Of a DNA stretch of 64,000 bases, positions 1 to 64,000 are shown in pieces. Location of the stretch: contig CM059427.1 in the NCBI GenBank assembly GCA_030390025.1, positions 186,744,001 through 186,808,000 on the forward strand, read 5' to 3'. How positions within the stretch are numbered: the stretch's first letter is position 1; each line of letters begins with the position of its first letter. Made by a program: the position numbers and the translations under genes. The notes beneath the pieces were generated by a model. That model searched no databases and was not told where the DNA came from. It saw nothing but the letters and a program-made list of their open reading frames with translations. The stretch comes from Squalus acanthias. Its lineage: Eukaryota.

Positions 1-6
1 GTTAAT

Positions 7-720
7 GGCCCGGATTTTGCTGCACTAATAAAGGTGAGGCTGTCAGTGCTCACCGTTATTACTGGTTAAACTTGACAGCAAACGCTGTGTCCACACATGC
101 GCAGTTAAAGGCGGAAATCCGGAAGTTGCTGTCAGTGATACCTTGCTCCTCCACAGGGTGCGCTGTTGCAGTCTTCGCCAATGGAATTTGGACAAAGATC
201 ACTGTCATGGTGTGAACTTAAGCTAATTAACCATTATTATTCCACTAACGACTGAGGAAAAACGTAAACCTTGTTCAATCAGGAGCAACTGAATTTTAAC
301 CGTGTAGTAAGTCATATTTACTGCTTGAAAAACCTGTCTGGCCCGGAAAAATTAATTTTAGAAGTCTGGAGTCTCTTTCCCTCAGAAGAAAATTAATGTT
401 GCAGATTTTTAAAAAGATAATAATTTTGTGTTTTTCTATTTAAGTTTCTCCTTTAATCCCATGTGTATGGCCCAATGTTTATTTTGCTTTCTGTACAATG
501 ATTTAAATGTAATTTATATTTCCTGCTTTTTACTTCCCGCTTTGCCGTCTATGAGGATTCTTCAATCTGATTGGTTGATCAGCCTCCCTGCTGCTTTCCC
601 TGTTCACAGACGCCACAGATCCCCTGTAGAGGGTTCCTTATTCAAACTGAAGCCGGAAATTAGGAAGTCTGCGCTCTCAAGACCACAAAAACTTTGTGGG
701 CAGCTGCCACATTTCATACA
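7..720. mobile_element. PIF/Harbinger-type non-autonomous element (left part)
   Basis: Begins GGCCCGGATTTTGC, the GGC(C/T)NGRAWTTT-like terminus shared by many elements in this window; right end uncertain. Confidence 0.45.
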
Positions 721-904
721 TTACAACAGTGACTATACTTTAAAACGTACTTCATTAGCTTTGAGACATGCTTAGGCCAAGAAAGGTGCTCAAGAAATGC
801 AAGTCTTTCTGTACACCACAGACTACACTAAGAACACACTGAATCATTGGATAGATACAATAATATTGACCCGGACTGTACGGTCAGCAGTGAAGGATTG
901 GCGC

Positions 905-1101
905 TCGCCGTTCACCTCAAACAGCTGCCCACAAAGAGAAGGCAGGCGGTCCTGTACCCCCCAACTGGCAGGAGGCCCTCGCCACAAGTCTGCCAGGCTA
1001 TGTGGAGGGAGGTGGCACACCACGTCACGGGCAGCACTGTGCTCCCCAGGACCTCCACACAGTGCAGGAGGAAGTTTAACGAGCTCACACGAGTAGTCAG
1101 G
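905..1101 (+). pseudogene. Myb/SANT-like (MSANTD/NAIF1-type) DNA-binding exon relic of a Harbinger transposon
   Basis: Translation RRQAVLYPPTGRRP...AMWREVAHHVTGSTVLPRTSTQCRRKFNELTRVVR, ending at donor AGG|GTGAGT; W..VA..V....R...QCRK(K)FN.L is the Myb/SANT signature of Harbinger accessory proteins. Confidence 0.7.
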
Positions 1102-1189
1102 GTGAGTGAAGGCTTCAACAAATGCTACATACCACCATCTGTACCACAAGCTTCAAACACTGCTCAATGCACCACACCCCCAGCACTCA

Positions 1190-1656
1190 CTGCTTGAATA
1201 TACTCAATGACTGAGCATCTACAGCCCTCTGGGATAGAGAATTCCAAAGATTCACTACCCTCTGAGTGAAGACATTTCTCCTCATCTCAGTTTGAGATGG
1301 CCGACCCCTTATTCTGAGACTGTGACCCCTGGTTCTAGACTCCCCAGCCAGGGGAAACATCCTCCCTGTAAGAATTTTGTATATTTCAATGAGATCACCT
1401 CTCATTCTTCTAAACTCCAGAGAATATAGGCCTAGTCTACTCAATCTCTTCCTCATCGGACAATCCCCCCTTCCCAGGAATCAGTCTGGTGAACCTTTAT
1501 TGTACTCCCTCTATGGCAAGTATATCCTTCCTTAGGTAAGGAGAGCAAAACTGTAAACAGTACTCCAGGTGTGGTCTCACCAAGGCCCTATATAATTGCA
1601 GTAAGATGTCTTTACTCTTATACTCGAATCCTTTTGTAATAAAGGCCAACATACCA
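1190..1656 (-). mobile_element. CR1 LINE ORF2 3' fragment
   Basis: RLGLYSLEFRRMRGDLIE...TRGHSL...FTQRVVNLWNSL, the CR1 RT C-terminus. Confidence 0.9.
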
Positions 1657-1659
1657 GCA

Positions 1660-2125
1660 AGACACTATCAGGTCCTCACGATGTCCAATAGCACTTCACA
1701 GCCAATACATTGCTTTTGAAGTGTAGTTACTGTTGTTATCAAGGAAAACTTAGCAATCAAATTGAACTAATGAAGATCCTGCAACAGCAAATGAGATGAA
1801 TGATCACTTAAATAACAACAGAAAAAGCTGGAAAAACTCAGCAGGCCAGGCAGCATCCGTGGAGAGAGAAAGAGAGTTAACGTTTCAGGTCGATGACCGA
1901 TGATCACTTAGTCTGTTTCTTGGTGCTGTTGGTTGACGGAGAAATTTTGGCCAGGACACTGGAAGAACTCTGTGAGCTTTGATCTTTGACATCCAACTGT
2001 TCAGGCAGACAGAGTCTCGGTTTAATACCCTATTCACCTCTGACAATGCAGCACTCCCTCAATATTGCACTGAAGTTTCAGCCTAGATTATGTGCTGATG
2101 TCCTGGAGTGGGCCTTGAACCCAAC
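1660..2125 (-). mobile_element. DeuSINE-type SINE (degenerate) containing a Penelope terminal fragment at ~1813-1898
   Basis: Reverse complement resembles the 12337 and 17793 SINE copies (gcagcactccctcaatattgcactgaag); the internal segment matches Penelope 3' ends elsewhere in the window. Confidence 0.6.
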
Positions 2126-2351
2126 AACCTTCAACAACAAGTGAATAAGTTGGACTGCAATATATCACCAAGTTTATATCCAGCGTTAACAGAGATATCA
2201 ATGATATCTTGTCACAATGTCTTTCATACTTAAAAAAAAAAACTATCTGTGCTAATGGTCCATTTTAAAACGGAGTTTTTTTTTTATTAGAATGCCTGAA
2301 ATTTATAAGGAAAGCTGAATGCATTTTAACAGGTGACCTCTGTATGAACAG

Positions 2352-2450
2352 GTTTGGGAAATCAAAGACAGAAACCTCTGCAACCAGGAGAAAATATAGA
2401 AGATGCATCTCAGCTTTACTCAAATGCTAATGAAATACAGCAAATCCAAG
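2352..2450 (+). CDS. Gene A cytoplasmic exon 1 (YxN motif): (G)LGNQRQKPLQPGENIEDASQLYSNANEIQQIQ
   Basis: Acceptor tgaacag|, donor CAAG|gtaata, 99 bp, phase 1-1, open frame, joins in frame to the next exon. Confidence 0.75.
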
Positions 2451-2879
2451 GTAATATTTAAATACTAATAACATAGTAGGAGTTTTACAAGTGCTCTGCT
2501 CCATTTGTTCATGGCTATTATGAATCCCCTTTGTAATTTTCAGTTACACTTAAAAGACACTCAAACACGGAAATGTTGTGTTTTTATTCTGTCACATCCA
2601 AAAACCTGTTGAAGCTCATTCATTGAAAGTATTTGGAACTCAAGACTGGGAATTAATCTGGAACCTTCTACACTGTAGTTCAATATTATTTTATGTCATG
2701 ATGTGATTTCAACTATTTGTCATATTTCATATAACTTTGCAGGGTTACGGGGAAAGGGCGGGGGAGTGGGACTCGCTGAAGTGCTCTTGCAGAGAGCTGG
2801 CACGGGCTCGACGGGCCGAATGGCCTCCTTCCATGCTGTAACCATTCTATGATTCTATGATTCTATATGCATGGCATTT

Positions 2880-3290
2880 TACAACAACAACTTGTATTTA
2901 TATAGCGCATGTAACATAGTAAAACATCCCAAGGCACTTCACAGGAGTCTTATCAAACAAAATTTGACACCGAGCCACATAAGGAGATATAGGGCAGAAA
3001 AAAGGTAGGTTTTAAGGAGCGTCTTGCAGGAGCAAAGGGAGGCAGAGAGGCGGAGAGGATTAGAGAGGGAATTGTAGAGCTTAGGGCCTTGGCAGCTGAA
3101 GGCACGGCCGCCAATGGTGGAGCGATTAAAATAGGGGATGCTCAAGAGTCCAGAATTGGAGGAGTGCAGAGATCCTGGAGGGTTGTAGGGCTGGAGGGGA
3201 TTACAGAGATAGGGAGGGGCGAGGCCATGGAGGGATTGAAAACAAGGAAGAGAATTGTAAAATCAAGGCATTACTTAACCAGGAGCCAAT
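2880..3290 (-). mobile_element. L2 LINE 3' end
   Basis: GGRAFS...PKLYNSL...KTLLKTYLF and (CAA)n tail; homologous to 14800-15850. Confidence 0.85.
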
Positions 3291-3771
3291 TTAGCCCATT
3301 TTAACATATTCTGATCTTCATTTGGAGACTTTCAAACCATTAACATTAATAAAACACATCACACAACAACAGCTTGTGCTCCTTTAAATCTCACTTATCG
3401 TGTTATAGTTTGCTGTGTCTCCCAATTCACAGTCTGATTAATAGTTGCATTTTGAGTCCTTAACACTTCCCCTCTAAAAGAGAGCTCACACATTTCCTCA
3501 GATATCACCCTACAACCATTAGATTCCTCCAACACACATCACAAATACTCCAGTGTTTCTAAAACCACTCGAGACAACTAGTGCCAAAGATTCAGAACGT
3601 CATGAACATCTTTTTTAGACATTAATGTTTCCTCTGAAGGACTGATCCCACTTTCCTGATCATTCGAATATAACTCATTAGCAATGGAGCAGTTTTTGTA
3701 TAAATGCCTGATACAGCTTTTTGAAAATCAGACCATGCTAACGTCTTAATTGGAAAAATATTTTTTCCCAG

Positions 3772-3849
3772 GAGATAATGAGATGCCGGTGCCTGAGACA
3801 AGTAGATTTTCTGAATATGCAACTGTCAGTAAAAAGACAAAAGAAGACG
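3772..3849 (+). CDS. Gene A cytoplasmic exon 2 (ITIM SEYATV): GDNEMPVPETSRFSEYATVSKKTKED
   Basis: Acceptor ttttttcccag|, donor GACG|gtaagg, 78 bp, phase 1-1, open frame. Confidence 0.8.
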
Positions 3850-4222
3850 GTAAGGAGATGAATCATATTATGTGGCTCTATCAGTGGAGGTATTGTTAAC
3901 ATAGAACGTGTCAGATTTCATTGAGTTAAACTGTTGGTTCTGGTTTAAAACTTTGGCTCGGAAGCTCTTCAGAGAGGCAATGATAAATTCTGAGATATTT
4001 TAACAATCTTTAGTAAAATAGATCTTTGTGATGCTGGTCCAATATAAAAAGCTTCAAGCACAATAGAGCAACCTATTTATTCAGTCAGTTTAGTCATTGT
4101 GTAGATCACAAGTTTGCAATAGGAATGGCTGTTTAGAAATAATATGAATCACTAAAACAAAGTAAACAAGTAGCAACAAGTGCGAATGTCAGGATCACGC
4201 TGGGCTTTGTGACTCCACATGA

Positions 4223-7200
4223 TCATAGAAACATAAAAACATAGAAAATAGGTGCAGGAGTAGACCATTCGGTCCTTCGAGCCTGCACCGCCATTCAATG
4301 CGTTCATGGCTGAACATGCTACCTCAGTACCCCATTCCTGCTTTCTCGCCATACCCCTTGATCCCCCTAGTTGTGAGTATTATATCTAACTCCCTTTTGA
4401 ATATATTTAGCGAACTGGCCTCAACAGCCTTCTGTGGTAGAGAATTCCACAGATTCACCACTCTCTGGGTGAAGAAGTTCCTCCTCATCTCAGTCTTAAA
4501 TGGCTTCCCCTTTATCCTTGGACTGTGACCCCTGGTTTTAGTTTTCCCTAACATTGGAAACATTCTGCCCGCATCTAATTTGTCTAAACCAGTCAGGATT
4601 TTAAACGTCTCTATAAGATCCCCCCTCATTCTTCTGAACTCCAGAGGATACAAGTTCAGTTGATCCAGTCTTTCTTGATATGTCAGTCTGGCCATCCCAG
4701 GAATCAATCTAGTGAACCTTCGTTGCACTCCCTCAATAGCAAGAATGTCCTTCCTCAAGTTAGGAGACCAAAACTGCACACAATACTCCAGGTGTGGCCT
4801 CACCAAGGCCCTGTACAACTGTAGCATCACCTCCCTACTCCTGTACTCAAATCCCCTTACTATGAAGGCCATCATGCCATTTGCTTTCTTGACTGCCTGC
4901 TGCACTTGCCTTCCCACCTTCAGTGACTGATGTACCATGACGCCCAGGTCTCGTTGCACCTCCCCTTTCCCTAATCTGCCACCATTCAGGTAATAGTCTG
5001 CCTCCCTATTTTTACCACCAAAGTGGATAACCTCATATTTATCCACATTGTACTTCATCTGCCATACATTTGCCCATTCACCTAACCTGTCCAAGTCACT
5101 CTGTAGCCTCCTAGCATCCTCCTCATTGTTCACACTGCCTCCCAATTTAGTGTCATCCGCAAATTTGGAGATATTACAATTAATCCCTTCGTCCAAATCA
5201 TTAATATATAATGTAAACAGCTGGGGCCCCAGCACCGAACCCTGCGGTACCCCGCTGGTCACTGCCTGCCATTCTGAAAAGTACCCATTTACTCCTACTC
5301 TTTGTTTCCTGTGTGCCAACCAGTTCTCAATCCATGTCAACACATTACCCCCAATCCCATGGGGGAAAAATTCAGCTGCTTGCGCCTCCCGTTAGCGCCT
5401 TAAGAGGGCGCTAATGGGGCGTAAAGCAGCTAACGCCCGGGCGCAGCGCCGCCCACGCCTCCCGAAAAATTTAGTGGGAGGTTAGCGGCGGCGGCAGCCG
5501 GTAGCGCCCTGTGGCGCTGCGCCGCCGGCGATGACGTCATCGCCGTGCGCAGCACCCCGCTCGCGCCCCGGCCGTGATCTTCAGTCGCGCCCCCTGATTT
5601 ACCGCCAGACGCTATGTCTGACGGGTTCAGGGAGGCGTACGTGCGGCCGGGGCGGCGATATTTAAAGCGGAGGTGGCAGGCGGCCATTTTTGTTGCTGGC
5701 CGCCTGCCAGCACCTGCCCCCGGCCCCCGTGAAGCCCCCCCACCGTGAAGTGCCGGCTGCGCTCCAAGAGCCCGGCACTTCTCTTGAGTGCCGGGCTCTT
5801 TTGCCGGCACTCCCGATCCCTGGGGGCCCAGCTGGGCCCCGGTTCGCGCTGCGCAGGGTCCCTCCCCTTTAAGAAGGGGAGGAAGGCCTGCAATACCGCG
5901 GCGCGACGTGCCACAGCGCGTGGCGCTGCGGCACGTAGCGCCAGGATATTCACTCGCAGCGCCCCAAGAGGGATGCGGGCTGCTTCCAGTTGCGCCCCGC
6001 TTCCCTCTTGGGGCGTAACCACTGAAGTTCCGGCGCGGGGCCGCTAATTTTTTCGGGGCGCTAAAAGTCACGCCCCGGCGAGGTTAGCGCCCCAAATGGG
6101 GCGCGACTCAATTTTTACCCCCATGTGTTTTAACTTTGCACACCAATCTCTTGTGTGGGACCTTGTCGAAGGCCTTCTGAAAGTCCAAATACACCACATC
6201 TACTGGTTCCCCCCCGTCCACCCTATTGGAAACATCCTCAAAAAATTCCAGAAGATTTGTCAAGCATGATTTCCCTATCACAAATCCATACTGACTTGGA
6301 CCTATCATGTCGCCACTTTCCAAATGGTCTGTTATGACATCTTTAATAATTGTTTCCATCATTTTACCCACCACCGATGTCAGGCTGACCGGTCTATAAT
6401 TCCCTGCTTTCTCCCTCCCTCCTTTTTTAAAAAGAGGGGTTACATTAGCCACCCTCCACTCCTTCGGAACTGATCCAGAGTCTAAGGAATGTTGGAAAAT
6501 GATCGTCAATGCATCCACTATTTCCAAGGCCACCTCCTTAAGTACTCTGGGATGCAGACCATCAGGCCCTGGGGATTTATCAGCCTTCAGTCCCATCAAT
6601 TTCCCCAACACCTTTTCCCGACTGATAAGGATTTCCCTCAGCTCCTCCTTCTTACCAGATCCTTTGATCTCTTTTATTTCCAGAAGGTTGTTTGTGTCCT
6701 CCACAGTAAACACCGAACCAAAGTACTTGTTCAATTGATCTGCCATTTCTTTGTTCCCCATTATGACTTCCCCTGTTTCTGACTGCAGGGGACCTACGTT
6801 TGTTTTTACTAACCTCTTTCTTTTTACATATTTATAGAAGATTTTGCAGTCCGTTTTAATGTTCTCCGCAAGCTTCCTTTCATATTTTATTTTCCCTGCC
6901 CTAATCAAACCCTTCGTCCTCCTCTGCTGAGTTTTAAAGTTCTCCCAGTCCCCGGGTTTGCTGCTACTTCTGGCCAATTTGTATGCCACTTCCTTGCTTT
7001 TAATACTATCCTTGATTTCCCTTGTTAGCCATGGTTGAGCCACCTTCCCTTTTTTATTTTTACGCCAGACAGGGATGTACAATTGCTGTAGTTCATCCAT
7101 GCGATCTCTAAATGTCTGCCATTGCCCTTCCACTGATAACCCCTTAAATATCGCTTGCCAATCTAACCTCGCCAATTCACGCCTCATACCCTCAAAGTTG

Positions 7201-7730
7201 CCCTTATTTAAGTTCTGGACCATGGTCTCTGAATTAACTGTTTCCTTCTCCATCCTAATGTAGAACTCCACCATACTATGGTCACTCTTCCCCAAGGGGC
7301 CTCACACCACAAGATTGCTGATTAGTCCTTCCTCATTACACAACACCCAGTCCAGGATGGCCTCCCCTCTAGTTGGTTCCTCAACATATTGGTTTAGGAA
7401 ACCATCCCTTAAACACTCCAGGAAATTCTCCTCCACCGTATTGCTTCCAGTTTGAGTAGCCCAATCTATATGCATATTAAAGTCACCCATGATAACTGCT
7501 GCGCCTTTTTTGCATGCACCTCTGATTTCCTGTTTCATACCCTCCGCCACCTCACTACTACTGTTTGGAGGTCTGTACACAACCCCCACTAACGTTTTCT
7601 GCCCTTTGGTGTTCTGCAGCTCAACCCATATTGATTCCACATCCTCCAAGCTAATGTCCTTCCTAGCTATTGCATTAATCTCCTTTTTAACCAGCAATGC
7701 TACCCCACCCCCTTTTCCTTTTATTCTATC
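4223..7730 (-). mobile_element. Young 5'-truncated CR1 LINE (APE endonuclease + RT), split by a MITE
   Basis: ORFs 7302-7697 (GVVYRPP, MGDFN), 6108-7295 and 4324-5343 ([17 protein letters not shown]); (CATAGAAA)n tail at 4223. Confidence 0.95.
5361..6122. mobile_element. GC-rich ~760 bp MITE (PIF/Harbinger-like) inserted in CR1 ORF2
   Basis: TIRs GGGGGAAAAATTCA / TCAATTTTTACCCCC; 3-bp TSD (CAT or ATG), confirmed against the uninterrupted CR1 sequence at ~50470-50500. Confidence 0.85.
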
Positions 7731-7974
7731 ATATAGCTTCCCAACACTTCATATCCAGGCTCACAGATGAAGATACAATATTTGAGTTAGTTACTGGAGG
7801 ACTGTCAGTACTTGTGGAACCAAAACCTCGTGAGAGTCAGGAGAGGTGGGAGAAAAGAGAATAAAGAGTAAGGTTGGAAAAGATATAATGATCAGCGAGC
7901 TATGTTTTTAATTTACATTATTTAATAAATCTGCACCAATAGATGTACGATGTTGATGCTCCAATTTATGAGTC

Positions 7975-8320
7975 AACTTGGCAGCACTGTCACTTTGGAG
8001 ACAGAAAGTTGTGGGTTCAAGCCCCATTACAGACTTTGAGCGTGTACTCTAGACTGACACTTCAGGGGGAGGATTGCATTTTTGAAAGTGCTGTTTTTCA
8101 GTTGAGAACTGTTTAGGTGCATGTTAAAGATACCATCGTATCATTTGAAGGAGAGCAGGAAGTTGTCCTGACAAAAATTCTTCCCTCAACCAACAGCACC
8201 ACAAGAGATTAACTGGTTGTTATCTCATTTCCTGCTTTTGGGACCTTGAATAGTGTTTGTTTACCTGACAACAATACTTCAACTTTAAAGGTAATTCATT
8301 ACTTGCTTTGGGATATTTTA
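7975..8320 (+). mobile_element. Degenerate DeuSINE-type SINE
   Basis: Similarity to the 12337-12800 copy (gttgtgggttcaagcccca, gaagagcaggga). Confidence 0.55.
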
Positions 8321-8329
8321 AGGCACTAA

Positions 8330-8890
8330 GGCCTAGAAATTCAGGAGTTTAGTGCTGGTTGTTATGGCTGGTTTTGTGGAATAAATGCCATCTGCCCACT
8401 TCCGGCATGGCCGCGCCAGACGCCATATTGGTGAGGACAAAACAAAGGTGTTGTTTAGTTTCATCTGAAGCAGGTGTTAGGCCATTAACATATTCAAATA
8501 AGGGGCCTAACGCCTGCTTCTGCTCCCTCTTGCAAATTTGGCTTGTGTCTGAGGCAGCCACCACCAGTGATGTTTACTCCCGGTAAAACAAACGTTAAAC
8601 AGTGCCGAATGGAAAAAAGGTAAGTACTTACATTAGCATCTCTGACCTCACTCTCGACTCCAACCTCCAGGCCCTCTCCAATCTCCCCCCCCCGATGCTG
8701 GCCCCGACCTCCAGGTCCCCCCCCCGCCGATGCTGGCCCCGAGTCCCGACCCACCTCACAGTCCTTGCTGGGCTGAATAATGATAATGAACGGGCAGCAC
8801 CAAAATACCGGTGTTGCCTGTGCTCTTTTTGCGGCCGGCCATTAACCTCGGCCCACGGTGGCACCGGCAGCTTTCCGACCTACTGGGCCT
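8330..8890. mobile_element. Harbinger-type non-autonomous element
   Basis: GGCCTAGAAATTC start; internal sequence nearly identical to 37677-38271 (gaagcaggtgttaggc...aacatattcaaa...gggcctaacgcctgcttctgctccc). Confidence 0.7.
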
Positions 8891-8935
8891 AAATATATAG
8901 ATGCAAACTCTTTATTTCCATCTTATTCTCTGCAG

Positions 8936-8992
8936 ACACAGAAAGAGAAGATATTCATTACGGATCTATCGTTTTTCAGAAAAAAGCACCAG
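8936..8992 (+). CDS. Gene A cytoplasmic exon 3 (ITIM-like IHYGSI): DTEREDIHYGSIVFQKKAP
   Basis: Acceptor tcttattctctgcag|, donor CCAG|gtagtg, 57 bp, phase 1-1. Confidence 0.8.
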
Positions 8993-11175
8993 GTAGTGAA
9001 AACTAACATTTTTCTTTTTTTTTCATTGTTGTGTTCATCCAGGTGAGGAATGTTAGTGCTGGGTAAAAAAACTCATTATATTTAGGCACCTAATGTCAGC
9101 ATCAGGCACTCCTCGGGTAAAGCTCCTCATACTCTGCCCTGTCAAAATGCCCCATCGCCAACCTCAGAAGGGCACCAGTGGGCCATTTTTCCATTTGCCA
9201 CACACACACATCTTGTGCCCTCTCTGAGTGAAATTGCCAATAATGTTGAATTAAGAAAGTATTGTGCTGCAGGTCTGTTCCTAGTAGGAACTGCTCTGAG
9301 ACTGTAGAACTAGAAACAACAAATATTAACGTACCTCAACAGTAAGACACAGTATTGTGGTGACTACGGTACAGGACTAAAAACCGGAAAGTCAGGATTT
9401 CCAACCCTACCGTGGTATGCAGTGAAACCGAATCTTTTAAACCTCATAATTTGTGGCCAGCACCAGGGAACTCTAGATAATTGGGTTTACTAATGTCCTT
9501 CAGGGAAATGCACTTGTCTTGTCGCTTAAGTTGGACTCTAAACCACACTTGCTCTCTGAAGTATACAACTGCTTCAAGAAGAATGTCCACGGCCGCCTTA
9601 GGGCAACTGGGGATGGGCATTAAATGTGATTCTGATCAGGGTCAGCCACATCCTGAGAATAAACATATAAAATGGTGTAGGATGGCGAAGGGCCCTTTTA
9701 GATCAGTGCATTCTCCTGCACAGACAATAAAGCACGGTAACTGTTGGCGACATTGTATACTTTATTAATAGAATCGGTAGTGTCTTTCCAATTGGAATTT
9801 TTTCCAGAAAAAAAGGTGACTTGATAGACAACCTCTGTATTTATAACTAATTTTGAACAAAAGGTTGACGTTATTGGCAATATGGAACCATAGTAAGTGG
9901 AAATCATCTGACATTCTTGAATGATGTCACACCAAATATTGCACATGTGGCGTAGAACTTGATTCAGCCTTCTGAGGGCCAGCTCGGCTTAGGGGTCGCC
10001 CTCTCACCTCTGAGAAAGAAGGTCATGGGTTCACGCCTTGCTTGCTGCAATCTATGCAGAGGGACTGTTGCATTGTTGGAGGCCTAGAACAATGACTAAA
10101 CTATAAAAGTGTTTCATTTGCTTTGGGATGTCCTGAGGATGTGAAAGGCACGATGAAAAATTCTTCCCAAGTTGATATAAGTAAAGCTGATTTTCCTATC
10201 AGAAGCTAGAAAACACTTATTCCCTGGGCCTTAATGATAGGAAAAAGGGGTGGTGATCTGTGACATGGGACCTCCATCCCTTTTATGTTGCCTGCATGCT
10301 TCAATGGAGATACGATTGGAGGAGCAGTTCCCACTTCCTCCAGCCTCACTTTCCTGTGGTTTCATCTGAAGAGCACCCACTTCCAACAGCACCTCAATGA
10401 GCTCGCAGTGGGTCATGCAATCTCCCAACCATCATGGAAGCCTGAACTAAGCCTTGTGACTGATGGTCAACAGCCAGAACGCCCTGAGACCGGTGGCCCA
10501 TCCCACGGTTGCAGGTCCTCTCAGGCCTGCAGATGTGGTTTGTATTCTGTCCGTTTCCCAGGGGACGGCTCTTCTAGGAAGTGGGCCTGCAACAGTAGTT
10601 CAATCAGACCATGCTAATGACCTGACCAACCAGATTAAGACAATCTGAGGCCTGGACAGGCAGATCCCTCTTTGAGTCTGCTCCACCTGTGCAGCACCCG
10701 GGCAAGGAGGGACCAGGAGAATCAAGCACGACATCTAATATAGCATAAATTGTAAATGGGGTTTTATTAAAGATTATTGGGAAAAGGCAGGGAAATGGGA
10801 TTAGAATAGGGGGCTGCAGTTGAACAGCTAGCACCAACCTAGCTACAATGGGCCAAATGGCCTCTTGCTGTGCTGTAATTTCTTTGCTTTCTAACACTGC
10901 AGCAGCAATGAAACTCTCAAACTCTGCAGAGTTGTGTAAGGAGCTTTGTTCATTTATGACCATCCTGTGGCTCACTGTGTAAATGCAGTGCTTAGTGTGG
11001 ATCTGAGTCATACAGAGGCCAACTGGGTTCACCGTCAATCAATGTCTTGCTGATCCATTGGCTGTACCAGTGAAATGCAGTAAATTGCGGACATTTGTAT
11101 GCCAATTGTCAGGTTTTTTTGTCAGTCCGATCCATTAAAGTTATCCTTTAATTGTGATGTTTGCAATTATCACAG

Positions 11176-11219
11176 GGTCCAGACATGGTACGCAGTGCAA
11201 TAAGCAATCTTCAGATACT
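11176..11219 (+). CDS. Gene A cytoplasmic exon 4: GSRHGTQCNKQSSDT
   Basis: Acceptor ttatcacag|, donor ACT|gtaagt, 44 bp, phase 1-0; bridges the phases of the flanking exons exactly. Confidence 0.75.
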
Positions 11220-11359
11220 GTAAGTATATCGATTCCTATTGGTGAAATCACACAACCTACAATATTAATATCTGCAACAAATTTGTAAAGTTGTTATCTG
11301 ATGTAAAGAGATGCAATAATAGATCACATTATTATAAATGGTTAATTTCTCTCTTGCAG

Positions 11360-11431
11360 AACCTGGCTCCTTCAAAGGAAGATGATTCATCTGTCATCTA
11401 TGCACAAATAGCGCAATCAAAATATAAATGA
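11360..11431 (+). CDS. Gene A terminal exon (ITIM VIYAQI): NLAPSKEDDSSVIYAQIAQSKYK*
   Basis: Acceptor tttctctcttgcag|, phase 0, TGA at 11429-11431, followed by an AT-rich 3' UTR. Confidence 0.82.
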   Translation, partial: NLAPSKEDDSSVIYAQIAQSKYK

Positions 11432-11702
11432 TCTGCACAGGACAGAGAGGAAGAGCTTGGAGTTCAATATGTGGAATATAACATTTTTGGGAACTGATAT
11501 TTTTACCTGAGAACAGATATGTAGCTTTCTTCCTATGTATCTGCTCTGATTTAACACAATCATTGCGTCACGCTTTTCAAACATGAACATAACTTACGAA
11601 TGATAACTTGCAATAGAAATGGTTCTCTTAACATAGTTTCAACAATCCTTTCACAGCTTCTGCTGATGCTATGTAAAAAAAAAAAGCAGCTACGTTATGA
11701 AA

Positions 11703-11708
11703 AATAAA
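11703..11708 (+). terminator. Candidate polyadenylation signal of gene A
   Basis: AATAAA about 270 bp after the stop codon. Confidence 0.5.
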
Positions 11709-11776
11709 TTGAATGTTACACGTAATTTTGTTGCTCATTCAATTAATCTCTCAGACGTGTAATAACCAATAATGAT

Positions 11777-12190
11777 GTGGTAGCATAGTGGTTATGTTAC
11801 TGGACTGGTCATCCACCACGGCAGCTGGGGAATTTAAATTCAGTGAATTAAATAAATCTGGAATAAAAAGCTAGTGTTAGTAATGGTGACCATGAACCTA
11901 CCGGATTGTTGTAAAACCCCATCTGGTTCACTAATGTCCTTTCGGGAAGGAAATCTGCCGTCCTTACCCGGTCTGGCCTACATGTGACTCCAGACCCACA
12001 GCAATGTGGTTGACTCTTAACTGCCCTCTGAAATGGCCGAGCAAGACACTCAGTTGTACCAAACTGCTACAAAGAAGAACTGCAGCGGTTCAAGAAGGTG
12101 GCTCACCACCACCTTCTCGGGGGCAATTAGGGATGGGCAATAAATGCTGGCCTTGCCAGCGATGCCCACATCCCATGAACGAATAAAAAG
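11777..12190 (+). mobile_element. tRNA-headed short element sharing both 5' and 3' ends with the LINE at 28455-31637
   Basis: Head (A-box-like tagtggtt; gcagctggggaatttaaattcag...gccctctgaaatggcc) and tail (ggttcaagaagg...gcccacatcccatgaa) both match that LINE. Confidence 0.8.
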
Positions 12191-12336
12191 AAAAATTATG
12201 AATCAACGATGTAACGCATCGCTTAAGCTTGAGTTTTTCTGTCACCGCCTGGGTCAATGTGGGTAAATTCACCCCTTAATAGCCACCAGCATTTAATTAA
12301 TTCACTCAGTGATGCACCGACTGCTCTTGTTATCCT

Positions 12337-12800
12337 TGTGTCAGCCGTGGCTCAGTTGTACTCTCACCTCTGAATCATAAAGTTGTGGATTCAAATCCCA
12401 CTTCAAAGACACTTAACCTCAAAAATCTAATCTTACACTGCAGTGCAGTACTGAGGGAGTGCTGCACTGCCAGAGGTGCTGTCTTTTGGATGAGATGTTA
12501 AACCAAGGCCACTTCTGCTCTCTCAGGTGGATGTAAAAGATCCATTGCATTGTTTCAAAGAAGAGCAGGGAAGTTATCCCTGATGTCCTGGCCAATATTT
12601 ATCCCTCAATCAATGTCACTAAAACAGATTACCTGGTCATTATCACATAGCTGTTTGTGGGAGCTTGCTGTGCACAAATTGGCTGCCGTGTTTCCTACAT
12701 TACAATGGTAACTACACGTCAAAAGTACTTCATTGGCTGTAAAGCACTTTGGGACATCCTGACGTTGTGAAAGGCGCTATACAAATGCAAGTCTTTATTT
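12337..12800 (+). mobile_element. DeuSINE-type (SacSINE1-like) SINE with L2-like tail
   Basis: tRNA head (gtggctcagt...gattcaaatccc), central gtactgagggagtgctgcactg...ggatgagatgttaaacc, tail gaaaggcgctatacaaatgcaagtcttt. Confidence 0.8.
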
Positions 12801-13909
12801 CTTTTTTCCACCTTGGTTACCAGTGGGAGTTCCATCTTAGGCGGCCATTTTTCAGTGCCTGCCCATTAAACTCTCCAATTTACAAATCAACTTCATGCAT
12901 GCTCTGTGTTATCCATCATATTTGGTAATGCTACAAGTTCTCTTCAGAAGAAACAAATGGCATAATGTGATCAACACAGATACTTAAATACTCGAGTATT
13001 GTCCATTGGAATCAGGCTCATATCCATGGGTGAAAATGATTGACAGCATTGATGTGCATTATATCATGTGTAGTGGATTCTGGGTCACTGTGCTATTTCC
13101 TCATGTTACACTGGAGTTGATACAATGAAACTCTACCATTAAACCATTCCCCAGACCTAGCTTGGGTCTAATGGTGCAGTTGCATTGTGTCAAACTCCAA
13201 TCCAAGATGGGGAAATAGCAGAGTGCTCCATGATTTATCCATCCCTCATTGTTCCATTTCCCCCCAGAAATACCTTGGGTGAAAATAGGACAATGAAGGA
13301 TGGATAATTCATAATCCGATGACTGTGGTGTGAAATTCCTTCTAATTAGCAGGCCATAAAGACCTTACCAGGTGTTGCCTGGACTGAAAATCATACGGGG
13401 CCTGAAATTCCTGGAGGCTCCTACCCCTGATGGAAGTGCAGGGGGTGGGATTTCCAATGTCAGCACGGCCCAGCGTAGACCCTGTCGCAGAGGCCTGTGT
13501 TATTTATAGCTCCTCGTGGGCATCCGCCCCACAGGGTGGCTGGAAGAATCAGAGGGGCACCTTCCCACTCTCTCGGGGTGCCGGCCCCTACAGCCAAGCA
13601 TATATTTCATTCAAGATGATCCTCAGATTTCTCCATTTTTAGATGTAAAGAAAATTCAATGCACATTTTTATTAAATCTAAAAAGTTGGAAAATGCACCA
13701 AGTAAGGGTCAAAAAATCAAACCTTGTGCCTTCTAAACTTGTACCTCTCCTAAAACTTTCATAAACTTCTGATTTTTCTCCTTCAAGATGAGTAATAATT
13801 TTGGGTGCACTTTGCAGCATAAATTACAAGTGTTCATACATTGCAAACTCACATTCAGGGTGTTTATGGAGTTGTCGCTCTTTCTGATGGGGTGACAACT
13901 TTCTTTTAG

Positions 13910-14108
13910 AAACATAGAAACATGGAAAAATAGGAGCAGGAGTTGGCCATTCGGACCTTCGAGCCTGCTCCGCCATTCAATATGATCATAGCTGATCCTC
14001 TATCTCAATACCATATTCCTGCTCTCTCCCCATACCCCTTGATGCCTTTTGTGTCTAGAAATCTATCTATCTCCTTCTTAAGTATATTCAGTGATTGGCC
14101 TCCACAGA
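13910..14108 (-). mobile_element. CR1 3' UTR fragment
   Basis: CATAGAAA tail and ggagcaggagttggccattcgg, as in other CR1 ends. Confidence 0.8.
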
Positions 14109-14799
14109 ATTTCTCTTAATTTCAGGCATAAAAATTTGACAGTCATTCAGCGGGCGGAAGTTGTGCAAAAAGCGCAACTCCACCCGCAAGAGGATTCTTG
14201 ACAGATCGCAAGTGCCGGGTTTCAGCACATGCGCTTCGCATGCCTAAACCCAGAACTTGCGCGGCTCATACGGGCCCGTACACACCTCGTACGGACCCGT
14301 AGGGGTCATAAAATACGGCCCAATATGAATAAGAAAGAAAGACAAGAGGGGAATGAGGGAGATTCAAAGTTCTGGTCCATTCAAGGCTTGGGTTGATGTA
14401 AAATCAAGCTATCCCTTCAATGCTGCGAGAATGTTTGCTTCTTCTGATAAGTGTTTGTTCCCAAAATCCAGGTCTGTACCATCATGTCTGTGTACGTGTT
14501 ATTCTAGCCAGCTGGTAAAAACTGACTCAGCATCAAAAACTGACATCCTCCAGGCGTGACTTCCTTAACTTCTCCTGAGAAATTAAAATCCTGATCTCCA
14601 GAATCATCTTTGTTGTACTTCTCTGTAATCTTCCAAAGGCAATAATATCCTTCCTGTAATTGAGTGACCAAAGCTGTAGACAGTAGAGCAGAAATGGTTC
14701 TACTCAGTGTCTTATAGATTTGTGCCTAAAAGATTTAAGTACTTCTGAATCTTTGTTATATTACTCCTGATTTTCCCTCCAGCATCTTCTGTTATCGTT

Positions 14800-15850
14800 A
14801 CCATATCATTACCTCTGGTGTCCCCCAAGGACCTATCCTTGGCCCCCCTCCTATTTCTCATCTACATGTTGCCCCTTGGTGACATCATCCGAACACACAG
14901 CATCAGCTTCCACATGTACGTTGACGACACCCAGCTCTATCTCACTACCTCGTCTCTCGACCCCTCCACGGTTTCTAAGTTATCAGACTGCTTGTCCGAC
15001 ATACAGTTCTGGATGAGCCAACATTTTCTCCAATTAAATATTGGAAAGACCGAAGCCCCCGATTCCATCCCTCTCCCTAACATCTGTCTGAGGCTGAACT
15101 ACACTGTTCGCAACCTTGGTGTCATATTTGACCCTGAAATGAGCTTCCGACCACATATCCGTAGCATAACAAAGGCCGCCTACTTCCACCTCCATAACAT
15201 CACCCGTCTCCGCCCTTGCCTCAGCTCATCCGATGCTGAAACCCTCATCAATGCCTTTGTTACCTCTAGACTTGAGTATTCCAATGCACTCCTGGCTGGC
15301 CTCCCACATTCCACCCTACGTAAACTTGAGGTCATCCAAAACTCAGCTGCCCATGTCCTAACTCGCACCAAGTCCCGTTCGCCCATCACCCCTGTGCGCG
15401 CTGACCTACATTGGCTCCCGTTTAAGCAGCACCTCGATTTCAAAATTCTCATCCTTGTTTTCAAATCCCTCCATGGACTCGCCCCTTCCTAACTCTGTAA
15501 TCTCCTTCAGCCCCACAACCCCCCGAGATATCTGCGCTCCTTTAATTCTGCCCTCTTGAGCATCCCTGATTATAATCGCTCAACCTTTGGTGGCCGTGCC
15601 TTCTTTTGCCTAGGCCCTAAGCTCTGGAATTCCCTGCCTAAACCTGTCCGCCTCGCTACCTCTCTTTCCTCCTTTAAGACACTCCTTAAAAACCTACTTC
15701 TTTGACCAAGCTTTTGGTCACCTGCCCAAATTTATCCTTATGTATTTTGGTGGCAAATATTTTGTTATAAAATACTCCTGTGCAGCGCCTTGGGACATTT
15801 AACTACGTTAAAGGCGCTATATAAATAAAAGTTGTTTTAGTTGTTGTTAT
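14800..15850 (+). mobile_element. L2 LINE RT 3' portion
   Basis: PLLFLIYMLPLG...FHMYVDDTQLY...LNIGKTE...FVTSRLEYSN; (TTG)n tail. Confidence 0.92.
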
Positions 15851-16204
15851 CTAGAGCGGTCGTCTCCCAATCCTTATCTCCAGGAGTGGATCGAGGGGGA
15901 ATCAAAGATTAACCTTACAGGTGTGATGCAATCACCTGAACGTGCTAATGAACCCATCGCCGGGATTTGGGGCGGGGTCAACGTTTATGGCTGGAGGTGG
16001 CAGGGAGTCCCGGTCTGTCCCTATTCTGTAGCAGAGCTGGAACCCCAGAATTTCGACCCCAGGCACTTCATGATATAACACTCCTTTCATTATAACACAG
16101 CAGATTCTCTGATTTACCATGAGTTCTGCCATTTGAGAGCTTCCAGTAACACTTACAATAACAGATCGCAAGACTGACCCCTTTGTTACCCATCCCGAAA
16201 TGTT

Positions 16205-16340
16205 TGTGTGGTTGATTTTGAGCTACCATCTGTTTCCTTTTTGGAGCCAATTTTCTATCTCAGCTCAAACGTCCACAACACCAATGATGTCTGAACCGAG
16301 CTGAAAGGGAAGAGGAAGCTCGCCTGCCCTGTGGTTTCAC
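16205..16340 (+). promoter_or_regulatory. Candidate leukocyte promoter of gene B (ETS/PU.1 + RUNX sites)
   Basis: GAGGAAG at 16312-16318 and TGTGGTTT at 16330-16337, plus a second TGTGGTT near 16207, in unique sequence just upstream of a donor-terminated exon. Confidence 0.45.
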
Positions 16341-16462
16341 AAGAGACAACGCCATTTACTTTGTGCAGAGCAACGACTGAGAACCTCAGTGTGTTGTGTG
16401 TCGCTGTGCTGGGAGCTTTGCTGCTCAGTCTCTGGACTTCTTCACTAGTCTCTTCCCACAAG
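16340..16462 (+). other. Probable non-coding first exon of gene B
   Basis: Unique sequence ending at donor CAAG|gtaggc; no in-frame ATG; the next acceptor-bearing exon (23025) carries the ATG. Confidence 0.45.
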
Positions 16463-17287
16463 GTAGGCAATCTTACTGCAAACATTCTTTTTAAAGGATT
16501 GATTTAAATGTCTTTTGAATAACTGATCACATTTCTCAAAGATGTTGCAGCCTTTAGACTAAACGAGGGCATCAAGTGCTTATTTATATGGTTTCCTCTC
16601 CTTTTTCATAAAACTCCAATAAGGGGGTTTCTTACAACTCAATGACTGCCGTCTGCTATTTTACACATTTTAAGCTTTCCTGCTTGTTGCCTGGTCGATA
16701 TAAAAATTTTGTCTTTAACTGGATTTGTTTTTTCTGGTTTCCCAAGTGATGCTCTGGTTCTGTTTGAGGTTTTCATTGTCCTTCAAAGTTCTGCTGGCGA
16801 TTCAGTTCTTTGACTAATCAGTGATGCCCAATTTAGTTGAAAATGTCTCGCAGAGAAATAGGAAGTAAAAGAGTGAAAAACTAAAATGTGAGAGAAGAGA
16901 TGAACCATTATGGGGAAACTTGATTGGCAGCCCTTAGTGTGGGCTTGACGACTGCCCCTACTTTTAGTTCAGCTCCTCCAGTGAATATGATACAGGGAAA
17001 AGCAGAAGCTCTAATTGACCTAAGGATCTGCCTGAAACCCGTTACCTTCTAATTGAGCTCGGAAAGCACAGCAATTACACCTTGCAGTCTGAAATCGTAA
17101 CATTGAGTTATCACAGTTTCCCTTTATCGGCACAGTAATACAGTGTGTGTGAGATGGTGCAATGCTCCTACCCTTATAAACCAGCCTCTGACCTACTGGG
17201 AGCAGCACCATAGCAGATACACTACCTTTAAAGAATTCTGTTTGGAAATCTATAAGCAGAAGAATTGTGGCCTATTTACGGTCATTT

Positions 17288-17680
17288 GGATCTTTAAAAT
17301 GTTAAACAATAATAAAATTGAGAAGTCGCACAGCACCAGGTTATAGTCCAACAGTTTTATTTGAAATCACAAGCTTTTGGAGCGGCCGCTCCTTCGTCAG
17401 GTGAATAATCCGAATAATAAAATTGTCATGGGCTTGTTTAACTGTTCTTGACTCAGGCCATGTGAGTAACCCAAAGCAGTAGATGGTTCTCTTGGGTCAC
17501 AGTTTTAGATGAAACACATTTGGGCCTTGGGTAGATCGCTGAACGATGTCAATGTTGTTAATCTAAAATTGTGACGCTAAGGTAAACCATCTACTGCTTT
17601 GGGTTAGTCACATGACCTAACTCAGGCCCAGTTAAACAAGCCCATGACCATTTCATTATTGTCCGACATTTTAGAGACCC
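17288..17680. mobile_element. Palindromic MITE with ~120 bp arms, interrupted by a Penelope terminal fragment (~17320-17412)
   Basis: gtcatgggcttgtttaactg...acccaaagcagtagatggtt pairs with aaccatctactgctttgggt...cagttaaacaagcccatgac; TTAA on the right flank; the insert is flanked by direct repeat AATAATAAAATTG. Confidence 0.7.
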
Positions 17681-17792
17681 TTAAAAAAATGGTTTTACTT
17701 ATGTTTCAGACTTGATAGATATTTTATTTGTAATTCCAAATATAAAAATTATTAGTTTCACATAACTTGCAGACAAAACACTCAAAATATAA

Positions 17793-18192
17793 GGTGTCAG
17801 CTGTGGCTCAGTGGTCGCACTCTCGCATCTGAGTCAGAAGATTGTGGTTAATGTCCGACTCCAGAGACTTGAGCACATAATCTCGGCTGATACTTCAGTG
17901 CAGTATTGAGGGAGTGCTGCACTGTCAGAGGGGTCGTCTTTCGGATGTCCTATCTGCCCTATCAGGTAAACGTTAATGATCCCAGGGCACTATTGAAAGA
18001 AGAGCAGGGCTGTTCTCGTGTTGTCCTGGTCTAATTTATTCCTTACCCAAAATCTAAAAAAGATGTTCTGATCATAAATTTCATTAATGTTTGTGAAACT
18101 TGCTGTGCGCAGGTTGGCTGACGTTTTTACTACATTACAAATGTAATTTATTGTAAAGTGTTTTGGGATGTCCTGAGGTTGTGAAAGACACT
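17793..18192 (+). mobile_element. DeuSINE-type SINE
   Basis: Homologous to 12337-12800. Confidence 0.8.
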
Positions 18193-18194
18193 AT

Positions 18195-19500
18195 GGGCTG
18201 GATTTTACCAACCTCGGTGGGTCCGTGGCGGGCGTCGTCGGTGACGGGTCCCGGCCTCACTGAAGGCTCCAGCCCACGGTGTAGAATGAATTTCCCTTGA
18301 TGGGGCTTGTTAAGCCCACCCAGCACGTTTCCCGGCCAATTAGAGGAAGCGGGTCTGGTGACGTCATTTGATGATGCGTCCTCAGCCGGTTTCCTTAAAG
18401 GGACCATGGCCAACTTTAATTTGACTTTTGTACTGTCAGTGTTCTATAGCATTGAGGTGCTGCAAACACTGACAAGCACGGCACAGGGCTGTACCCAAGC
18501 TCTCCCAGAACTCCCTCCATAAGCATATGGATGGAGTCACAGTACACAGGGAGATCCTCTTCCCTTCCCATGGGTGGAGAAGACCTCCCTAGGAGATCAA
18601 CACAGCCTGGTTGCACATTGCACAGGACGGCACAAGCAGGGATGTTGTCAGGAGGACCTAGATGCAGTGGCGCAAACGTTTCAATGATCTCAGTAGATCA
18701 CGAAACATTAGCACAATGCCACATTCAACCTCATCCTGCTGTGCCTCTCATCACATCCCCATCACTCTGCCTTCCCTAACCTACTCCTGCACATCCTTAC
18801 ACACACCAACTTATACTTGCGCCTCCACCCATCCCTCTCTATCTACATTATCACTTCCCCATCTCACTAGCCACCCCTCACACTCATCCTCATCCTAGTG
18901 CAATCATACCAACTAACAACACACAAGGGTGTTTTATGCAATGTTCATGTAAAGTTTCTGTTAATGTGGTGGCAGATATTGAAACCTTTATTTTCAACAC
19001 TTTGAGTTCTTGGACAGATTTGTGTGCACAGATTTGTTTGGAAGTGGCTTAGTGGGTTGCAGTGAATTGTGAGACATAACGTTACCCCCCGCAATGTTCA
19101 TGAGTGTGAAAGGAATGGTTTGGACATTGTAGGGATGCTTTATGGTGTTGGTGAGGGGTGGTGCCAACCTGGTGCATCATGTGACAGCCATATAGTTACA
19201 GTGTAAAGTTAACTAAATCTGGCCATGATGAGGCCATCCCGGGCAATATGCTCGTGTGCTGATGCCCGCTGTCCTGTGCAGCGTCAGCTGTTTGTGGTGA
19301 AGGTTGGTGTTGTTGTTGGTGCTGCCAATGTGCCTAGTGATGCTGGAGTTGGGGCTGATTGTGGTGGGATTCTGCAGACCTAGGTGAGAGATTATAAAGT
19401 GCAGTGATGCTGATGGAATAGATGGCAGGGGAAGTAGAAATGACAGAAGCCATCTGTCAATGGTGGGAGAGGTAATGAGGTCAGACTGGATGGAGACTTG
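18195..19500. mobile_element. Degenerate Harbinger element (Myb/SANT relic on +, transposase 5' relic on -)
   Basis: Terminus GGGCTGGATTTT; QWRKRFNDL at ~18665; 19210-19400 resembles the reverse of 34400-34580. Confidence 0.65.
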
Positions 19501-20027
19501 TGTAAAGACTTGCAGCATTCTGAATCTGTAGTGGAAATACACTTTAGAGAAGCTAGTGGTGAAGGGAACATTTCTCAATCAGCTGGGAGATTTGACTTGA
19601 CATTTGAAGCTGTCAACTCATCAGCTGAAACAATGGCCACTGACCTCCCACCTCAACTTTACAGACGAGGTCTCGGCACAGCGGGAAACTGGTGGGCGAC
19701 CTGTCATATTCAAATAGCTGGGGAAAAGCTTGGTTAAGTGGCTGTAAACAAGCCACTAATGATTTTAATTGCACCCACAGGCAGTGGGATTGGTTTTTGG
19801 ATTGTTCTAGCAGGTGCTGGCAGACACAACGGGACAAGTTCTTCTGTGATGTAATCTTCAATGTCTCCATAGAAAGGACGGATGGCATTGAAGATTATAG
19901 TGAGCAATTATCTTTGTATCCATCCAAAAGAGCCTAATCTTGGAGGTAATCATTTATTTGTTACAATTCTGCCTGAGATGTAGAGGAACAAGAATTACAG
20001 CTGAGAGAATAAACACAAAAAGACATT

Positions 20028-20750
20028 GGGACGGATATTCCGATCCCTACGGGTGTGTACGCGCTGTGTACCCACCCATAGGGACATCGGAAATGCCGGT
20101 TTCAGGCATGCACTGCGCATGCGCTGAAAACCGGCATTTCCGATCTGTCAAGAATGCTCTTGACAGATCCTTCGGCTGCCCTGGAGAAGGGCCTCTGCAG
20201 GCGGATAGTTCCGCTTTTTGGAGACGCTCCACCCACAGAAAACCCTTACAATTCTTACGCCTGGTAAAAGCAGACGTAAGGCCTGCTTTTAGCAGGATAA
20301 GAGTTGAAATTTTTTTTTAAATTTCACTGATTTATCATTTAAAAATACTTTAAAAATAGGTAAGTTTAATTATTTTTTAAAAAATAAATTTTTGTTTAAA
20401 ATACTTAATTTATTGTAATTTCAAGTCATTTTAAAAATGTGATTTTTAAAAAATTATTTAAAGTTTTAGTATGTTTTTTCATTGATCTCCATTCATATAT
20501 TTGACAGGTCTTCCTGTCAAATGTATGAAGGGAGATTCGCTTCTGTGATTGGCTCCCCATTGCCCACGTGATCCCAGGGATGCTGTGCACTACATGCGCC
20601 TCTGGGATACGTGGGCCCTGCGCACTTCAAGTTTGGAGAGGCCCAGGAGCGGAAGCGTGTGTGTCCCGGGAGCCCTCAGGTAAGGGCGCAGATTTTTCCA
20701 GATCGTAGGCCTCCGCCCACAGGAGGTCTGTGATAGGAAAGTACGGGTCA
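20028..20750. mobile_element. Harbinger-type MITE
   Basis: GGGACGGATATTCCG...GGAAAGTACGGGTC ends; internal palindrome ccggtttc...gcgcatgcgc...aaaccgg shared with the 14120, 24570 and 26447 elements. Confidence 0.55.
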
Positions 20751-21419
20751 TTGATCTTTTAGAAGGAATGGTGTTCCTCTAACCTCATTCCAACCCATTT
20801 CCACACAAACACACACACAAACACACACACACGTGTATTTGTGTGCAGACACGCATTAGAGAGAAATAACATTCATTTATATACTGCACTTGACATCGAG
20901 GCAACATTTAACCGTGTGTGGCACCAAGGAGCCCCAGTAAAACTGAAGTCAATGGGGATCAGGGGGAATACTCTCCAGTGTTTGGAGTCAAACCTGGGAC
21001 AAATGAAGATGTTTATGGTCAATGGAGACCGATCATTCCATCCTAAGGACATTGCTGCCCACCATTTTGGTAGAACAGGACGCCATTTTGTGCCCTTAAA
21101 ACAGGGACTGCATGCTGGGATTTTTTTGGTCCCAGACCCAGATAGGCTGCTTCCAACTCCAGGTTGCTGATATAAATCATATGCAATCTCAAGACAAATA
21201 ATTTAATTGCTTAATAGAGTGCACCAACCTGAGGGAAATTACCAAGTAGCTCGCACAACTGACAAGCAAAATATATTGGTGCACAGGTGTGATCGAACTA
21301 AGCGGACTCAGATTTGGCTCAGTGTTAGTGATGAACACACCTTTCCTTTTGGTAACTACTTCTTTTAACCCTAATCCTGACCTGTAGTTTATATTATTTT
21401 ACATCAGGTTGTTTTTTTT

Positions 21420-21810
21420 TAATTTATTCATTCATGGGATGTGGGTGTCGCTGGCAAGGCCAGCATTTATTGCCCATCCCTAAATGCCCTTGATTTTAGA
21501 ATCTAGAATAAAAGGGCATATTCTCAGAATAAGGGGGCACCCATTTAAGATGGAGATGAGGAGGAATTTCTTCTCTCAGAGGGTCGTGAATCTTTGGAAT
21601 TCTTTACCCCAGAGAGCTGTGGAAGCTGAGTCATTGAATATATTCAAGGCTGAGATAGACAGATTTTTCAGCAACAGGGGAGTCAAGGGTTATGGGGAGC
21701 GGGCAGGAAAGTGGAGTTGAGGCCAAAATCGGATCAGCCATGATCTCATTAAATGGCAGAGCAGGCTCGAGGGGCTGAATGGCCTGCTCCTGCTCCTATT
21801 TCTTATGCCC
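21420..21810. mobile_element. LINE tail (-) with inserted CR1 3' fragment (+, ~21495-21808)
   Basis: KGHILRIRG...FFSQRVVNLWNSLPQ...KGYGERAGKW inside a reverse tail of the 28455-type LINE. Confidence 0.8.
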
Positions 21811-21904
21811 TTGTGAAGGTGGTGCCCTGTAATATCCGTTCACTGGGGGGCTAAAAAGCCTTGTAAAGGTTTTTTAAAAAAAATGCACAGCAAAAATTTC
21901 TTTC

Positions 21905-22570
21905 AATAAATTATTCTTGAGATATTGGCATTGCTGGTAAAGCTGGCATTCTTTGCCCATCACCAGTTGCCCTTGAGAAGGTGTGGGTGGGCCTTCTTCT
22001 TGAACCTCTGCAGTCCATGTGTGAAGGTGCTCCCACAATTCTTTTAGGTCGGGAGTTCCAGGACTTTGGTCCAGCGACAATGAAGGAACGGCGATATATG
22101 TCCAGTTAGGATGGCGTGTGACTTGGAGGGGAACTTGAAGGTGATGGTGTTCCCATGCACCTGCTGTACTTGTCCTTCTAGGTGGTGGAGATCGCAGGTT
22201 CTGGAGGTGCTGCCGAAAATGCCTGGCGAGTTGTGCAGTGCGTCCTGTAGATTGGACACACTGCAGCCACGGTGCGCAAGTAGTGCAAGGCGGGAATGTT
22301 TATGGTAGTGGATATGTTGCCAATCAAGCGGACCGCTTGTCCTGGATAGTGTCGAGCTTCTTGCAATTGGAGAGTATTCCATCACATTCCTGACTTGTGC
22401 CTTGTAGATGGTGGAGAGGTTTTGGGGAGTGAATTGATACAGCAAACCCAGCATCTGACCGGCGCTAGTAGCCATGGCATTTATATGGCTGGTACAGTTG
22501 AGTTTCTGGTCAATGGCGATCCCATGGAAGTTGCTGGTGGGGGATTCGGTGATAATAATGCCATTGAAAG
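21905..22570 (-). mobile_element. 3' fragment of the 28455-type CR1-like LINE
   Basis: TPQNLSTIYKAQVRNVMEYSP; homologous to ~30930-31620. Confidence 0.85.
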
Positions 22571-23024
22571 CATGTTATTATATAGACATTATCAATAAAT
22601 GGAGCAGCAGTGAACAAGAAAATGTTAATTGCTGTTAATTCATAGTCATTTGTATAACATTCATAAATTTTCTGATCAGTTTTAATTAATTACGTATAAG
22701 TGAAAATTTTAGTGGAGAAAACTTTTGCTAGTGTACATTTTGTCCATTCTTCTGACAATTGGTAATTACATTTCACTTTTTATTTCTACTTCAATGACTT
22801 TATTTTCAGTTGGAAAGTCTATGTGGCTGGTGGATAAGAGGTGGATTTTGCATGGTCCATTGTTTATTAGGATGAGTAACTTTTAATACACTTCTCACAG
22901 GAAGAGGTGGAGAAGAAGTTTATGAAGAAATTTACTGAAGATGTTTATTGGACATTTTACAGTTCCAAGTTAGAATGGGGAAATAATTTGGAAAGCTCTT
23001 TTACCTCATTTCTTTTCTTCACAG

Positions 23025-23126
23025 TCTGAAGTGTTAAACATATTCAGGAAATGTGCCTCGGTTTTACTTCTGGTGGTTTTCTGGTGCTATATCTATATCT
23101 ATATCTATATGTATATTTCTTACAGG
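23025..23126 (+). pseudogene. Gene B leader exon: ATG 23051, MCLGFTSGGFLVLYLYLYLYVYFLQ(G); splice donor apparently mutated
   Basis: Strong acceptor tttcttttcttcacag|; hydrophobic 25-aa peptide ending in phase 1 (matching the D1 exon) but followed by GAAAGA instead of GTAAGA. Confidence 0.6.
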
Positions 23127-23754
23127 GAAAGAGACTGAATCTGTGAAATGACGCTACGATTTTTCTGCAGCAAAATGCCAGCTGGTTTGATGTTCAGTTT
23201 CTTTGTGTTTCGAATGGCAAACTAGAATCAAAAGAGTAAAATTTTTCCAGCTTGACCTTTAATACAAAGTGAAACAGATGTACACAAGCACACAAGGAAA
23301 TATTTGTGGCATTGTGTTACGAAGAACATAGTTATCACAGTGAGCACCCATGTTCAAATAGCCTGGATAAAAACATCTCCTGTAGTCAAAACACTCTTCT
23401 CACAGCGCAGTGCGTGCCCTCAGAATGTTTGACTTTGCTCAGACTTTTAAGCAGAAATCAATTCAAGATTTCTAGGATAACTTTTAGTTTTGTTTCCACA
23501 GTGTGTAGCGAGGGGTTGTTATCTTTCGTGTACTTTAGCTTTATATCATTAAACGGAGGGCACACGTCCAAATCCTACAATCGAACAGTAGTTAAAGATT
23601 TCTTTAGTTATTTTTGCAAGTTTCATGTGAACACATTATTTAGCATACTCTATTCTACATGCAGTTAAATTCTGAAAATTAAATTGATTGCTCACGAATA
23701 AATATCCTTTAGAAACACAGAAGGCCAGACAGGGAGGCAGATAGAAAGTATTCA

Positions 23755-24400
23755 CTTTAATTACTTGGGAAGTTGAATAAGAAAGTTAAATAAAGTGAAC
23801 ATCTATCAGATTTCAGCGACCAATTCTGTCCTTTCAACTCAAAAATGAACAACGTAACAAACAATATATCGATATAAATATGGAAAATAGATTTATCTAT
23901 TACCAGTCTAAATGAGGACTAAATAATATATTTTAATTCTGAAAATTAACATTGAATATATGGCTGGGAATCTCTTTCTGAAGTTCAACAACATTACTTG
24001 TCGGAGTATTAGACCTTTACTGAGTATCAAAACAGAAAGTTGTAAACATAGGGACTAAAAGATTGTGAGTTTGGATGAAACAAAACCAAAATGCTGATAT
24101 ATGAAATAAGTCCAAGTACCAGTTTAATTAAAAGTTTCAGAAGTCTTTAGAAGTTTTAAAAAGTTTTTAAAATGTAATTTCAATGGAAGAGACTGAGAGA
24201 CGTTTCTGTGGGCGTGGCTTAGTTTTGGCAGGTTTTGTGGGCGTGTCTTCCCTTACGCATAGGCTGTACGCTGCGTGCCGCCTCCCTGATGTCATACGCT
24301 GCGCAGAGCTCTGCAGCACAGAAGAGCAAGTCTCCGTTCTGGGCCTCGCACAAGGTAAGTTTGTATATCTTTTCATAGGTCGGCGGCGTACTCCGTAGCT
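23755..24400 (+). repeat. Low-copy duplicated block, copy 1 (paralogous to 63080-63968)
   Basis: Long near-identical AT-rich stretches (agttgaataagaaagttaaataaagtgaacatctatca...) plus the GC-box/donor segment. Confidence 0.9.
24183..24354 (+). other. Candidate alternative (MITE-derived) first exon with Sp/KLF boxes
   Basis: ATG 24183 open to CAAG|gtaagt in phase 1, in frame with D1; GGGCGTGGC and GGGCGTGTC boxes; lies at a MITE end (…ccacaatttttcggcc, ~24426). Confidence 0.35.
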
Positions 24401-25172
24401 ACACCGCCGACCACAATTTTTCGGCCGTTGTTTCACTTTATCATAGTGTTTAATGAATTCACACACCTAGTATTCAGAAAGCAAGTAAAGTCTTTATTTT
24501 CATGTCCCTGCTCCTTTAAACAGGATGTGTAAGTTCCCTTTTCAGATTCCAGCAATGGAACAAAATAATGACCTGGATTTTCCGGGGTCTATGACGGCGT
24601 ACGTGGTGCGTACACGGCCGTAAGTACCCCGCAGGTTCTCGGTTTCCACATGAGCTGCACATGCACGAAAACCAAGTGCTGCTTTATCTCTGTAACGTGT
24701 CTCTTCAGACAAGGTGGGTGGGGGGCGGACGCAGGAACCGCCTGATCTCCGCCCACCTTTGGAAACCCTGTCACAGGACAAACAGGGTGGAGACTCGACA
24801 TAACCGTATCCTGCCCCAATTTCTCTCCCTGAGCTCCTGCCCACCTGATAATGCCCCCTGTAGACCAGGAGTCAGGAGGAGATTTGGAGCTTTTATTTTC
24901 TGTAACATGAATGAACCATGTGCACTCTTTTTACTTTAGTTATTTTTTGTAGTAATGATGTATGTTCTGATAATTCTAGCAATAGATACACTGAATGTGT
25001 AATGGAATTGTTCTGTTTTTCTCTGTAATAGTGTCTGCAGTGAAGGCAACATGTTCAGTTGAATATAAAAATATGACTGTATAAAATGAACTCCAATATA
25101 AATAATTACAAATATGAGATTAAGGAGTTGTGATTTGATTTAAAATGTTTACATTGTTCCTCTTTCTAACAG

Positions 25173-25514
25173 GAAAACCAAATCATATTTATTTTTTGGA
25201 TAAGCGAGGTGACTTTCAGTTAAAAGGATCGGAAAATCCTGGGAATGGCCCTGTTGTCTGGGAATGGAAACCACACTCAGGGCAAGAAATCCAGCGACTG
25301 GTTACTTTTCACAAAGGGAGTTCGCGCTGGTGGGGCGCACAATGGAACGATCACATTGGAAACAAGGAGTTGTACGAAAAGACATTGCAGGATGGTGGTT
25401 CCATTAATCTGAGAATTAGAAAACCCACATTTAAACTTGCGGGATCATTTATCTTGACTCAAACACAGCCAAGTAATAAAACCCTGGAACAGTATGAAAT
25501 ATTTGGGATCAAAG
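25173..25514 (+). CDS. Gene B Ig D1, V-like, no cysteines
   Basis: Acceptor tctttctaacag|, donor AAAG|gtgagt, 342 bp, phase 1-1; VVWEWKPHSG (C strand), NLRIRKPTFKLAGSF (E-F), QYEIFGIK (G). Confidence 0.85.
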
Positions 25515-27505
25515 GTGAGTGGGACAAATGCTAGAAAAGGTTCATTAATATGAATCTCCAAAAATAATTTTACATCTACAGATGAGAGATTGCCAGGATC
25601 ACGTGAGATTTATATCACCCAGTGCAGAGAGCATCTCTCATTAAAACAACCAGGGGAAAGATTTTGTTCGTTGTTCTTCCTGAAATGGTCAACATGAATA
25701 AAAATGGTTTGAAAATTGCGCCAGAAATAGCAAACCGAGGAATCTACCCCACAGAGAGTATTATGGTCTGTACCCTGGCTCACTTTCCGTAAGATGTACT
25801 GAATTCTGTTACCAAATCAATAGATCCCTTGTAGTAATAAGCCTCAGCACGATGTGACAGGAATAAGATTGGCCAGTATCGCTGCTCCTGATTGCTGTCC
25901 AGTGAACCTGTTAGATGTGTCACTTGGTTGAGGTCCCAGAGGAAGTCAAGTGTCCCTGGAACTTGTACTGTACCAAAAAGTTAATGCCTTCAGGAAAGCA
26001 AGGGGAACATGGCAGAGAAAAACTGATAAATTGTGTCAATTCAATAATATTTAAAAACTTTAGTATAAATAAATCAAAATCTTTAGTTTCTGCCAACTAA
26101 GGATGTTGCTAAACAGCTACACTTCCTGGTTGGTTGATGTTATTAACATCTAAATGAGGCTGAGGTCACTGTCAAATGTACTTGATACAAAATATAATCC
26201 AATCCTGAAATGTCGTAGTGGCCAAAATATGATGGTGACTGTATTGGGCCTGGACCATTGCTCCTGAGGTGTTGGCTCAAACTGCACCAGAATGAGGTGA
26301 CCGTAATAGAAAGTCAACTCATTTACATTTGTTAGTGGCACTCATGGTACATAGTGTGTGGTACACGGGGAATGTCACACGGGTCGGGCACCAGAGTGTT
26401 GGGCGCCAGCAGCTAATGGATGCCACCATTATTTTAGCCTGACATTGGCCCAAAAATTCGGCCCATCCCGGGTGAGTACACAGTCCGTACTCACCCGTAT
26501 TGCTTCCCGAAGTGCCGGTTTCCTGCATGCACGGCGCATGCGCAGGAAACCGGAACTTCCGGTATGGTGAAGGGTGCGGTTCCCAAGTGAACCGCGTGCG
26601 CGCTAGAGGCAGCGCACGCAGCACACTTAGATTTTTTTCAGATTTCTACGCAAGGGTAAGTATTGATGATACTACGCTAATGAAAAGGAGGCGTAAGACC
26701 CGTTTTGAACAAGGTAAGTGGTTAATTAAGTATAATTTAAAAAAAATTTCAACAGGTTTATCTTTTTTAGATACTTTAAAGAAAGGTAAGTTTATTTTTA
26801 TAACTTTTAAAAAGTATTTTAATTTTTTTGGCCTGGCATTGGGAATAAAGTCCCTGTTGAAGATTTGATTCTTACTTGTCATGTTGTAGGTGGGACTGAA
26901 AGTCAGGGTGGGCATTTTTAGAACAAGCCTCTCCTGAAGTGCCATTCCTCATGGACGCTCAATGATTGGAGCTCTGCTCAGGAGCATTTTGGGAGCCCAC
27001 TCATTTAAATAACGGAATGACTTTTGGCGTGGATTTTGTGCACAGGCTCCCAGTGCGTGTGTTGGGTGGTCTTACTGAAGTGTGCGAGGCACATTGAGAA
27101 CAGAGTGGGACTGGAGCCTTCTCCATGTCTGATAATATGGGCGCTACATTTCCATCACACCCTCCTCTGGTGAGATTCCATCACCTGTCCATTGTGGTGT
27201 CGGCTTCCCCAAATGTCATCCAAACCATGTAACCTTAACCTGACCCCGGATACTCCAGCAGGGTCAGGGGTAAAGGTCATCGGCCGCACTCTGGCTCATT
27301 CACGCTGGCAGAGCTGGACTGAGAATTTTCAGACTCACTGAGTTATTCTACTGACAAAATGCACTTGTGTGTAATCTGGCCTGACTCTTTAATGCAGCAA
27401 GGTACAAGTGCTGATGATGGGCACATCCTACGGTCAGTTAGAACCTAATAGTTGGATTGTACATGTCACTACTTACACTAAATCTTATTGATCTGTTTTT
27501 CACAG

Positions 27506-27775
27506 TTGAGTCAAGTCCACAGAGTGCTGTGGTGGGCAGTGACGTTACACACAGCTGTACCATCTCCAAACTCTCAGATACAGTCAGTCTTCAATGGAAA
27601 CAGAGAGACTCATCTGAGCAGAACAGGAGGAACACTGATCAGATCCGACTAAATAACACAGTCTATCTGATAGTCAAACATGTAGCAGTAGAGGATAAGG
27701 AGTTGTACGCGTGTGAAGTGCAGGAAGATGGATCCATTATTCTCCCTGGAAATGTAGATTTTTCTGTGGCCCAGG
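27506..27775 (+). CDS. Gene B Ig D2, C2-type
   Basis: Acceptor tttttcacag|, donor CAGG|gtaagt, 270 bp; VGSDVTHSC...LQWKQ...LIVKHV...DKELYACEV. Confidence 0.9.
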
Positions 27776-28195
27776 GTAAGTGCAGTTACCTCACAGTAGA
27801 TATTAAAGAGTTACTGAAATAAAACTGTTACATATAAAGTGGAGTCATACATGTCAACCATCAGCACTTCATGCTTACAATCAGCATATGGGGGCCTGGT
27901 GCACATATCAGCATTGAACAAAAAACTGGCCTCTCTCCCCTCAATGACACTTCTAACCGAGTTCTGCTGCTATTTGAAGTGATTCCAGCTGCTGCATACT
28001 CTAGGCTTCAAATAAGCATTCAGCTGGGAGCAGGACTGAGGGAAGAGGGAAGGGCAGGGAATCAATGGCCATGAACGGAGAGGGAAGGATGGAAATGATG
28101 GCAATGTAGAGGAGAGATGGTGGGCAGAGGGAAATGACAGAGGCTGGGAGTGGGGCTTTGGAGGAGGAAGAGGGGAAAAGCTGAGAGTGGAACTT

Positions 28196-28286
28196 TGGAG
28201 TAGAAGATAAGAATTTGCATTTGTGTGAAGTGCAGAAAAAAGACTCTGTTATTAAAATAGCATCAAAACTATTGGTGTGGATCAGG
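28196..28286 (+). pseudogene. Relic 3' half of a third D2/D4-type C2 exon
   Basis: GVEDKNLHLCEVQKKDSVI...ggtgtggatcagg|gtaggg aligns to the ends of D2 and D4; downstream intron (cagtagatattaaatagttactgaaata) also duplicated. Confidence 0.7.
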
Positions 28287-28454
28287 GTAGGGCCAGAACT
28301 ACCTTACAGTAGATATTAAATAGTTACTGAAATAACACTGTTACACACAAAGTACAGGGAGCACAGAGACAGCATATGCTTTTACTACAGACTGGGACCT
28401 TATTTTCTCTCGGGAACATTGGTGTAAATATAACATTGCAATACAGTGTGAATG

Positions 28455-31400
28455 ATAGCGTCATGGTAATGTCACTGAACTAGTAATCCAGCGGCCTGGA
28501 CTAATGATCCAGAGACGTCAGCTGGGGAATTTAAATTCAGTTAATTAAATAAATCTGGAATAAAAAGCTAGTGTTAGTAATGGTAACCATGAAACTATCG
28601 GATTGTCAGAAAAAAAACCATCTGGTTCACTAATATCCTTCAGGGAAGGAAATCTGTCATCCTTACCTGGTCTGGTCTTTATGTGACACCAGACCCACAG
28701 CAATGTGGTTGACTCTTAACTGCCCTCTGAAATGGCCGATGAAAGAAAAGAAACCAGACGGACCACTCCGCATCGGCAACGGCAAAGGCAACGGCAACGG
28801 CACACCCAGCCCAGTCAACCCTGCAAAGTCCTCCTCACCAACATCTGGGGACTTGTGCCAAAATTGGGAGAGCTGTCCCAATCACTGGCCCACAGACTAG
28901 TCAAGCAACAGCCTGACATAGTCATACTCACAGAATCATATCTTTCAGCCAATGTCCCAAACTCCTCCATCACCTTCACCACCGTGAAGGAGTGCCCCTG
29001 AGAGTCCACAACATTGACTCCGAAACCCATGAAGTCTCATGGCTTCAGGTCAAGCATGGTCAAGGAAACCTCCTGCTGATTACCACCTACCGCCCACCCT
29101 CAGCTGATGAATCAGTGCTCTGCCATGTTGAACACCACTTGGAAGAAGCACTGAGAGTAGCAAGGGTACAGAATATACTCTGGGTGGGGGACTTCAACGT
29201 CCATCACCAAGAGTGGCTCGGTAGCACCACTACTGACCGAGCTGGCCGAGACCTGAAGGACATAACTGCCAGACTGGGCCTGCGACGGTGGTGAGAGAAC
29301 CAACACGAGGGAAAAACCTACTTGACCTCGTCCTCACCAATCTACCTGTCGCAGATGTATCTGTCCATGACAGTATTGGTAGCAGTGACCACCGCACAGT
29401 CATTGTGGAGATGAAGTCCTGTCTTCACACTGAGGACACCCTCCATCGTGTTATATGGCAGTACCACCGTGCTAAATGGGATAGATTCAGAACAGATCTA
29501 GCAGCTCAAAACTGGGCATTCATGAGGCGCTGTGGGCCATCAGCAACAGCAGAATTGTATTCCACCACAATCTGTAACCTCATGGCCTGGCATATCCCTC
29601 AACCTACCATTACCATCAAGCCAAGGGAACAACCCTGGTTCAATAAGGAGTGTAGAAGTGCATGCCAGGAGCATCACCAGGCATACCTAAATATGAGGTG
29701 CCAACCTGGGGAAGCTGCAACACAGGACTACATGCATGCTAAAAAGTTGGAGCAGCATGCTATAGACAGAGCTAAGCGATCCCACAATCAATGGATCAGA
29801 TCAAAGCTCTGCAGTCCTGCCACATCCAATCGTGAATGGTGGTGGACCATTAAACAACTAACGGGAGGAGGAGAGGAGGAGGCTCCATGAATATCCCCAT
29901 CCTCAATAATGGTGGAGCCCAGCAAGTGAGTGCAAAAGACAAGGCTGAAGCGTTTGCAACCATCTTCAGCCAGAAGTGCCGAGTGGATGATCCATATTGG
30001 TCTCCTCCTGAGGTCCCCACCATCACAGAAGCCAGTCTTCAGTCAAATCGATTCACTCCATGTGATATCAAGAAACAGCTCAGCATACTGGATACAGCAA
30101 AGGCTATGGGCCCCGACAACATCCCGGCTATCGTGCTGAAGACTTGTGCTCCAGAACTAGCCGCGCCTCTAGCCAAGCTGTTCCAGTACATCTACAACAC
30201 TGGCATCTATCTGAAAATGTGGAAAACTGTCCAGGTATGTCCTGTCCACAATGAGCAGGACAAATCCAATCCGGTCAATTACCGCCCCATTAGTCTACTC
30301 TCAATCATCAGCAAAGTGATGGAAGGTGTCATCGACAGTGCTATCAAGTGGCACTTACTCACCAATAACCTGCTCACTGATGCCCAATTTGGGTTCCGCC
30401 ACAACCACACTGCTCCTGACCTCATTGCAGCCTTGGTCCAAACATGGACAAAGGAGCTGAATTGCAAAGGTGAGGTGAGAGTGACTGCCCTTGACCGAGT
30501 CTGGCATCAAGGAGCCCTAGTAAAACTGAAGTCAATGGGAATGGCGGGGGTGGGGGGAAACTCTCCACTGGCTGGAGTCATACCTAGCAAAAAGGAAGAT
30601 GGTTGTGGTGATTGAAGATCAATCATCACAGCCCCAAGACATCACTGCAGGAGTTCCTCAGGGCAGTGTCCTAGGTACAACCATCTTCAGCTGCTTCATC
30701 AGTGACCTTCCCTCCAACATAAGATCAGAAATGGGGATGTTCGCTGATGACTGCACAAAGTTCAGTGCCATTCACAGCTCCTCAGATAATGAAGCCGTCC
30801 ATGACCGCATGCAACAAGACCTGCACCATGTTCAGACATGGGCTGATAAGTGGCAGGTAACATTCGCGCCACAGCCAGGCAATGACTATCTCCACAAGCG
30901 AGAGTCTAACCACTGCCCCTTGATATTCAACACCATTACCATCGCCGAATCCCCCACCATCAACATCCTGGGGGTCACCATTGAACAGAAACTTAACTGG
31001 ACCAACCACATAAATACGGTGGCAACAAGAGCAGGTCACAGGCTAGGTATTCTGCGGCGAGTGTCTCACCTCCTGACTCCCCAAAGCCTTTCTACCATCT
31101 ACAAGGCACAAGTAAGGAGTGTGATGGAATACTCTCCGCTTGCCTGGATGAGTGCAGCTCCAACAACACTCAAGAAGCTCGACACCATCCAGGACAAACC
31201 AGCCCGCTTGATTGGCACCCCATCTGCTACCTTAAACATTCACTTCCTCCACCACTGGCGCACCATGGCTGCAGTGTGTACCATCTACAAGATGCACTGC
31301 AGCAACTCGCCAAGGCTTCTTCGGCAGCACCTCCCAAACCCGCGATCTCTTCCACCTAGAAGGACAAGGACAGCAAGCGCATGGGAACACCACCACCTCC

Positions 31401-31637
31401 AAGTTCCCCTCCAAGTCACACGCCATCCTGACTTGGAAGTATATCGCCGATCCTTCATCGTGGCTGGGTCAAAATCCTGGAACTCCCTACCTAACAGCAC
31501 TGTGGGAGTACCTTCACCACACGGACCACACAGGTTCAAGAAGGCGGCTTACCACCACTTTCTCAAGGGCAATTAGGGATGGGCAATAAACGTTGGCCCT
31601 GCCAGCGACGCCCACATCCCGTGAATGAAAAAAAAAC
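28455..31637 (+). mobile_element. Near full-length CR1-like LINE (APE-RT, frameshifted) with tRNA-like 5' head
   Basis: PDIVILTES, TTYRPP, VGDFN, LDLVLTN..SDH (APE); NYRPISLLS, QFGFR, GVPQGSVLG, FADD (RT); A-rich tail at ~31630. Confidence 0.92.
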
Positions 31638-31949
31638 TCAGCACAGCCTGAGATTGAGCTTGGAACGTACCTGGTCTGTGTCTCAACTACACTCTTGGTA
31701 AACAGACTGAGACAGGGCAAGTTTTTTTCATTGATTGATTCTGGGTCAGAAAACCAATCAGAATACTGAGGCAGAATGCCAAAAACAATCACAGCAAAAA
31801 GTCATTCCCAGCTGCAAACATTGCAATTGAAAATCTCCACTATTCAGGCTCAGAGAAACTCTTCTTCTCTGCCTGTCTCAGCTGATCCTGGAAACATCGG
31901 TGCCTCATCACTCTCATTCTAACTGAGGGCTCGTGCATTGTGAGCGCAA

Positions 31950-32646
31950 GAGCATACAGTTTTGGTGTCCTTACTTAAGGAAAGACATCCTTGCTCTCGA
32001 GGCAGTGCAAAAAAGGTTCACTCGGTTAATCCCGGGGATGAGGGGGTGGTCATATGAGGAGAGGTTGGGTAGATTGGGACTCTACTCATTGGAGTTCAGA
32101 AGAATGAGAGGCGATCTTATTGAAACATATAAGATTGTGAAGGGGTTGGATCGGGTGGATGCGGGGAGGATGTTCCCGATGACGGGTGAGACGAGAACTA
32201 GGGGACATAGTCTTAGAATAAGGGGCTGCTCTTTCAAAACTGAGATGAGGAGGAACTACTTCACTCAGAGGGTGGTAGGTCCATGGAATATGCTGCCACA
32301 AAAAGCTGTAGAAGCTACAACATTAATTAAATTTAAAACAGAAATAGACAGTTTCCTAGAAGTAAAGGGCATTAAGGGTTACGGGGAGCGGGCAGGAATT
32401 TGGACATGAGTCTAGGTTCGGATCGGTCATGGCCCTGTGGGTAGTGGAGCGGGCCCAGGGACTGTGTAGCCTGATTCTGCTCCTATTTCGTGTGTGCAAT
32501 TCTGTTAGATGCAGGAGATGGTTCTGTGATAGATAGTAGATTGGCGGTTAGGATCAGATCAGCCATGATCTTATTGAATGGCGGAGCAGGCTCGAGGGGC
32601 CGATTGGCCTACTCCTGCTCCTATTTCTTATGTTCTTATGTTCTTA
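31950..32646 (+). mobile_element. CR1 3' fragment with doubled 3' UTR
   Basis: ORF 31933-32409 is the CR1 RT C-terminus; two successive 3'UTR-like segments, the last ending (TTCTTATG)n. Confidence 0.88.
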
Positions 32647-33878
32647 AACTCGAGGCTGCAGAGCCACTGGCCTGCATTGTAATATATGTAGATTAACTCA
32701 TTTGGGAACTCCACTGGCAGATAATGGGAAGTGACAAAATGTCCCAGGGGATTCAGGAGCATTGATTTTAACGGGAAAAACAAAGGAAACAGCTTCTTCC
32801 CAACTTTGATCTAAAAAAAGTTACACTGCGAGTGCGGAATTGCTGAATTTAGTCAGTGAGCACTTGAGGTCCCTTTCAGGTACAAATCTCTTCATGTTCA
32901 GAATTCTGTAAGCTGCAACTGGAAAAAGCAGAGACAATGCCACCCTGGAGCCAAGCCGAGCATCCACATATGTGAGTTTGTGAACATGCAGTGTGCAGAT
33001 AACTTGTGTTGGCAGCATGCTCGATGTGCATTTAGATGTGCAATGTTAATGGGCATTTGGAAAGTGGGCGAACAGCTGCCAGAGATCTTTGCAATTTCCC
33101 ACCTTGATGCTCCTTCAAGCTTGCAGTGAAGTGCTGATAGCCTGCATTGTAAAAGTAAGATTGCAAAAGGAGGCAAAGTGTGCGCAGGTTTATCTTAGCA
33201 ACCCTTGGGAGATCAGCAAATGTCTCCCTCATCTACTCCTCGATTGCTAAGCAGTGTGTAAGATGGGGGAGAGGAGGGAGCAGAGGAGGCAGAGGCTGCC
33301 TTGATTTTGGACAAAACAGTCCATGAACTCTTTGGCTGGAAGTTTGTGGCTGTCCGTGCGGTGCGATTGGAGGCGGGTCAGGAGTGAAAGTTGAAATAAC
33401 TTGGAGCTGGTCGGGAACCCGCCGTCATCCTGCCTCTACGCACCTTTCCCTCTGCCACGTTTGCCAGCGCGGCAGCGACCCTAACGACAGAGGCAGCCGA
33501 GCTAATTTAGATGATTATTAGTACTTGTCAGACCCTTAATTGTCTTTTTAACCCTACCTATCAAATGTCCCTGGATGAACACGGGAATCACGCAGCTCGG
33601 GAACCACCTCTGTGAACCTGAGGCGGAAGTTCAGTGGCCATTGATCCAGCTCATTAGTGCACAGCATGAAAAGCACAATAAATACTCCCACCTGACATCT
33701 CGTTACTTTACTAGGGCAGGTGCTATTGCTGAGTGCATTGTCAGCACAGATTTAGCTTTCCAGAGGTTGCAAGTGTTTTCTGCAAAGTTGGGATCCACTG
33801 TCACCTCATTGATAGCATCTATCACACCATTGACAGATTGCTTCTGTCATCTCTACTGACCTGCCATCTATTACATAA

Positions 33879-33986
33879 GCCTCCGCAGCACATGAACTAA
33901 AGTTAGGAAAGATACAGAGTAGATTAGCATGGCACCTGCACAAGGACGACACGCAAATTCGTGAAACGTTCCCTTTAAAAAAAAAA
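33879..33986 (+). pseudogene. RNU6: U6 snRNA processed pseudogene with poly(A)
   Basis: gcagcacatgaactaaagttaggaaagatacagagtagattagcatggcacctgcacaaggacgacacgcaaattcgtgaaacgttcc matches U6 with several substitutions, followed by A10. Confidence 0.9.
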
Positions 33987-33987
33987 T

Positions 33988-34375
33988 GGGCAACACGGTG
34001 GCATAGTGGTTAGCACTGGTGCCTCACAGCGCCAGAGACCCGGGTTCGAATCTGACCTCGGGTGACTGTCTGTGTGGAGTTTGCACATTCTCCCCGTGTC
34101 TGCGTGGGTTTCCTCCGGGTGCTCCGGTTTCCTCCCACAGTCCAAAAATGTGTGGGTTAGGTTGATTTGGCTATGATAAATTGACCCTTAGTGTTAGGGG
34201 GAATTAAATACGTGGGGTTACGGGGGTAGGGTGGGATATGTGTACTGTGGGGATTAAAGCAGGGACAGGGTACTGGATTTGGATGATCAGCCATGATCGT
34301 ATTGAATGGCGGAGCAGGCTCGACGGGCCGAATGGCCTACTCCTGCTCCTAGATTCTATGTTTCTATGTTTCTAT
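33988..34375 (+). mobile_element. V-SINE (HE1-like): tRNA head, V-domain, CR1-derived tail
   Basis: A/B boxes (tagtggttag, ggttcgaatc), gtgtggagtttgcacattctccccgtg core, CR1 3' end with (TTTCTATG)n. Confidence 0.9.
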
Positions 34376-36045
34376 GGGTGCCGTTTATACTGTCTCACCT
34401 TGGTCCTCAGAATTGGACCACGATGAGCCCCAACACCAGCAGCACCAACAATCACACCAGCAGCACCAACAATCACACCAGCAACCTTCCCCTCACCAAC
34501 CTGATGCTGCACAGGACAGAGGGCATCAGAGCTGCAATACGCCGGAGACGATACCCACAACACAGGGTATACAGGCAGAGGATGAGCTTCCTCAACATGA
34601 CTGAGCAGCAGTGCCAAAGGAGGCTCAAGCTATCACGGCAGGTCATCGCAGACATTTGCAGATTGCTGGGGAAAACCTGCAGCCCCGAGGAGCGGGTGGA
34701 CATGCCTTACCAGTGGCTGTCAAAGTCACCAGCGTCCTCAACTTCTTCACCTCAGGCTCCTTCCAGGGATCTGCAGCAGACATTTGCGGCATCTCACAGT
34801 TGGCCGCCCACAGATGCATCACACAGGGCACCGATGCCCTGTTTGACAAGTCAGCCAATTATATCAACTTTGCCAGTGATGAAGCCAGTGTTACTGAGCG
34901 GGCGCTCGGCATCGCCACTTTGGCTGGCTTCCCACGTGTGCAAGGCATCATCAGCTACACACATGTGGCCATTAGGTCACCCCATCATCGCCTCTGTGCA
35001 GTCATGTTTCTAAGTGTTTGGAACACTCCAATGCTGCAGTACAGAGCCTGCACAATCCTAGATGAACCTTGAAATACAAAGTGGCCATGGCTCCTTTAAA
35101 TATCCCGGCTGAAAACACGTCCTCGATGACGCCATCAGACCTGCACCATTTAATAGGGCCGGGTAACGCACAGGGGGGCTTAATAGACGCCATTAAGGGA
35201 AAGTCGATCTCAGGAGAGGAATGGAATGTGAACGGGGTCGCGACCTGCCATGACGACCGCCCCCACCCGACCCGCCCAGGTACAGAAAATTCCAGCCTTT
35301 GCATTTGCCTTTGCCTTTGCATCTGGAGGGTAAGAAAGTCCATCTAAAGTTCTGGAGCTTTCCTCTGCCCTTGTTACATGATCAGACTAGATACCTGTGA
35401 AAATGGAAAAAATAAACCAGGATGAAAAAGGCAGCTGGTTGTATCCAAATATATATTTCCTTCCTCTTCCTTATCTATCTTGGTGACATCATGCGCAGGT
35501 TCAGGGTTCAACTTGTTGTTGAGAACACTCAGCTCTCCCTCTCCACCATTTCCCATAACCCCCATGACTACCTTTGGTCTTCAGCCTTCAGCCACAGTCT
35601 GAAATTACCACTAAATATCTCCACCTCTCCATTTCTCCGTGCCCCTTTAAAAACATTCTCCAAACACATTTTTTTTCGATGTTCAGTCATATCTCCTAAC
35701 TTTCACATCATTGCTTATTGTCTTTTGATCCTTTTACCTATTTCCCCCTCTGTGTAAACAGTCTTGGAAGGTGTTCTTCATCAAAAGTGCAATAGAAATA
35801 TAAGTTTTTGTTAAACATTTGAAGGTTAAGAAGCTATTTGAGAAACAATGATCCATTATTATAAGTGTATCTATAGGAAAGTGTCTTTCTTCTTTACAAC
35901 TGTGTGTGAATGTGTTGTGTCACTACTGAAATGAATTATAACTAACAGCTTAATGAAAACAAATTGTCTGCAGTATTAATAATTACACAGATCGGATTGA
36001 GAAGTTGCTGTCTGATTTAAAAATGTTGGTTCTCCTTTCTTGCAG

Positions 36046-36391
36046 GAAACCAGAATTGTATTTATTTTTTCCATCAGGAAGGCAGCATTGTATTGAAAGG
36101 ACCAGACATTCCTGGAAATGGCTCCATTGTCTGGGAATGGAGACCACACTCAGGGCAACAAACTACAAAGCAATTGGGAACTTTTTCACAGAGAAGATCA
36201 GCGGTGGGCGGTACAATGGAGCGAGGAGTACAATAATATACCAGGCATTTCTCAGAGGATACGTGAGGACTGGGGAACCCTTAATCTGAGAATCAGAAAC
36301 CCCACCTTTGAACTTGCGAGATTGTTCACCTGGACTCAGACACAGCCCAGCAAGAAAATCCTGAAACAGTATGAAATATTTGGGATCAAAG
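36046..36391 (+). pseudogene. Gene B Ig D3, V-like paralog of D1; +1 frameshift at the T5 run 36182-36186
   Basis: Acceptor cctttcttgcag|, donor AAAG|gtaagt, 346 bp (3n+1); IVWEWRPHSG...NLRIRNPTFELARLF...QYEIFGIK; as written, stop TAA at 36234-36236. Confidence 0.85.
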
Positions 36392-36599
36392 GTAAGTAGC
36401 ACAACAAATGGAAAGGATTCAATCATCTGATTTTTTTGTGAGTAATTCCACAAATATTCCGAACAGAATGTTGGGATGATGTCCTGATCCTCCAGTTCTA
36501 TCACTCAGCCCAGAATGAATCTCTCATTAAAAGCAGCCAGGTGGGTAAAATTCCTCTGTGCATTAGAACTAGTGGATGCACTAAGGGCTAGTAATTTTG

Positions 36600-37225
36600 G
36601 TAGTTAGCACTAGCATGTTGTTGCAATTTTTGTCCATCCTCCTAAAATTCCTGAGTCAATGGCCTTGGAGGAGGATGGAGCGGGTGGCGATGGTATGGAA
36701 TTCGTGGCGAGGGTTGAAGACGATGGCTTCAGTCTCCCAAATATTTAACTGGAGGAAATTGCAGCTCATCCAAGACTAGATGTTAGACAAGTGATCTGAC
36801 AGCACAAAGGCAGTGGAGGGATTGAGAGTGGTGGTGGAGAGTTAGAGCTCGGTGTCGTGAATATACATGTGGAGCTGACCCATTGTCTTTGGATGATGTT
36901 TAGCTGGAAGTAGGTGATCTTTGTGATGGAGACGATATGGGGTCAGAAGCTTAGCCGAGGGCTAAAGAGTCTGCTTCAACCTGAGACAATGGCCAGGGAG
37001 AGAGATGTAGCTGCTTGTGATGTATGGAGTTCGTGGGGAGGGCTGAAGAAGATGGCTTCGGTCTTCATATATTTAACTGGAGGAAATTACAGCTCATCCA
37101 AGACTAGATGTTAGGCAAGTGATCTGACAGCACAGAGGCAGTGGAGGGATAGAGAGAAGTGGTGGAAAGGTAGAGCTGTGTTTCATCAACACAGATGTGC
37201 AAGCTGAGCAAATGTCTTAAGATGA
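36600..37225 (-). mobile_element. Tandemly duplicated L2 fragments
   Basis: Two copies of gatggcttc...atatttaactggaggaaatt...cagctcatccaagactagatgttag. Confidence 0.7.
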
Positions 37226-37227
37226 TG

Positions 37228-37675
37228 ATTTACTAGAATGGTACCAGGGGGATGAGGGTCTTCTGTTATGTGGAGAGATTGGAGAAGCTGGGGCAGAGAA
37301 GGTTAAGAGGAGATTTGATGGAGCGGTTCAAAATCATGAATGGTTTTGATAGAGTAAATAATGAGAAACTGATTCCAGTGGCAAAAGGGTCGGTAACCAG
37401 GGAAGACAGATTTAAGGTGATTGGCGACCAGATTCAGCATGAGGAAACATTCTTTTACACAGCGAGTTGTTGTGATCCCGAATCCACTGCCTGAAAGGGT
37501 GGTGGAAGCAGATTCAAGAGTAACTTTCAAAAGAGAATTGGTAAATACTTGAAGGGAAAATATTTACAGGATATGGGGAAAGAGCAGGGGAGAGGAACTA
37601 ATTGGATAGCTCTAGCAAAGAGCCGGCACAGACACGATGCACCGAATAGCCTCCTTCTGTGCTGTATCATTCTAT
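37228..37675 (+). mobile_element. CR1 3' fragment
   Basis: ERLEKLG..RRLRGDL..FKIMNGFDRV plus CR1 3' UTR. Confidence 0.85.
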
Positions 37676-37676
37676 G

Positions 37677-38271
37677 GGCCTGAAATTTGGCCCCTTAGCG
37701 CCAGCTGTTTAGGCCGGTTTTGTGGAAAAAATGTCACTCGCCTCACTTCTGCCTATTGGTGAAGCAGGTGTTAGGCTATTAACATATTCAAAGAAGGGGC
37801 CTAACGCCTGCTTCTGCTCCCTCTTGCAAATTTACTTGCATCTGTGACAGTCAGTGCCAGCAATGTTTACTCCCGGGAAAACAAACATTAAACAGTGCCG
37901 AATGAAAAAAAGTGAAGTACTTACCATTGGCATCTCCGACCTCACCCCCGACTCCAGCCTCCAGGCCCTCTCTGATCTCCCCACAATGCGGCCCCGACCT
38001 CCAGGTCCCCCCGATGGCCCCGACCTCCCCCCGATGTTGTCCCCGAGACCCGATCACCCCCCTCCGATCCTGGCCCCGTGTCCCGACCTACCTCAGCGTC
38101 CTTGCTGGGTGTTCAGACACTCAGCGCGTTCAGTGCTGGGCTGAACGCCACAATAAGGATAATCAGCCGGCGGAAACAAGTCCCGGTGCTGCCTGCGATC
38201 TTTTTACGGGTGTGAGCAAACCTCGCCCCGCGGAGCCACTCCCGTTTACGGCATTATCGGATTTCTAGGCC
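37677..38271. mobile_element. Harbinger-type non-autonomous element
   Basis: TIR-like GGCCTGAAATTT / GGATTTCTAGGCC; homologous to 8330-8890. Confidence 0.75.
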
Positions 38272-38491
38272 AAAGATTCTATGTTGCCGAGGAGCAGCAT
38301 GTAGATGAGGAAGATGAGGGAGCCAAGGGGGACAAGTGACCATTAACTGGGAAATGTTCATAGTCAGCACTAAGCACGGCTGCTCAGCATTTGTCTGACT
38401 GTGTCTGTTTGTAGGAAAAGAAAATTCTGAATGCAATAGTTCAGAGAGTTTATGGAAAGCTATTCTGCACGTCATTGATCTGTTTTTACAG

Positions 38492-38764
38492 TTGAGACAG
38501 ATTCCCAGAGGCCTGTAATGGGCAGTGACATCACCCTCAGTTGTACCGTCTCCAGACTCTCAGATACAGTCAGTCTTCACTGGAAACCAAGAGACTCATC
38601 TCAGCAGAACAGGAGGAACAACACTGATGAGATCCATCTGAATAACACGGTTTATCTGATAGTCAGACACGTTGGAGCAGAAAATCAGGATTTGTACACA
38701 TGGGAAGTGCAGGAAAATGACTCCATTGTTCTCACTGGAAACACAAATGTTGATGTGGATCAGA
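38492..38764 (+). CDS. Gene B Ig D4, C2-type paralog of D2 (F-strand Cys->Trp)
   Basis: Acceptor tgtttttacag|, donor CAGA|gtaagt, 273 bp; GSDITLSC...LHWKP...LYTWEV versus LYACEV in D2. Confidence 0.85.
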
Positions 38765-39507
38765 GTAAGTCCAGAGCTAGCTTGCAGTAGGTGTTAAATA
38801 GTTACTGATATAAAACTATTACACACAAAGTACAGCAAGCACAGGCACCACTGTGGGCTTTTACTGCAGAATGTCGTCCTTGTTTTTGCCCTGGAACATG
38901 GGTGTAAATATAAAATGGTGACATTAAGAGCTGATGTGAACAACCAGGTGAACTCAATGGATTCATTTTGATTCACATGTATGAATCAAAAAGAATAAAA
39001 TCCATCAATATATAAAAGCAACTGCCATTCCAGTCTATATTGGAATAGAGAAATACAAACAAATTAAATGAACACAACACAGGTGTTACAAGATTCAGGT
39101 CTTTCCTGAGACATTCTCTTGGGTACAGTGGTGCTGCTCACTCACAAAACTGGTCTGAGTGTCTTACATTTAGGGATGTTCTCATACAGCCCAATATCTG
39201 ACTATATGACAGCATAAGCTAAGGGTGTAAGAATATGCCCCCCTTGTGACCTGAACTGGATATTTGTGTCTATCGCACGTCTACATCTTTAGTCATTTTG
39301 AAGGTGGACCAAAAAAACCCTTGGTGAGACAAGGCCAGTACTGAATTGTTAAACTGCTTTATTTCACAGCAAGTGAACATACAGAACAACAGTTATGATC
39401 AGATTCACTTCGTTCAATGTCTTTGTGTAGCAGTTCAAAATAATGAACATGCTACACTGCTCCAAACCAGAGGGTTAACTTCTTGACTTAACCAGCTTAA
39501 CTCCTCA

Positions 39508-41556
39508 CGATGCGGTCTCCTCTACATTTGGGAGACCAAACGTAGATAGGGTGACCGCTTTGCGGAACACCTCCGTTCAGTCCGTAAGCATGACCCTGAG
39601 CTTTCGGTCGCCTGTCACTTTAATTCTCCGCTCCACTCCCACTCTGAGCTCTCTGTCCTCGGCCTCTTACACTGTTCCAACGAAGCTCAATGTAAGCTCG
39701 AGGAACAGCACCTCATCTTTCGATTAGGCACTTTACAGCCCTCTGGACTTAACATTGAGTTCAACAATTTCAGACCATAACCTCGGCCACTATTTTTTTT
39801 TCCTCACATGTTAGCTGTTGATGATTCTTCCATCACCATTTACACCTCATCTAGAGTCATCCTGTAAAATTCGCAATTATCACGATTCGAAATAACGAGA
39901 TAAAGCAGATTTGTTTCATCAGTTTTATTTCAACGAAATGCTGTCATGATTAAACAGGACACAGAAGCCTGTAAAATGGCCGCCGAGCCTCGTGGCAGAA
40001 GCTTCCAGAATTTTCAGTGGGCAGACAAGATGGCGTTCGAATAAACATTTCAGTATAAGATTGGATAATACTCAGCAAACACTGATAAAGACAGGATGCA
40101 ACCTGTCTGCATTCGACACAATAGCAAGAGATAAGTGCTGGAATCGTTTTCCATGCACAAGTAAGGACCATTGTACTGGGCAATCGAAGGCCCATCCAGA
40201 TACATCAATCCACAACTACCCCCACGGCTCTACAATGAGAGAGCCATTCACGGGTGATTAAGTCAGTATTCGAGGAGGCCCCAAAACCAGTCAGGGAGAC
40301 TCCTAGCCGGTTCGACAATGGGGAAAACATTAACGGGTAGTTGACCAGTTTAAGGTGCTACCGAAACCCATTAAAGGAAAGAATCGCCCCATGCTGGGAG
40401 TTTTGTGCACCAGTATTACACAAAGGACAAACATTAAGATTTAAGCGGGAGATAAGGGAACCCAGCACTATAACTATAGACAACAAATGTCCATCGGTCT
40501 CTTGATTCGACTCTTGACTCGGGCTGAACTCTTGCTTATGTCTCTTATCTGGCTGATGACTGCTGAACTCTTATTCGCTTGCCGCTTCATGGACTCGCTT
40601 GACTGGTGAGCTTTTGATTGTCTCTCTCTGGACTTCTACAACCGTGTCTGAGCACTGTCGAGTTCTTCATGACAATGGGGAGCCCAGCCTGCTTGCCGGA
40701 GCAGCGAAGATAAACAAGTGGGATACAGAGACCCCTTCCAACACGTGACAGTCAGGTGTTGCAGCAAAACAAGCCGAGTGCCTCGTTTAAAATTCTCCGA
40801 AGTATCACGAGTGGTGAGCATGTTTCCTCGATCCTACAAATCTAGATTAGTGTAGGTATTAATAGGGGAGGGTGGTTTTATTAAGGATAAATATAATGTG
40901 TTCCCCTTTTTACGATGTGCCGTGCGATCCTCATTACCCTGGACCAAGTTTTATGAATGTATGTATACTTGTACTGTCATTAATTTGTGCCTATGACATG
41001 TACTTCATGATTTTGGACGTTATGCAATAAAGGTTTCCATTTCGTACTATTCAACCGGGTCTATTTGAGTTTTCTCTGCATTGCTGCTCTCGCACCTAAG
41101 TCCAGTGTTAGAACCGTAAGGGCGAGTGGGTCGAACCACTCACAGGTGCTTATTGCAACAAGGCTGGCCGGAGACCAGAGCAAGCAATAGTATTAGGCAA
41201 CGAAGGCCTAACCCCGCACAAGCACCCTGAACCCGAACTCCTTACATCCTTTGTTTCTTAACTTGTCCCATTACCTCTCCTTTCGCCTTGCACCATCATC
41301 CCTTTTGTCTTTTAATCTCTTCCGCCCTCCAGCCTATCACAGACATTCCCTTTTGTACTTTCCTCCCTGTCCCTGTCCCTGCCCCACACTTACTTAAAAA
41401 TCTGTTACTTCTCTGAACTTTTCCAGTTCTGACGAAGGGTCCTCGACCCGAAACGTTAGTTCTGTTTCTCTCTGTCGATGCTGTCTGAGCTGCTGAGTGT
41501 TTCCAGCATTTTCTGTTGTTATTTCAGATTTCCAGCATCCGCAGTATTTTGCTATT
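39508..41556 (+). mobile_element. Penelope-like element 3' part (GIY-YIG relic), interrupted by a solo LTR
   Basis: CGLLYI-GETKR..GDRFAEHLRSVRK at ~39510-39590; resumes at 41247 and ends with a hammerhead-like terminal region. Confidence 0.85.
39863..41246 (+). mobile_element. Solo LTR, family 1
   Basis: TGTAAAATTCGC...CTCCTTACA, AATAAA near 41026, flanks ATCC/TCCT (imperfect TSD); colinear with the reverse complement of 56402-58491. Confidence 0.85.
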
Positions 41557-42062
41557 AACTCCTAACGACCCCCCTACATGTTAAACCTCTGAGCCTGTCC
41601 CAAGCTTGCCCTTGCAACATTCTGTTTCCAGCCTGACTGACATTGCATCATTTGATTGAGCTCTCTGCCTGCCCATGTTTCTCTCTCTATATTACCGTCT
41701 TCTGTTAACAACCCGAGGGAACCAAAGATGCCGATCACAATGGGTATGAGGCATTTATTGATAACTGATTGCTGAGACAGTTTAACAAATTGATTATCTA
41801 CAGTCCACGGGGAAACAACATCACTTTGACGGGGGCCATGTTTGGGGCAGATGGACTTTGTCGCACAACCCGGCGTTTAAACAATAGGCAGCCTGGGCCG
41901 GCAGCCAGTGTATCCGGGTCCCAGCTGATTTCCCTGTCCCAATGCTGCACTCCCAGCTGGCTTATGCCAGGAGGGCACTGAATGGCCCTGTGGGAATTCA
42001 GAACATCTGTATCTCAGCAGCTATATAAATCTAACACCTTGTTTCCTGTCTCTCTATTTCAG

Positions 42063-42400
42063 ATTTATGCAATAAGAGATACACACTCTTTGGTCGGACA
42101 CAGATCACAGTGAACTCTCCCTGATTTGTGAAGCTGAATCTGAGATCATTAAAACTAAATGGACTTGGAGGTCACGTCATTTTCAGAATCAAGAGAAAGA
42201 AATAGCTTCTACTTTCAGATCTAAGCCTATCGATGTAAACAGGACCTACTTTGGGAGTCGACTGGTGCCCACAGTGGGAAATGTCAATGGCAAGAACTTC
42301 AGTGTGAGGATTGTCCCCGTACTGTTTGAAGATGCAGGAGTTTACACATGTTCTCTGGGGTTATTTAATTATGTGACCATTAAACTAATCACAGTTAAAG
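42063..42400 (+). pseudogene. Gene B Ig D5, canonical V domain; apparent -1 frameshift near 42090
   Basis: Strong acceptor tctctctatttcag|, donor AAAG|gtagga, 338 bp (3n+2); ELSLIC...KWTWRS...FGSRL...NFSVRIVPVLFEDAGVYTC...LITVK. Confidence 0.85.
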
Positions 42401-42478
42401 GTAGGAGACAGAATGCTGCCGTTGTTTTCAATGATAAAGTTATTGTTTAAAATCTAACTGATTTTCTTGTTTACACAG

Positions 42479-42748
42479 TCACAGCTGAACCATCTGATGC
42501 AGTGACTGAGGGAGACACCGTTACCCTGACCTGCTCTGTCTCTGATGCCACTGAATCAATGAGACTTGTTTGGATCAGTAGCGATGGCAAAACTGTTGAG
42601 GAGAAAACTTTTAAGGACCAGAAGCAGGAAGAGGATTTGTTACGGCTGATTATTCAGAAAGCCAATAGAGACAGAAGGAACTGGACATGTGTTTTGTTTC
42701 ATCAAAACACACCCAGCGTTTTAATTCCATATTATCTGAAGGTTAACA
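42479..42748 (+). CDS. Gene B Ig D6, C2-type with WxC motif
   Basis: 78-bp intron; acceptor tgtttacacag|, donor AACA|gtaagt, 270 bp; EGDTVTLTC...LVW...LIIQKA...NWTCVL. Confidence 0.9.
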
Positions 42749-42789
42749 GTAAGTATCTCAGGTTTTTCTCTTTGTAACCTCCATAGAAA

Positions 42790-43740
42790 GTTCATCATCA
42801 TAGAATCATAGAAATTTACAGCACAGAAGGAGGCCATACGGCCCATCTTGTCCGTACCGGCCGACAAAGTGCTATCTACCCTAATACCACTTTCCAGCAC
42901 TTGGTCCGTAGCCTTGTAGGTTATGGCATTCCAAGTACCTTTTAAATGTGATGAGGGTCTCTACCTCTCCCGCTCTGTCAAGCAGTGAGTTCCAGACCCT
43001 CACCACTCTCCGGGTGAAAAGATTTCTCCTCAAATCTCCTCTAAACCTCCGACCAATTACTTTAAATCTATGCCCCCTGGTTATTGACCCCTCTGCTAAG
43101 GAAATAGGTCCTTCCTATCCACTCTATCTAGGCCCCTCATAATTTTATACACCTCAATTAGGTCTCCCCTCAGCCTCCTCTGTTCCAAAGAAAACAACCT
43201 CAGCCTATCCAATCTTTCCTCATAGCTAAAATTCTCCAGCCAAGTGACATCCTCTTAAATCTCCTCTGTACCCTCTCTAGTGCAATCACATCCTTCCTGT
43301 AATGTGGTGACCAGAACTGCATGCGGTATTCTAGCTGCGGTCTATCTAGTGTTTTTCAGTTCAAGTAACCTCCCTGCTCTTATATTCTATGCCTCGGCTA
43401 ATAAAGGCAACTATCCCAAATGCCTTCTTAACCACCTTATCTATCTGTCCTGCTACCTTCAGGGATCTGTGGACATGCACTCCAAGGTCCCTCTGATCTT
43501 CTGCAATTCTCAGTGTCCTACCATTTAATGTGTATTCCCTTGCCTTGTTAGCCCTCCCCAAATGCATTACCTCACACTTCTCCAGATTGAATTCCATTTG
43601 TCACTGTTCTGCCCACCGAACCAGTCCATTGATATCTTCCTGCAGTCTGCAGCTTTCTTCTTCTTTATCAACCACACGGCCAATTTATGTATCATCTGCA
43701 AACTTCTTCATCATACTTCCTACATTCAAGTCCAAATAGT
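42790..43740 (-). mobile_element. CR1 3' fragment
   Basis: MEFNLEKCEVMHLG...QRDLGVHVH; (CATAGAAT)n tail. Confidence 0.9.
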
Positions 43741-43745
43741 TGATA

Positions 43746-45830
43746 TGAAGGGATAATTACAAGTCCTAGCCCTTTCAGACTACCCCAGATCAGGCGTATT
43801 CCCCAGACGTTTACCTTCAACTAAAGATAGCGGGAGCTGGATCCCATAAGATGCTTAATTGGGTCTAAAGGTCAGACTACCTCTCCCTAAAGGAAAGAAA
43901 CGGTCTAAAGATGTTACCGCCCTCCGGATAGTACTTTTAATAAGTTTAAATAGACTGTAACCTTCCGGATGTTATGAAGGTCCGGAATACCCCCCAGAAC
44001 TCTGCAACTCCTTTGTGAAGAGTGTGCAGAAATTGAGTTCACAAGATGATACAGAAATACTTTTGAGACAATTCTAAAAATATATAGATTTATTAAAGAA
44101 CCGACATTTAGTAAACAGCTGCTATGGCAATCGCAACTTTAATCGTTCAAAATACAAATAGCTTACATTTCTTATTTTCAGAGATCCTTATTCTCAAATC
44201 TTAACTTCATTACATTTCCACACTTCTACTTATTTCTTAATCCAGAATATCCACCAAAATCAAATACCTTGATTACCCGAGACTCAAAAGTTAAAACCTT
44301 ACAGAGAGTGTCTGTGAAGTTGAGAAACGTTTGCCTTCCCAGCGACTTCTGACTTTCTCTCTGAAAAGCTCGTATTTTTATACTCTTTTTTTGGTGGCTT
44401 ATCCTTTGAAATATTCGTGCTGATGTAAGCTAATTGTTTTTATTGATATCTCTGTTGAATGCTTTCTGTCTTTACTGTCAATTTAGCCATTGCATGCATA
44501 ATTATGTCTCTACCTTAGATGTTCCAATGTAGGCTTCGCAAAATCCCCCAGAAACTCGAACAGAGCCCTAAAGGGAGTGATTTTTGGACATTTCATATAA
44601 ACTTGGGATGATGGGACCTCAGTGAAGTGATTTGATGTAAAAACCTAAAGATCACAAGAAGAAAACCTGAGGAAACTAATTTTTTTGAATCTTATTGTTG
44701 GGAGAGACATTTTTTTCACAGACACAAGCTGCGAGGGGTGTGGCCGGTCAGTGAACAGATCAAGCTGTCTGGGAATTGTTTGAGACAATAGCAAAACTCA
44801 CAAACACATTCAAATATGGATCCCCAGGGGCAAACAAGATGCTGGAAATCTAAAAACGATTCAATGACAATATAACTTCGATCACACAGTTTCAGAGCCT
44901 TTATCCCATCAAAAAACCAATTAACCAGGTATCCAGATAACAGATTTAAAAGCCCGCCAACAGAAGGACAATAGGGTGAAGATTTGGCTGGTAGATAAGG
45001 CCGTGTTTTCAAATCGGAAAACGATTAACACTAAGCAACAACCTTCGGAACTGGCCAGCCCGCCAAAAACTAGACAATTGGACGAAGCAAGGGTCATTTA
45101 CATTCAAAAAGGAATTCGTTTTAGTAAGAGGTTCTTGGGCGCGAAAAAGAAACAGTATAATTTGAAAGCCTGTGCCATAATCTCTCTCTTTTTCGGACTG
45201 ACTGAGGACGCGGACACAGCTCTCTCTCCCTGCTCCAGCAAAACTTACCACAAGCCACGAGGAAGAAGACCGGCACGCAAGAAGAAACCATAAGGGCCTT
45301 CCGGAGTCCTTTTAAACAAAAAGACTCTAATATCCTGTCAAGGATTCGTTGGTGAGCATTATCCCTGATCTCCTGAAACCAAAAACCTAGCCAGATAGTG
45401 GGATCTTTGGGAGGGATAAGGTTTTGTTTGATATATTGTCATTTCCCTCGCTTGTACCGTGTGTTCCCCTATCGGTGTTTTAGTAATAAGTGTGTTTCAA
45501 GTTTGTTACCTTTTTTTCTTTTAATAAAGTAAATTTCTTTCATCAGAACCTGTTTACTGCAATTTTGTTCACAACCCCTAAATAAGCCCAAAGTCTAGGA
45601 ACCGGAGGGGTGTTGGAGTGATTCGAACCGCTCACTGTGTCAGAAAGCGAAGGCTGACCCCACTTAAGATACTCCTTACATCAAAAACCATCATAAACAC
45701 AATAACAGCAATGGTTTCTGTTTGATGCAATTCTTAGGAAGTCTTTCTATTGAATTTCTAATACTACTTTAACTGGTTATTATCAGAAAGTTGTATTCCA
45801 AGTTCAATACAAGTACAATGTAATTGCTTA
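43746..45830. repeat. Unclassified LTR-like repeat, copy 1, interrupted by the solo LTR at 44528-45680
   Basis: TGAAGGGATAATTAC...; colinear with 52574-53640; right boundary uncertain. Confidence 0.6.
44528..45680 (+). mobile_element. Solo LTR related to family 1
   Basis: TGTAGGCTTCGC...CTCCTTACA, AATAAA ~45523, flanks CCAA/TCAA; shares the tcgaacc(g/a)ctcac motif with 39863-41246. Confidence 0.75.
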
Positions 45831-45880
45831 ACTCTCTTTCTCTCTCCACAGATGCTGCCTGTCCTGCTGAGTGCTTTCCA

Positions 45881-47029
45881 TGTTAGAAACCAGGGGTGTT
45901 CAAAATGTATATGGTTTTGCGGATAAAACTGTGACGCGAGTAATGCTGTATTTACATGATTGTATTAGAACTAGAGACAGAAAGTCTCTCAGACCAGTAT
46001 TAGAATAATTAGATAGATGCGTAGAATCTGCCTGTGTTTTGGTTCCCTGCGGATCTTATAGCATTCTGCAGTGTGACGGTCATCAATAATCTTGTTTTCA
46101 AGTTAGGATTTCAACCTTGTTTATGTTTCTCTAATTTGACCGACCAAGGCCCAATGTTATATTTCTTCCATTACCGCTAATAACCATATTATAATGCTAA
46201 GGTAGGATTTTGACTTTGTTTAACAAAATTGCTTTAAAATGCGTAAGTTAACCAGTGCATGAGAATAGAATAGAAGATATCTTTGGGAATTTAATGATTC
46301 ATTCCATGGTACAATAGTCTGATAATGAAATAGTTAGTTTTGCATAGCTAAAGCTGCATGAACAGCATGAACATAAATAACTGTTAACAAGCAGTTACGA
46401 ACATCTGATGGCCAAGAATGGCATGTCCGACTCCAAACTAGGGAGGATAGAGACAAGAGAGATAAGACACGAATTCCAAAGGAAGAACCTTCAGAAAGAT
46501 TAAACAATAAGACAAATTGAATGAGGTAATGAGACCCCCTTTTGGGGAGGGCTTTCATCAAGAACCAAGACAAAGAACTTGAGCTGTCATTGGTTGATGA
46601 GGTTTTAGAGGAACCTCTATAGGTTGAATGGTCTTGTCAACAAATTGGCTTCAGGCCCACCCCTAAAAAGAGAATAAAAGTGACACCCTGAGTGCTTGTC
46701 CACACAGACGGTGGAGGGGAGAGCCAGACAGAAGTTGGGCTGGTCGAACGCTCTTTTGAGAGTGATCCCACGCTCACCATCGAAGGCCCTAGAGAGAGAG
46801 AGAGAGAGAGAGGCCAGAAGCCAGAGAACTATTCACGCACGCCAGCCGTCTGTCCGATCGGGATCGGTACCAGCTACTTGTCACGATTGTACATTTTTGC
46901 TGTGTAACTAGCATGTTATATTCCATCTTAAACTCTGATTAAACACAATATACCCACCAAATTGGTTTGCAGTCGATCCTGATTATTTGAAAGACTAGAG
47001 ATAAGCTACTAGTTGGCCTAATCTCTACA
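45881..47029 (+). mobile_element. Solo LTR, family 2, inserted in a Penelope terminal fragment
   Basis: TGTTAG...TCTACA with perfect 4-bp TSD TCCA; flanks rejoin as ctgctgagtgctttccagcattttctgtttttatt. Confidence 0.85.
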
Positions 47030-47158
47030 TCCAGCATTTTCTGTTTTTATTCCTCTTTAGCCACGTTGCAATAATGGGGAGATTACATTTCTCTTTCATT
47101 TTGACTCCATTCTTTTAAACATTTATGGGAATGCATCTAAGGTAATGGATCTGTGTAC

Positions 47159-47873
47159 CTGATAAACCCCTTCGAATCCAGCACAGCTCCAGTTCTGTAC
47201 ATGATAAACCCCTTCGAATCCAGCACAGCTCCAGTTCTGGACATGATAAAATCCCTTCGAATCCAGCACAGCTCCAGTTCTGGACATGATAAACCCCTTC
47301 AAATCCAGCAGAGCTCCAGTTCTGTACATGATAAACCCCTTCGAATCCAGCACAGCTCCAGTCCTGTACATGATAAACCCCTTCGAATCCAGCACAGCTC
47401 CAGTCCTGTACATGATAAACCCCTTCAAATCCAGCACAGCTCCGGTCCTGCACATGATAAACCCCTTCGAATCCAGCACAGCTCCAGTTCTGTACATGAT
47501 AAACCCCTTCGAATCCAGCACAGCTCCAGTCCTGTACATGATAAACCCCTTCGAATCCAGCACAGCTCCGGTCCTGCACATTATAAACCCCTTCGAATCC
47601 AGCACAGCTCCAGTCCTGTACATGATAAACCCCTTCGAATCCAGCACAGCTCCGGTCCTGCACATGATAAACCCCTTCGAATCCAGCACAGCTCCGGTCC
47701 TGCACATGATAAACCCCTTCGAGTCCAGCACAGCTCCAGTCCTGTACCTGATAAACCCCTTCGAATCCAGCACAGCTCCAGTCCTGTACCTGATAAACCC
47801 CTTCGAATCCAGCACAGCTCCAGTCCTGTACATGATAAACCCCTTCGAATCCAGCACAGCTCCAGTTCTGGAT
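47159..47873. repeat. 42-bp minisatellite, 17 copies
   Basis: Unit ATGATAAACCCCTTCGAATCCAGCACAGCTCCAGTCCTGTAC; one 43-bp unit at 47243. Confidence 0.97.
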
Positions 47874-48505
47874 ATGACGAGACGGCTGGGCAAAAGCCTG
47901 ATTTTGTTCTGTGTGAAACTTTCAGGCCTTTGATCTGCTCCTCGACTTTCATAATAAACCTGGACTCACTTCCCCAGATTCTGGGTCACAAGTAGTTTAT
48001 CAAAATGTACAGAATTATTACAGTGAATGAAAATGAGGCCAAGAGAGATTCTCTCAACTGAAGTGAGGTGTGATCTGGTTGCTGAGTCGTCGCCTCCTAA
48101 TCCAAGTTCGGAGAGTCCCTTCTCATCCATTGTCTGTTCCAGACTGAGGAGAATCTGTGGGAGATGAGTGACTAAATATCAAACTGTGTGGGAGAGGGAG
48201 GTCATTGGGAGGGGGGACGGCCCATCACCACCTCAGGTGCCAGTGCTGCCCTCATCCTGAGAAGAAATATAAAAAGGATCCTTTTTCAGTGTGTATTTTC
48301 CAGAAGTTTCCTCCACAGCCTGCATTCTGCAGGGAAATAAAGTTTCATCTCATCTTAACTCTGTCCTAAGGTTTCATATTTTTACCCAGCTCCTGTAGTT
48401 ATATATTCATAATTCAACTTAAACTACCTGCTCACACCTAAATTGTCAGGCTCTCTCATCAATTTAAAGATTTCAATCATGTCATGTGTCCGCCTCAGTC
48501 TTCTT

Positions 48506-49275
48506 CATAGAATCATAAAATGGTTACAGCACAGAAGGAGGCCATTTGGCCCGTCGAGCCCGTGCCGGCTCTCTGCAAGAGCACTTCAGCTAGTCCCACT
48601 CCCGCCAACTTTCCCCGTAGCTCTGCAAATTTTTTCCTTCAGGTACTTATCGAATTCCCTTTTGAAAGCCACGATTGAATCTGCCTCCGCCACCCTTTCA
48701 GGCAGTGCATTCCAGATCCTAACCACTCGCTGAGTAAATTTTTTTTCCTCATGTCGCCTTTGGTTCTTCTGCTAATCATCTTAAATTTGTGTCCTCTGGT
48801 TCTCGACCCTTCCGCCAATGGGAACAATTTCTCTCTACCTACTCTGCCTATTCCGCTCATGATTTTGAACACCTCTATCAAATCTGCTCTCAACCTTCTC
48901 TGCTCTAAGGAGAGCAACCCCAGCTTCTCCAGTCTATCCACGTAAATGAAGTCCCTCATCCCTGGAACCATTCCAGTAAATCTTTTCTGCACCCTCTCGA
49001 ATGCCTTCACATCCTTCCTAAAGTGCGGTGCCCAGAATTGGACACAACACTCCATTTGAGGCTAAACCAGTGTTTTATAAAGGTTCATCATAACTTCCTT
49101 GCTTTTGCATGCTATGCCTCTATTTATGAAGCCCAGGATCCCGTACGCTTTTTCAATTGCTTTCTCAACCTGCTCTGCCACCTTCAACAATTTGTGAACA
49201 TACAACCCCAGATCTCTCTTTTTATGTACCCCCTTTAGAATTGTGCCCTTTAGTTTATATTGCCTGTCCTCATTC
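48506..49275 (-). mobile_element. CR1 3' fragment
   Basis: CVQFWAPHFRKDVKAFERVQKRF...RLRADLIEVFKI. Confidence 0.9.
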
Positions 49276-49277
49276 TT

Positions 49278-51617
49278 CCTACCAAAATGTATAATTAGCA
49301 ATCTTGTTGTGCGAGGCCCCTTGGGGAGGAGCGATCATAATATGATAGAATTCTTCATTAAGATGGAGAGTGAAGTAGTTGACTCAGAGACTAGGGTCCT
49401 GAATTTAAATAAAGGAAACTACGATGGTATGAGGCACGAGTTGGCTAGGATGGATTGGGGAGTGTTACTTAAAGGGTTGACAGTGGATAGGCAATGGTAA
49501 ACATTTAAAGATCGCATGGATGAACTACAGAATTTTTTCATCCCTGTTTGGCATAAAAATAAAACAAAAAAGGTGACTCAACCGTGGCGAACAAGGGAAA
49601 TTAGGGATAGCATAAGAATAAAGGAGAGGGCATATAAATTGACCAGAAAAAGCAGCAAACCTGAGGATTGGGAGCAGTTTAGGATTCAGCAAAGGAGGAC
49701 AAAGGGATTAATTAAGATGGGGAAAATAGAATGTGAGAATAAGCTTGCATAAAAACTGACTGTAAAAGCTTCTATAGATATGTGAAGAGAAAAAGATTGG
49801 TGAAGTCAAGCGTAGGTCCCTTGCAGTCAGAATCAGGGAAATTTATAATGGGGAACAAAGAAATGGCAGCCCAAATAAATACATACTTTGGTTCTGTCTT
49901 CAAAAAGGAGGACACAAATTACCTCCCAGAGATGTCGGGGAACATAGGGTCTAATGAGAAGGAGGAATTGAATGAAATCAGTATTTGTAGGGAAATGGTG
50001 TTAGGGAAATTGACGGGATTGAAGGCCGATAAATCCCCAGGGCCTGATAATCTACATCCTAGGGTACTTAAGGAAGTGGCCCAAGAAATAGTAGATGCAT
50101 TGCTGGTCATCTTCCAAAATTCTATAGACTCTGGAACAGTTCCCATGGATTGTTGGGTAGCTAATGTAACCCCACTATTTAAAAAAGGTGGGAGAGAGAA
50201 AATGGGGAATTATATCGGTAAGCCTGACATCGGTAGTGGGGAAAATGCTCGAGTCCATTATAAAAGATGTAGTAGCAGAGCACTTGGAAAACAGTGACAG
50301 GATTGGACAAAGTCAACATGGATTTACAAAAGGTAAATCATGCTTGACTAATCTACTGAAATTTTTTGAGGATGTAACTGGTAGAATAGATAAGGGAGAA
50401 TCGGTGGATGTGGTGTATTTGGACTTTCAGAAGGCTTTCGATAAGGTCCTGCATAAGAGATTAGTGTGCAAAGTTAAAGCACATGGGATTGGGGGTGAGG
50501 TACTGACTTCGATAGAGAACTGGTTGGCAGACAGGAAGCAAAGAGTTGGAATAAACGGGTCTTTTTCCAGGTGGCAGGCAGTGACTAGTTGGATACCGCA
50601 GGGATCGGTACTAGGACCCCAGCTATTCACAATATATATTAATGATCTAGATGAGGGAACTAGATGTAATATCTCCAAGTTTGCAGACGACACAAAGCTG
50701 GGTGGGCGTGTGTGCTGTGAGGAGGATGCGGAGAAACACTAGTATGATTTGGACAGGTTGGGTGATTGGGCAGATGCATGGCAGATGCAGTATAATGTGG
50801 ATAAATGCAAGGTTATCCACTTTGGTGGCAAAAACAGGAAGGCAGATTATTATCTGAACGGCAATAGTTTGGGAAAAGGGAAAGTGCAACGAGACTTGGG
50901 TGTCCTTGTGCACCAGTCGCTCAAGGTAAGCATGCAGGTGCAGCAGGCAGTTAAGAAGGCAAATGGTATGTTGGCCTTCATAGCGAGAGGATTCGACTAC
51001 AGGAGCAAAGATGTCTTGCTGCAGTTGTACAAGGCCTTGGTGAGACCACACCTTGAGTATTGTGTGCAGTTTTGGTCGCCTTATCTGAGGAAGGATGTTC
51101 TTGACATGGAGGGAGTGCAGCGAAGATTTACCAGACTGAAACCTGGGATGGCAGGAATGACGTATGAAGAGAGATTGGGTCGATTAGGCTTATATTCGCT
51201 AGAGTTTAGAAGAATGAGAGGAGATCTCATTGAAACTTATAAAATTCTAACAGGGCTAGACAGACTAGATGCAGGAAGGATGTTCCCGATGACAGGGGAG
51301 TCCAGAACCAGGGGTCACAGTCTAAGGTTAAGTAGTAAGCCATTTAGGACTGAGATGAGGAGGAATTTCTTCACCCAGAGAGTGGTGAACCTGTGGAATT
51401 CTCTACCACAGAAGGCAGTTGAGGCCAATTCATGAAATATATTCAAGAAGGAGATAGATATATTTCTTGAGGCTAAAGAGATCAAGGGATATGGGGAGAA
51501 AGCAGGGACAGGGTACTGAATTTGAATGATCAGCCATGATCTCATTAAATGGTGGAGCAGGCTCGAGGGTCCGAATGGCCTACTCCTGCTCCTATCTTCT
51601 ATGTTTCTATGTTTCTA
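49278..51617 (+). mobile_element. 5'-truncated CR1 LINE (ORF2, several lesions)
   Basis: LGRSDHN...KSPGPDNLHP...[11 protein letters not shown]...KFADDTK...; (TTTCTATG)n tail; same subfamily as 4223-7730. Confidence 0.95.
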
Positions 51618-52573
51618 TAAAGCAACCTCCCTTAGAAGGATCTTCTAAGACTTGATAGCTGAGAAAAGCACCTGTGTCAATGAGAAATATGCTGTGGTTA
51701 ACCACCGCACTCTACTTCAGGATGTGGTGTGATATCGCAGCGTACAGCATCGCAGAGGCTCAATCTTCAAATACACTTCGCCGGGGGAGCTGCCTCTTAC
51801 TCACCGCAGATCGCTCACTTCATGGATCGCAATGTCAAAAATAGCAGTGTTTACCACTAGAAGAAATAATAGGGTGGGGGACAACCCCTTTAGAAAGCTT
51901 AGAGCAACAGTTCAGCAAAAACGGAAGTCTGAAACCACTTGAAAAAGGTGGAGGCATAAACAATCGTACAAGCCTAGTACAAAGATTAGCCCATAAACTA
52001 ATGGTGTGTCAAATATGTTGAAGCTAGCACTGAAAGATACAGACGTACAGCGCAAAGCACCTGTGAAACAATTCAGTCAGAGAGCCTCGTTCCACGGTGT
52101 AATGGGGGGTGACTTTCCTCAGAGTTGCTCCCGCTCCGCCGCCATTATTTCATCACATGCGTAAACGGGGTTTCCGCCGGACTTCCGCCGAAGTTATGGC
52201 GATGGAGCGGGAGTAACGCTGAGGAAATTCCCAGCCCATGGTGTCAGCGGTTCACGACATTACACAAGAATCATGTTATGGAGACTTACAAACCATTTCA
52301 GCAGATTAAACAACGTAATCAATCTTCAGCATTCTTCACACAGCCCAATCAAAGAGTAAAACACTCTGGGGGTGATTTTGTCTTTGGCCAACAATGTAAA
52401 TCGGGCGATATCGGATCAGACGACCATTGTACATCTCGCCATTGTGGAAATGGAAATTGGGAAAGATATATAATGGGCGGCTGATCTGATATCGCCTGAT
52501 TTACACTTTTGCCCAAAGGCAGCTCATCCCTTATGTATTTATAGAATGAATTTTCCCTCATCTCACCTCCGTT

Positions 52574-53640
52574 TGAAGGGATTATTACTAGTCCTAGCCC
52601 CTTTAGGGTGACCCCAGATCAGGCCTATTCCCCAGGCGTTCAATTTCAGCTAAAGTTTGAGGTAGCCGAATCCTAAAGACACTTAATTGGGTCTAAAGAT
52701 CTGGACCATCTCTCCCTAAAGGAAAGGAACAACCTGAAAATGTTATCGTCCTCCAGATAGGACTTTTAATAAGTTTAGCTAGACTGTAACGTTCCGGATA
52801 TTATGAGGGTACGGAAAACTCCCCCAGAATTCTGCAACTTCTCACCAAAGAGCATACAGAGATTGAGTTTGTGAGTTTGATACAGAAGTATTATGTGAGA
52901 CAATTCTAAAAATATATAGATTTATTAAAGAACCGACATGTATTTTACAAAAGTGAGAAGTCGCAAAACACCAGGTTATAGTTCAACAGTTTTATTTGAA
53001 ATCACAAGCTTTCGGACCTGCTGCCCCTTCATCAGGTGAAGGAGCAGCAGCTCCAAAAGCTTGTGATTTCAAATAAAACTGTTGGACTATAACCTGGTGT
53101 TGTGCGACTTTTCCCTTTTGTCCACTCCAGTCCAACACCGGCATCTCCGCATCATGTATTTTTACAGTTGGTGATTCAATCGCAACATTAACAGTTCCAA
53201 AAAGAGAAAGCTTTTACAATCTTATTATCAGAGATCCTTATTCTCAAATCTTAACTTCGCTACAGTTTTACAGTTCTTAGTCTTATTCAGGATATCCACT
53301 AAAATCAAATACAGTACCTTGATCCCGAGATACAAAGAGTTGTAGACTTACAGAGTCACCTCTGAAGCCTGAGAATCGCTTTGCCCCTTTACAGTGAATC
53401 TATTATCCCATTTGAAATTTCAATATTTATACCCTTTTTCAGTGGTATTTACTTTAAGTTTTTCTGCTGATGTAAGATAATTATCTCTAGTCATTTTTCT
53501 GCTGTCTTCTGCAATTCTTAGTCACCTCACCTGGTAGCATTACAGACTCATGTCTCTCCTCTAGGTGTTCAAAGCTTACCATAAGAAATGGTGTAACAGC
53601 AGGTGTTTCTTTTACTTGATGTCATTTTTACGAAGGCCTT
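52574..53640. repeat. Unclassified LTR-like repeat, copy 2, with a Penelope palindromic insert (~52950-53155)
   Basis: Colinear with 43746-44527; the insert is absent from copy 1. Confidence 0.65.
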
Positions 53641-54937
53641 CTGTTTGTGCCTCTCTACAAAGTGTAATTTAGAACACCTTGTACAGGGTGTACCATTGTC
53701 TGATCCCAAAGATTCAGACCGTCTGGAGCCTTTAACCTTCTGTTTCAATAAGGTTATTGATTCAGTGTCAACAACTATCTTATCTCTATTGCCAGAAAGC
53801 TGTAACAGCTTTAGATTGTTGAGGCTTCCAGATTTCCAAACTCAGTTTGTCATGTTTTAATCAGGCCAGATTTCTTTCATAGAATGGTGTATTTTTCTGA
53901 ATAGGTTATATGGCTTATTCCTTCGCATGTTATGTTTGACATTTTTCTATGATCTCCACACTAGGTACATAGACTACAGTAGAGGACAGAGCCTAAGTAC
54001 AAAAACAATACCTTACTCACACTGAGCTAAAACTTGAATATATTCATTAAGGATGAATTTGTACAAAGAGTCATGAAATTGGTTGGCCGTTCTGGTGAAC
54101 TCCCGCTATAATTCTGAGCAATTTCCTCAGGCTCTGGTCTTGCGAGGGAGATGCCTGTACGCATGTTTAGAGGGTAGAACCTCTGCCTACTCCAAACAAG
54201 GCTACTGACACAGAGGGGTGGGGTCAGGATGTGAGGACTCCATGTCGGGGGTTTCCAGTCCTTGACCCTCAATTTGGACTCAATGTACTGTTGGCGCAGG
54301 TACTCAGCAAGCATACCTCGCTAAAACTGATGGAGTGGGGCCAGAACCAGGGCCTGAACCCCCGAAGATTGGGAGATGGAGTTGGGGAGTGCAGAAATTA
54401 AAAAAAAACCTGATTATCTGGTCTTTATAGCATTGCTGTTTGTGGGAGCTTGCTGTGCACAAATTGGCAGCCACGCTTTCTACATTAGAACAGTAAATTC
54501 ACTTCAAAAGTACTTCATTGGCTGTAAAGCGCTTTGGGATATCCTAAGGTTGTGAAAGGCACAAATCTTTCTTTATACAAGCAAATTCTTTTGAGACAGG
54601 AGATAAGCTTTTTAATGTGTGCTGTTATTCTTGTTGCTATGGCCTGGTGGCAGTAGAGAGCTGCAGTAGTGTTAGGCCTTGAAATGAATTTGTCGCTCTG
54701 TAAACCACTTCCTCTGTGGCAGGTTCGGTTCACCTGATTTACTCAAAGTCAAATCTCAGTCGATTCAAAAGCAAAGTTTCTGTTTCGGAGAGCCCTGTCG
54801 GGTTTGTGTTAGAGAAAGGAGTCTTTCAAAGCTGTGTGCTTTTGTGTGAAGTGAGTTGTAGAATGGGAACTATTGGGGTGAGGGGAACAGAAATGTGCTA
54901 ACTACTGGAAAGTTTGAACTTACATGAATGGTCTGAG

Positions 54938-55092
54938 CAATGTTCCCTCTAAATTTCTTTTGGGGTGCACGGCCCCTTTAAGGGGCAGTGTGGCCCCTTT
55001 AAGGGGCAGTGTGGCCCATTCGAATTCCCACGCAGGAGCGGTTTTTCCATTGAGAAGCTGGCAATCGGCCACGCAGCTTAACGGGAACATTG
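54938..55092. mobile_element. hAT MITE (155 bp)
   Basis: TIR CAATGTTCCC/GGGAACATTG; 8-bp TSD GGTCTGAG/GGTGTGAG. Confidence 0.88.
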
Positions 55093-55407
55093 GGTGTGAG
55101 GTCATCTGTATTGTTCAGAATGTTTCCATAGAATTACATAGAATTTGCAGCACAGAAACAGGCCACTCTCCAATGCCAGTGTTTCTGTTCCACACGAGCC
55201 TCCTCCCACTCTATTTTCTTCATCTGGGCCTATCCACATATCCTTCTATTCCTTTCTCCCTCATGTACTAATCCAGCTTCCCGTTAAATGTATGTCTGCT
55301 ATCCGCCTCAACCACTCCATGGGGTGAGTGTTCCACATTCTCACCACTCTCTGAGTAAAGAAGTTTCTCCTGAATTCATTGTTAGATTTAATTGTGACTA
55401 TCTTATA

Positions 55408-55822
55408 AGAACATAAAAACATAAGAAATAGGAGCTGGAATAGGCTATTTGGCCCTTCGAGCCTGCTCCGCCATTTAATAAGATCACAGCTGATCTTTTA
55501 CCTCAATTCCACCTTCACGCCCTCGCCCCATATCCATTGATTCCCTTTGTTTCCAAAAATCTATCGATCTCTGTCTTGAATATATTCAACCACTGAGCCT
55601 CCACAGCCCTCTGGGGTAGAGAATTCTAAAGATTCACCACCCTCTGAGTGAAGAAATTTCTCCTCATCTCAGTCCTAAATGGCCGACCCCTTATTCTGAG
55701 ACTGTGACCCCTGGTTCTAGACACTCCAGCCAGGGGAAACATCCTCCAATCAAACCCTTCAAAAATGTTATACATTTCAATAAGATCACCTCTCATTCTT
55801 CTAAACTCCAGGGAATATAGAA
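55408..55822 (-). mobile_element. CR1 3' fragment (continues at 58633-58670)
   Basis: YSLEFRRMRGDLIE...; the sequence resumes after the hAT element. Confidence 0.88.
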
Positions 55823-56401
55823 TAGGTGACCACATTTTCCAAACCGAATCCGGGGACAACCCAGTAAAGTAGGCCGGATGGAAATTGTAAGTTGCGCAGC
55901 TCTGTGAGGCAAAACATTTTGTTATTTTGATGCAAGCTGAATCTGCAAAAAGCAGCTCCAGAACTTTCCACCTGAATAGCGCAGCTGCTGTTCACAACAT
56001 CTGCCGGCCGCAATCACCGGCTCCTCCCCCTCCTCAGAGCCCGACACTCACCCACACCACATGAGGTCGCAGAGCGCGCTCCGATCCAGCTCTCGGGACA
56101 TCCACAAGGCCCAGCTCCGGCCACCGCTCAGGAGTCCTGTTACCAGCTCCCCCGTTACTCGGACATTTTGGCTTTGGGCCCCGATTTCACTTCAACCGAA
56201 TTTCACAGGACTATCCGGGGATTGGGTAGGGGGAGGGGGTGGGGTGGGTGGGGTGGTGGAGCATGCGTACTGCAGCCACAGAGCGCGATCTCTGCAAAAA
56301 TTAAAGTCCCCCAGTGAGTCCACCCCTTTCTACTGGTTGAAAACTGGAGTTTGACATCCCTCCCACCAATCGGAATCCACCCCGCCGCACAGCCCCACCC
56401 A

Positions 56402-58491
56402 TGTAAGGGATACCGTGCTCGGCTCGGTGCCAAAGGCTGCTCTGTGCGGAGCCTGGGTGCTAGTTAGGGGTTAGGCCTTGTTGCCTGTTCTGGTCTCCAG
56501 CCAGCCTGATAACACTAGACACCTGTGAGTGGTTCGACCCACTCGCCCTTACGGTTCTGACACTGGACTTAGGTGCGAGAGCAATAACGTAGAGAAAACT
56601 CAGGTAGACCCGGTTGAATAGTACGAAATGGAAAATCTTTATTGCATATTGTTCAAGATTACGAGATACATGTCATAAGCACAGATTAATGACAGTACAA
56701 TCTTACACACAGTTATGACACTAATTTCAGGGAAACGAGGAACGCACGACACATCGTAAAAGGGGACACATATTATAATTATCCTTAAAACCAAAACCCT
56801 CCCCTATCAATGCCTGTCCTAATATAGACCTGTAGAATCGAGACTCATGCTCACCAATCGGGATAATTCGGAGAATTGTAAAACGCTGCTCGGATGTTTT
56901 CGCCACAGCACCTGATTATTCACGTGTTGATCAGGGGTCTCTGTACCCCACTTGTTTACTCGCTTTCGGCTCCGGCTAGCAGGCTGGACCGTCTGCTGCC
57001 ATGAAGATCTGTGTTGGTCTTCGGAGTTCGGACACCACTCGAAGAAGAGTCTTCCTGTGCCCTACACCGGTTGCCTGTAGAACTCGAAGGAAAGTCTTCC
57101 AGGGCCAGTTGTGGAGTAGCCGATAGAATTCAAAGAAGTGGTTAATCGATTTTCGGGCGCGGTCGGGGCTTACTGACCATGGCGATACGTATTGTCGTCT
57201 TCTTCTCTTCTCATCTCATCTCATCTCGTCTCCTCTCGGGCCTTCGGTTCCAACACCGTTTACCGACTTCTCGGGATGGTGCGCCCGCTTCCAGGCCTTC
57301 GCAGCCCAGTTCTCCATAGATCTTCACGGCAAGCCACGAGGTTGACTCCCGGAAAATCAGCGGATCAGAGAATGAGAGTCCAGAGCTCCAGTCGGTGGTA
57401 AAGAATAAGAGCGATAAGAGCAGCAAGAGGATAAGAGCATAAGAAAGATGGACGTTTGGACACTACAGTTTATAGTACTGTAATTCCTAATCTCCCGCCC
57501 AATCTAAATGTTCATCTTTGTCATGTATTGGCGCTCAAACTTCTTGTATGGGGTGGCACTTGTCGTTAATGGGTTTCGGTGATACTTGTAACTGTCTGAG
57601 TACCCGTTAATATTTCTCCCATTGTGGAACCGGCTAGGAGTCTCCCTGGAGGGGTTTTGGGGGCTTCCAAATGCTTGCTGTGAATACCCGCGAGCGGCTC
57701 TCTCATCGTTGAGCCGTGGGGAATTTGCAAATCAATGACTTTGGATAGAAACATAGAATCTAGGAGCAGGAGTAGGCCATTCGGCCCATCAAGCCTGCTC
57801 CACCATTCAATACGATCATGGCTGATCATCCAAGTCCAGTACCCTGTCCCTGCTTTAATCCCCACAGTACACATATCCCCCCGTAACCCCACGTATTTAA
57901 TTCCCCCTAACATATCCCATCCTATCCCCATAACCCCACATATTAAATCCCCCCCTAACACTAAGGGTCAATTTATCATAGCCAAATCAACCTAACCCGC
58001 ACATTTTTGGACTGTGGGAGGAAACCGGAGCACCCGGAGGAAACCCACGCAGACACGGGGAGAATGTGCAAACTCCACACAGACAGTCACCCGAGGTCAG
58101 ATTCGAACCCGGGTCCCTGGCGCTGTGAGGCACCAGTGCTAACCACTATGCCACCGTGTGGATGGGTCCTTGATTGCCCAGTACAATAGCTCTTGTTTGT
58201 ACCTGGAAAACCGATTCCAGTACTTATGTTTAAAATGCAAACCCATCGCGTCTTGTCATTATCTCAATGTGCTGAGTCCTGTCCGATCTTGCTGAAATGT
58301 TTATTGAAACGCCATCTTGTCTGCATACTGAAAGTCTAGAACCTTCTGCCACGAGGCGTGGCGGCCATTTTACAGGCTCTTTGTGTCCTTTTTGAACCAT
58401 GACAGCATTTTGCTGAAATAAAGCTGTTTATACGAAACTTTATGTCTCCTTCTCATTTTTATAAAATCGCGATAATTTTGCGAATTCTACA
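56402..58491 (-). mobile_element. Solo LTR, family 1
   Basis: TGTAAGG...TTCTACA with perfect 4-bp TSD CCCA; reverse homolog of 39863-41246. Confidence 0.9.
57744..58160 (-). mobile_element. V-SINE (HE1-like)
   Basis: Near-identical reverse complement of 33988-34375. Confidence 0.9.
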
Positions 58492-58699
58492 CCCACTATA
58501 TTAATCGACCACAGGGCAGCTCGGGGACGAGTTTCCTGAACCGGGGATTCTTCCGGGGACATTGTTTGCCCCGGGATACTGTCCCCCATTTGGGGAATGT
58601 CCCTGGAAAAACAGGGACGTATGGTCACACTAATATAGTCCGAGTCTCCTCTATCTCTCCTCATGGGACAATTTTAATTCTAATCTTGAAGTCCCAAGC

Positions 58700-59225
58700 C
58701 AGCTTTAATATTTAATATTCCAGATTAGTTAAATTTGCAGAAGATACCAAACTAAAATCAGCAGTGGACTCGGAGGAGGCAGATCAGAAACTACAGAGTG
58801 AGTTGGACGAAATATATAAGTGGGCAGAACAGTGACAGATGAAACTTAATGCTGACAAGTGTAAAGTATTGCTGATAGTTAGAGAAATGGGTGGCACACG
58901 TATGCCATGAAATAGCTAAGGAAGAGGTTAAGAGTGTCTTAGTGGACTCGACCCTAAACATATTAAACCAACGCAAAGCAGCAATCAGCAAGGCCAACAG
59001 TTGGTTGAACTACATAGCCAAAACGGTAAGGTATAAGTTAGAGGAAGTGAGAGTCAAACTGATCAGTGCTCCAGTTACCAAGAAACAAAGCAGATGTTCA
59101 GACACTGAGATCATTGCAGCAAAGAGTCACAAGACTGGTTTCTTGTGTCAGAGGCTTGAGTTATTAGGAAAGGGTGGAGAAAATTGGGCTTTACCGCTCT
59201 GATAGGAAAGACCTGGTAGGTGATC
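58700..59225 (+). mobile_element. Old degenerate CR1 fragment
   Basis: aaatttgcagaagataccaaacta (KFADDTK-like) and AISKANSWL.YI. Confidence 0.6.
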
Positions 59226-59427
59226 TTAAAAAATAAAAGCTAGTTATAAAGACAGCAATCAGAGGCACGAACTGTGTCTGATTTTCCCCTTCCCGAATCT
59301 GTGGGCACAGAAACTGATCCCCAACACAGCATGGATCAGGGAAAAGAGGAAGTGAGACAGAGACTGCAAGCTTCCAGACACACTCCATAAACTGAGGGTT
59401 CAAATAACACAATAGGCAGTGTGATTT

Positions 59428-60080
59428 CATAAGAACATAAGAAATAGGAGCAGGAGTAGGACACTCGGCCCTTCGAGCCTGCTACACCATTCAATAAGAT
59501 CATGGCTGATCTTGTACCTCATCTCCACTTTCCCGCCATATCCCCATATCCCTTGATTCCCTTAATATCCAAAAATCTATCGCTCTCTGTCTTGAATTTA
59601 CTCAATAACTGTGCATCTACAGCCCTCTGAGGTAGAGAATTCCAAAGATTCACAACCCTTTAAGTGAAGAAATTTCTCCTCATCTCAGTCCTAAATGGCC
59701 GACCCCTTATTCTGAGACTGTGACCCTAGTTCTAGACTCCCCAGCCAGGGGCAACATCCTCCCAGCATCTACCCTGTCAAGCCCCTTAAGAATTTCATAT
59801 TTTCAATCAGATCACCTCTCATTCTTCTAAACTCGAGGGAATATAGGCTCATTCTACTCAATCTCTCGTCATGAAGCAATACCCTCATCCCAGGAATCAG
59901 TCTAGTGAACCTTTTTTGCACCCCCTCTAAGGCAAGACTATCCTTCCTCAGGTAAGGAGACCAAAACTGTCCACAGTACTCCAGGTGTGGTCTCACCAAG
60001 TCCCTAGTTTTAGACTCGCCCACAAGTGGAACCATCTTCTCTACCCTATCGAACCCCTTCATAATTTTAAAGACCTATTT
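59428..60080 (-). mobile_element. CR1 3' fragments
   Basis: LVRPHLEYCGQFWSPYLRKD...; (CATAAGAA)n tail. Confidence 0.88.
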
Positions 60081-60084
60081 TCTA

Positions 60085-62490
60085 GAGAAAAGTGGGATAA
60101 AGAGAGAGAGGAGCGGACCTGGGATAAAGCACAAGAGGAGCGGTCTCTCTGTGACACAGGCAAGAATCTGAAAAAAAAATTCTAAATCTGAAAATGTGAC
60201 GCCAGAGGAGTGGTGGAGCCTGAGGAACGACAGCTTAGAGATCAATTTATTTTATAACTAAGTCAAGTGCGTAATTTATTATATAATTAAATTTAGTGTT
60301 TAATTAATTAATCTAGGGAGAAATCATTAAAATTAAATAAATAGAGGAGACTAACATTAATTTTTACGATATTAAAATCTAACACATATAAATAATAAAT
60401 AAGGGTACATTAAATAATCTAATAATGAATAATAAACAAATAAACAAGTAGCAGAGCAGAGTAAAAGAGAAGGAACCTGAGCAGTTTAAAAAGGAGTCCC
60501 TCATTTTAATTTAATTTTCAGTAAATAACTGAATAAATGAAACGAGGTGAGATAGGGATGGCAGTGCAGGTGGTGAGCCTCAACCGCAGCTTGTGGAGAG
60601 CATCGCCATCCCAGACAACCACATCTGCAGTAAGTGTCTGCAACTCGAGGAACTTCAGCTCAGAGTTGTTGAGCTGGAGTTCAAGGTGCGGGGCATCAGG
60701 GAATGGGAAAGTTACCTGGACACTTTGATCCAGAAGGCAGTCACACCCCCTAGGTTAGGTAGTTGTACAGGATTGGTTAATGGTCAGGGGCAGGAGGGTG
60801 TGATTGCGGCTCAGGCAGGTAAAGGGATCCCAGGTGCAGTGCTGGAGGAGTCTCGGCCTTTGCCTTTATCCAACAGGTATGAGGTTCTTGCTGTCTCTGT
60901 GGATGAGGGCAAAGCCTGCAAGGCGGATGAGCAAACTGACCATGGCACCGTGGTACCGGAGGCCATTCAAGTGGGGGGAGTGAAAAGTAATGTGGTAGTG
61001 ATAGGCAATGTTCCCTTTAATATTTTTTTTGGCCCGCGGCCCATTCAAAATGCAGCGCTTGCGTTGTTTTTCCCATTGAACAGTCGGTGAGCCGGCTGCG
61101 CAGGAGGACCAGAGCGCTATGCGACCGTGCAGCTTACAGGGAACATTGGTGATAGGGGACCATATAATCAGGGGGATAGATACTGTTCTCTGCAGCCGTG
61201 ACTGGGAGTTCTGAAGGTTGCCTGCCTTAAGGGTTAAGGACGTCTCCTCGCAGCTGGAGAAGAACTTGGAGTGTGAGTGTGAGAATCCGGTTGTTGTGGT
61301 CCACATAGGAACCAACGACATCGGTAGAACTAGGAATGAGTTTCTGCTGAGAGTGTTTAAGGAGGTAGGGTCAAAATTAAAATGCAGGACCTCAAAGGTA
61401 ATAATCTCTAGATTGTTAACTGAGCCACGTACAAATTGGCAGAGGGACAAACAGATTAAAACATTAAATGCGTGGCTGATAGTGTGGTGTGGGAGGCAGG
61501 GGTTTCGCTACATGGGGCACTGACGCCAGTACTGGGGAAAGAGGGAGCTGTTCCGTTGGGATGGACTCCACTTAAATTGGGATGGGACCAGTGTCCCGAT
61601 GAATCAAATAACTAGAGCGTTCGATAGGACTTTAAACTAATGAAGTGGGGGAGGGAGGGTTCAGGAAAGGGTCAATTCAAAAGCAGTAAGAGAAATGTCA
61701 AGGCTGTCGAGCAGAGTAGGGATTTGGTTAAAATAAGCATTGTGGGTCAGGAAAGGGCAGAGAGGTTATAGGGCATTAGAGACTAAGGTGACTTCAGGGA
61801 AAAATAGAAAAAAGTTAAAGCTAAAGGCACTATATCTGAATGTGTGAAGCATTCACAATAAAATAGATGAATTAATAGCACAAATAAAAATAAATGGGTT
61901 TGATCTAATAGCCATTATGGAGATATGGTTGCAGAGTGACCAAAGTTGGGAACTAAATATTCCAGGATACTTGACTTTTAGAAGAGATAGGCAAAATGCA
62001 AAAAGGGGCGAGGTGGGGTTGGTGTAGTCCTGATAATAAAGGATGGGGCAAAGACAGTAGAGAGAAAGGATCTTAGCTCAGAAAATCAAGATGTAGAATC
62101 ACTTTGGGTAGAAACAACAAGGGGCAGAAAACACTGGTGGGAGTAGTTTATAGGCCTCCTAACAGTAATTGTCGTGTTGGGCAGAGTATAAGTCAGGAAA
62201 TTAGAGTTGCATATAACAAGGATAATACAGTAATCGTGGGGAACTTTAATCTTCATATCGACAGGACGAAGCAAATTTGTGGTAATAGTGTGGAGGATGA
62301 GTTTGTGGAATGTATTCAAGATAGTTTTCTAGATCAGTATGTCGAGGAACTAGATCTAGTATTGTGCTATGAGGAAGGATTAATTAATAACCTTGTAGCA
62401 AAGATGTCTCTGGGGAAGAGCGAACATAATGTAATTTTATATTGGGTTTTAGAGTGATTAAGTTAAGTCCGAAACTCGGTTCTTAAATCA
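60085..62490 (+). mobile_element. CR1 5' part: 5' UTR, ORF1 (Zn-finger/leucine zipper + SGNH esterase) and ORF2 APE start, decayed
   Basis: HICSKCLQLEELQLRVVELE, LSNRYEVL, VVVHIGTNDIG; then GVVYRPPNS, VGNFNLH. Confidence 0.9.
61006..61148. mobile_element. hAT MITE (143 bp) in CR1 ORF1
   Basis: TIR CAATGTTCCC/GGGAACATTG; perfect 8-bp TSD GTGATAGG. Confidence 0.92.
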
Positions 62491-63079
62491 AGTGTGATTG
62501 GTCCTTTATTATCTTTTATCTCGATCCACATGGATTATATTTCTATCTTACTGATGGCTGCATCACTTTTTTCTATTGCCGCTAAGTTATCTCTGATAAG
62601 TACAGTTATTCCACCTCCCCTTTTTCCCTCGCTATATTTTCTAAATATGTTATACCCTACAATGTTTAATTCTTAGTCCTGATTTTTCTGTAGCCATTTC
62701 TTAAAATTCCTACTATATCAGGTTTCTCGCAACATATTGGCTCAGATTTTGCGTTGAGTATGACAGCGTACTCTGAGATTATGCCATCATACCGTCTTTG
62801 AAATATGCAGGAAGTTTGGGATTTCCGCATTGCAGTAAATCCCGAACTTGCGATCTGTCAAGATACGCCTAGACAGATGATCCACACCGCCTTTGAAATC
62901 CCAATTGCTGGCACAGAGTTAGGCTATTTGCCCACCAACTGCCCAGCAATTACAGACCTTTTTCTTACAGGTTACTGAAAGCAAGCGCAGGAGCCTGTTT
63001 CACATCTTGAAAGAAGATCTATGTCTGTCTATTGTGTACGTTTTGGTGGAGGTAACTTTTTTTGTTGGTCGAGTTTCAT

Positions 63080-63968
63080 TTTAATTACTTGTGAAGTTGA
63101 ATAAGAAAGTTAAATAAAGTGAACATCTATCAAATTTAGTGACCAATTCTGTCCTTTCAACTCAAAAATGAACAACGTAACAAACAATATGCATCTATAA
63201 CAAGGAAAATAGATTTATCTATTACCAGTCTAAATGAGATCTGAATAATATATTTTAATCCTGAAAATTAAGATTGAATATATGGCTGGGAATCTCTTTC
63301 TGAAGTTCAACAACGTTACCTTTCGGAGTGTTAGACCTTTATTGAGTACCAAAACAGAAAGTTGTAAACATCGGGACTAATAAATTGTGAGTTTGGATGA
63401 AAAAATTAAAGCAAAATTATGTATGCTGGTTATTTCCAAAATCTAATAGAAGTTGTACAGTGAGGATGATTGTGAAAATGACCTGCTGACAAATCACTGC
63501 ACTTTTGATGTAACCACAAGCTTTAATTCATATTGAACTTTGGTGTGACACGTAAACCTCTTTAAGATCATTCAGTGTCCTCTTAAAACCTACTCATTAA
63601 ATGGTCGTATGTGTTAGTCGCCCTTTCAGGAAAACATTGAAACACATTTGAGTGCGTCTGAAAGAATTGTTAACCATTCTGGTATCACTTTACAATAAAG
63701 TTCATGTTTTTGAAGTTTTTAGAAGTTTTTAAAACTTTTTGAAATGTAATTTCAATGGAAGAGACTGAAAAAGTTTCTGTGGGCGTGGCTTAGTTTTGAC
63801 AGAGTTTGTGAGCGTGTCTTCTCTTACGCATAGGCTGTACGCTGCGCGCCGCCTCCCTGATGTCATACGCTGCGCAGAGCTCTGCAGCGGTGAACAGCAA
63901 GTCTCCGTTCTGGGCCTCGCACGAGGTAAGTTTGTATTCTTTTCGTAGGTTGGCGGCGTACTCCGTAG
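63080..63968 (+). repeat. Low-copy duplicated block, copy 2 (probable start of the next paralog)
   Basis: High identity to 23755-24400, with ~300 bp of differing sequence at ~63405-63705; donor CGAG|gtaagt retained. Confidence 0.88.
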
Positions 63969-64000
63969 AGACTGGAGGGTCAGTGGTGTTCCCCAGGGGT

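Follow-up and report, generated by a model that had tools for sequence, protein, structure and literature searches.

The five short exons at positions 2352 to 11431 of the window (the whole 64,000-nucleotide stretch of Squalus acanthias DNA analysed here) very probably encode the cytoplasmic tail of a shark receptor with eight Ig domains, a relative of CD4 and LAG-3 that is likely to be an inhibitory member of a paired-receptor family. The inhibitory reading draws on the structure of the gene, the splicing seen in relatives, a pair of conserved ITIMs, and interspersed sister genes bearing a transmembrane lysine. No description of the family was found in a literature search, and the principal paper on the CD4 and LAG-3 of sharks (PMC10768021), in the part consulted, assigns one copy to each by default and makes no mention of such a family. 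The family is apparently undescribed and, rather than the exon layout of its tail, appears to be the point of interest. The initial annotation was limited to the tail and missed the ectodomain, the gene cluster and the kinship with CD4 and LAG-3.

The whole gene is made up of 15 coding exons spanning 65 kb. Their splice sites are intact, and an open frame of 997 codons encodes a signal peptide, two V-C2-V-C2 units (eight Ig domains in all), a neutral transmembrane segment and the tail. The signal-peptide exon (186690366-186690453), the eight Ig exons (186695292 to 186740748) and the neutral transmembrane exon (186742682-186742789, 1.2 kb before the window) lie upstream of the window on contig C3. 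The intron after the transmembrane exon fills positions 1..2351 of the + strand, and the joint between the transmembrane exon and tail exon 1 was seen on a paralog. On the same strand follow tail exons 1 (2352..2450, 99 bp), 2 (3772..3849, 78 bp) and 3 (8936..8992, 57 bp), all of phase 1-1, then exon 4 (11176..11219, 44 bp, phase 1-0) and the coding part of exon 5 (11360..11431, 72 bp with the stop codon). The 3' untranslated region (11432..11777, +) is covered by a contig of run X3 spanning 11360-11777 and has its first AATAAA at 11703; its 3' end is provisional.

AG acceptors are present at all five tail exons and GT donors at exons 1-4. The phases run 1-1-1-1-0, the spliced frame stays open up to the stop at 11431, and the peptide is identical to that proposed in the initial annotation, whose exons, splice sites and phases were all recovered. 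Splice sites are also intact in the paralogous copies of tail exons 1 to 5 (16/16, 20/20, 20/20, 21/21 and 21/21, respectively). Transcript-type contigs from four runs (X1-X4, two studies, organisms A and B) bridged junctions 2450>3772 and 3849>8936 in three runs each, 8992>11176 in two and 11219>11360 in all four, always with GT..AG. Since A and B contain no more than 0.42 of the words sampled, these contigs represent relatives (related sharks) or paralogs of this gene; none of the runs is recorded as RNA, and they were used solely for the joints that their contigs bridge. All four predicted tail junctions were thus found in relatives or paralogs. A scan of positions 2001-12000 for tyrosine motifs in phase-1 exons, which is a weak test, gave four such exons on the + strand and none on the - strand. 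The description of the tail as one tyrosine motif per micro-exon does not hold, as there are four motifs on five exons and exon 4 is a tyrosine-free spacer. Cut-offs for micro-exons are usually 27 or 51 nt, by which most of the tail exons (44-99 bp) are simply short exons.

Judged against the consensus (S/I/V/L)xYxx(I/V/L), canonical ITIMs are found in tail exons 3 (IHYGSI) and 5 (VIYAQI), with an ITIM-like SEYATV in exon 2 and a Grb2-type YxN motif (LYSN) in exon 1. All four tyrosines are present in this gene (residues 904, 930, 949 and 988). Among paralogs, the tyrosine is kept in 20/20 copies of exon 2 and 19/20 of exon 3 (full IHYGSI consensus in 18/20), and the ITIM VIYA(Q/K)(I/V) in 21/21 copies of exon 5. 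The exon 1 motif is the most labile, with the tyrosine in only 8/16 copies and YxN intact in 6/16. The residue at -2 in exon 2 is Ser in five of 20 copies and Ala in 15; SEYATV is the weaker ITIM, as its fit to the consensus depends on that Ser. The motif assignment indicates that only two ITIMs, IHYGSI and VIYAQI, are firm. The proposal of an inhibitory tail accordingly stands for these two conserved motifs, which follow a neutral transmembrane exon, and is weaker for SEYATV and YxN. The tail is likely to act as an immune brake.

Independent skipping of the first three tail exons, also proposed initially, was upheld in part. All seven skip combinations of exons 1-3 preserve by computation both the frame and the last ITIM, and predicted RefSeq models of two shark genes show such forms: in the horn shark, isoforms XP_067900054-57 omit exon 2, exon 1 or exons 1-3, and the two of Heptranchias (XP_067852160/61) differ by exon 2. 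Five other isoform sets either retain all tyrosine exons or lack one and the same exon throughout. No skip joint was seen among the joints listed in two looks at the contigs (15 of 199 in one, 15 of 116 in the other), and contigs lose rare forms. Phase 1-1 holds for every coding exon through tail exon 3, so that the symmetry is not peculiar to the tail. It is possible, though doubtful, that regulated skipping of exons 1-3 is the main tuning of the receptor signal; the in-frame combinations, the two sets of isoform models and the PECAM-1 precedent (PMC5664058) point that way, while the solely canonical joints among those listed and the five isoform sets without difference in their tyrosine exons do not. 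Moreover, exon 2 is absent, deleted or doubled in the genomic DNA of three paralogs, and short reads from paralogs lacking exon 2, or most of exon 2 and all of exon 3, could be mistaken for skipping. Nor is there a clean skip for the last ITIM, as omission of exon 4 shifts the frame and loses it. Exons 1 and 2 probably vary by splicing to a minor degree.

The gene belongs to a 3-Mb cluster (C3:186.45-189.48 Mb) lying between P4HA and ARAP genes. Sixteen neutral transmembrane exons were found, 15 of them on C3 (one of these frameshifted), together with 21 of activating type in the cluster (14 Lys, 3 Ile, 4 Gln). The lysine-bearing sisters are interleaved with the neutral genes, have near-identical ectodomains and end in a short, tyrosine-free tail. 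The next complete gene downstream is of this type, having eight Ig exons and a lysine transmembrane exon, and its last C2 exon is 99% identical to that of the gene studied here. Such a cluster, in which like ectodomains are joined to opposite predicted signalling ends, has the layout of paired receptors. Both tail types also occur in other sharks and rays, lysine forms in bowfin and sturgeon, and family relatives in rays, chimaera, bony fishes and frogs, where the ones looked up had no name or a generic one. The 150 matches scored in a genome-wide V-set search included none in the cluster, those of antigen-receptor type lying elsewhere, and a search of the whole genome for MHC class II beta gave no match in the cluster or elsewhere. 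MLF matches were observed on contigs C5 and C7.

Several copies in the cluster are broken and orphan tail cassettes are present. In the window itself, an adjoining family gene (16390..42774, +) has a signal-peptide exon interrupted at about 23211 and frameshifts in exons 36046-36391 and 42063-42400, and no transmembrane exon was found when sought before the following gene. A hydrophobic exon at about 16390-16461 was considered as its signal peptide and rejected, as it has no in-frame ATG and the true one lies further downstream. For recent paralogs, dN/dS was 1.08 (0.73-1.69) in the distal V domain (best 30 of 66 matches, codon window 46-80 set by eye on earlier copies) and near 1 with a wide interval in the tail exons, so neither diversifying nor purifying selection is shown. 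The broken neighbours, the orphan cassettes and the ratios near 1 would suit a decaying duplicate without its own function in an unstable cluster, but a gene of this length with frame and splice sites intact and all four tyrosines retained makes this quite improbable.

The relationship with CD4 and LAG-3 was assessed by profile, structure and phylogeny. An HH-suite comparison with 12 proteins of CD4/LAG-3 type gave 99.9% and an E-value of 3.5e-36, collinear over four domains, compared with 3.2e-17 for a rough multi-Ig control profile. For a four-domain member of the family, a structural model (pLDDT 85, built from a deeper alignment than an earlier model of pLDDT 59) had LAG-3 and CD4 as its best six Foldseek rows, and its VIA best match was rat CD4 D3-D4 (Z 16.1, rmsd 2.5, 171 aligned); whole-chain TM-scores to CD4 and LAG-3 were just 0.25-0.33. 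Profile searches of solved structures were generic: with one profile PD-L1 took the top rank, and with the other LAG-3 came below titin, CEA and NCAM. In a tree of the membrane-proximal V-C2 pair, 22 family rows lay across a 97/97 branch from the LAG-3 and CD4 rows; an earlier quick tree gave the family a support of 87. The V-C2 tree was built without G6f-like rows and, as D3 of CD4 was not located, without the CD4 and LAG-3 of this genome. By profile, modelled fold and tree, the family is placed beside CD4 and LAG-3 and not inside them.

Duplication of LAG-3 or CD4 genes with a newly gained tail would explain the V-C2-V-C2 order and fold of the ectodomain, present twice in this gene, the WxC in both fourth domains and the best fold matches, yet it is highly improbable and largely refuted already. 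The strand F WxC that CD4 and LAG-3 have in both D2 and D4 is missing from the second domains here (YAC and YTW), and the tail has neither the Cx(C/H) motif of CD4 nor the single exon with (F/Y)xxL(D/E) of LAG-3, being spread over five exons. The tree sets the family apart, and a 379-kb contig without chromosome assignment (C3283) carries the CD4 (YCPH tail) and LAG-3 (FPGLE tail) of this genome; the P4HA and ARAP flanks of the family are not the shared CD4/LAG-3 locus. A shark expansion of the G6f-like (G6F/G6B) receptors of thrombocytes, which would make this an inhibitory thrombocyte or erythrocyte rather than leukocyte receptor, is unlikely, if less so. It is favoured by an atlas feature search, in which g6f-like clusters took the first two ranks (0.95) for an eight-domain homolog and ranks two and three for one with four domains, and by the four Ig domains and YxN of G6fL (PMC3528668), both found here as the doubled four-domain unit and LYSN. 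The atlas scores of CD4 clusters are just as high (0.96), however, and the cluster flanks may also count against it. G6fL signals through an ITAM, whereas the tail has none, its tyrosines being spaced too widely for Yxx(L/I)x6-12Yxx(L/I), and no teleost-type ITAM tail occurs among the stored family matches. No named G6fL sequence appeared in the searches for relatives, of which 20 were looked up by name.

For the preferred CD4/LAG-3-related inhibitory receptor, the variable membrane-distal V domain is the likely candidate for ligand binding. By analogy with known ITIM biology, binding would lead to phosphorylation of IHYGSI and VIYAQI by Src-family kinases, and SHP-1 or SHP-2 docking at the phosphorylated motifs would damp activation. 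The sisters may signal through a DAP12-type adaptor, as suggested by their transmembrane lysine and tyrosine-free tail. Tail exons 1 and 2 would be accessory modules varying mainly between gene copies by point loss, deletion and duplication. More speculatively, the family could be a third CD4/LAG-3 branch of ancient paired receptors, with more than 30 genes here, acting as a KIR/LILR-like sensor whose strength is set by one-tyrosine exon modules; such a branch would have persisted in sharks, rays, chimaera, frogs, and both basal and otophysan bony fishes, and would sense MHC or pathogen mimics. For cartilaginous fish, the cluster supplies definite candidates for self-recognition receptors of NK or myeloid type, and a family on a CD4/LAG-3-like scaffold bears on the origin of CD4 and LAG-3. 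The tail clearly illustrates how signalling motifs evolve one exon at a time, with loss, deletion and duplication all seen among the paralogs of one genome.

KIR, LILR and Siglec genes likewise form clusters of inhibitory ITIM and activating charged-transmembrane members with variation in gene content. DICP and NITR families also combine tandem ITIM, charged-transmembrane, truncated and broken genes with gene-content variation, and bowfin DICPs have doubled ectodomain cassettes as found here (bioRxiv 2021.06.11.448072). DICPs are, however, MHC-linked and have conserved domain cysteines, whereas the present family has a CD4/LAG-3-like scaffold and P4HA and ARAP flanks, and C23 and C104 of DICP D1 and D2 are absent, the first domain of each cassette being cysteine-free. 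Teleost G6fL, compared by description and not by alignment, shares four Ig domains and YxN but is an activating thrombocyte collagen receptor with an ITAM in place of ITIMs (PMC3528668). The tail of PECAM-1 (CD31) is similarly encoded on several short exons, one of which can be spliced out with loss of SHP-2 binding; PECAM-1 is an unrelated six-Ig adhesion receptor, and its skipping is experimental, compared with frame logic and RefSeq models here (PMC5664058). An exon-modular ITIM tail is thus already known, and the exon-per-motif layout is by itself ordinary. CD4, including that of sharks (PMC10768021), shares the domain order, the D3-D4 fold and a multi-exon tail, but has the LCK-binding Cx(C/H) motif and a different locus. 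LAG-3, including that of sharks (PMC10768021), shares the V-C2-V-C2 unit, the domain 4 WxC, the best Foldseek match and an inhibitory-type tail, but is a single gene whose tail is encoded by one exon and has an ITIM-like FxxL motif in place of five tail exons and true tyrosine ITIMs; the doubled ectodomain, the cysteine-free first domain, the dozens of copies and the activating sisters further distinguish the present family from LAG-3.

The five tail exons (2352-2450, 3772-3849, 8936-8992, 11176-11219 and 11360-11431, forward strand) have AG acceptors, GT donors and phases 1-1-1-1-0 at the coordinates reported in the initial annotation, and their spliced open frame matches the peptide proposed there. 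The suggestion of one tyrosine motif per exon holds for exons 1 (LYSN, a YxN motif), 2 (SEYATV), 3 (IHYGSI) and 5 (VIYAQI) but not for exon 4, which lacks tyrosine. Junction counts had been proposed as a check, and all four junctions were bridged at GT..AG by contigs of four sequencing runs, presumed to be RNA, from two studies and two organisms; the share of the sampled words of the sequence present in any of these runs does not exceed 0.42, so the contigs show that the family is spliced in relatives rather than that this exact copy is. The junction from the transmembrane exon to tail exon 1 was seen on a paralog, in two of the four runs. Long open frames recognised by eye at 4240-5360 and 6120-7740 (- strand), 29000-31600 and 49700-51400 are presumably of LINE-type retrotransposons; the intronic ones have good contig coverage in all four runs. 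At 47115-47995 lies a tandem repeat of about 42 bp in which, on each strand, several frames are open.

The window spans G000:C3:186744001-186808000. The signal-peptide exon and the eight Ig exons of the gene lie upstream of it, as does a neutral transmembrane exon, 1.2 kb before its start; joined to the tail these give 997 codons with a single stop. The ectodomain consists of two V-C2-V-C2 units, in each of which the first V lacks cysteine and the last C2 bears a WxC motif. Among 65 matches, homologs of the same layout came from sharks and rays only, the closest (81-84% in the V exon) from Pristiophorus and Heptranchias; most records are named 'uncharacterized' and one, from nurse shark, obscurin-like. 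Three homolog models (P0002, P0003, P0001) are 1400-1720 residues long, which would fit an ectodomain of three or four cassettes or an annotation that fuses neighbouring genes.

The four proposed tyrosine motifs are unequally conserved. VIYA(Q/K)(I/V) is kept in 21/21 paralogous exon copies and the IHYGSI-type motif in 18/20 (its tyrosine in 19/20). The exon 2 tyrosine persists in 20/20 copies, five of which fit the ITIM consensus, and that of exon 1 in 8/16, with YxN intact in six. Of 38 homologs (from the 65) picked for the third or fourth motif, which makes counts of those two circular, 31 carry motif 1 and 28 carry motif 2. Judged by these paralog and homolog counts, the firm core of the tail is two ITIMs, in exons 3 and 5, and the first two motifs are accessory.

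Independent skipping of exons 1-3 had also been proposed. Their symmetry is real but common to the Ig exons, since every coding exon up to tail exon 3 is phase 1-1. Any skip among exons 1-3 retains the frame and the last ITIM, while skipping exon 4 loses that ITIM. In RefSeq, whose isoforms are annotation models, one horn shark gene has forms without exon 2, without exon 1 or without exons 1-3, and two Heptranchias isoforms differ in whether they include exon 2; no such tail-exon difference was seen in five further RefSeq isoform sets, and no skip joint appeared among the contig joints listed (15 of 199; 15 of 116). In the DNA itself, the paralog at 188.01 Mb is missing exon 2, that at 189.24 Mb retains only a minor part of exon 2 and nothing of exon 3, and that at 188.83 Mb carries exon 2 twice; doubled exons 1, 2 or 3 were also found in homologs. 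Thus the tail is modular between gene copies, and modularity through splicing is plausible.

Family exons extend over about 186.43-189.52 Mb of the same contig (C3), flanked by a gene of the prolyl 4-hydroxylase alpha type, which matches P4HA2 best with P4HA1 close to it, and by an ARAP gene, for which ARAP3 is the best match. At least 16 neutral transmembrane exons were found, 15 of them on C3, and at least 21 of a second type, with lysine (14), isoleucine (3) or glutamine (4); cluster counts are likewise lower bounds. The two types of gene are interleaved, with nearly identical membrane-proximal domains, and the tail of lysine-type homologs is short and tyrosine-free. Downstream, the next whole gene combines eight Ig exons with a lysine exon, its last C2 exon being 99% identical to that of the gene studied here. 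The neighbour directly after the tail (16390-42774) is a broken family member with an interrupted signal-peptide exon and only six Ig exons, two of them frameshifted; no transmembrane exon was found in it. The seven activating-type exons with isoleucine or glutamine replacing lysine (loci L139-L145) are possible non-signalling decoys. Orphan tail cassettes, made up of exons 2-5, 4-5 or 2-3, recur 3' of whole genes at G000:C3:187.26-187.29, 189.30-189.33, 186.60 and 188.41 Mb, and could be alternative 3' ends. A divergent single family gene lies 12.6 Mb from the cluster (G000:C3:173.79-173.80 Mb, loci L120-L122), and close copies occur on contigs C26 (26.26-26.28 Mb, L123 and L124; one stop and one frameshift), C9 (7.34 Mb) and C1512.

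When 1.84 billion proteins were searched with a profile, a search in which long multi-Ig proteins also score by summed repeats, the matches included unnamed relatives in chimaera, sturgeons, bowfin, eels, tarpon, carps, characins and frogs (taxa read from 20 of the 150 matches listed), followed by CD4 and LAG-3 of coelacanth, lungfish and caecilian; bichir and paddlefish relatives came from a separate search. The family profile aligned with CD4/LAG-3 across all four domains (E 3.5e-36; rough control E 3.2e-17). The predicted fold of a family member with four domains (pLDDT 85) had LAG-3 and CD4 as top structural matches (CD4 D3-D4: Z 16.1, rmsd 2.5, 171 aligned), sequence searches of solved structures were less specific, and an atlas search gave G6f-like and CD4 clusters as leads. 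In an unrooted tree of 34 chosen rows, some of them labelled on the basis of tail motif, a 97/97 branch separates the 22 family rows from the others; P0171 and P0175, unnamed multi-Ig proteins that carry WxC and end in ITAM-type tails, are placed between the family and CD4/LAG-3. By the criteria of PMC10768021 the gene is itself neither CD4 nor LAG-3. The CD4 (+) and LAG-3 (-) genes that the genome does have were identified from their YCPH and FPGLE tails, respectively, and from WxC in both D2 and D4; they are arranged tail to tail on another contig (G000:C3283:83000-196000), in contrast to the head-to-tail order reported for catshark. CD4 D3 was not detected there, which could reflect a partial copy or a problem of the assembly.

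The gene structure, its splicing in relatives, the conservation of the ITIMs, the paired layout and the kinship are all observed, and a mechanism may be proposed from what is established about such receptors. ITIMs, when phosphorylated, are docking sites for SHP-1/SHP-2, and a lysine in the transmembrane segment attracts a DAP12-type adaptor; this tail would thus recruit SHP-1/SHP-2, and the lysine of the sister receptors a DAP12-type adaptor. Among 30 distal V exons (best 30 of 66), variation peaks in a single stretch (dN 0.198 vs 0.054 elsewhere), which suggests a ligand-binding face; dS rises along with dN there (dN/dS 1.08, 0.73-1.69), so selection is not demonstrated.

The literature covered, largely outside subscription journals, yielded no account of the family, which is apparently an undescribed paired-receptor branch of the CD4/LAG-3 family. 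The tail itself is real and of an ordinary kind, of the same type as that of PECAM-1 (PMC5664058). G6f-like, a teleost receptor with four Ig domains, YxN and an ITAM (PMC3528668), differs in that the present tail has no ITAM. The cluster resembles fish paired receptors as described in bioRxiv 2021.06.11.448072, in which ITIM tails likewise stand alongside charged-transmembrane sisters.

Follow-up and report, generated by a model that had tools for sequence, protein, structure and literature searches.

The analyzed window, the whole stretch of 64,000 nucleotides of Squalus acanthias DNA, is very probably part of a large tandem cluster of unnamed immunoglobulin (Ig)-superfamily surface receptors, to which gene A contributes a "brake" tail and in which gene B is broken as assembled. 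The family occurs in cartilaginous fish and in early-branching ray-finned fish.

Extent and Domain Architecture of the Family

The searches found 111 family proteins in 22 cartilaginous-fish species; sturgeon, paddlefish, bichir, and eel have related proteins. The search with the A2 profile gave 114 matches at E ≤ 0.01, 111 of them family members, and the search with P0005 gave 78 proteins at E ≤ 1e-5. The original prediction that the two genes are paralogous members of an expanded receptor family, distinct from CD4 and LAG-3, was supported. The linkage of the Ig ectodomain to the tail was likewise confirmed: in P0010, P0017, P0004, and P0049, the domains of the window are joined in one protein to its tail type (YSN / EY / IHYxSI / VIYAQI).

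Almost all family proteins are labelled "uncharacterized" at their source, and a nurse shark cDNA product of the family was deposited as an "obscurin-like protein". As to the family being "not CHARACTERISED", the literature search gave no paper on it. Two papers credit Venkatesh et al. 2014 with the finding of "several CD4/LAG3-like molecules" in cartilaginous fish.

The ectodomain would be built from a four-part unit, used once, twice, or sometimes more, in which a V-like domain without cysteines (WxW) comes first, a C2 domain (YxC) second, a V domain third, and the WxC-bearing C2 domain last. The V-C2 cassette assumed previously to be the repeat gave way to a unit of four domains, which is single in 57 of the 152 family proteins and doubled, giving eight domains, in 28/152. 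The WxC motif was present in 183/186 C2 domains of the last type and in 0/183 of the first C2 type.

Tail Exons of Gene A

Gene A is represented in the window by the following exons:

2352-2450, + strand: tail exon t1, length 99 nt, phase 1 at both ends, AG/GTAATA borders
3772-3849, + strand: tail exon t2, length 78 nt, phase 1 at both ends, AG/GT borders, SEYATV
8936-9042, + strand: tail exon t3 in its long form, length 107 nt, phase 1 at the start and 0 at the end, IHYGSI
11360-11431, + strand: tail exon t4, phase 0 acceptor, NLAPSKEDDSSVIYAQIAQSKYK followed by TGA, VIYAQI

The product of t1 (GLGNQRQ...LYSNA...IQQIQ) contains the YxN motif YSN, and SEYATV in t2 is an ITIM-type motif. The sevengill-shark homologue P0049 served as the reference for the tail-exon matches, and searches within the window aligned t1 with its residues 735-768 (88% identity, E 1.7e-12), t2 with residues 767-799 (E 3.7e-6), t3 with residues 793-815 (E 4.9e-6), and t4 with residues 827-849 (87% identity, E 1.65e-6). 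Exon t1 was also 100% identical to P0061/P0065 across 28 residues.

The long form of t3 carries an in-frame TAA at about 9004-9006, directly after ...KKAPGSEN, and the 3' third of the exon, read in all frames, showed no likeness to the homologues. An alternative earlier donor, GTAGTG at 8992/8993, leaves phase 1 and is mismatched to the phase of t4. Since the 107 nt form is the only one compatible with t4 and carries the TAA, VIYAQI lies outside the continuous reading frame as assembled. Gene A as assembled stops after the second ITIM, before the VIYAQI exon. The exons of the predicted YSN plus three-ITIM tail were confirmed on the + strand, but the inclusion of VIYAQI in a continuous frame was not. 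The share of gene A in the window would be the tail exons of one "brake" form and nothing else.

Leader and Ig Exons of Gene B

The features of gene B and the related copies are as follows:

23148 to about 23235, + strand: leader exon, degenerate, its end counted as 29 codons + 1 base to the donor GTAAAA
25173-25514, + strand: D1, putative V-like domain with VWEW, without a cysteine pair, 342 nt, intact
27506-27775, + strand: D2, C2/I-type Ig domain, C...W...YAC, 270 nt, intact
28197-28332, + strand: relic copy of the D2 3' end and the start of the D2 intron (tblastn)
36046-36391, + strand: D3, putative second-unit V-like domain with VWEW, without a cysteine pair, 346 nt (+1)
38492-38764, + strand: D4, second-unit C2 domain, 273 nt, intact
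42063-42400, + strand: D5, V domain, C...WTW...DAGVYTC, KWTW, 338 nt (-1)
42479-42748, + strand: D6, membrane-proximal C2 domain, LTC...LVW...NWTC, 270 nt, intact
63075-63417 and 63706-63968, + strand: copies of the first intron of gene B, 91% identical to 23751-24092 and 24134-24398 (blastn)

Codons 1-21 of the leader (MTLRFFCSKMPAGLMFSFFVF) match the homologue leaders, the identity to those of P0005, P0049, and P0061 being 81-90%; codons 22-29 are all changed, with TAG as codon 26 and the hydrophobic core replaced. The Ig exons D1, D2, D4, and D6 are open and have perfect AG/GT borders. The extra nucleotide of D3 sits in a stretch of five consecutive T (about 36183-36187), and the exon matches D1 and the homologues in two frames. 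D5 lost one base near 42090, where there is no homopolymer, and, read from the strong canonical acceptor, reaches TGA about 20 codons in. In the F strand of D4, YTW stands where YxC is expected; this domain is 95.6% identical to P0123, P0161, and P0162. Altogether, the six-domain ectodomain of the original prediction was recovered in its exons, WxW motifs (in the V types), and NWTC (in D6), but not in an open leader or in the frames of D3 and D5.

Pfam recognized Ig domains in four of the seven pieces (D2, D4, D5, and D6) and gave no match in D1 nor in either half of D3. For D2, both Ig_2 (E 4.8e-6) and I-set (E 3e-5) were over the cut-off, whereas Ig_3 (E 4.7e-6) scored 27.4 bits, below its cut-off of 30. 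D5 matched V-set (E 2e-4) and D6 matched ig (E 4.8e-8); residues 9-98 of D6 also aligned to the LAG-3 chain 7tzg_C (E 0.0064). A search of 1.84 billion representatives with D1 alone gave 35 relatives (E ≤ 1e-3), with no Pfam family and no PDB match; the D1-type profile gave nothing significant in PDB (best E 0.097). Judging by their sequence, D1 and D3 are probably V-like domains. In the tree, D3 and D4 were placed in second-unit clades (support 0.951 and 0.883, respectively), which identifies them at the sequence level as members of an ancient second unit and not products of a recent duplication.

The relic at 28197-28332 came to light through matches to residues 82-100 and 115-126 in the D2 piece, with a joint E of 0.003. 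The two intron blocks at 63075-63968 show where the next gene of the family has its 5' region, in agreement with the third copy noted to start at about 63 kb.

Predicted Paired Brake and Accelerator Forms

In the census of 152 family proteins, 60 had a plain membrane segment with an ITIM tail, 27 had a lysine in the membrane segment and a short tail, 26 had a membrane segment without an ITIM, and in 39 no membrane segment was found. The view of an inhibitory family was therefore correct as regards the existence of ITIM forms (60/152) but not as regards an exclusively inhibitory role, given the 27/152 proteins with the lysine. P0050, with an ITIM tail, is 97% identical over 85% of its length to P0005, with a lysine membrane segment, and both types occur in sturgeon (P0117 and P0118/P0119). 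YxN opens the tail in 35 of the 51 proteins classed as having a plain membrane segment and an ITIM tail, and YDN/YEN is kept in the ITIM-less members from sturgeon and bichir.

The members would form pairs with near-identical ectodomains. In the "brake" form, the membrane segment would be plain and the tail distributed over small exons with one tyrosine motif each, YxN coming first and up to three ITIMs following. In the "accelerator" form, the membrane segment would carry a central lysine, and the short tail would be free of tyrosine. From what is established for ITIM-bearing and paired receptors, we infer the signaling steps, partners, and ligands: ligand binding would bring the tail to Src-family kinases, the phosphorylated ITIMs would recruit SHP-1, SHP-2, or SHIP, and YxN would recruit Grb2. 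The lysine forms would pair with a DAP12-type adaptor, bearing an aspartate and an ITAM.

Status of Gene B

Gene B is not intact as assembled: the leader contains a stop, D3 has gained and D5 has lost one base, and exons are missing. Compared with the eight-domain layout, two exons are absent (V and WxC-C2 of the first unit), and the resulting Va-Ca-Va-Ca-Vb-Cb arrangement was found in 0/152 family proteins. Most likely, gene B is one of the cluster's pseudogenes or truncated copies, which would have derived from the eight-domain type by the loss of these two exons.

A doubtful alternative is that the living animal carries an intact gene B for a functional six-domain receptor; the lesions would then be faults of the assembly, and the exons for membrane and tail would lie elsewhere or be dispensable in a secreted form. 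The extra T of D3 was missing in all four public runs compared, at all depth available there, so this lesion, at least, may stem from a faulty assembly or reflect a private allele. RNA-like contigs from the public runs point in the same direction: a contig of run X8 joins 36389 to 38490, i.e., D3 spliced to D4, and contigs of runs X1 and X8 terminate at the D3 and D4 donors, which suggests transcription of gene B or of a near-identical gene. These contigs, however, differ by about 1-2% from the window, and their source may be a neighbouring paralogue or another animal. The open D1, D2, D4, and D6 with their perfect borders fit an intact gene as well, and a secreted form is possible in view of the 39/152 family models without a membrane segment, 18/152 finishing after the last C2. 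Against this stand the eight changed leader codons with TAG, which amount to more than a one-letter slip, the base loss in D5 outside any homopolymer, and the layout that no family protein shares. Moreover, protein, motif, and sensitive DNA searches traced no membrane or tail exon 3' of D6 between 42.7 and 63 kb. We keep to the reading of gene B as a pseudogene or truncated copy as the most likely one.

Relationship to Known Receptor Groups

The family is plausibly related, at a distance, to the group of CD4/LAG-3 and G6F-like and would be a member of neither. The kinship with CD4/LAG-3, as judged from sequence comparisons, is plausible but weak. When the family profile was run against PDB, three of the six best chains were LAG-3, and LAG-3 gave the best single stretch among the five alignments listed (23.5 bits, i-E 1.6e-4), which starts where the V domain ends and extends through C2, including WxC. 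CD4/LAG-3 and the family have in common the four-domain V-C2-V-C2 core and the strand-F WxC of the last C2 domain, a feature of C2 domains called "very unusual" in the literature. The family V domain (...FGIK) also passes without a linker into the next domain and may form a continuous V-to-C2 strand as in CD4. According to excerpts of PMC10768021, LAG-3 is itself inhibitory and bears an ITIM-like motif; the brake forms of the family carry ITIM-type tails. Unlike in CD4/LAG-3, WxC in the family is confined to one of its two C2 types, the first V-like domain lacks the disulfide and gave no relative in PDB or Pfam, and the tail, lacking both Cx(C/H) and (F/Y)xxL(D/E), is split over four small exons; the family also has many tandem copies, lysine-membrane partners, and doubled or multiplied units. 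The prediction of receptors related to, yet distinct from, CD4/LAG-3 stands in its second part, while the evidence for the first is weak.

It is rather improbable that the family represents G6F/G6f-like (LY6G6F) in cartilaginous fish, multiplied there and refitted with ITIM tails and lysine membrane segments, and is not kin of CD4/LAG-3 in particular. Ohashi and colleagues reportedly noted in 2010 that G6F-like resembles CD4/LAG-3. Going by descriptions and Atlas scores, G6f-like may be as near a lead as CD4/LAG-3. In the protein Atlas comparison of two family members, the nearest named clusters were "putative g6f-like" and "g6f-like isoform X9", at ranks 2 and 3 for P0062 (0.96) and ranks 1 and 2 for the sturgeon P0040 (0.97; 209 and 205 of 256 features shared), the cluster "Lymphocyte antigen 6 family member G6F" reaching 0.95. 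The Atlas, however, gives no alignment or E-value, CD4 clusters scored an equal 0.96, the structural TM-scores were only 0.35-0.38, and none of the 114 profile-search matches bore a g6f-like name. G6f-like, according to excerpts of PMC3528668, has four Ig domains, a single membrane segment, and a conserved YxN tail, in agreement with the YxN at the tail start of the brake forms and the YDN/YEN of the ITIM-less sturgeon and bichir members. The same excerpts present it as a collagen receptor of fish thrombocytes with its own ITAM and do not describe a paired multigene family, whereas the shark family is highly multiplied and has ITIM tails or lysine membrane segments.

Membership in SLAM/CD2 or CEACAM, groups with a cysteine-less first V domain, is very improbable. 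The disulfide is missing from the first domain of CD2/SLAM and from the CEACAM N domain, as it is from the first domain of the family, and VIYAQI is presumably similar to SLAM-type tyrosine motifs. In the profile search, carcinoembryonic antigen (CEA) had the best summed E (3.4e-11) and CEACAM1 was also present, but the CEA score is the sum of six weak stretches (top 13.7 bits, i-E 0.15), and CD2, CD48, CD58, CD84, SLAM, and 2B4 chains were all missing from the best 60 listed. The D1-only profile found no CD2, SLAM, or CEACAM N domain, its CEA match (E 0.41) falling in a C2 domain. The -2 residue of the family motifs is S, I, or V versus T in the ITSM; TxYxx[VI] was found in no tail among the listed family proteins with a membrane segment, and the few ITSM-pattern matches belonged to entries without a real membrane segment or to unrelated proteins.

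A true orthology of the genes to CD4 or LAG-3, or their origin as recent copies of these, is hardly credible and was disfavoured despite the shared core with WxC and the top single-stretch LAG-3 match among the alignments listed: shark CD4 (CxH tail) and LAG-3 (single-exon tail, (F/Y)xxL(D/E)) are already identified in the excerpted text of PMC10768021 and both tail motif sets are missing here, the tail has four small exons, the first C2 type never shows WxC, and dozens of copies per genome occur together with lysine membrane forms.

The family resembles KIR, LILR, SIRP, CD300, and the fish NITR and LITR in its organization, i.e., in near-identical ectodomains joined either to an ITIM tail or to a short tail behind a membrane segment with a charged residue, and in tandem clusters that include broken copies. 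It differs from them in its domain types and its four-domain unit. Fish DICP and skate MDIR follow the same paired ITIM/charged-membrane logic, with domain types other than those of the family.

Exon Anatomy and Surroundings

The window DNA is vertebrate and repeat-rich, with many LINE fragments besides two open reading frames (ORFs) matching RVT_1. Two groups of short exons, all with clean AG/GT borders, lie on the plus strand and belong to an upstream gene represented only by its tail exons (gene A) and the next gene (gene B). The exons of the original prediction were all present, so that its description of the anatomy was largely right.

Exons and reverse-transcriptase ORFs of the window
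2352-2450, plus strand, gene A tail exon t1 (..LYSNA..), phase 1 to 1
3772-3849, plus strand, gene A tail exon t2 (SEYATV), phase 1 to 1
6108-7295, minus strand, reverse-transcriptase ORF (RVT_1)
From 8936, plus strand, gene A tail exon t3 (IHYGSI)
11360-11431, plus strand, gene A tail exon t4 (VIYAQI, then TGA)
Start 23148, plus strand, gene B leader-like exon
25173-25514, plus strand, gene B D1, Ig-type exon, 342 nt
27506-27775, plus strand, gene B D2, Ig-type exon
30599-31576, plus strand, reverse-transcriptase ORF (RVT_1)
36046-36391, plus strand, gene B D3, Ig-type exon, 346 nt
38492-38764, plus strand, gene B D4, Ig-type exon
42063-42400, plus strand, gene B D5, Ig-type exon, 338 nt
42479-42748, plus strand, gene B D6, Ig-type exon

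Pfam called Ig domains in D2, D4, D5 and D6, and found no match in the D1 and D3 exon pieces. Both D1 and D3 have VWEW and lack the cysteine pair. D2 and D4, which share 64% identity, are C2/I-type domains of the ordinary kind. D5 belongs to the V type, with KWTW and the usual cysteines, and D6 is a C2 domain (LTC...LVW...NWTC).

Apart from family members, only LINE elements and a U6 copy were seen in the window. The latter, a full-length U6 snRNA match at 33877-33980 on the plus strand (69.5 bits against a gathering threshold of 44, E 1.7e-15), sits in the D2-D3 intron adjoining LINE sequence and may represent either a gene or a retro-copy of U6. A tandem array occupies 47154-47877 (42-bp unit, 17.2 copies, 94% matches), and the long open frames on both its strands are repeat artefacts. 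Proline-/serine-rich low-complexity open frames were noted at 34306-35013 (plus strand) and 18.3-19.0 kb. The product of the former had no Pfam match, the adjoining 33993-34367 recurs inverted at 57745-58159 (87%), and the region is probably an unclassified repeat.

A Large Family in Cartilaginous Fish and Beyond

The original prediction of an expanded receptor family was right, and the case is stronger than it had supposed. In searches made exon by exon, D1 alone, run against 1.84 billion representatives, matched 35 proteins at E<=1e-3, with E<=1e-30 for six. The four-domain sawshark homologue P0005 as query retrieved 78 proteins at E<=1e-5, and a 16-row profile run against 5.8 billion proteins gave 114 matches at E<=0.01, comprising 111 family proteins and three weak generic Ig hits. 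None of the profile matches bore the name CD4, LAG-3 or G6f-like. The closest relatives of the window exons were sawshark proteins (D4, 95.6% identity; second half of D3, 92.8%; t1, 100% over 28 residues). By source names, the cartilaginous-fish members span 22 species (sharks, rays, skates and chimaera), with relatives outside this group in sturgeons, paddlefish, bichirs and an eel.

Nearly all these proteins are named 'uncharacterized protein', a few bearing automatically assigned labels (CD276 homolog, VCAM1-like, obscurin-like). One, AGQ17915.1, is a deposited nurse shark product named 'obscurin-like protein', on which we found no paper. Pfam assigned the exon pieces and 28 family proteins to generic Ig families only; C2-set (CD2/CD4) touched three of 22 members, weakly, and SIT three of 22. 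Our literature search found no paper describing the family, though some members may stand in supplements outside that search. Two papers credit Venkatesh et al. 2014 with 'several CD4/LAG3-like molecules' in cartilaginous fish, which are not named in the accessible part of its main text. Some family molecules may have been seen in its supplement (Supplementary Note XI), and some may likewise appear in the supplementary files of Takizawa et al. 2023.

Ectodomain and Tail Form a Paired Receptor Layout

The original prediction could not join the tail to the ectodomain because they belong to separate genes in the window. Homologues now supply this link: in P0010, P0017, P0004 and P0049 the same Ig domains are followed by YSN or YLN, an EY motif, IHYxSI and VIYAQI. 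The window tail exons t1 to t4 matched the P0049 tail with E values of 1.7e-12, 3.7e-6, 4.9e-6 and 1.65e-6, respectively.

From 163 fetched proteins, 11 that were unrelated or weak (P0025, P0028-P0030, P0032-P0035 and P0153-P0155) were removed, and the remaining 152 entered a census. Classes were assigned by a hydropathy cut-off and regular expressions of our own making, applied to protein models of which some are partial.

Census of membrane segments and tails
Membrane segment and ITIM tail: 60/152
Lysine in the membrane segment (..YL(F/L)VKL..A.GLI..) and short tail without a tyrosine motif: 27/152
Membrane segment, no ITIM: 26/152
No membrane segment found: 39/152, of which 18 stop directly after the last C2

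The ITIM consensus (S/I/V/L)xYxx(I/V/L) was found in the tails of some members, IHYGSI (25) and VIYAQI (18) being the commonest forms. The 51 proteins classed as having a plain membrane segment with an ITIM tail carry one, two or three ITIMs in 12, 30 and 9 cases, respectively, and YxN, seen as YSN in t1 of the window, is present in 35 of them. In sawshark, P0050 (ITIM tail) and P0005 (membrane lysine) are 97% identical over 85% of their length and diverge only from the membrane onward. The tail of sturgeon P0117 contains YSN, LHYVTF and VVYSSI, while P0118 and P0119 of sturgeon have the membrane lysine; both kinds of receptor thus occur in sturgeon.

The family had been predicted to be inhibitory. 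This fits its ITIM-tail members, but the forms with lysine in the membrane make it a paired one; judged from the protein sequences, its layout is that of classical paired inhibitory/activating receptors. From this established receptor class we infer how the two forms would signal: Src kinases would phosphorylate the tail tyrosines, the ITIMs would recruit SHP-1, SHP-2 or SHIP and the YxN motif Grb2, and the membrane lysine would pair with a DAP12-type adaptor.

Several models vary at the C-terminal end. The nurse shark 'obscurin-like protein' P0133 ends after the membrane segment with ...FGKSKIEALATRGKCRRYISALFKY, which matches t1 in another frame (window 2340-2440, plus strand, ...FGKSKTETSATRRKYRRCISALLKC); this reflects either a cloning artefact or splicing that shifts the frame and deletes all tyrosine motifs. 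The sevengill shark model P0049 runs from a D6-type exon straight to t1 (..YYLKVNS-LENQRQ..), skipping the membrane exon. Since both junctions are phase 1 (compare 42748 and 2352 in the window), a membrane-less form with an ITIM tail is possible in frame. The 'Isoform X2' models P0047 and P0104, of basking shark and whale shark, have a short hydrophilic end after the last C2 (..KVNNIEQLESTQGDRK and ..KYNEIIQQESGQGNKK), which suggests a conserved, putatively secreted splice form in their subfamily. A tblastn search of the window with these two ends revealed no matching terminal exon, the best hit being on the wrong strand (E 0.47).

The Four-Domain Unit and the Origin of Gene B

Domains were cut with four HMMs built from alignment A1, corresponding to a cysteine-less V-like domain (Va), a first C2 type (Ca), a V domain (Vb) and a last C2 type (Cb). 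The order Va-Ca-Vb-Cb was found in 57 of the 152 proteins and the same unit doubled in 28, while the layout of the window, Va-Ca-Va-Ca-Vb-Cb, occurred in none. The American eel protein P0020 (2139 aa) is a model of about 20 domains of the same four types, so that the unit can multiply far beyond two.

Trees were built from proteins with exactly four or eight domains, using domains covering >=80% of the model (105 Va and 112 Ca sequences, with the window domains added). D3 fell in a clade of 30 (support 0.951) containing all 28 second-unit Va, and D4 in a clade of 31 (support 0.883) containing all 28 second-unit Ca; D1 and D2 grouped with first-unit domains and four-domain genes. We reject a recent duplication of a V-C2 cassette within the gene as the source of D1-D2 and D3-D4, since D3 and D4 join the second units of other species. 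The placement instead derives gene B from the eight-domain type, without the Vb and Cb exons of the first unit. Their place between D2 and D3 is taken by a LINE, the U6 copy and a short relic of the 3' end of D2.

Integrity of Genes A and B

Exon t4 requires a phase 0 junction, and the sole form of t3 that supplies one is 8936-9042. This form has an in-frame TAA (about 9004-9006) after ..KKAPGSEN, and its last third resembles no homologue. Hence, the gene A tail, as assembled, ends past its second ITIM, short of VIYAQI.

Gene B carries several lesions. Its leader exon is colinear with homologue leaders (29 codons and one base, then the donor GTAAAA), codons 22-29 are all changed and codon 26 is TAG. 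D3 has 346 nt against the 342 of D1, and its match to homologues switches frame at a run of five T (about 36183-36187). The first ten codons of D5 match homologues in the frame of the strong acceptor; this frame hits TGA about ten codons on, and the remainder of the domain lies in another frame. A membrane or tail exon of gene B was found between 42.7 and 63 kb neither by a hydrophobicity scan, tblastn of homologue segments at E 50 and motif patterns on both strands, nor by sensitive blastn with the gene A tail region.

Since no public run contained more than 0.48 of the words sampled from the window, the sample from which the window derives is probably not among them. The segment 36150-42140 was compared with four runs of one organism, two guessed to be RNA and two DNA, whose contigs are ~1-2% diverged from the window and give no expression levels. 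One letter was missing at 36182 in all four, each time in a single covering contig at full depth; these runs thus do not carry the D3 frameshift. A contig of run X8 joins 36389 to 38490, i.e., the D3-D4 splice, and contigs of X1 and X8 stop exactly at the D3 and D4 donors. These contigs indicate that transcripts with D3 in frame come from gene B, its orthologue or a nearly identical paralogue.

An assembly error may account for the T-run lesion, and we consider it fairly probable that gene B represents a truncated copy or a pseudogene. Of the six-domain receptor originally proposed, the exons stand, but the gene is broken as assembled, its layout was not seen in any of the family proteins, and it is probably dead or mis-assembled. 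A dead copy is ordinary in such clusters, and caution is due against inferring a six-domain receptor from this window.

Significance

Paired Ig receptors such as KIR, LILR, SIRP and CD300 are central to the control of mammalian innate cells and lymphocytes, and to our knowledge very little of this kind has been described for sharks. Here is a large family with the domain plan of CD4/LAG-3, whose conservation extends from chimaera to sturgeon, bichir and eel and whose tail is recognisable from sharks to sturgeon. Its sequences provide concrete candidates for regulatory receptors on shark leukocytes, a means of testing the origins of CD4, LAG-3 and G6F, and a natural case of receptor lengthening by whole four-domain units. 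A bolder reading, which we regard as improbable, takes the family as the surviving stock of an ancient paired V-C2-V-C2/WxC system predating the cartilaginous/bony split, with CD4 (activating), LAG-3 (inhibitory) and G6F as its single-copy offshoots. Were it true, the contrary signalling of CD4 and LAG-3 would be the relic of an activating/inhibitory pair, and family members might to this day recognise MHC class II-like molecules or related ligands.

Comparison with Known Receptors

CD4 and LAG-3 form a head-to-tail gene pair in a conserved genomic neighbourhood, and in both of them strand G of the V domain continues into strand A of the C2 domain to give rod-like pairs. In the family sequences, no linker separates the ...FGIK of the V domain from the next domain, and the V-C2-V-C2 ectodomain, single or doubled, is shared with CD4/LAG-3. 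A 22-row family profile run against 177,635 PDB sequences placed three LAG-3 chains in the best six, each as a single long stretch from V strands E-G through the whole C2 (18-23.5 bits, i-E 1.6e-4 to 7e-3); CEA, pIgR and VEGFR1 scored through the sum of weaker pieces. D6 alone aligned end to end with LAG-3 D2 (E 0.0064). Neither D1 alone nor a 13-row D1 profile had a significant PDB match (best profile E 0.097), and single-exon PDB searches with D2, D5 and D6 gave generic Ig matches only.

The WxC motif of strand F, called 'very unusual' and typical of D2 and D4 of CD4/LAG-3 by Takizawa et al. 2023 (PMC10768021), is likewise present in 183 of 186 family Cb domains. Unlike CD4/LAG-3, the family has it in none of 183 Ca domains; in the window, only D6 shows it (NWTC), D2 having YAC and D4 YTW. 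The same source gives Cx(C/H) for LCK in the CD4 tail and a single-exon LAG-3 tail with (F/Y)xxL(D/E). Neither motif was seen in the window tail or the homologue tails inspected, and the window tail differs in being spread over four exons with YSN, SEYATV, IHYGSI and VIYAQI. Shark CD4 and LAG-3 are, according to PMC10768021, already known as single genes with tails other than those of the family. We therefore reject a true CD4 or LAG-3 identity on the grounds of the different tail motifs, the Ca domains without WxC and the known shark genes.

G6f-like, a four-Ig fish receptor with a membrane segment, a conserved YxN tail and an ITAM (PMC3528668), resembles the family in its four Ig domains, membrane segment and YxN tail. 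YxN is the first motif of the family's tails, and is kept in sturgeon and bichir members without ITIMs. In the protein Atlas, 'g6f-like' clusters were nearest to two family members (0.96-0.97) and level with CD4 clusters, by feature scores. G6f-like has an ITAM of its own, split over two exons, whereas Yxx[LI]x6-8Yxx[LI] was not seen in the window tail or the homologue tails inspected. G6f-like kinship is taken here as a lead only.

Membership of the SLAM/CD2 group was rejected, as the ITSM TxYxx(V/I) was found in no tail of the listed family proteins with a membrane segment and no SLAM/CD2 chain appeared in the 60 best PDB chains or the 11 D1-profile matches. CEACAM membership was rejected because of the piecemeal origin of the CEA score, and no DICP name occurred among the names of the matches listed in the P0005 and profile searches.

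For the relation to CD4/LAG-3 originally proposed, the V-C2-V-C2 plan and the WxC of Cb speak in favour, the lack of WxC in Ca and of the tail motifs against. Altogether, evidence on both sides leads us to treat the family as a distant relative of CD4/LAG-3 rather than a member, a kinship which, on sequence grounds, is plausible but unproven.
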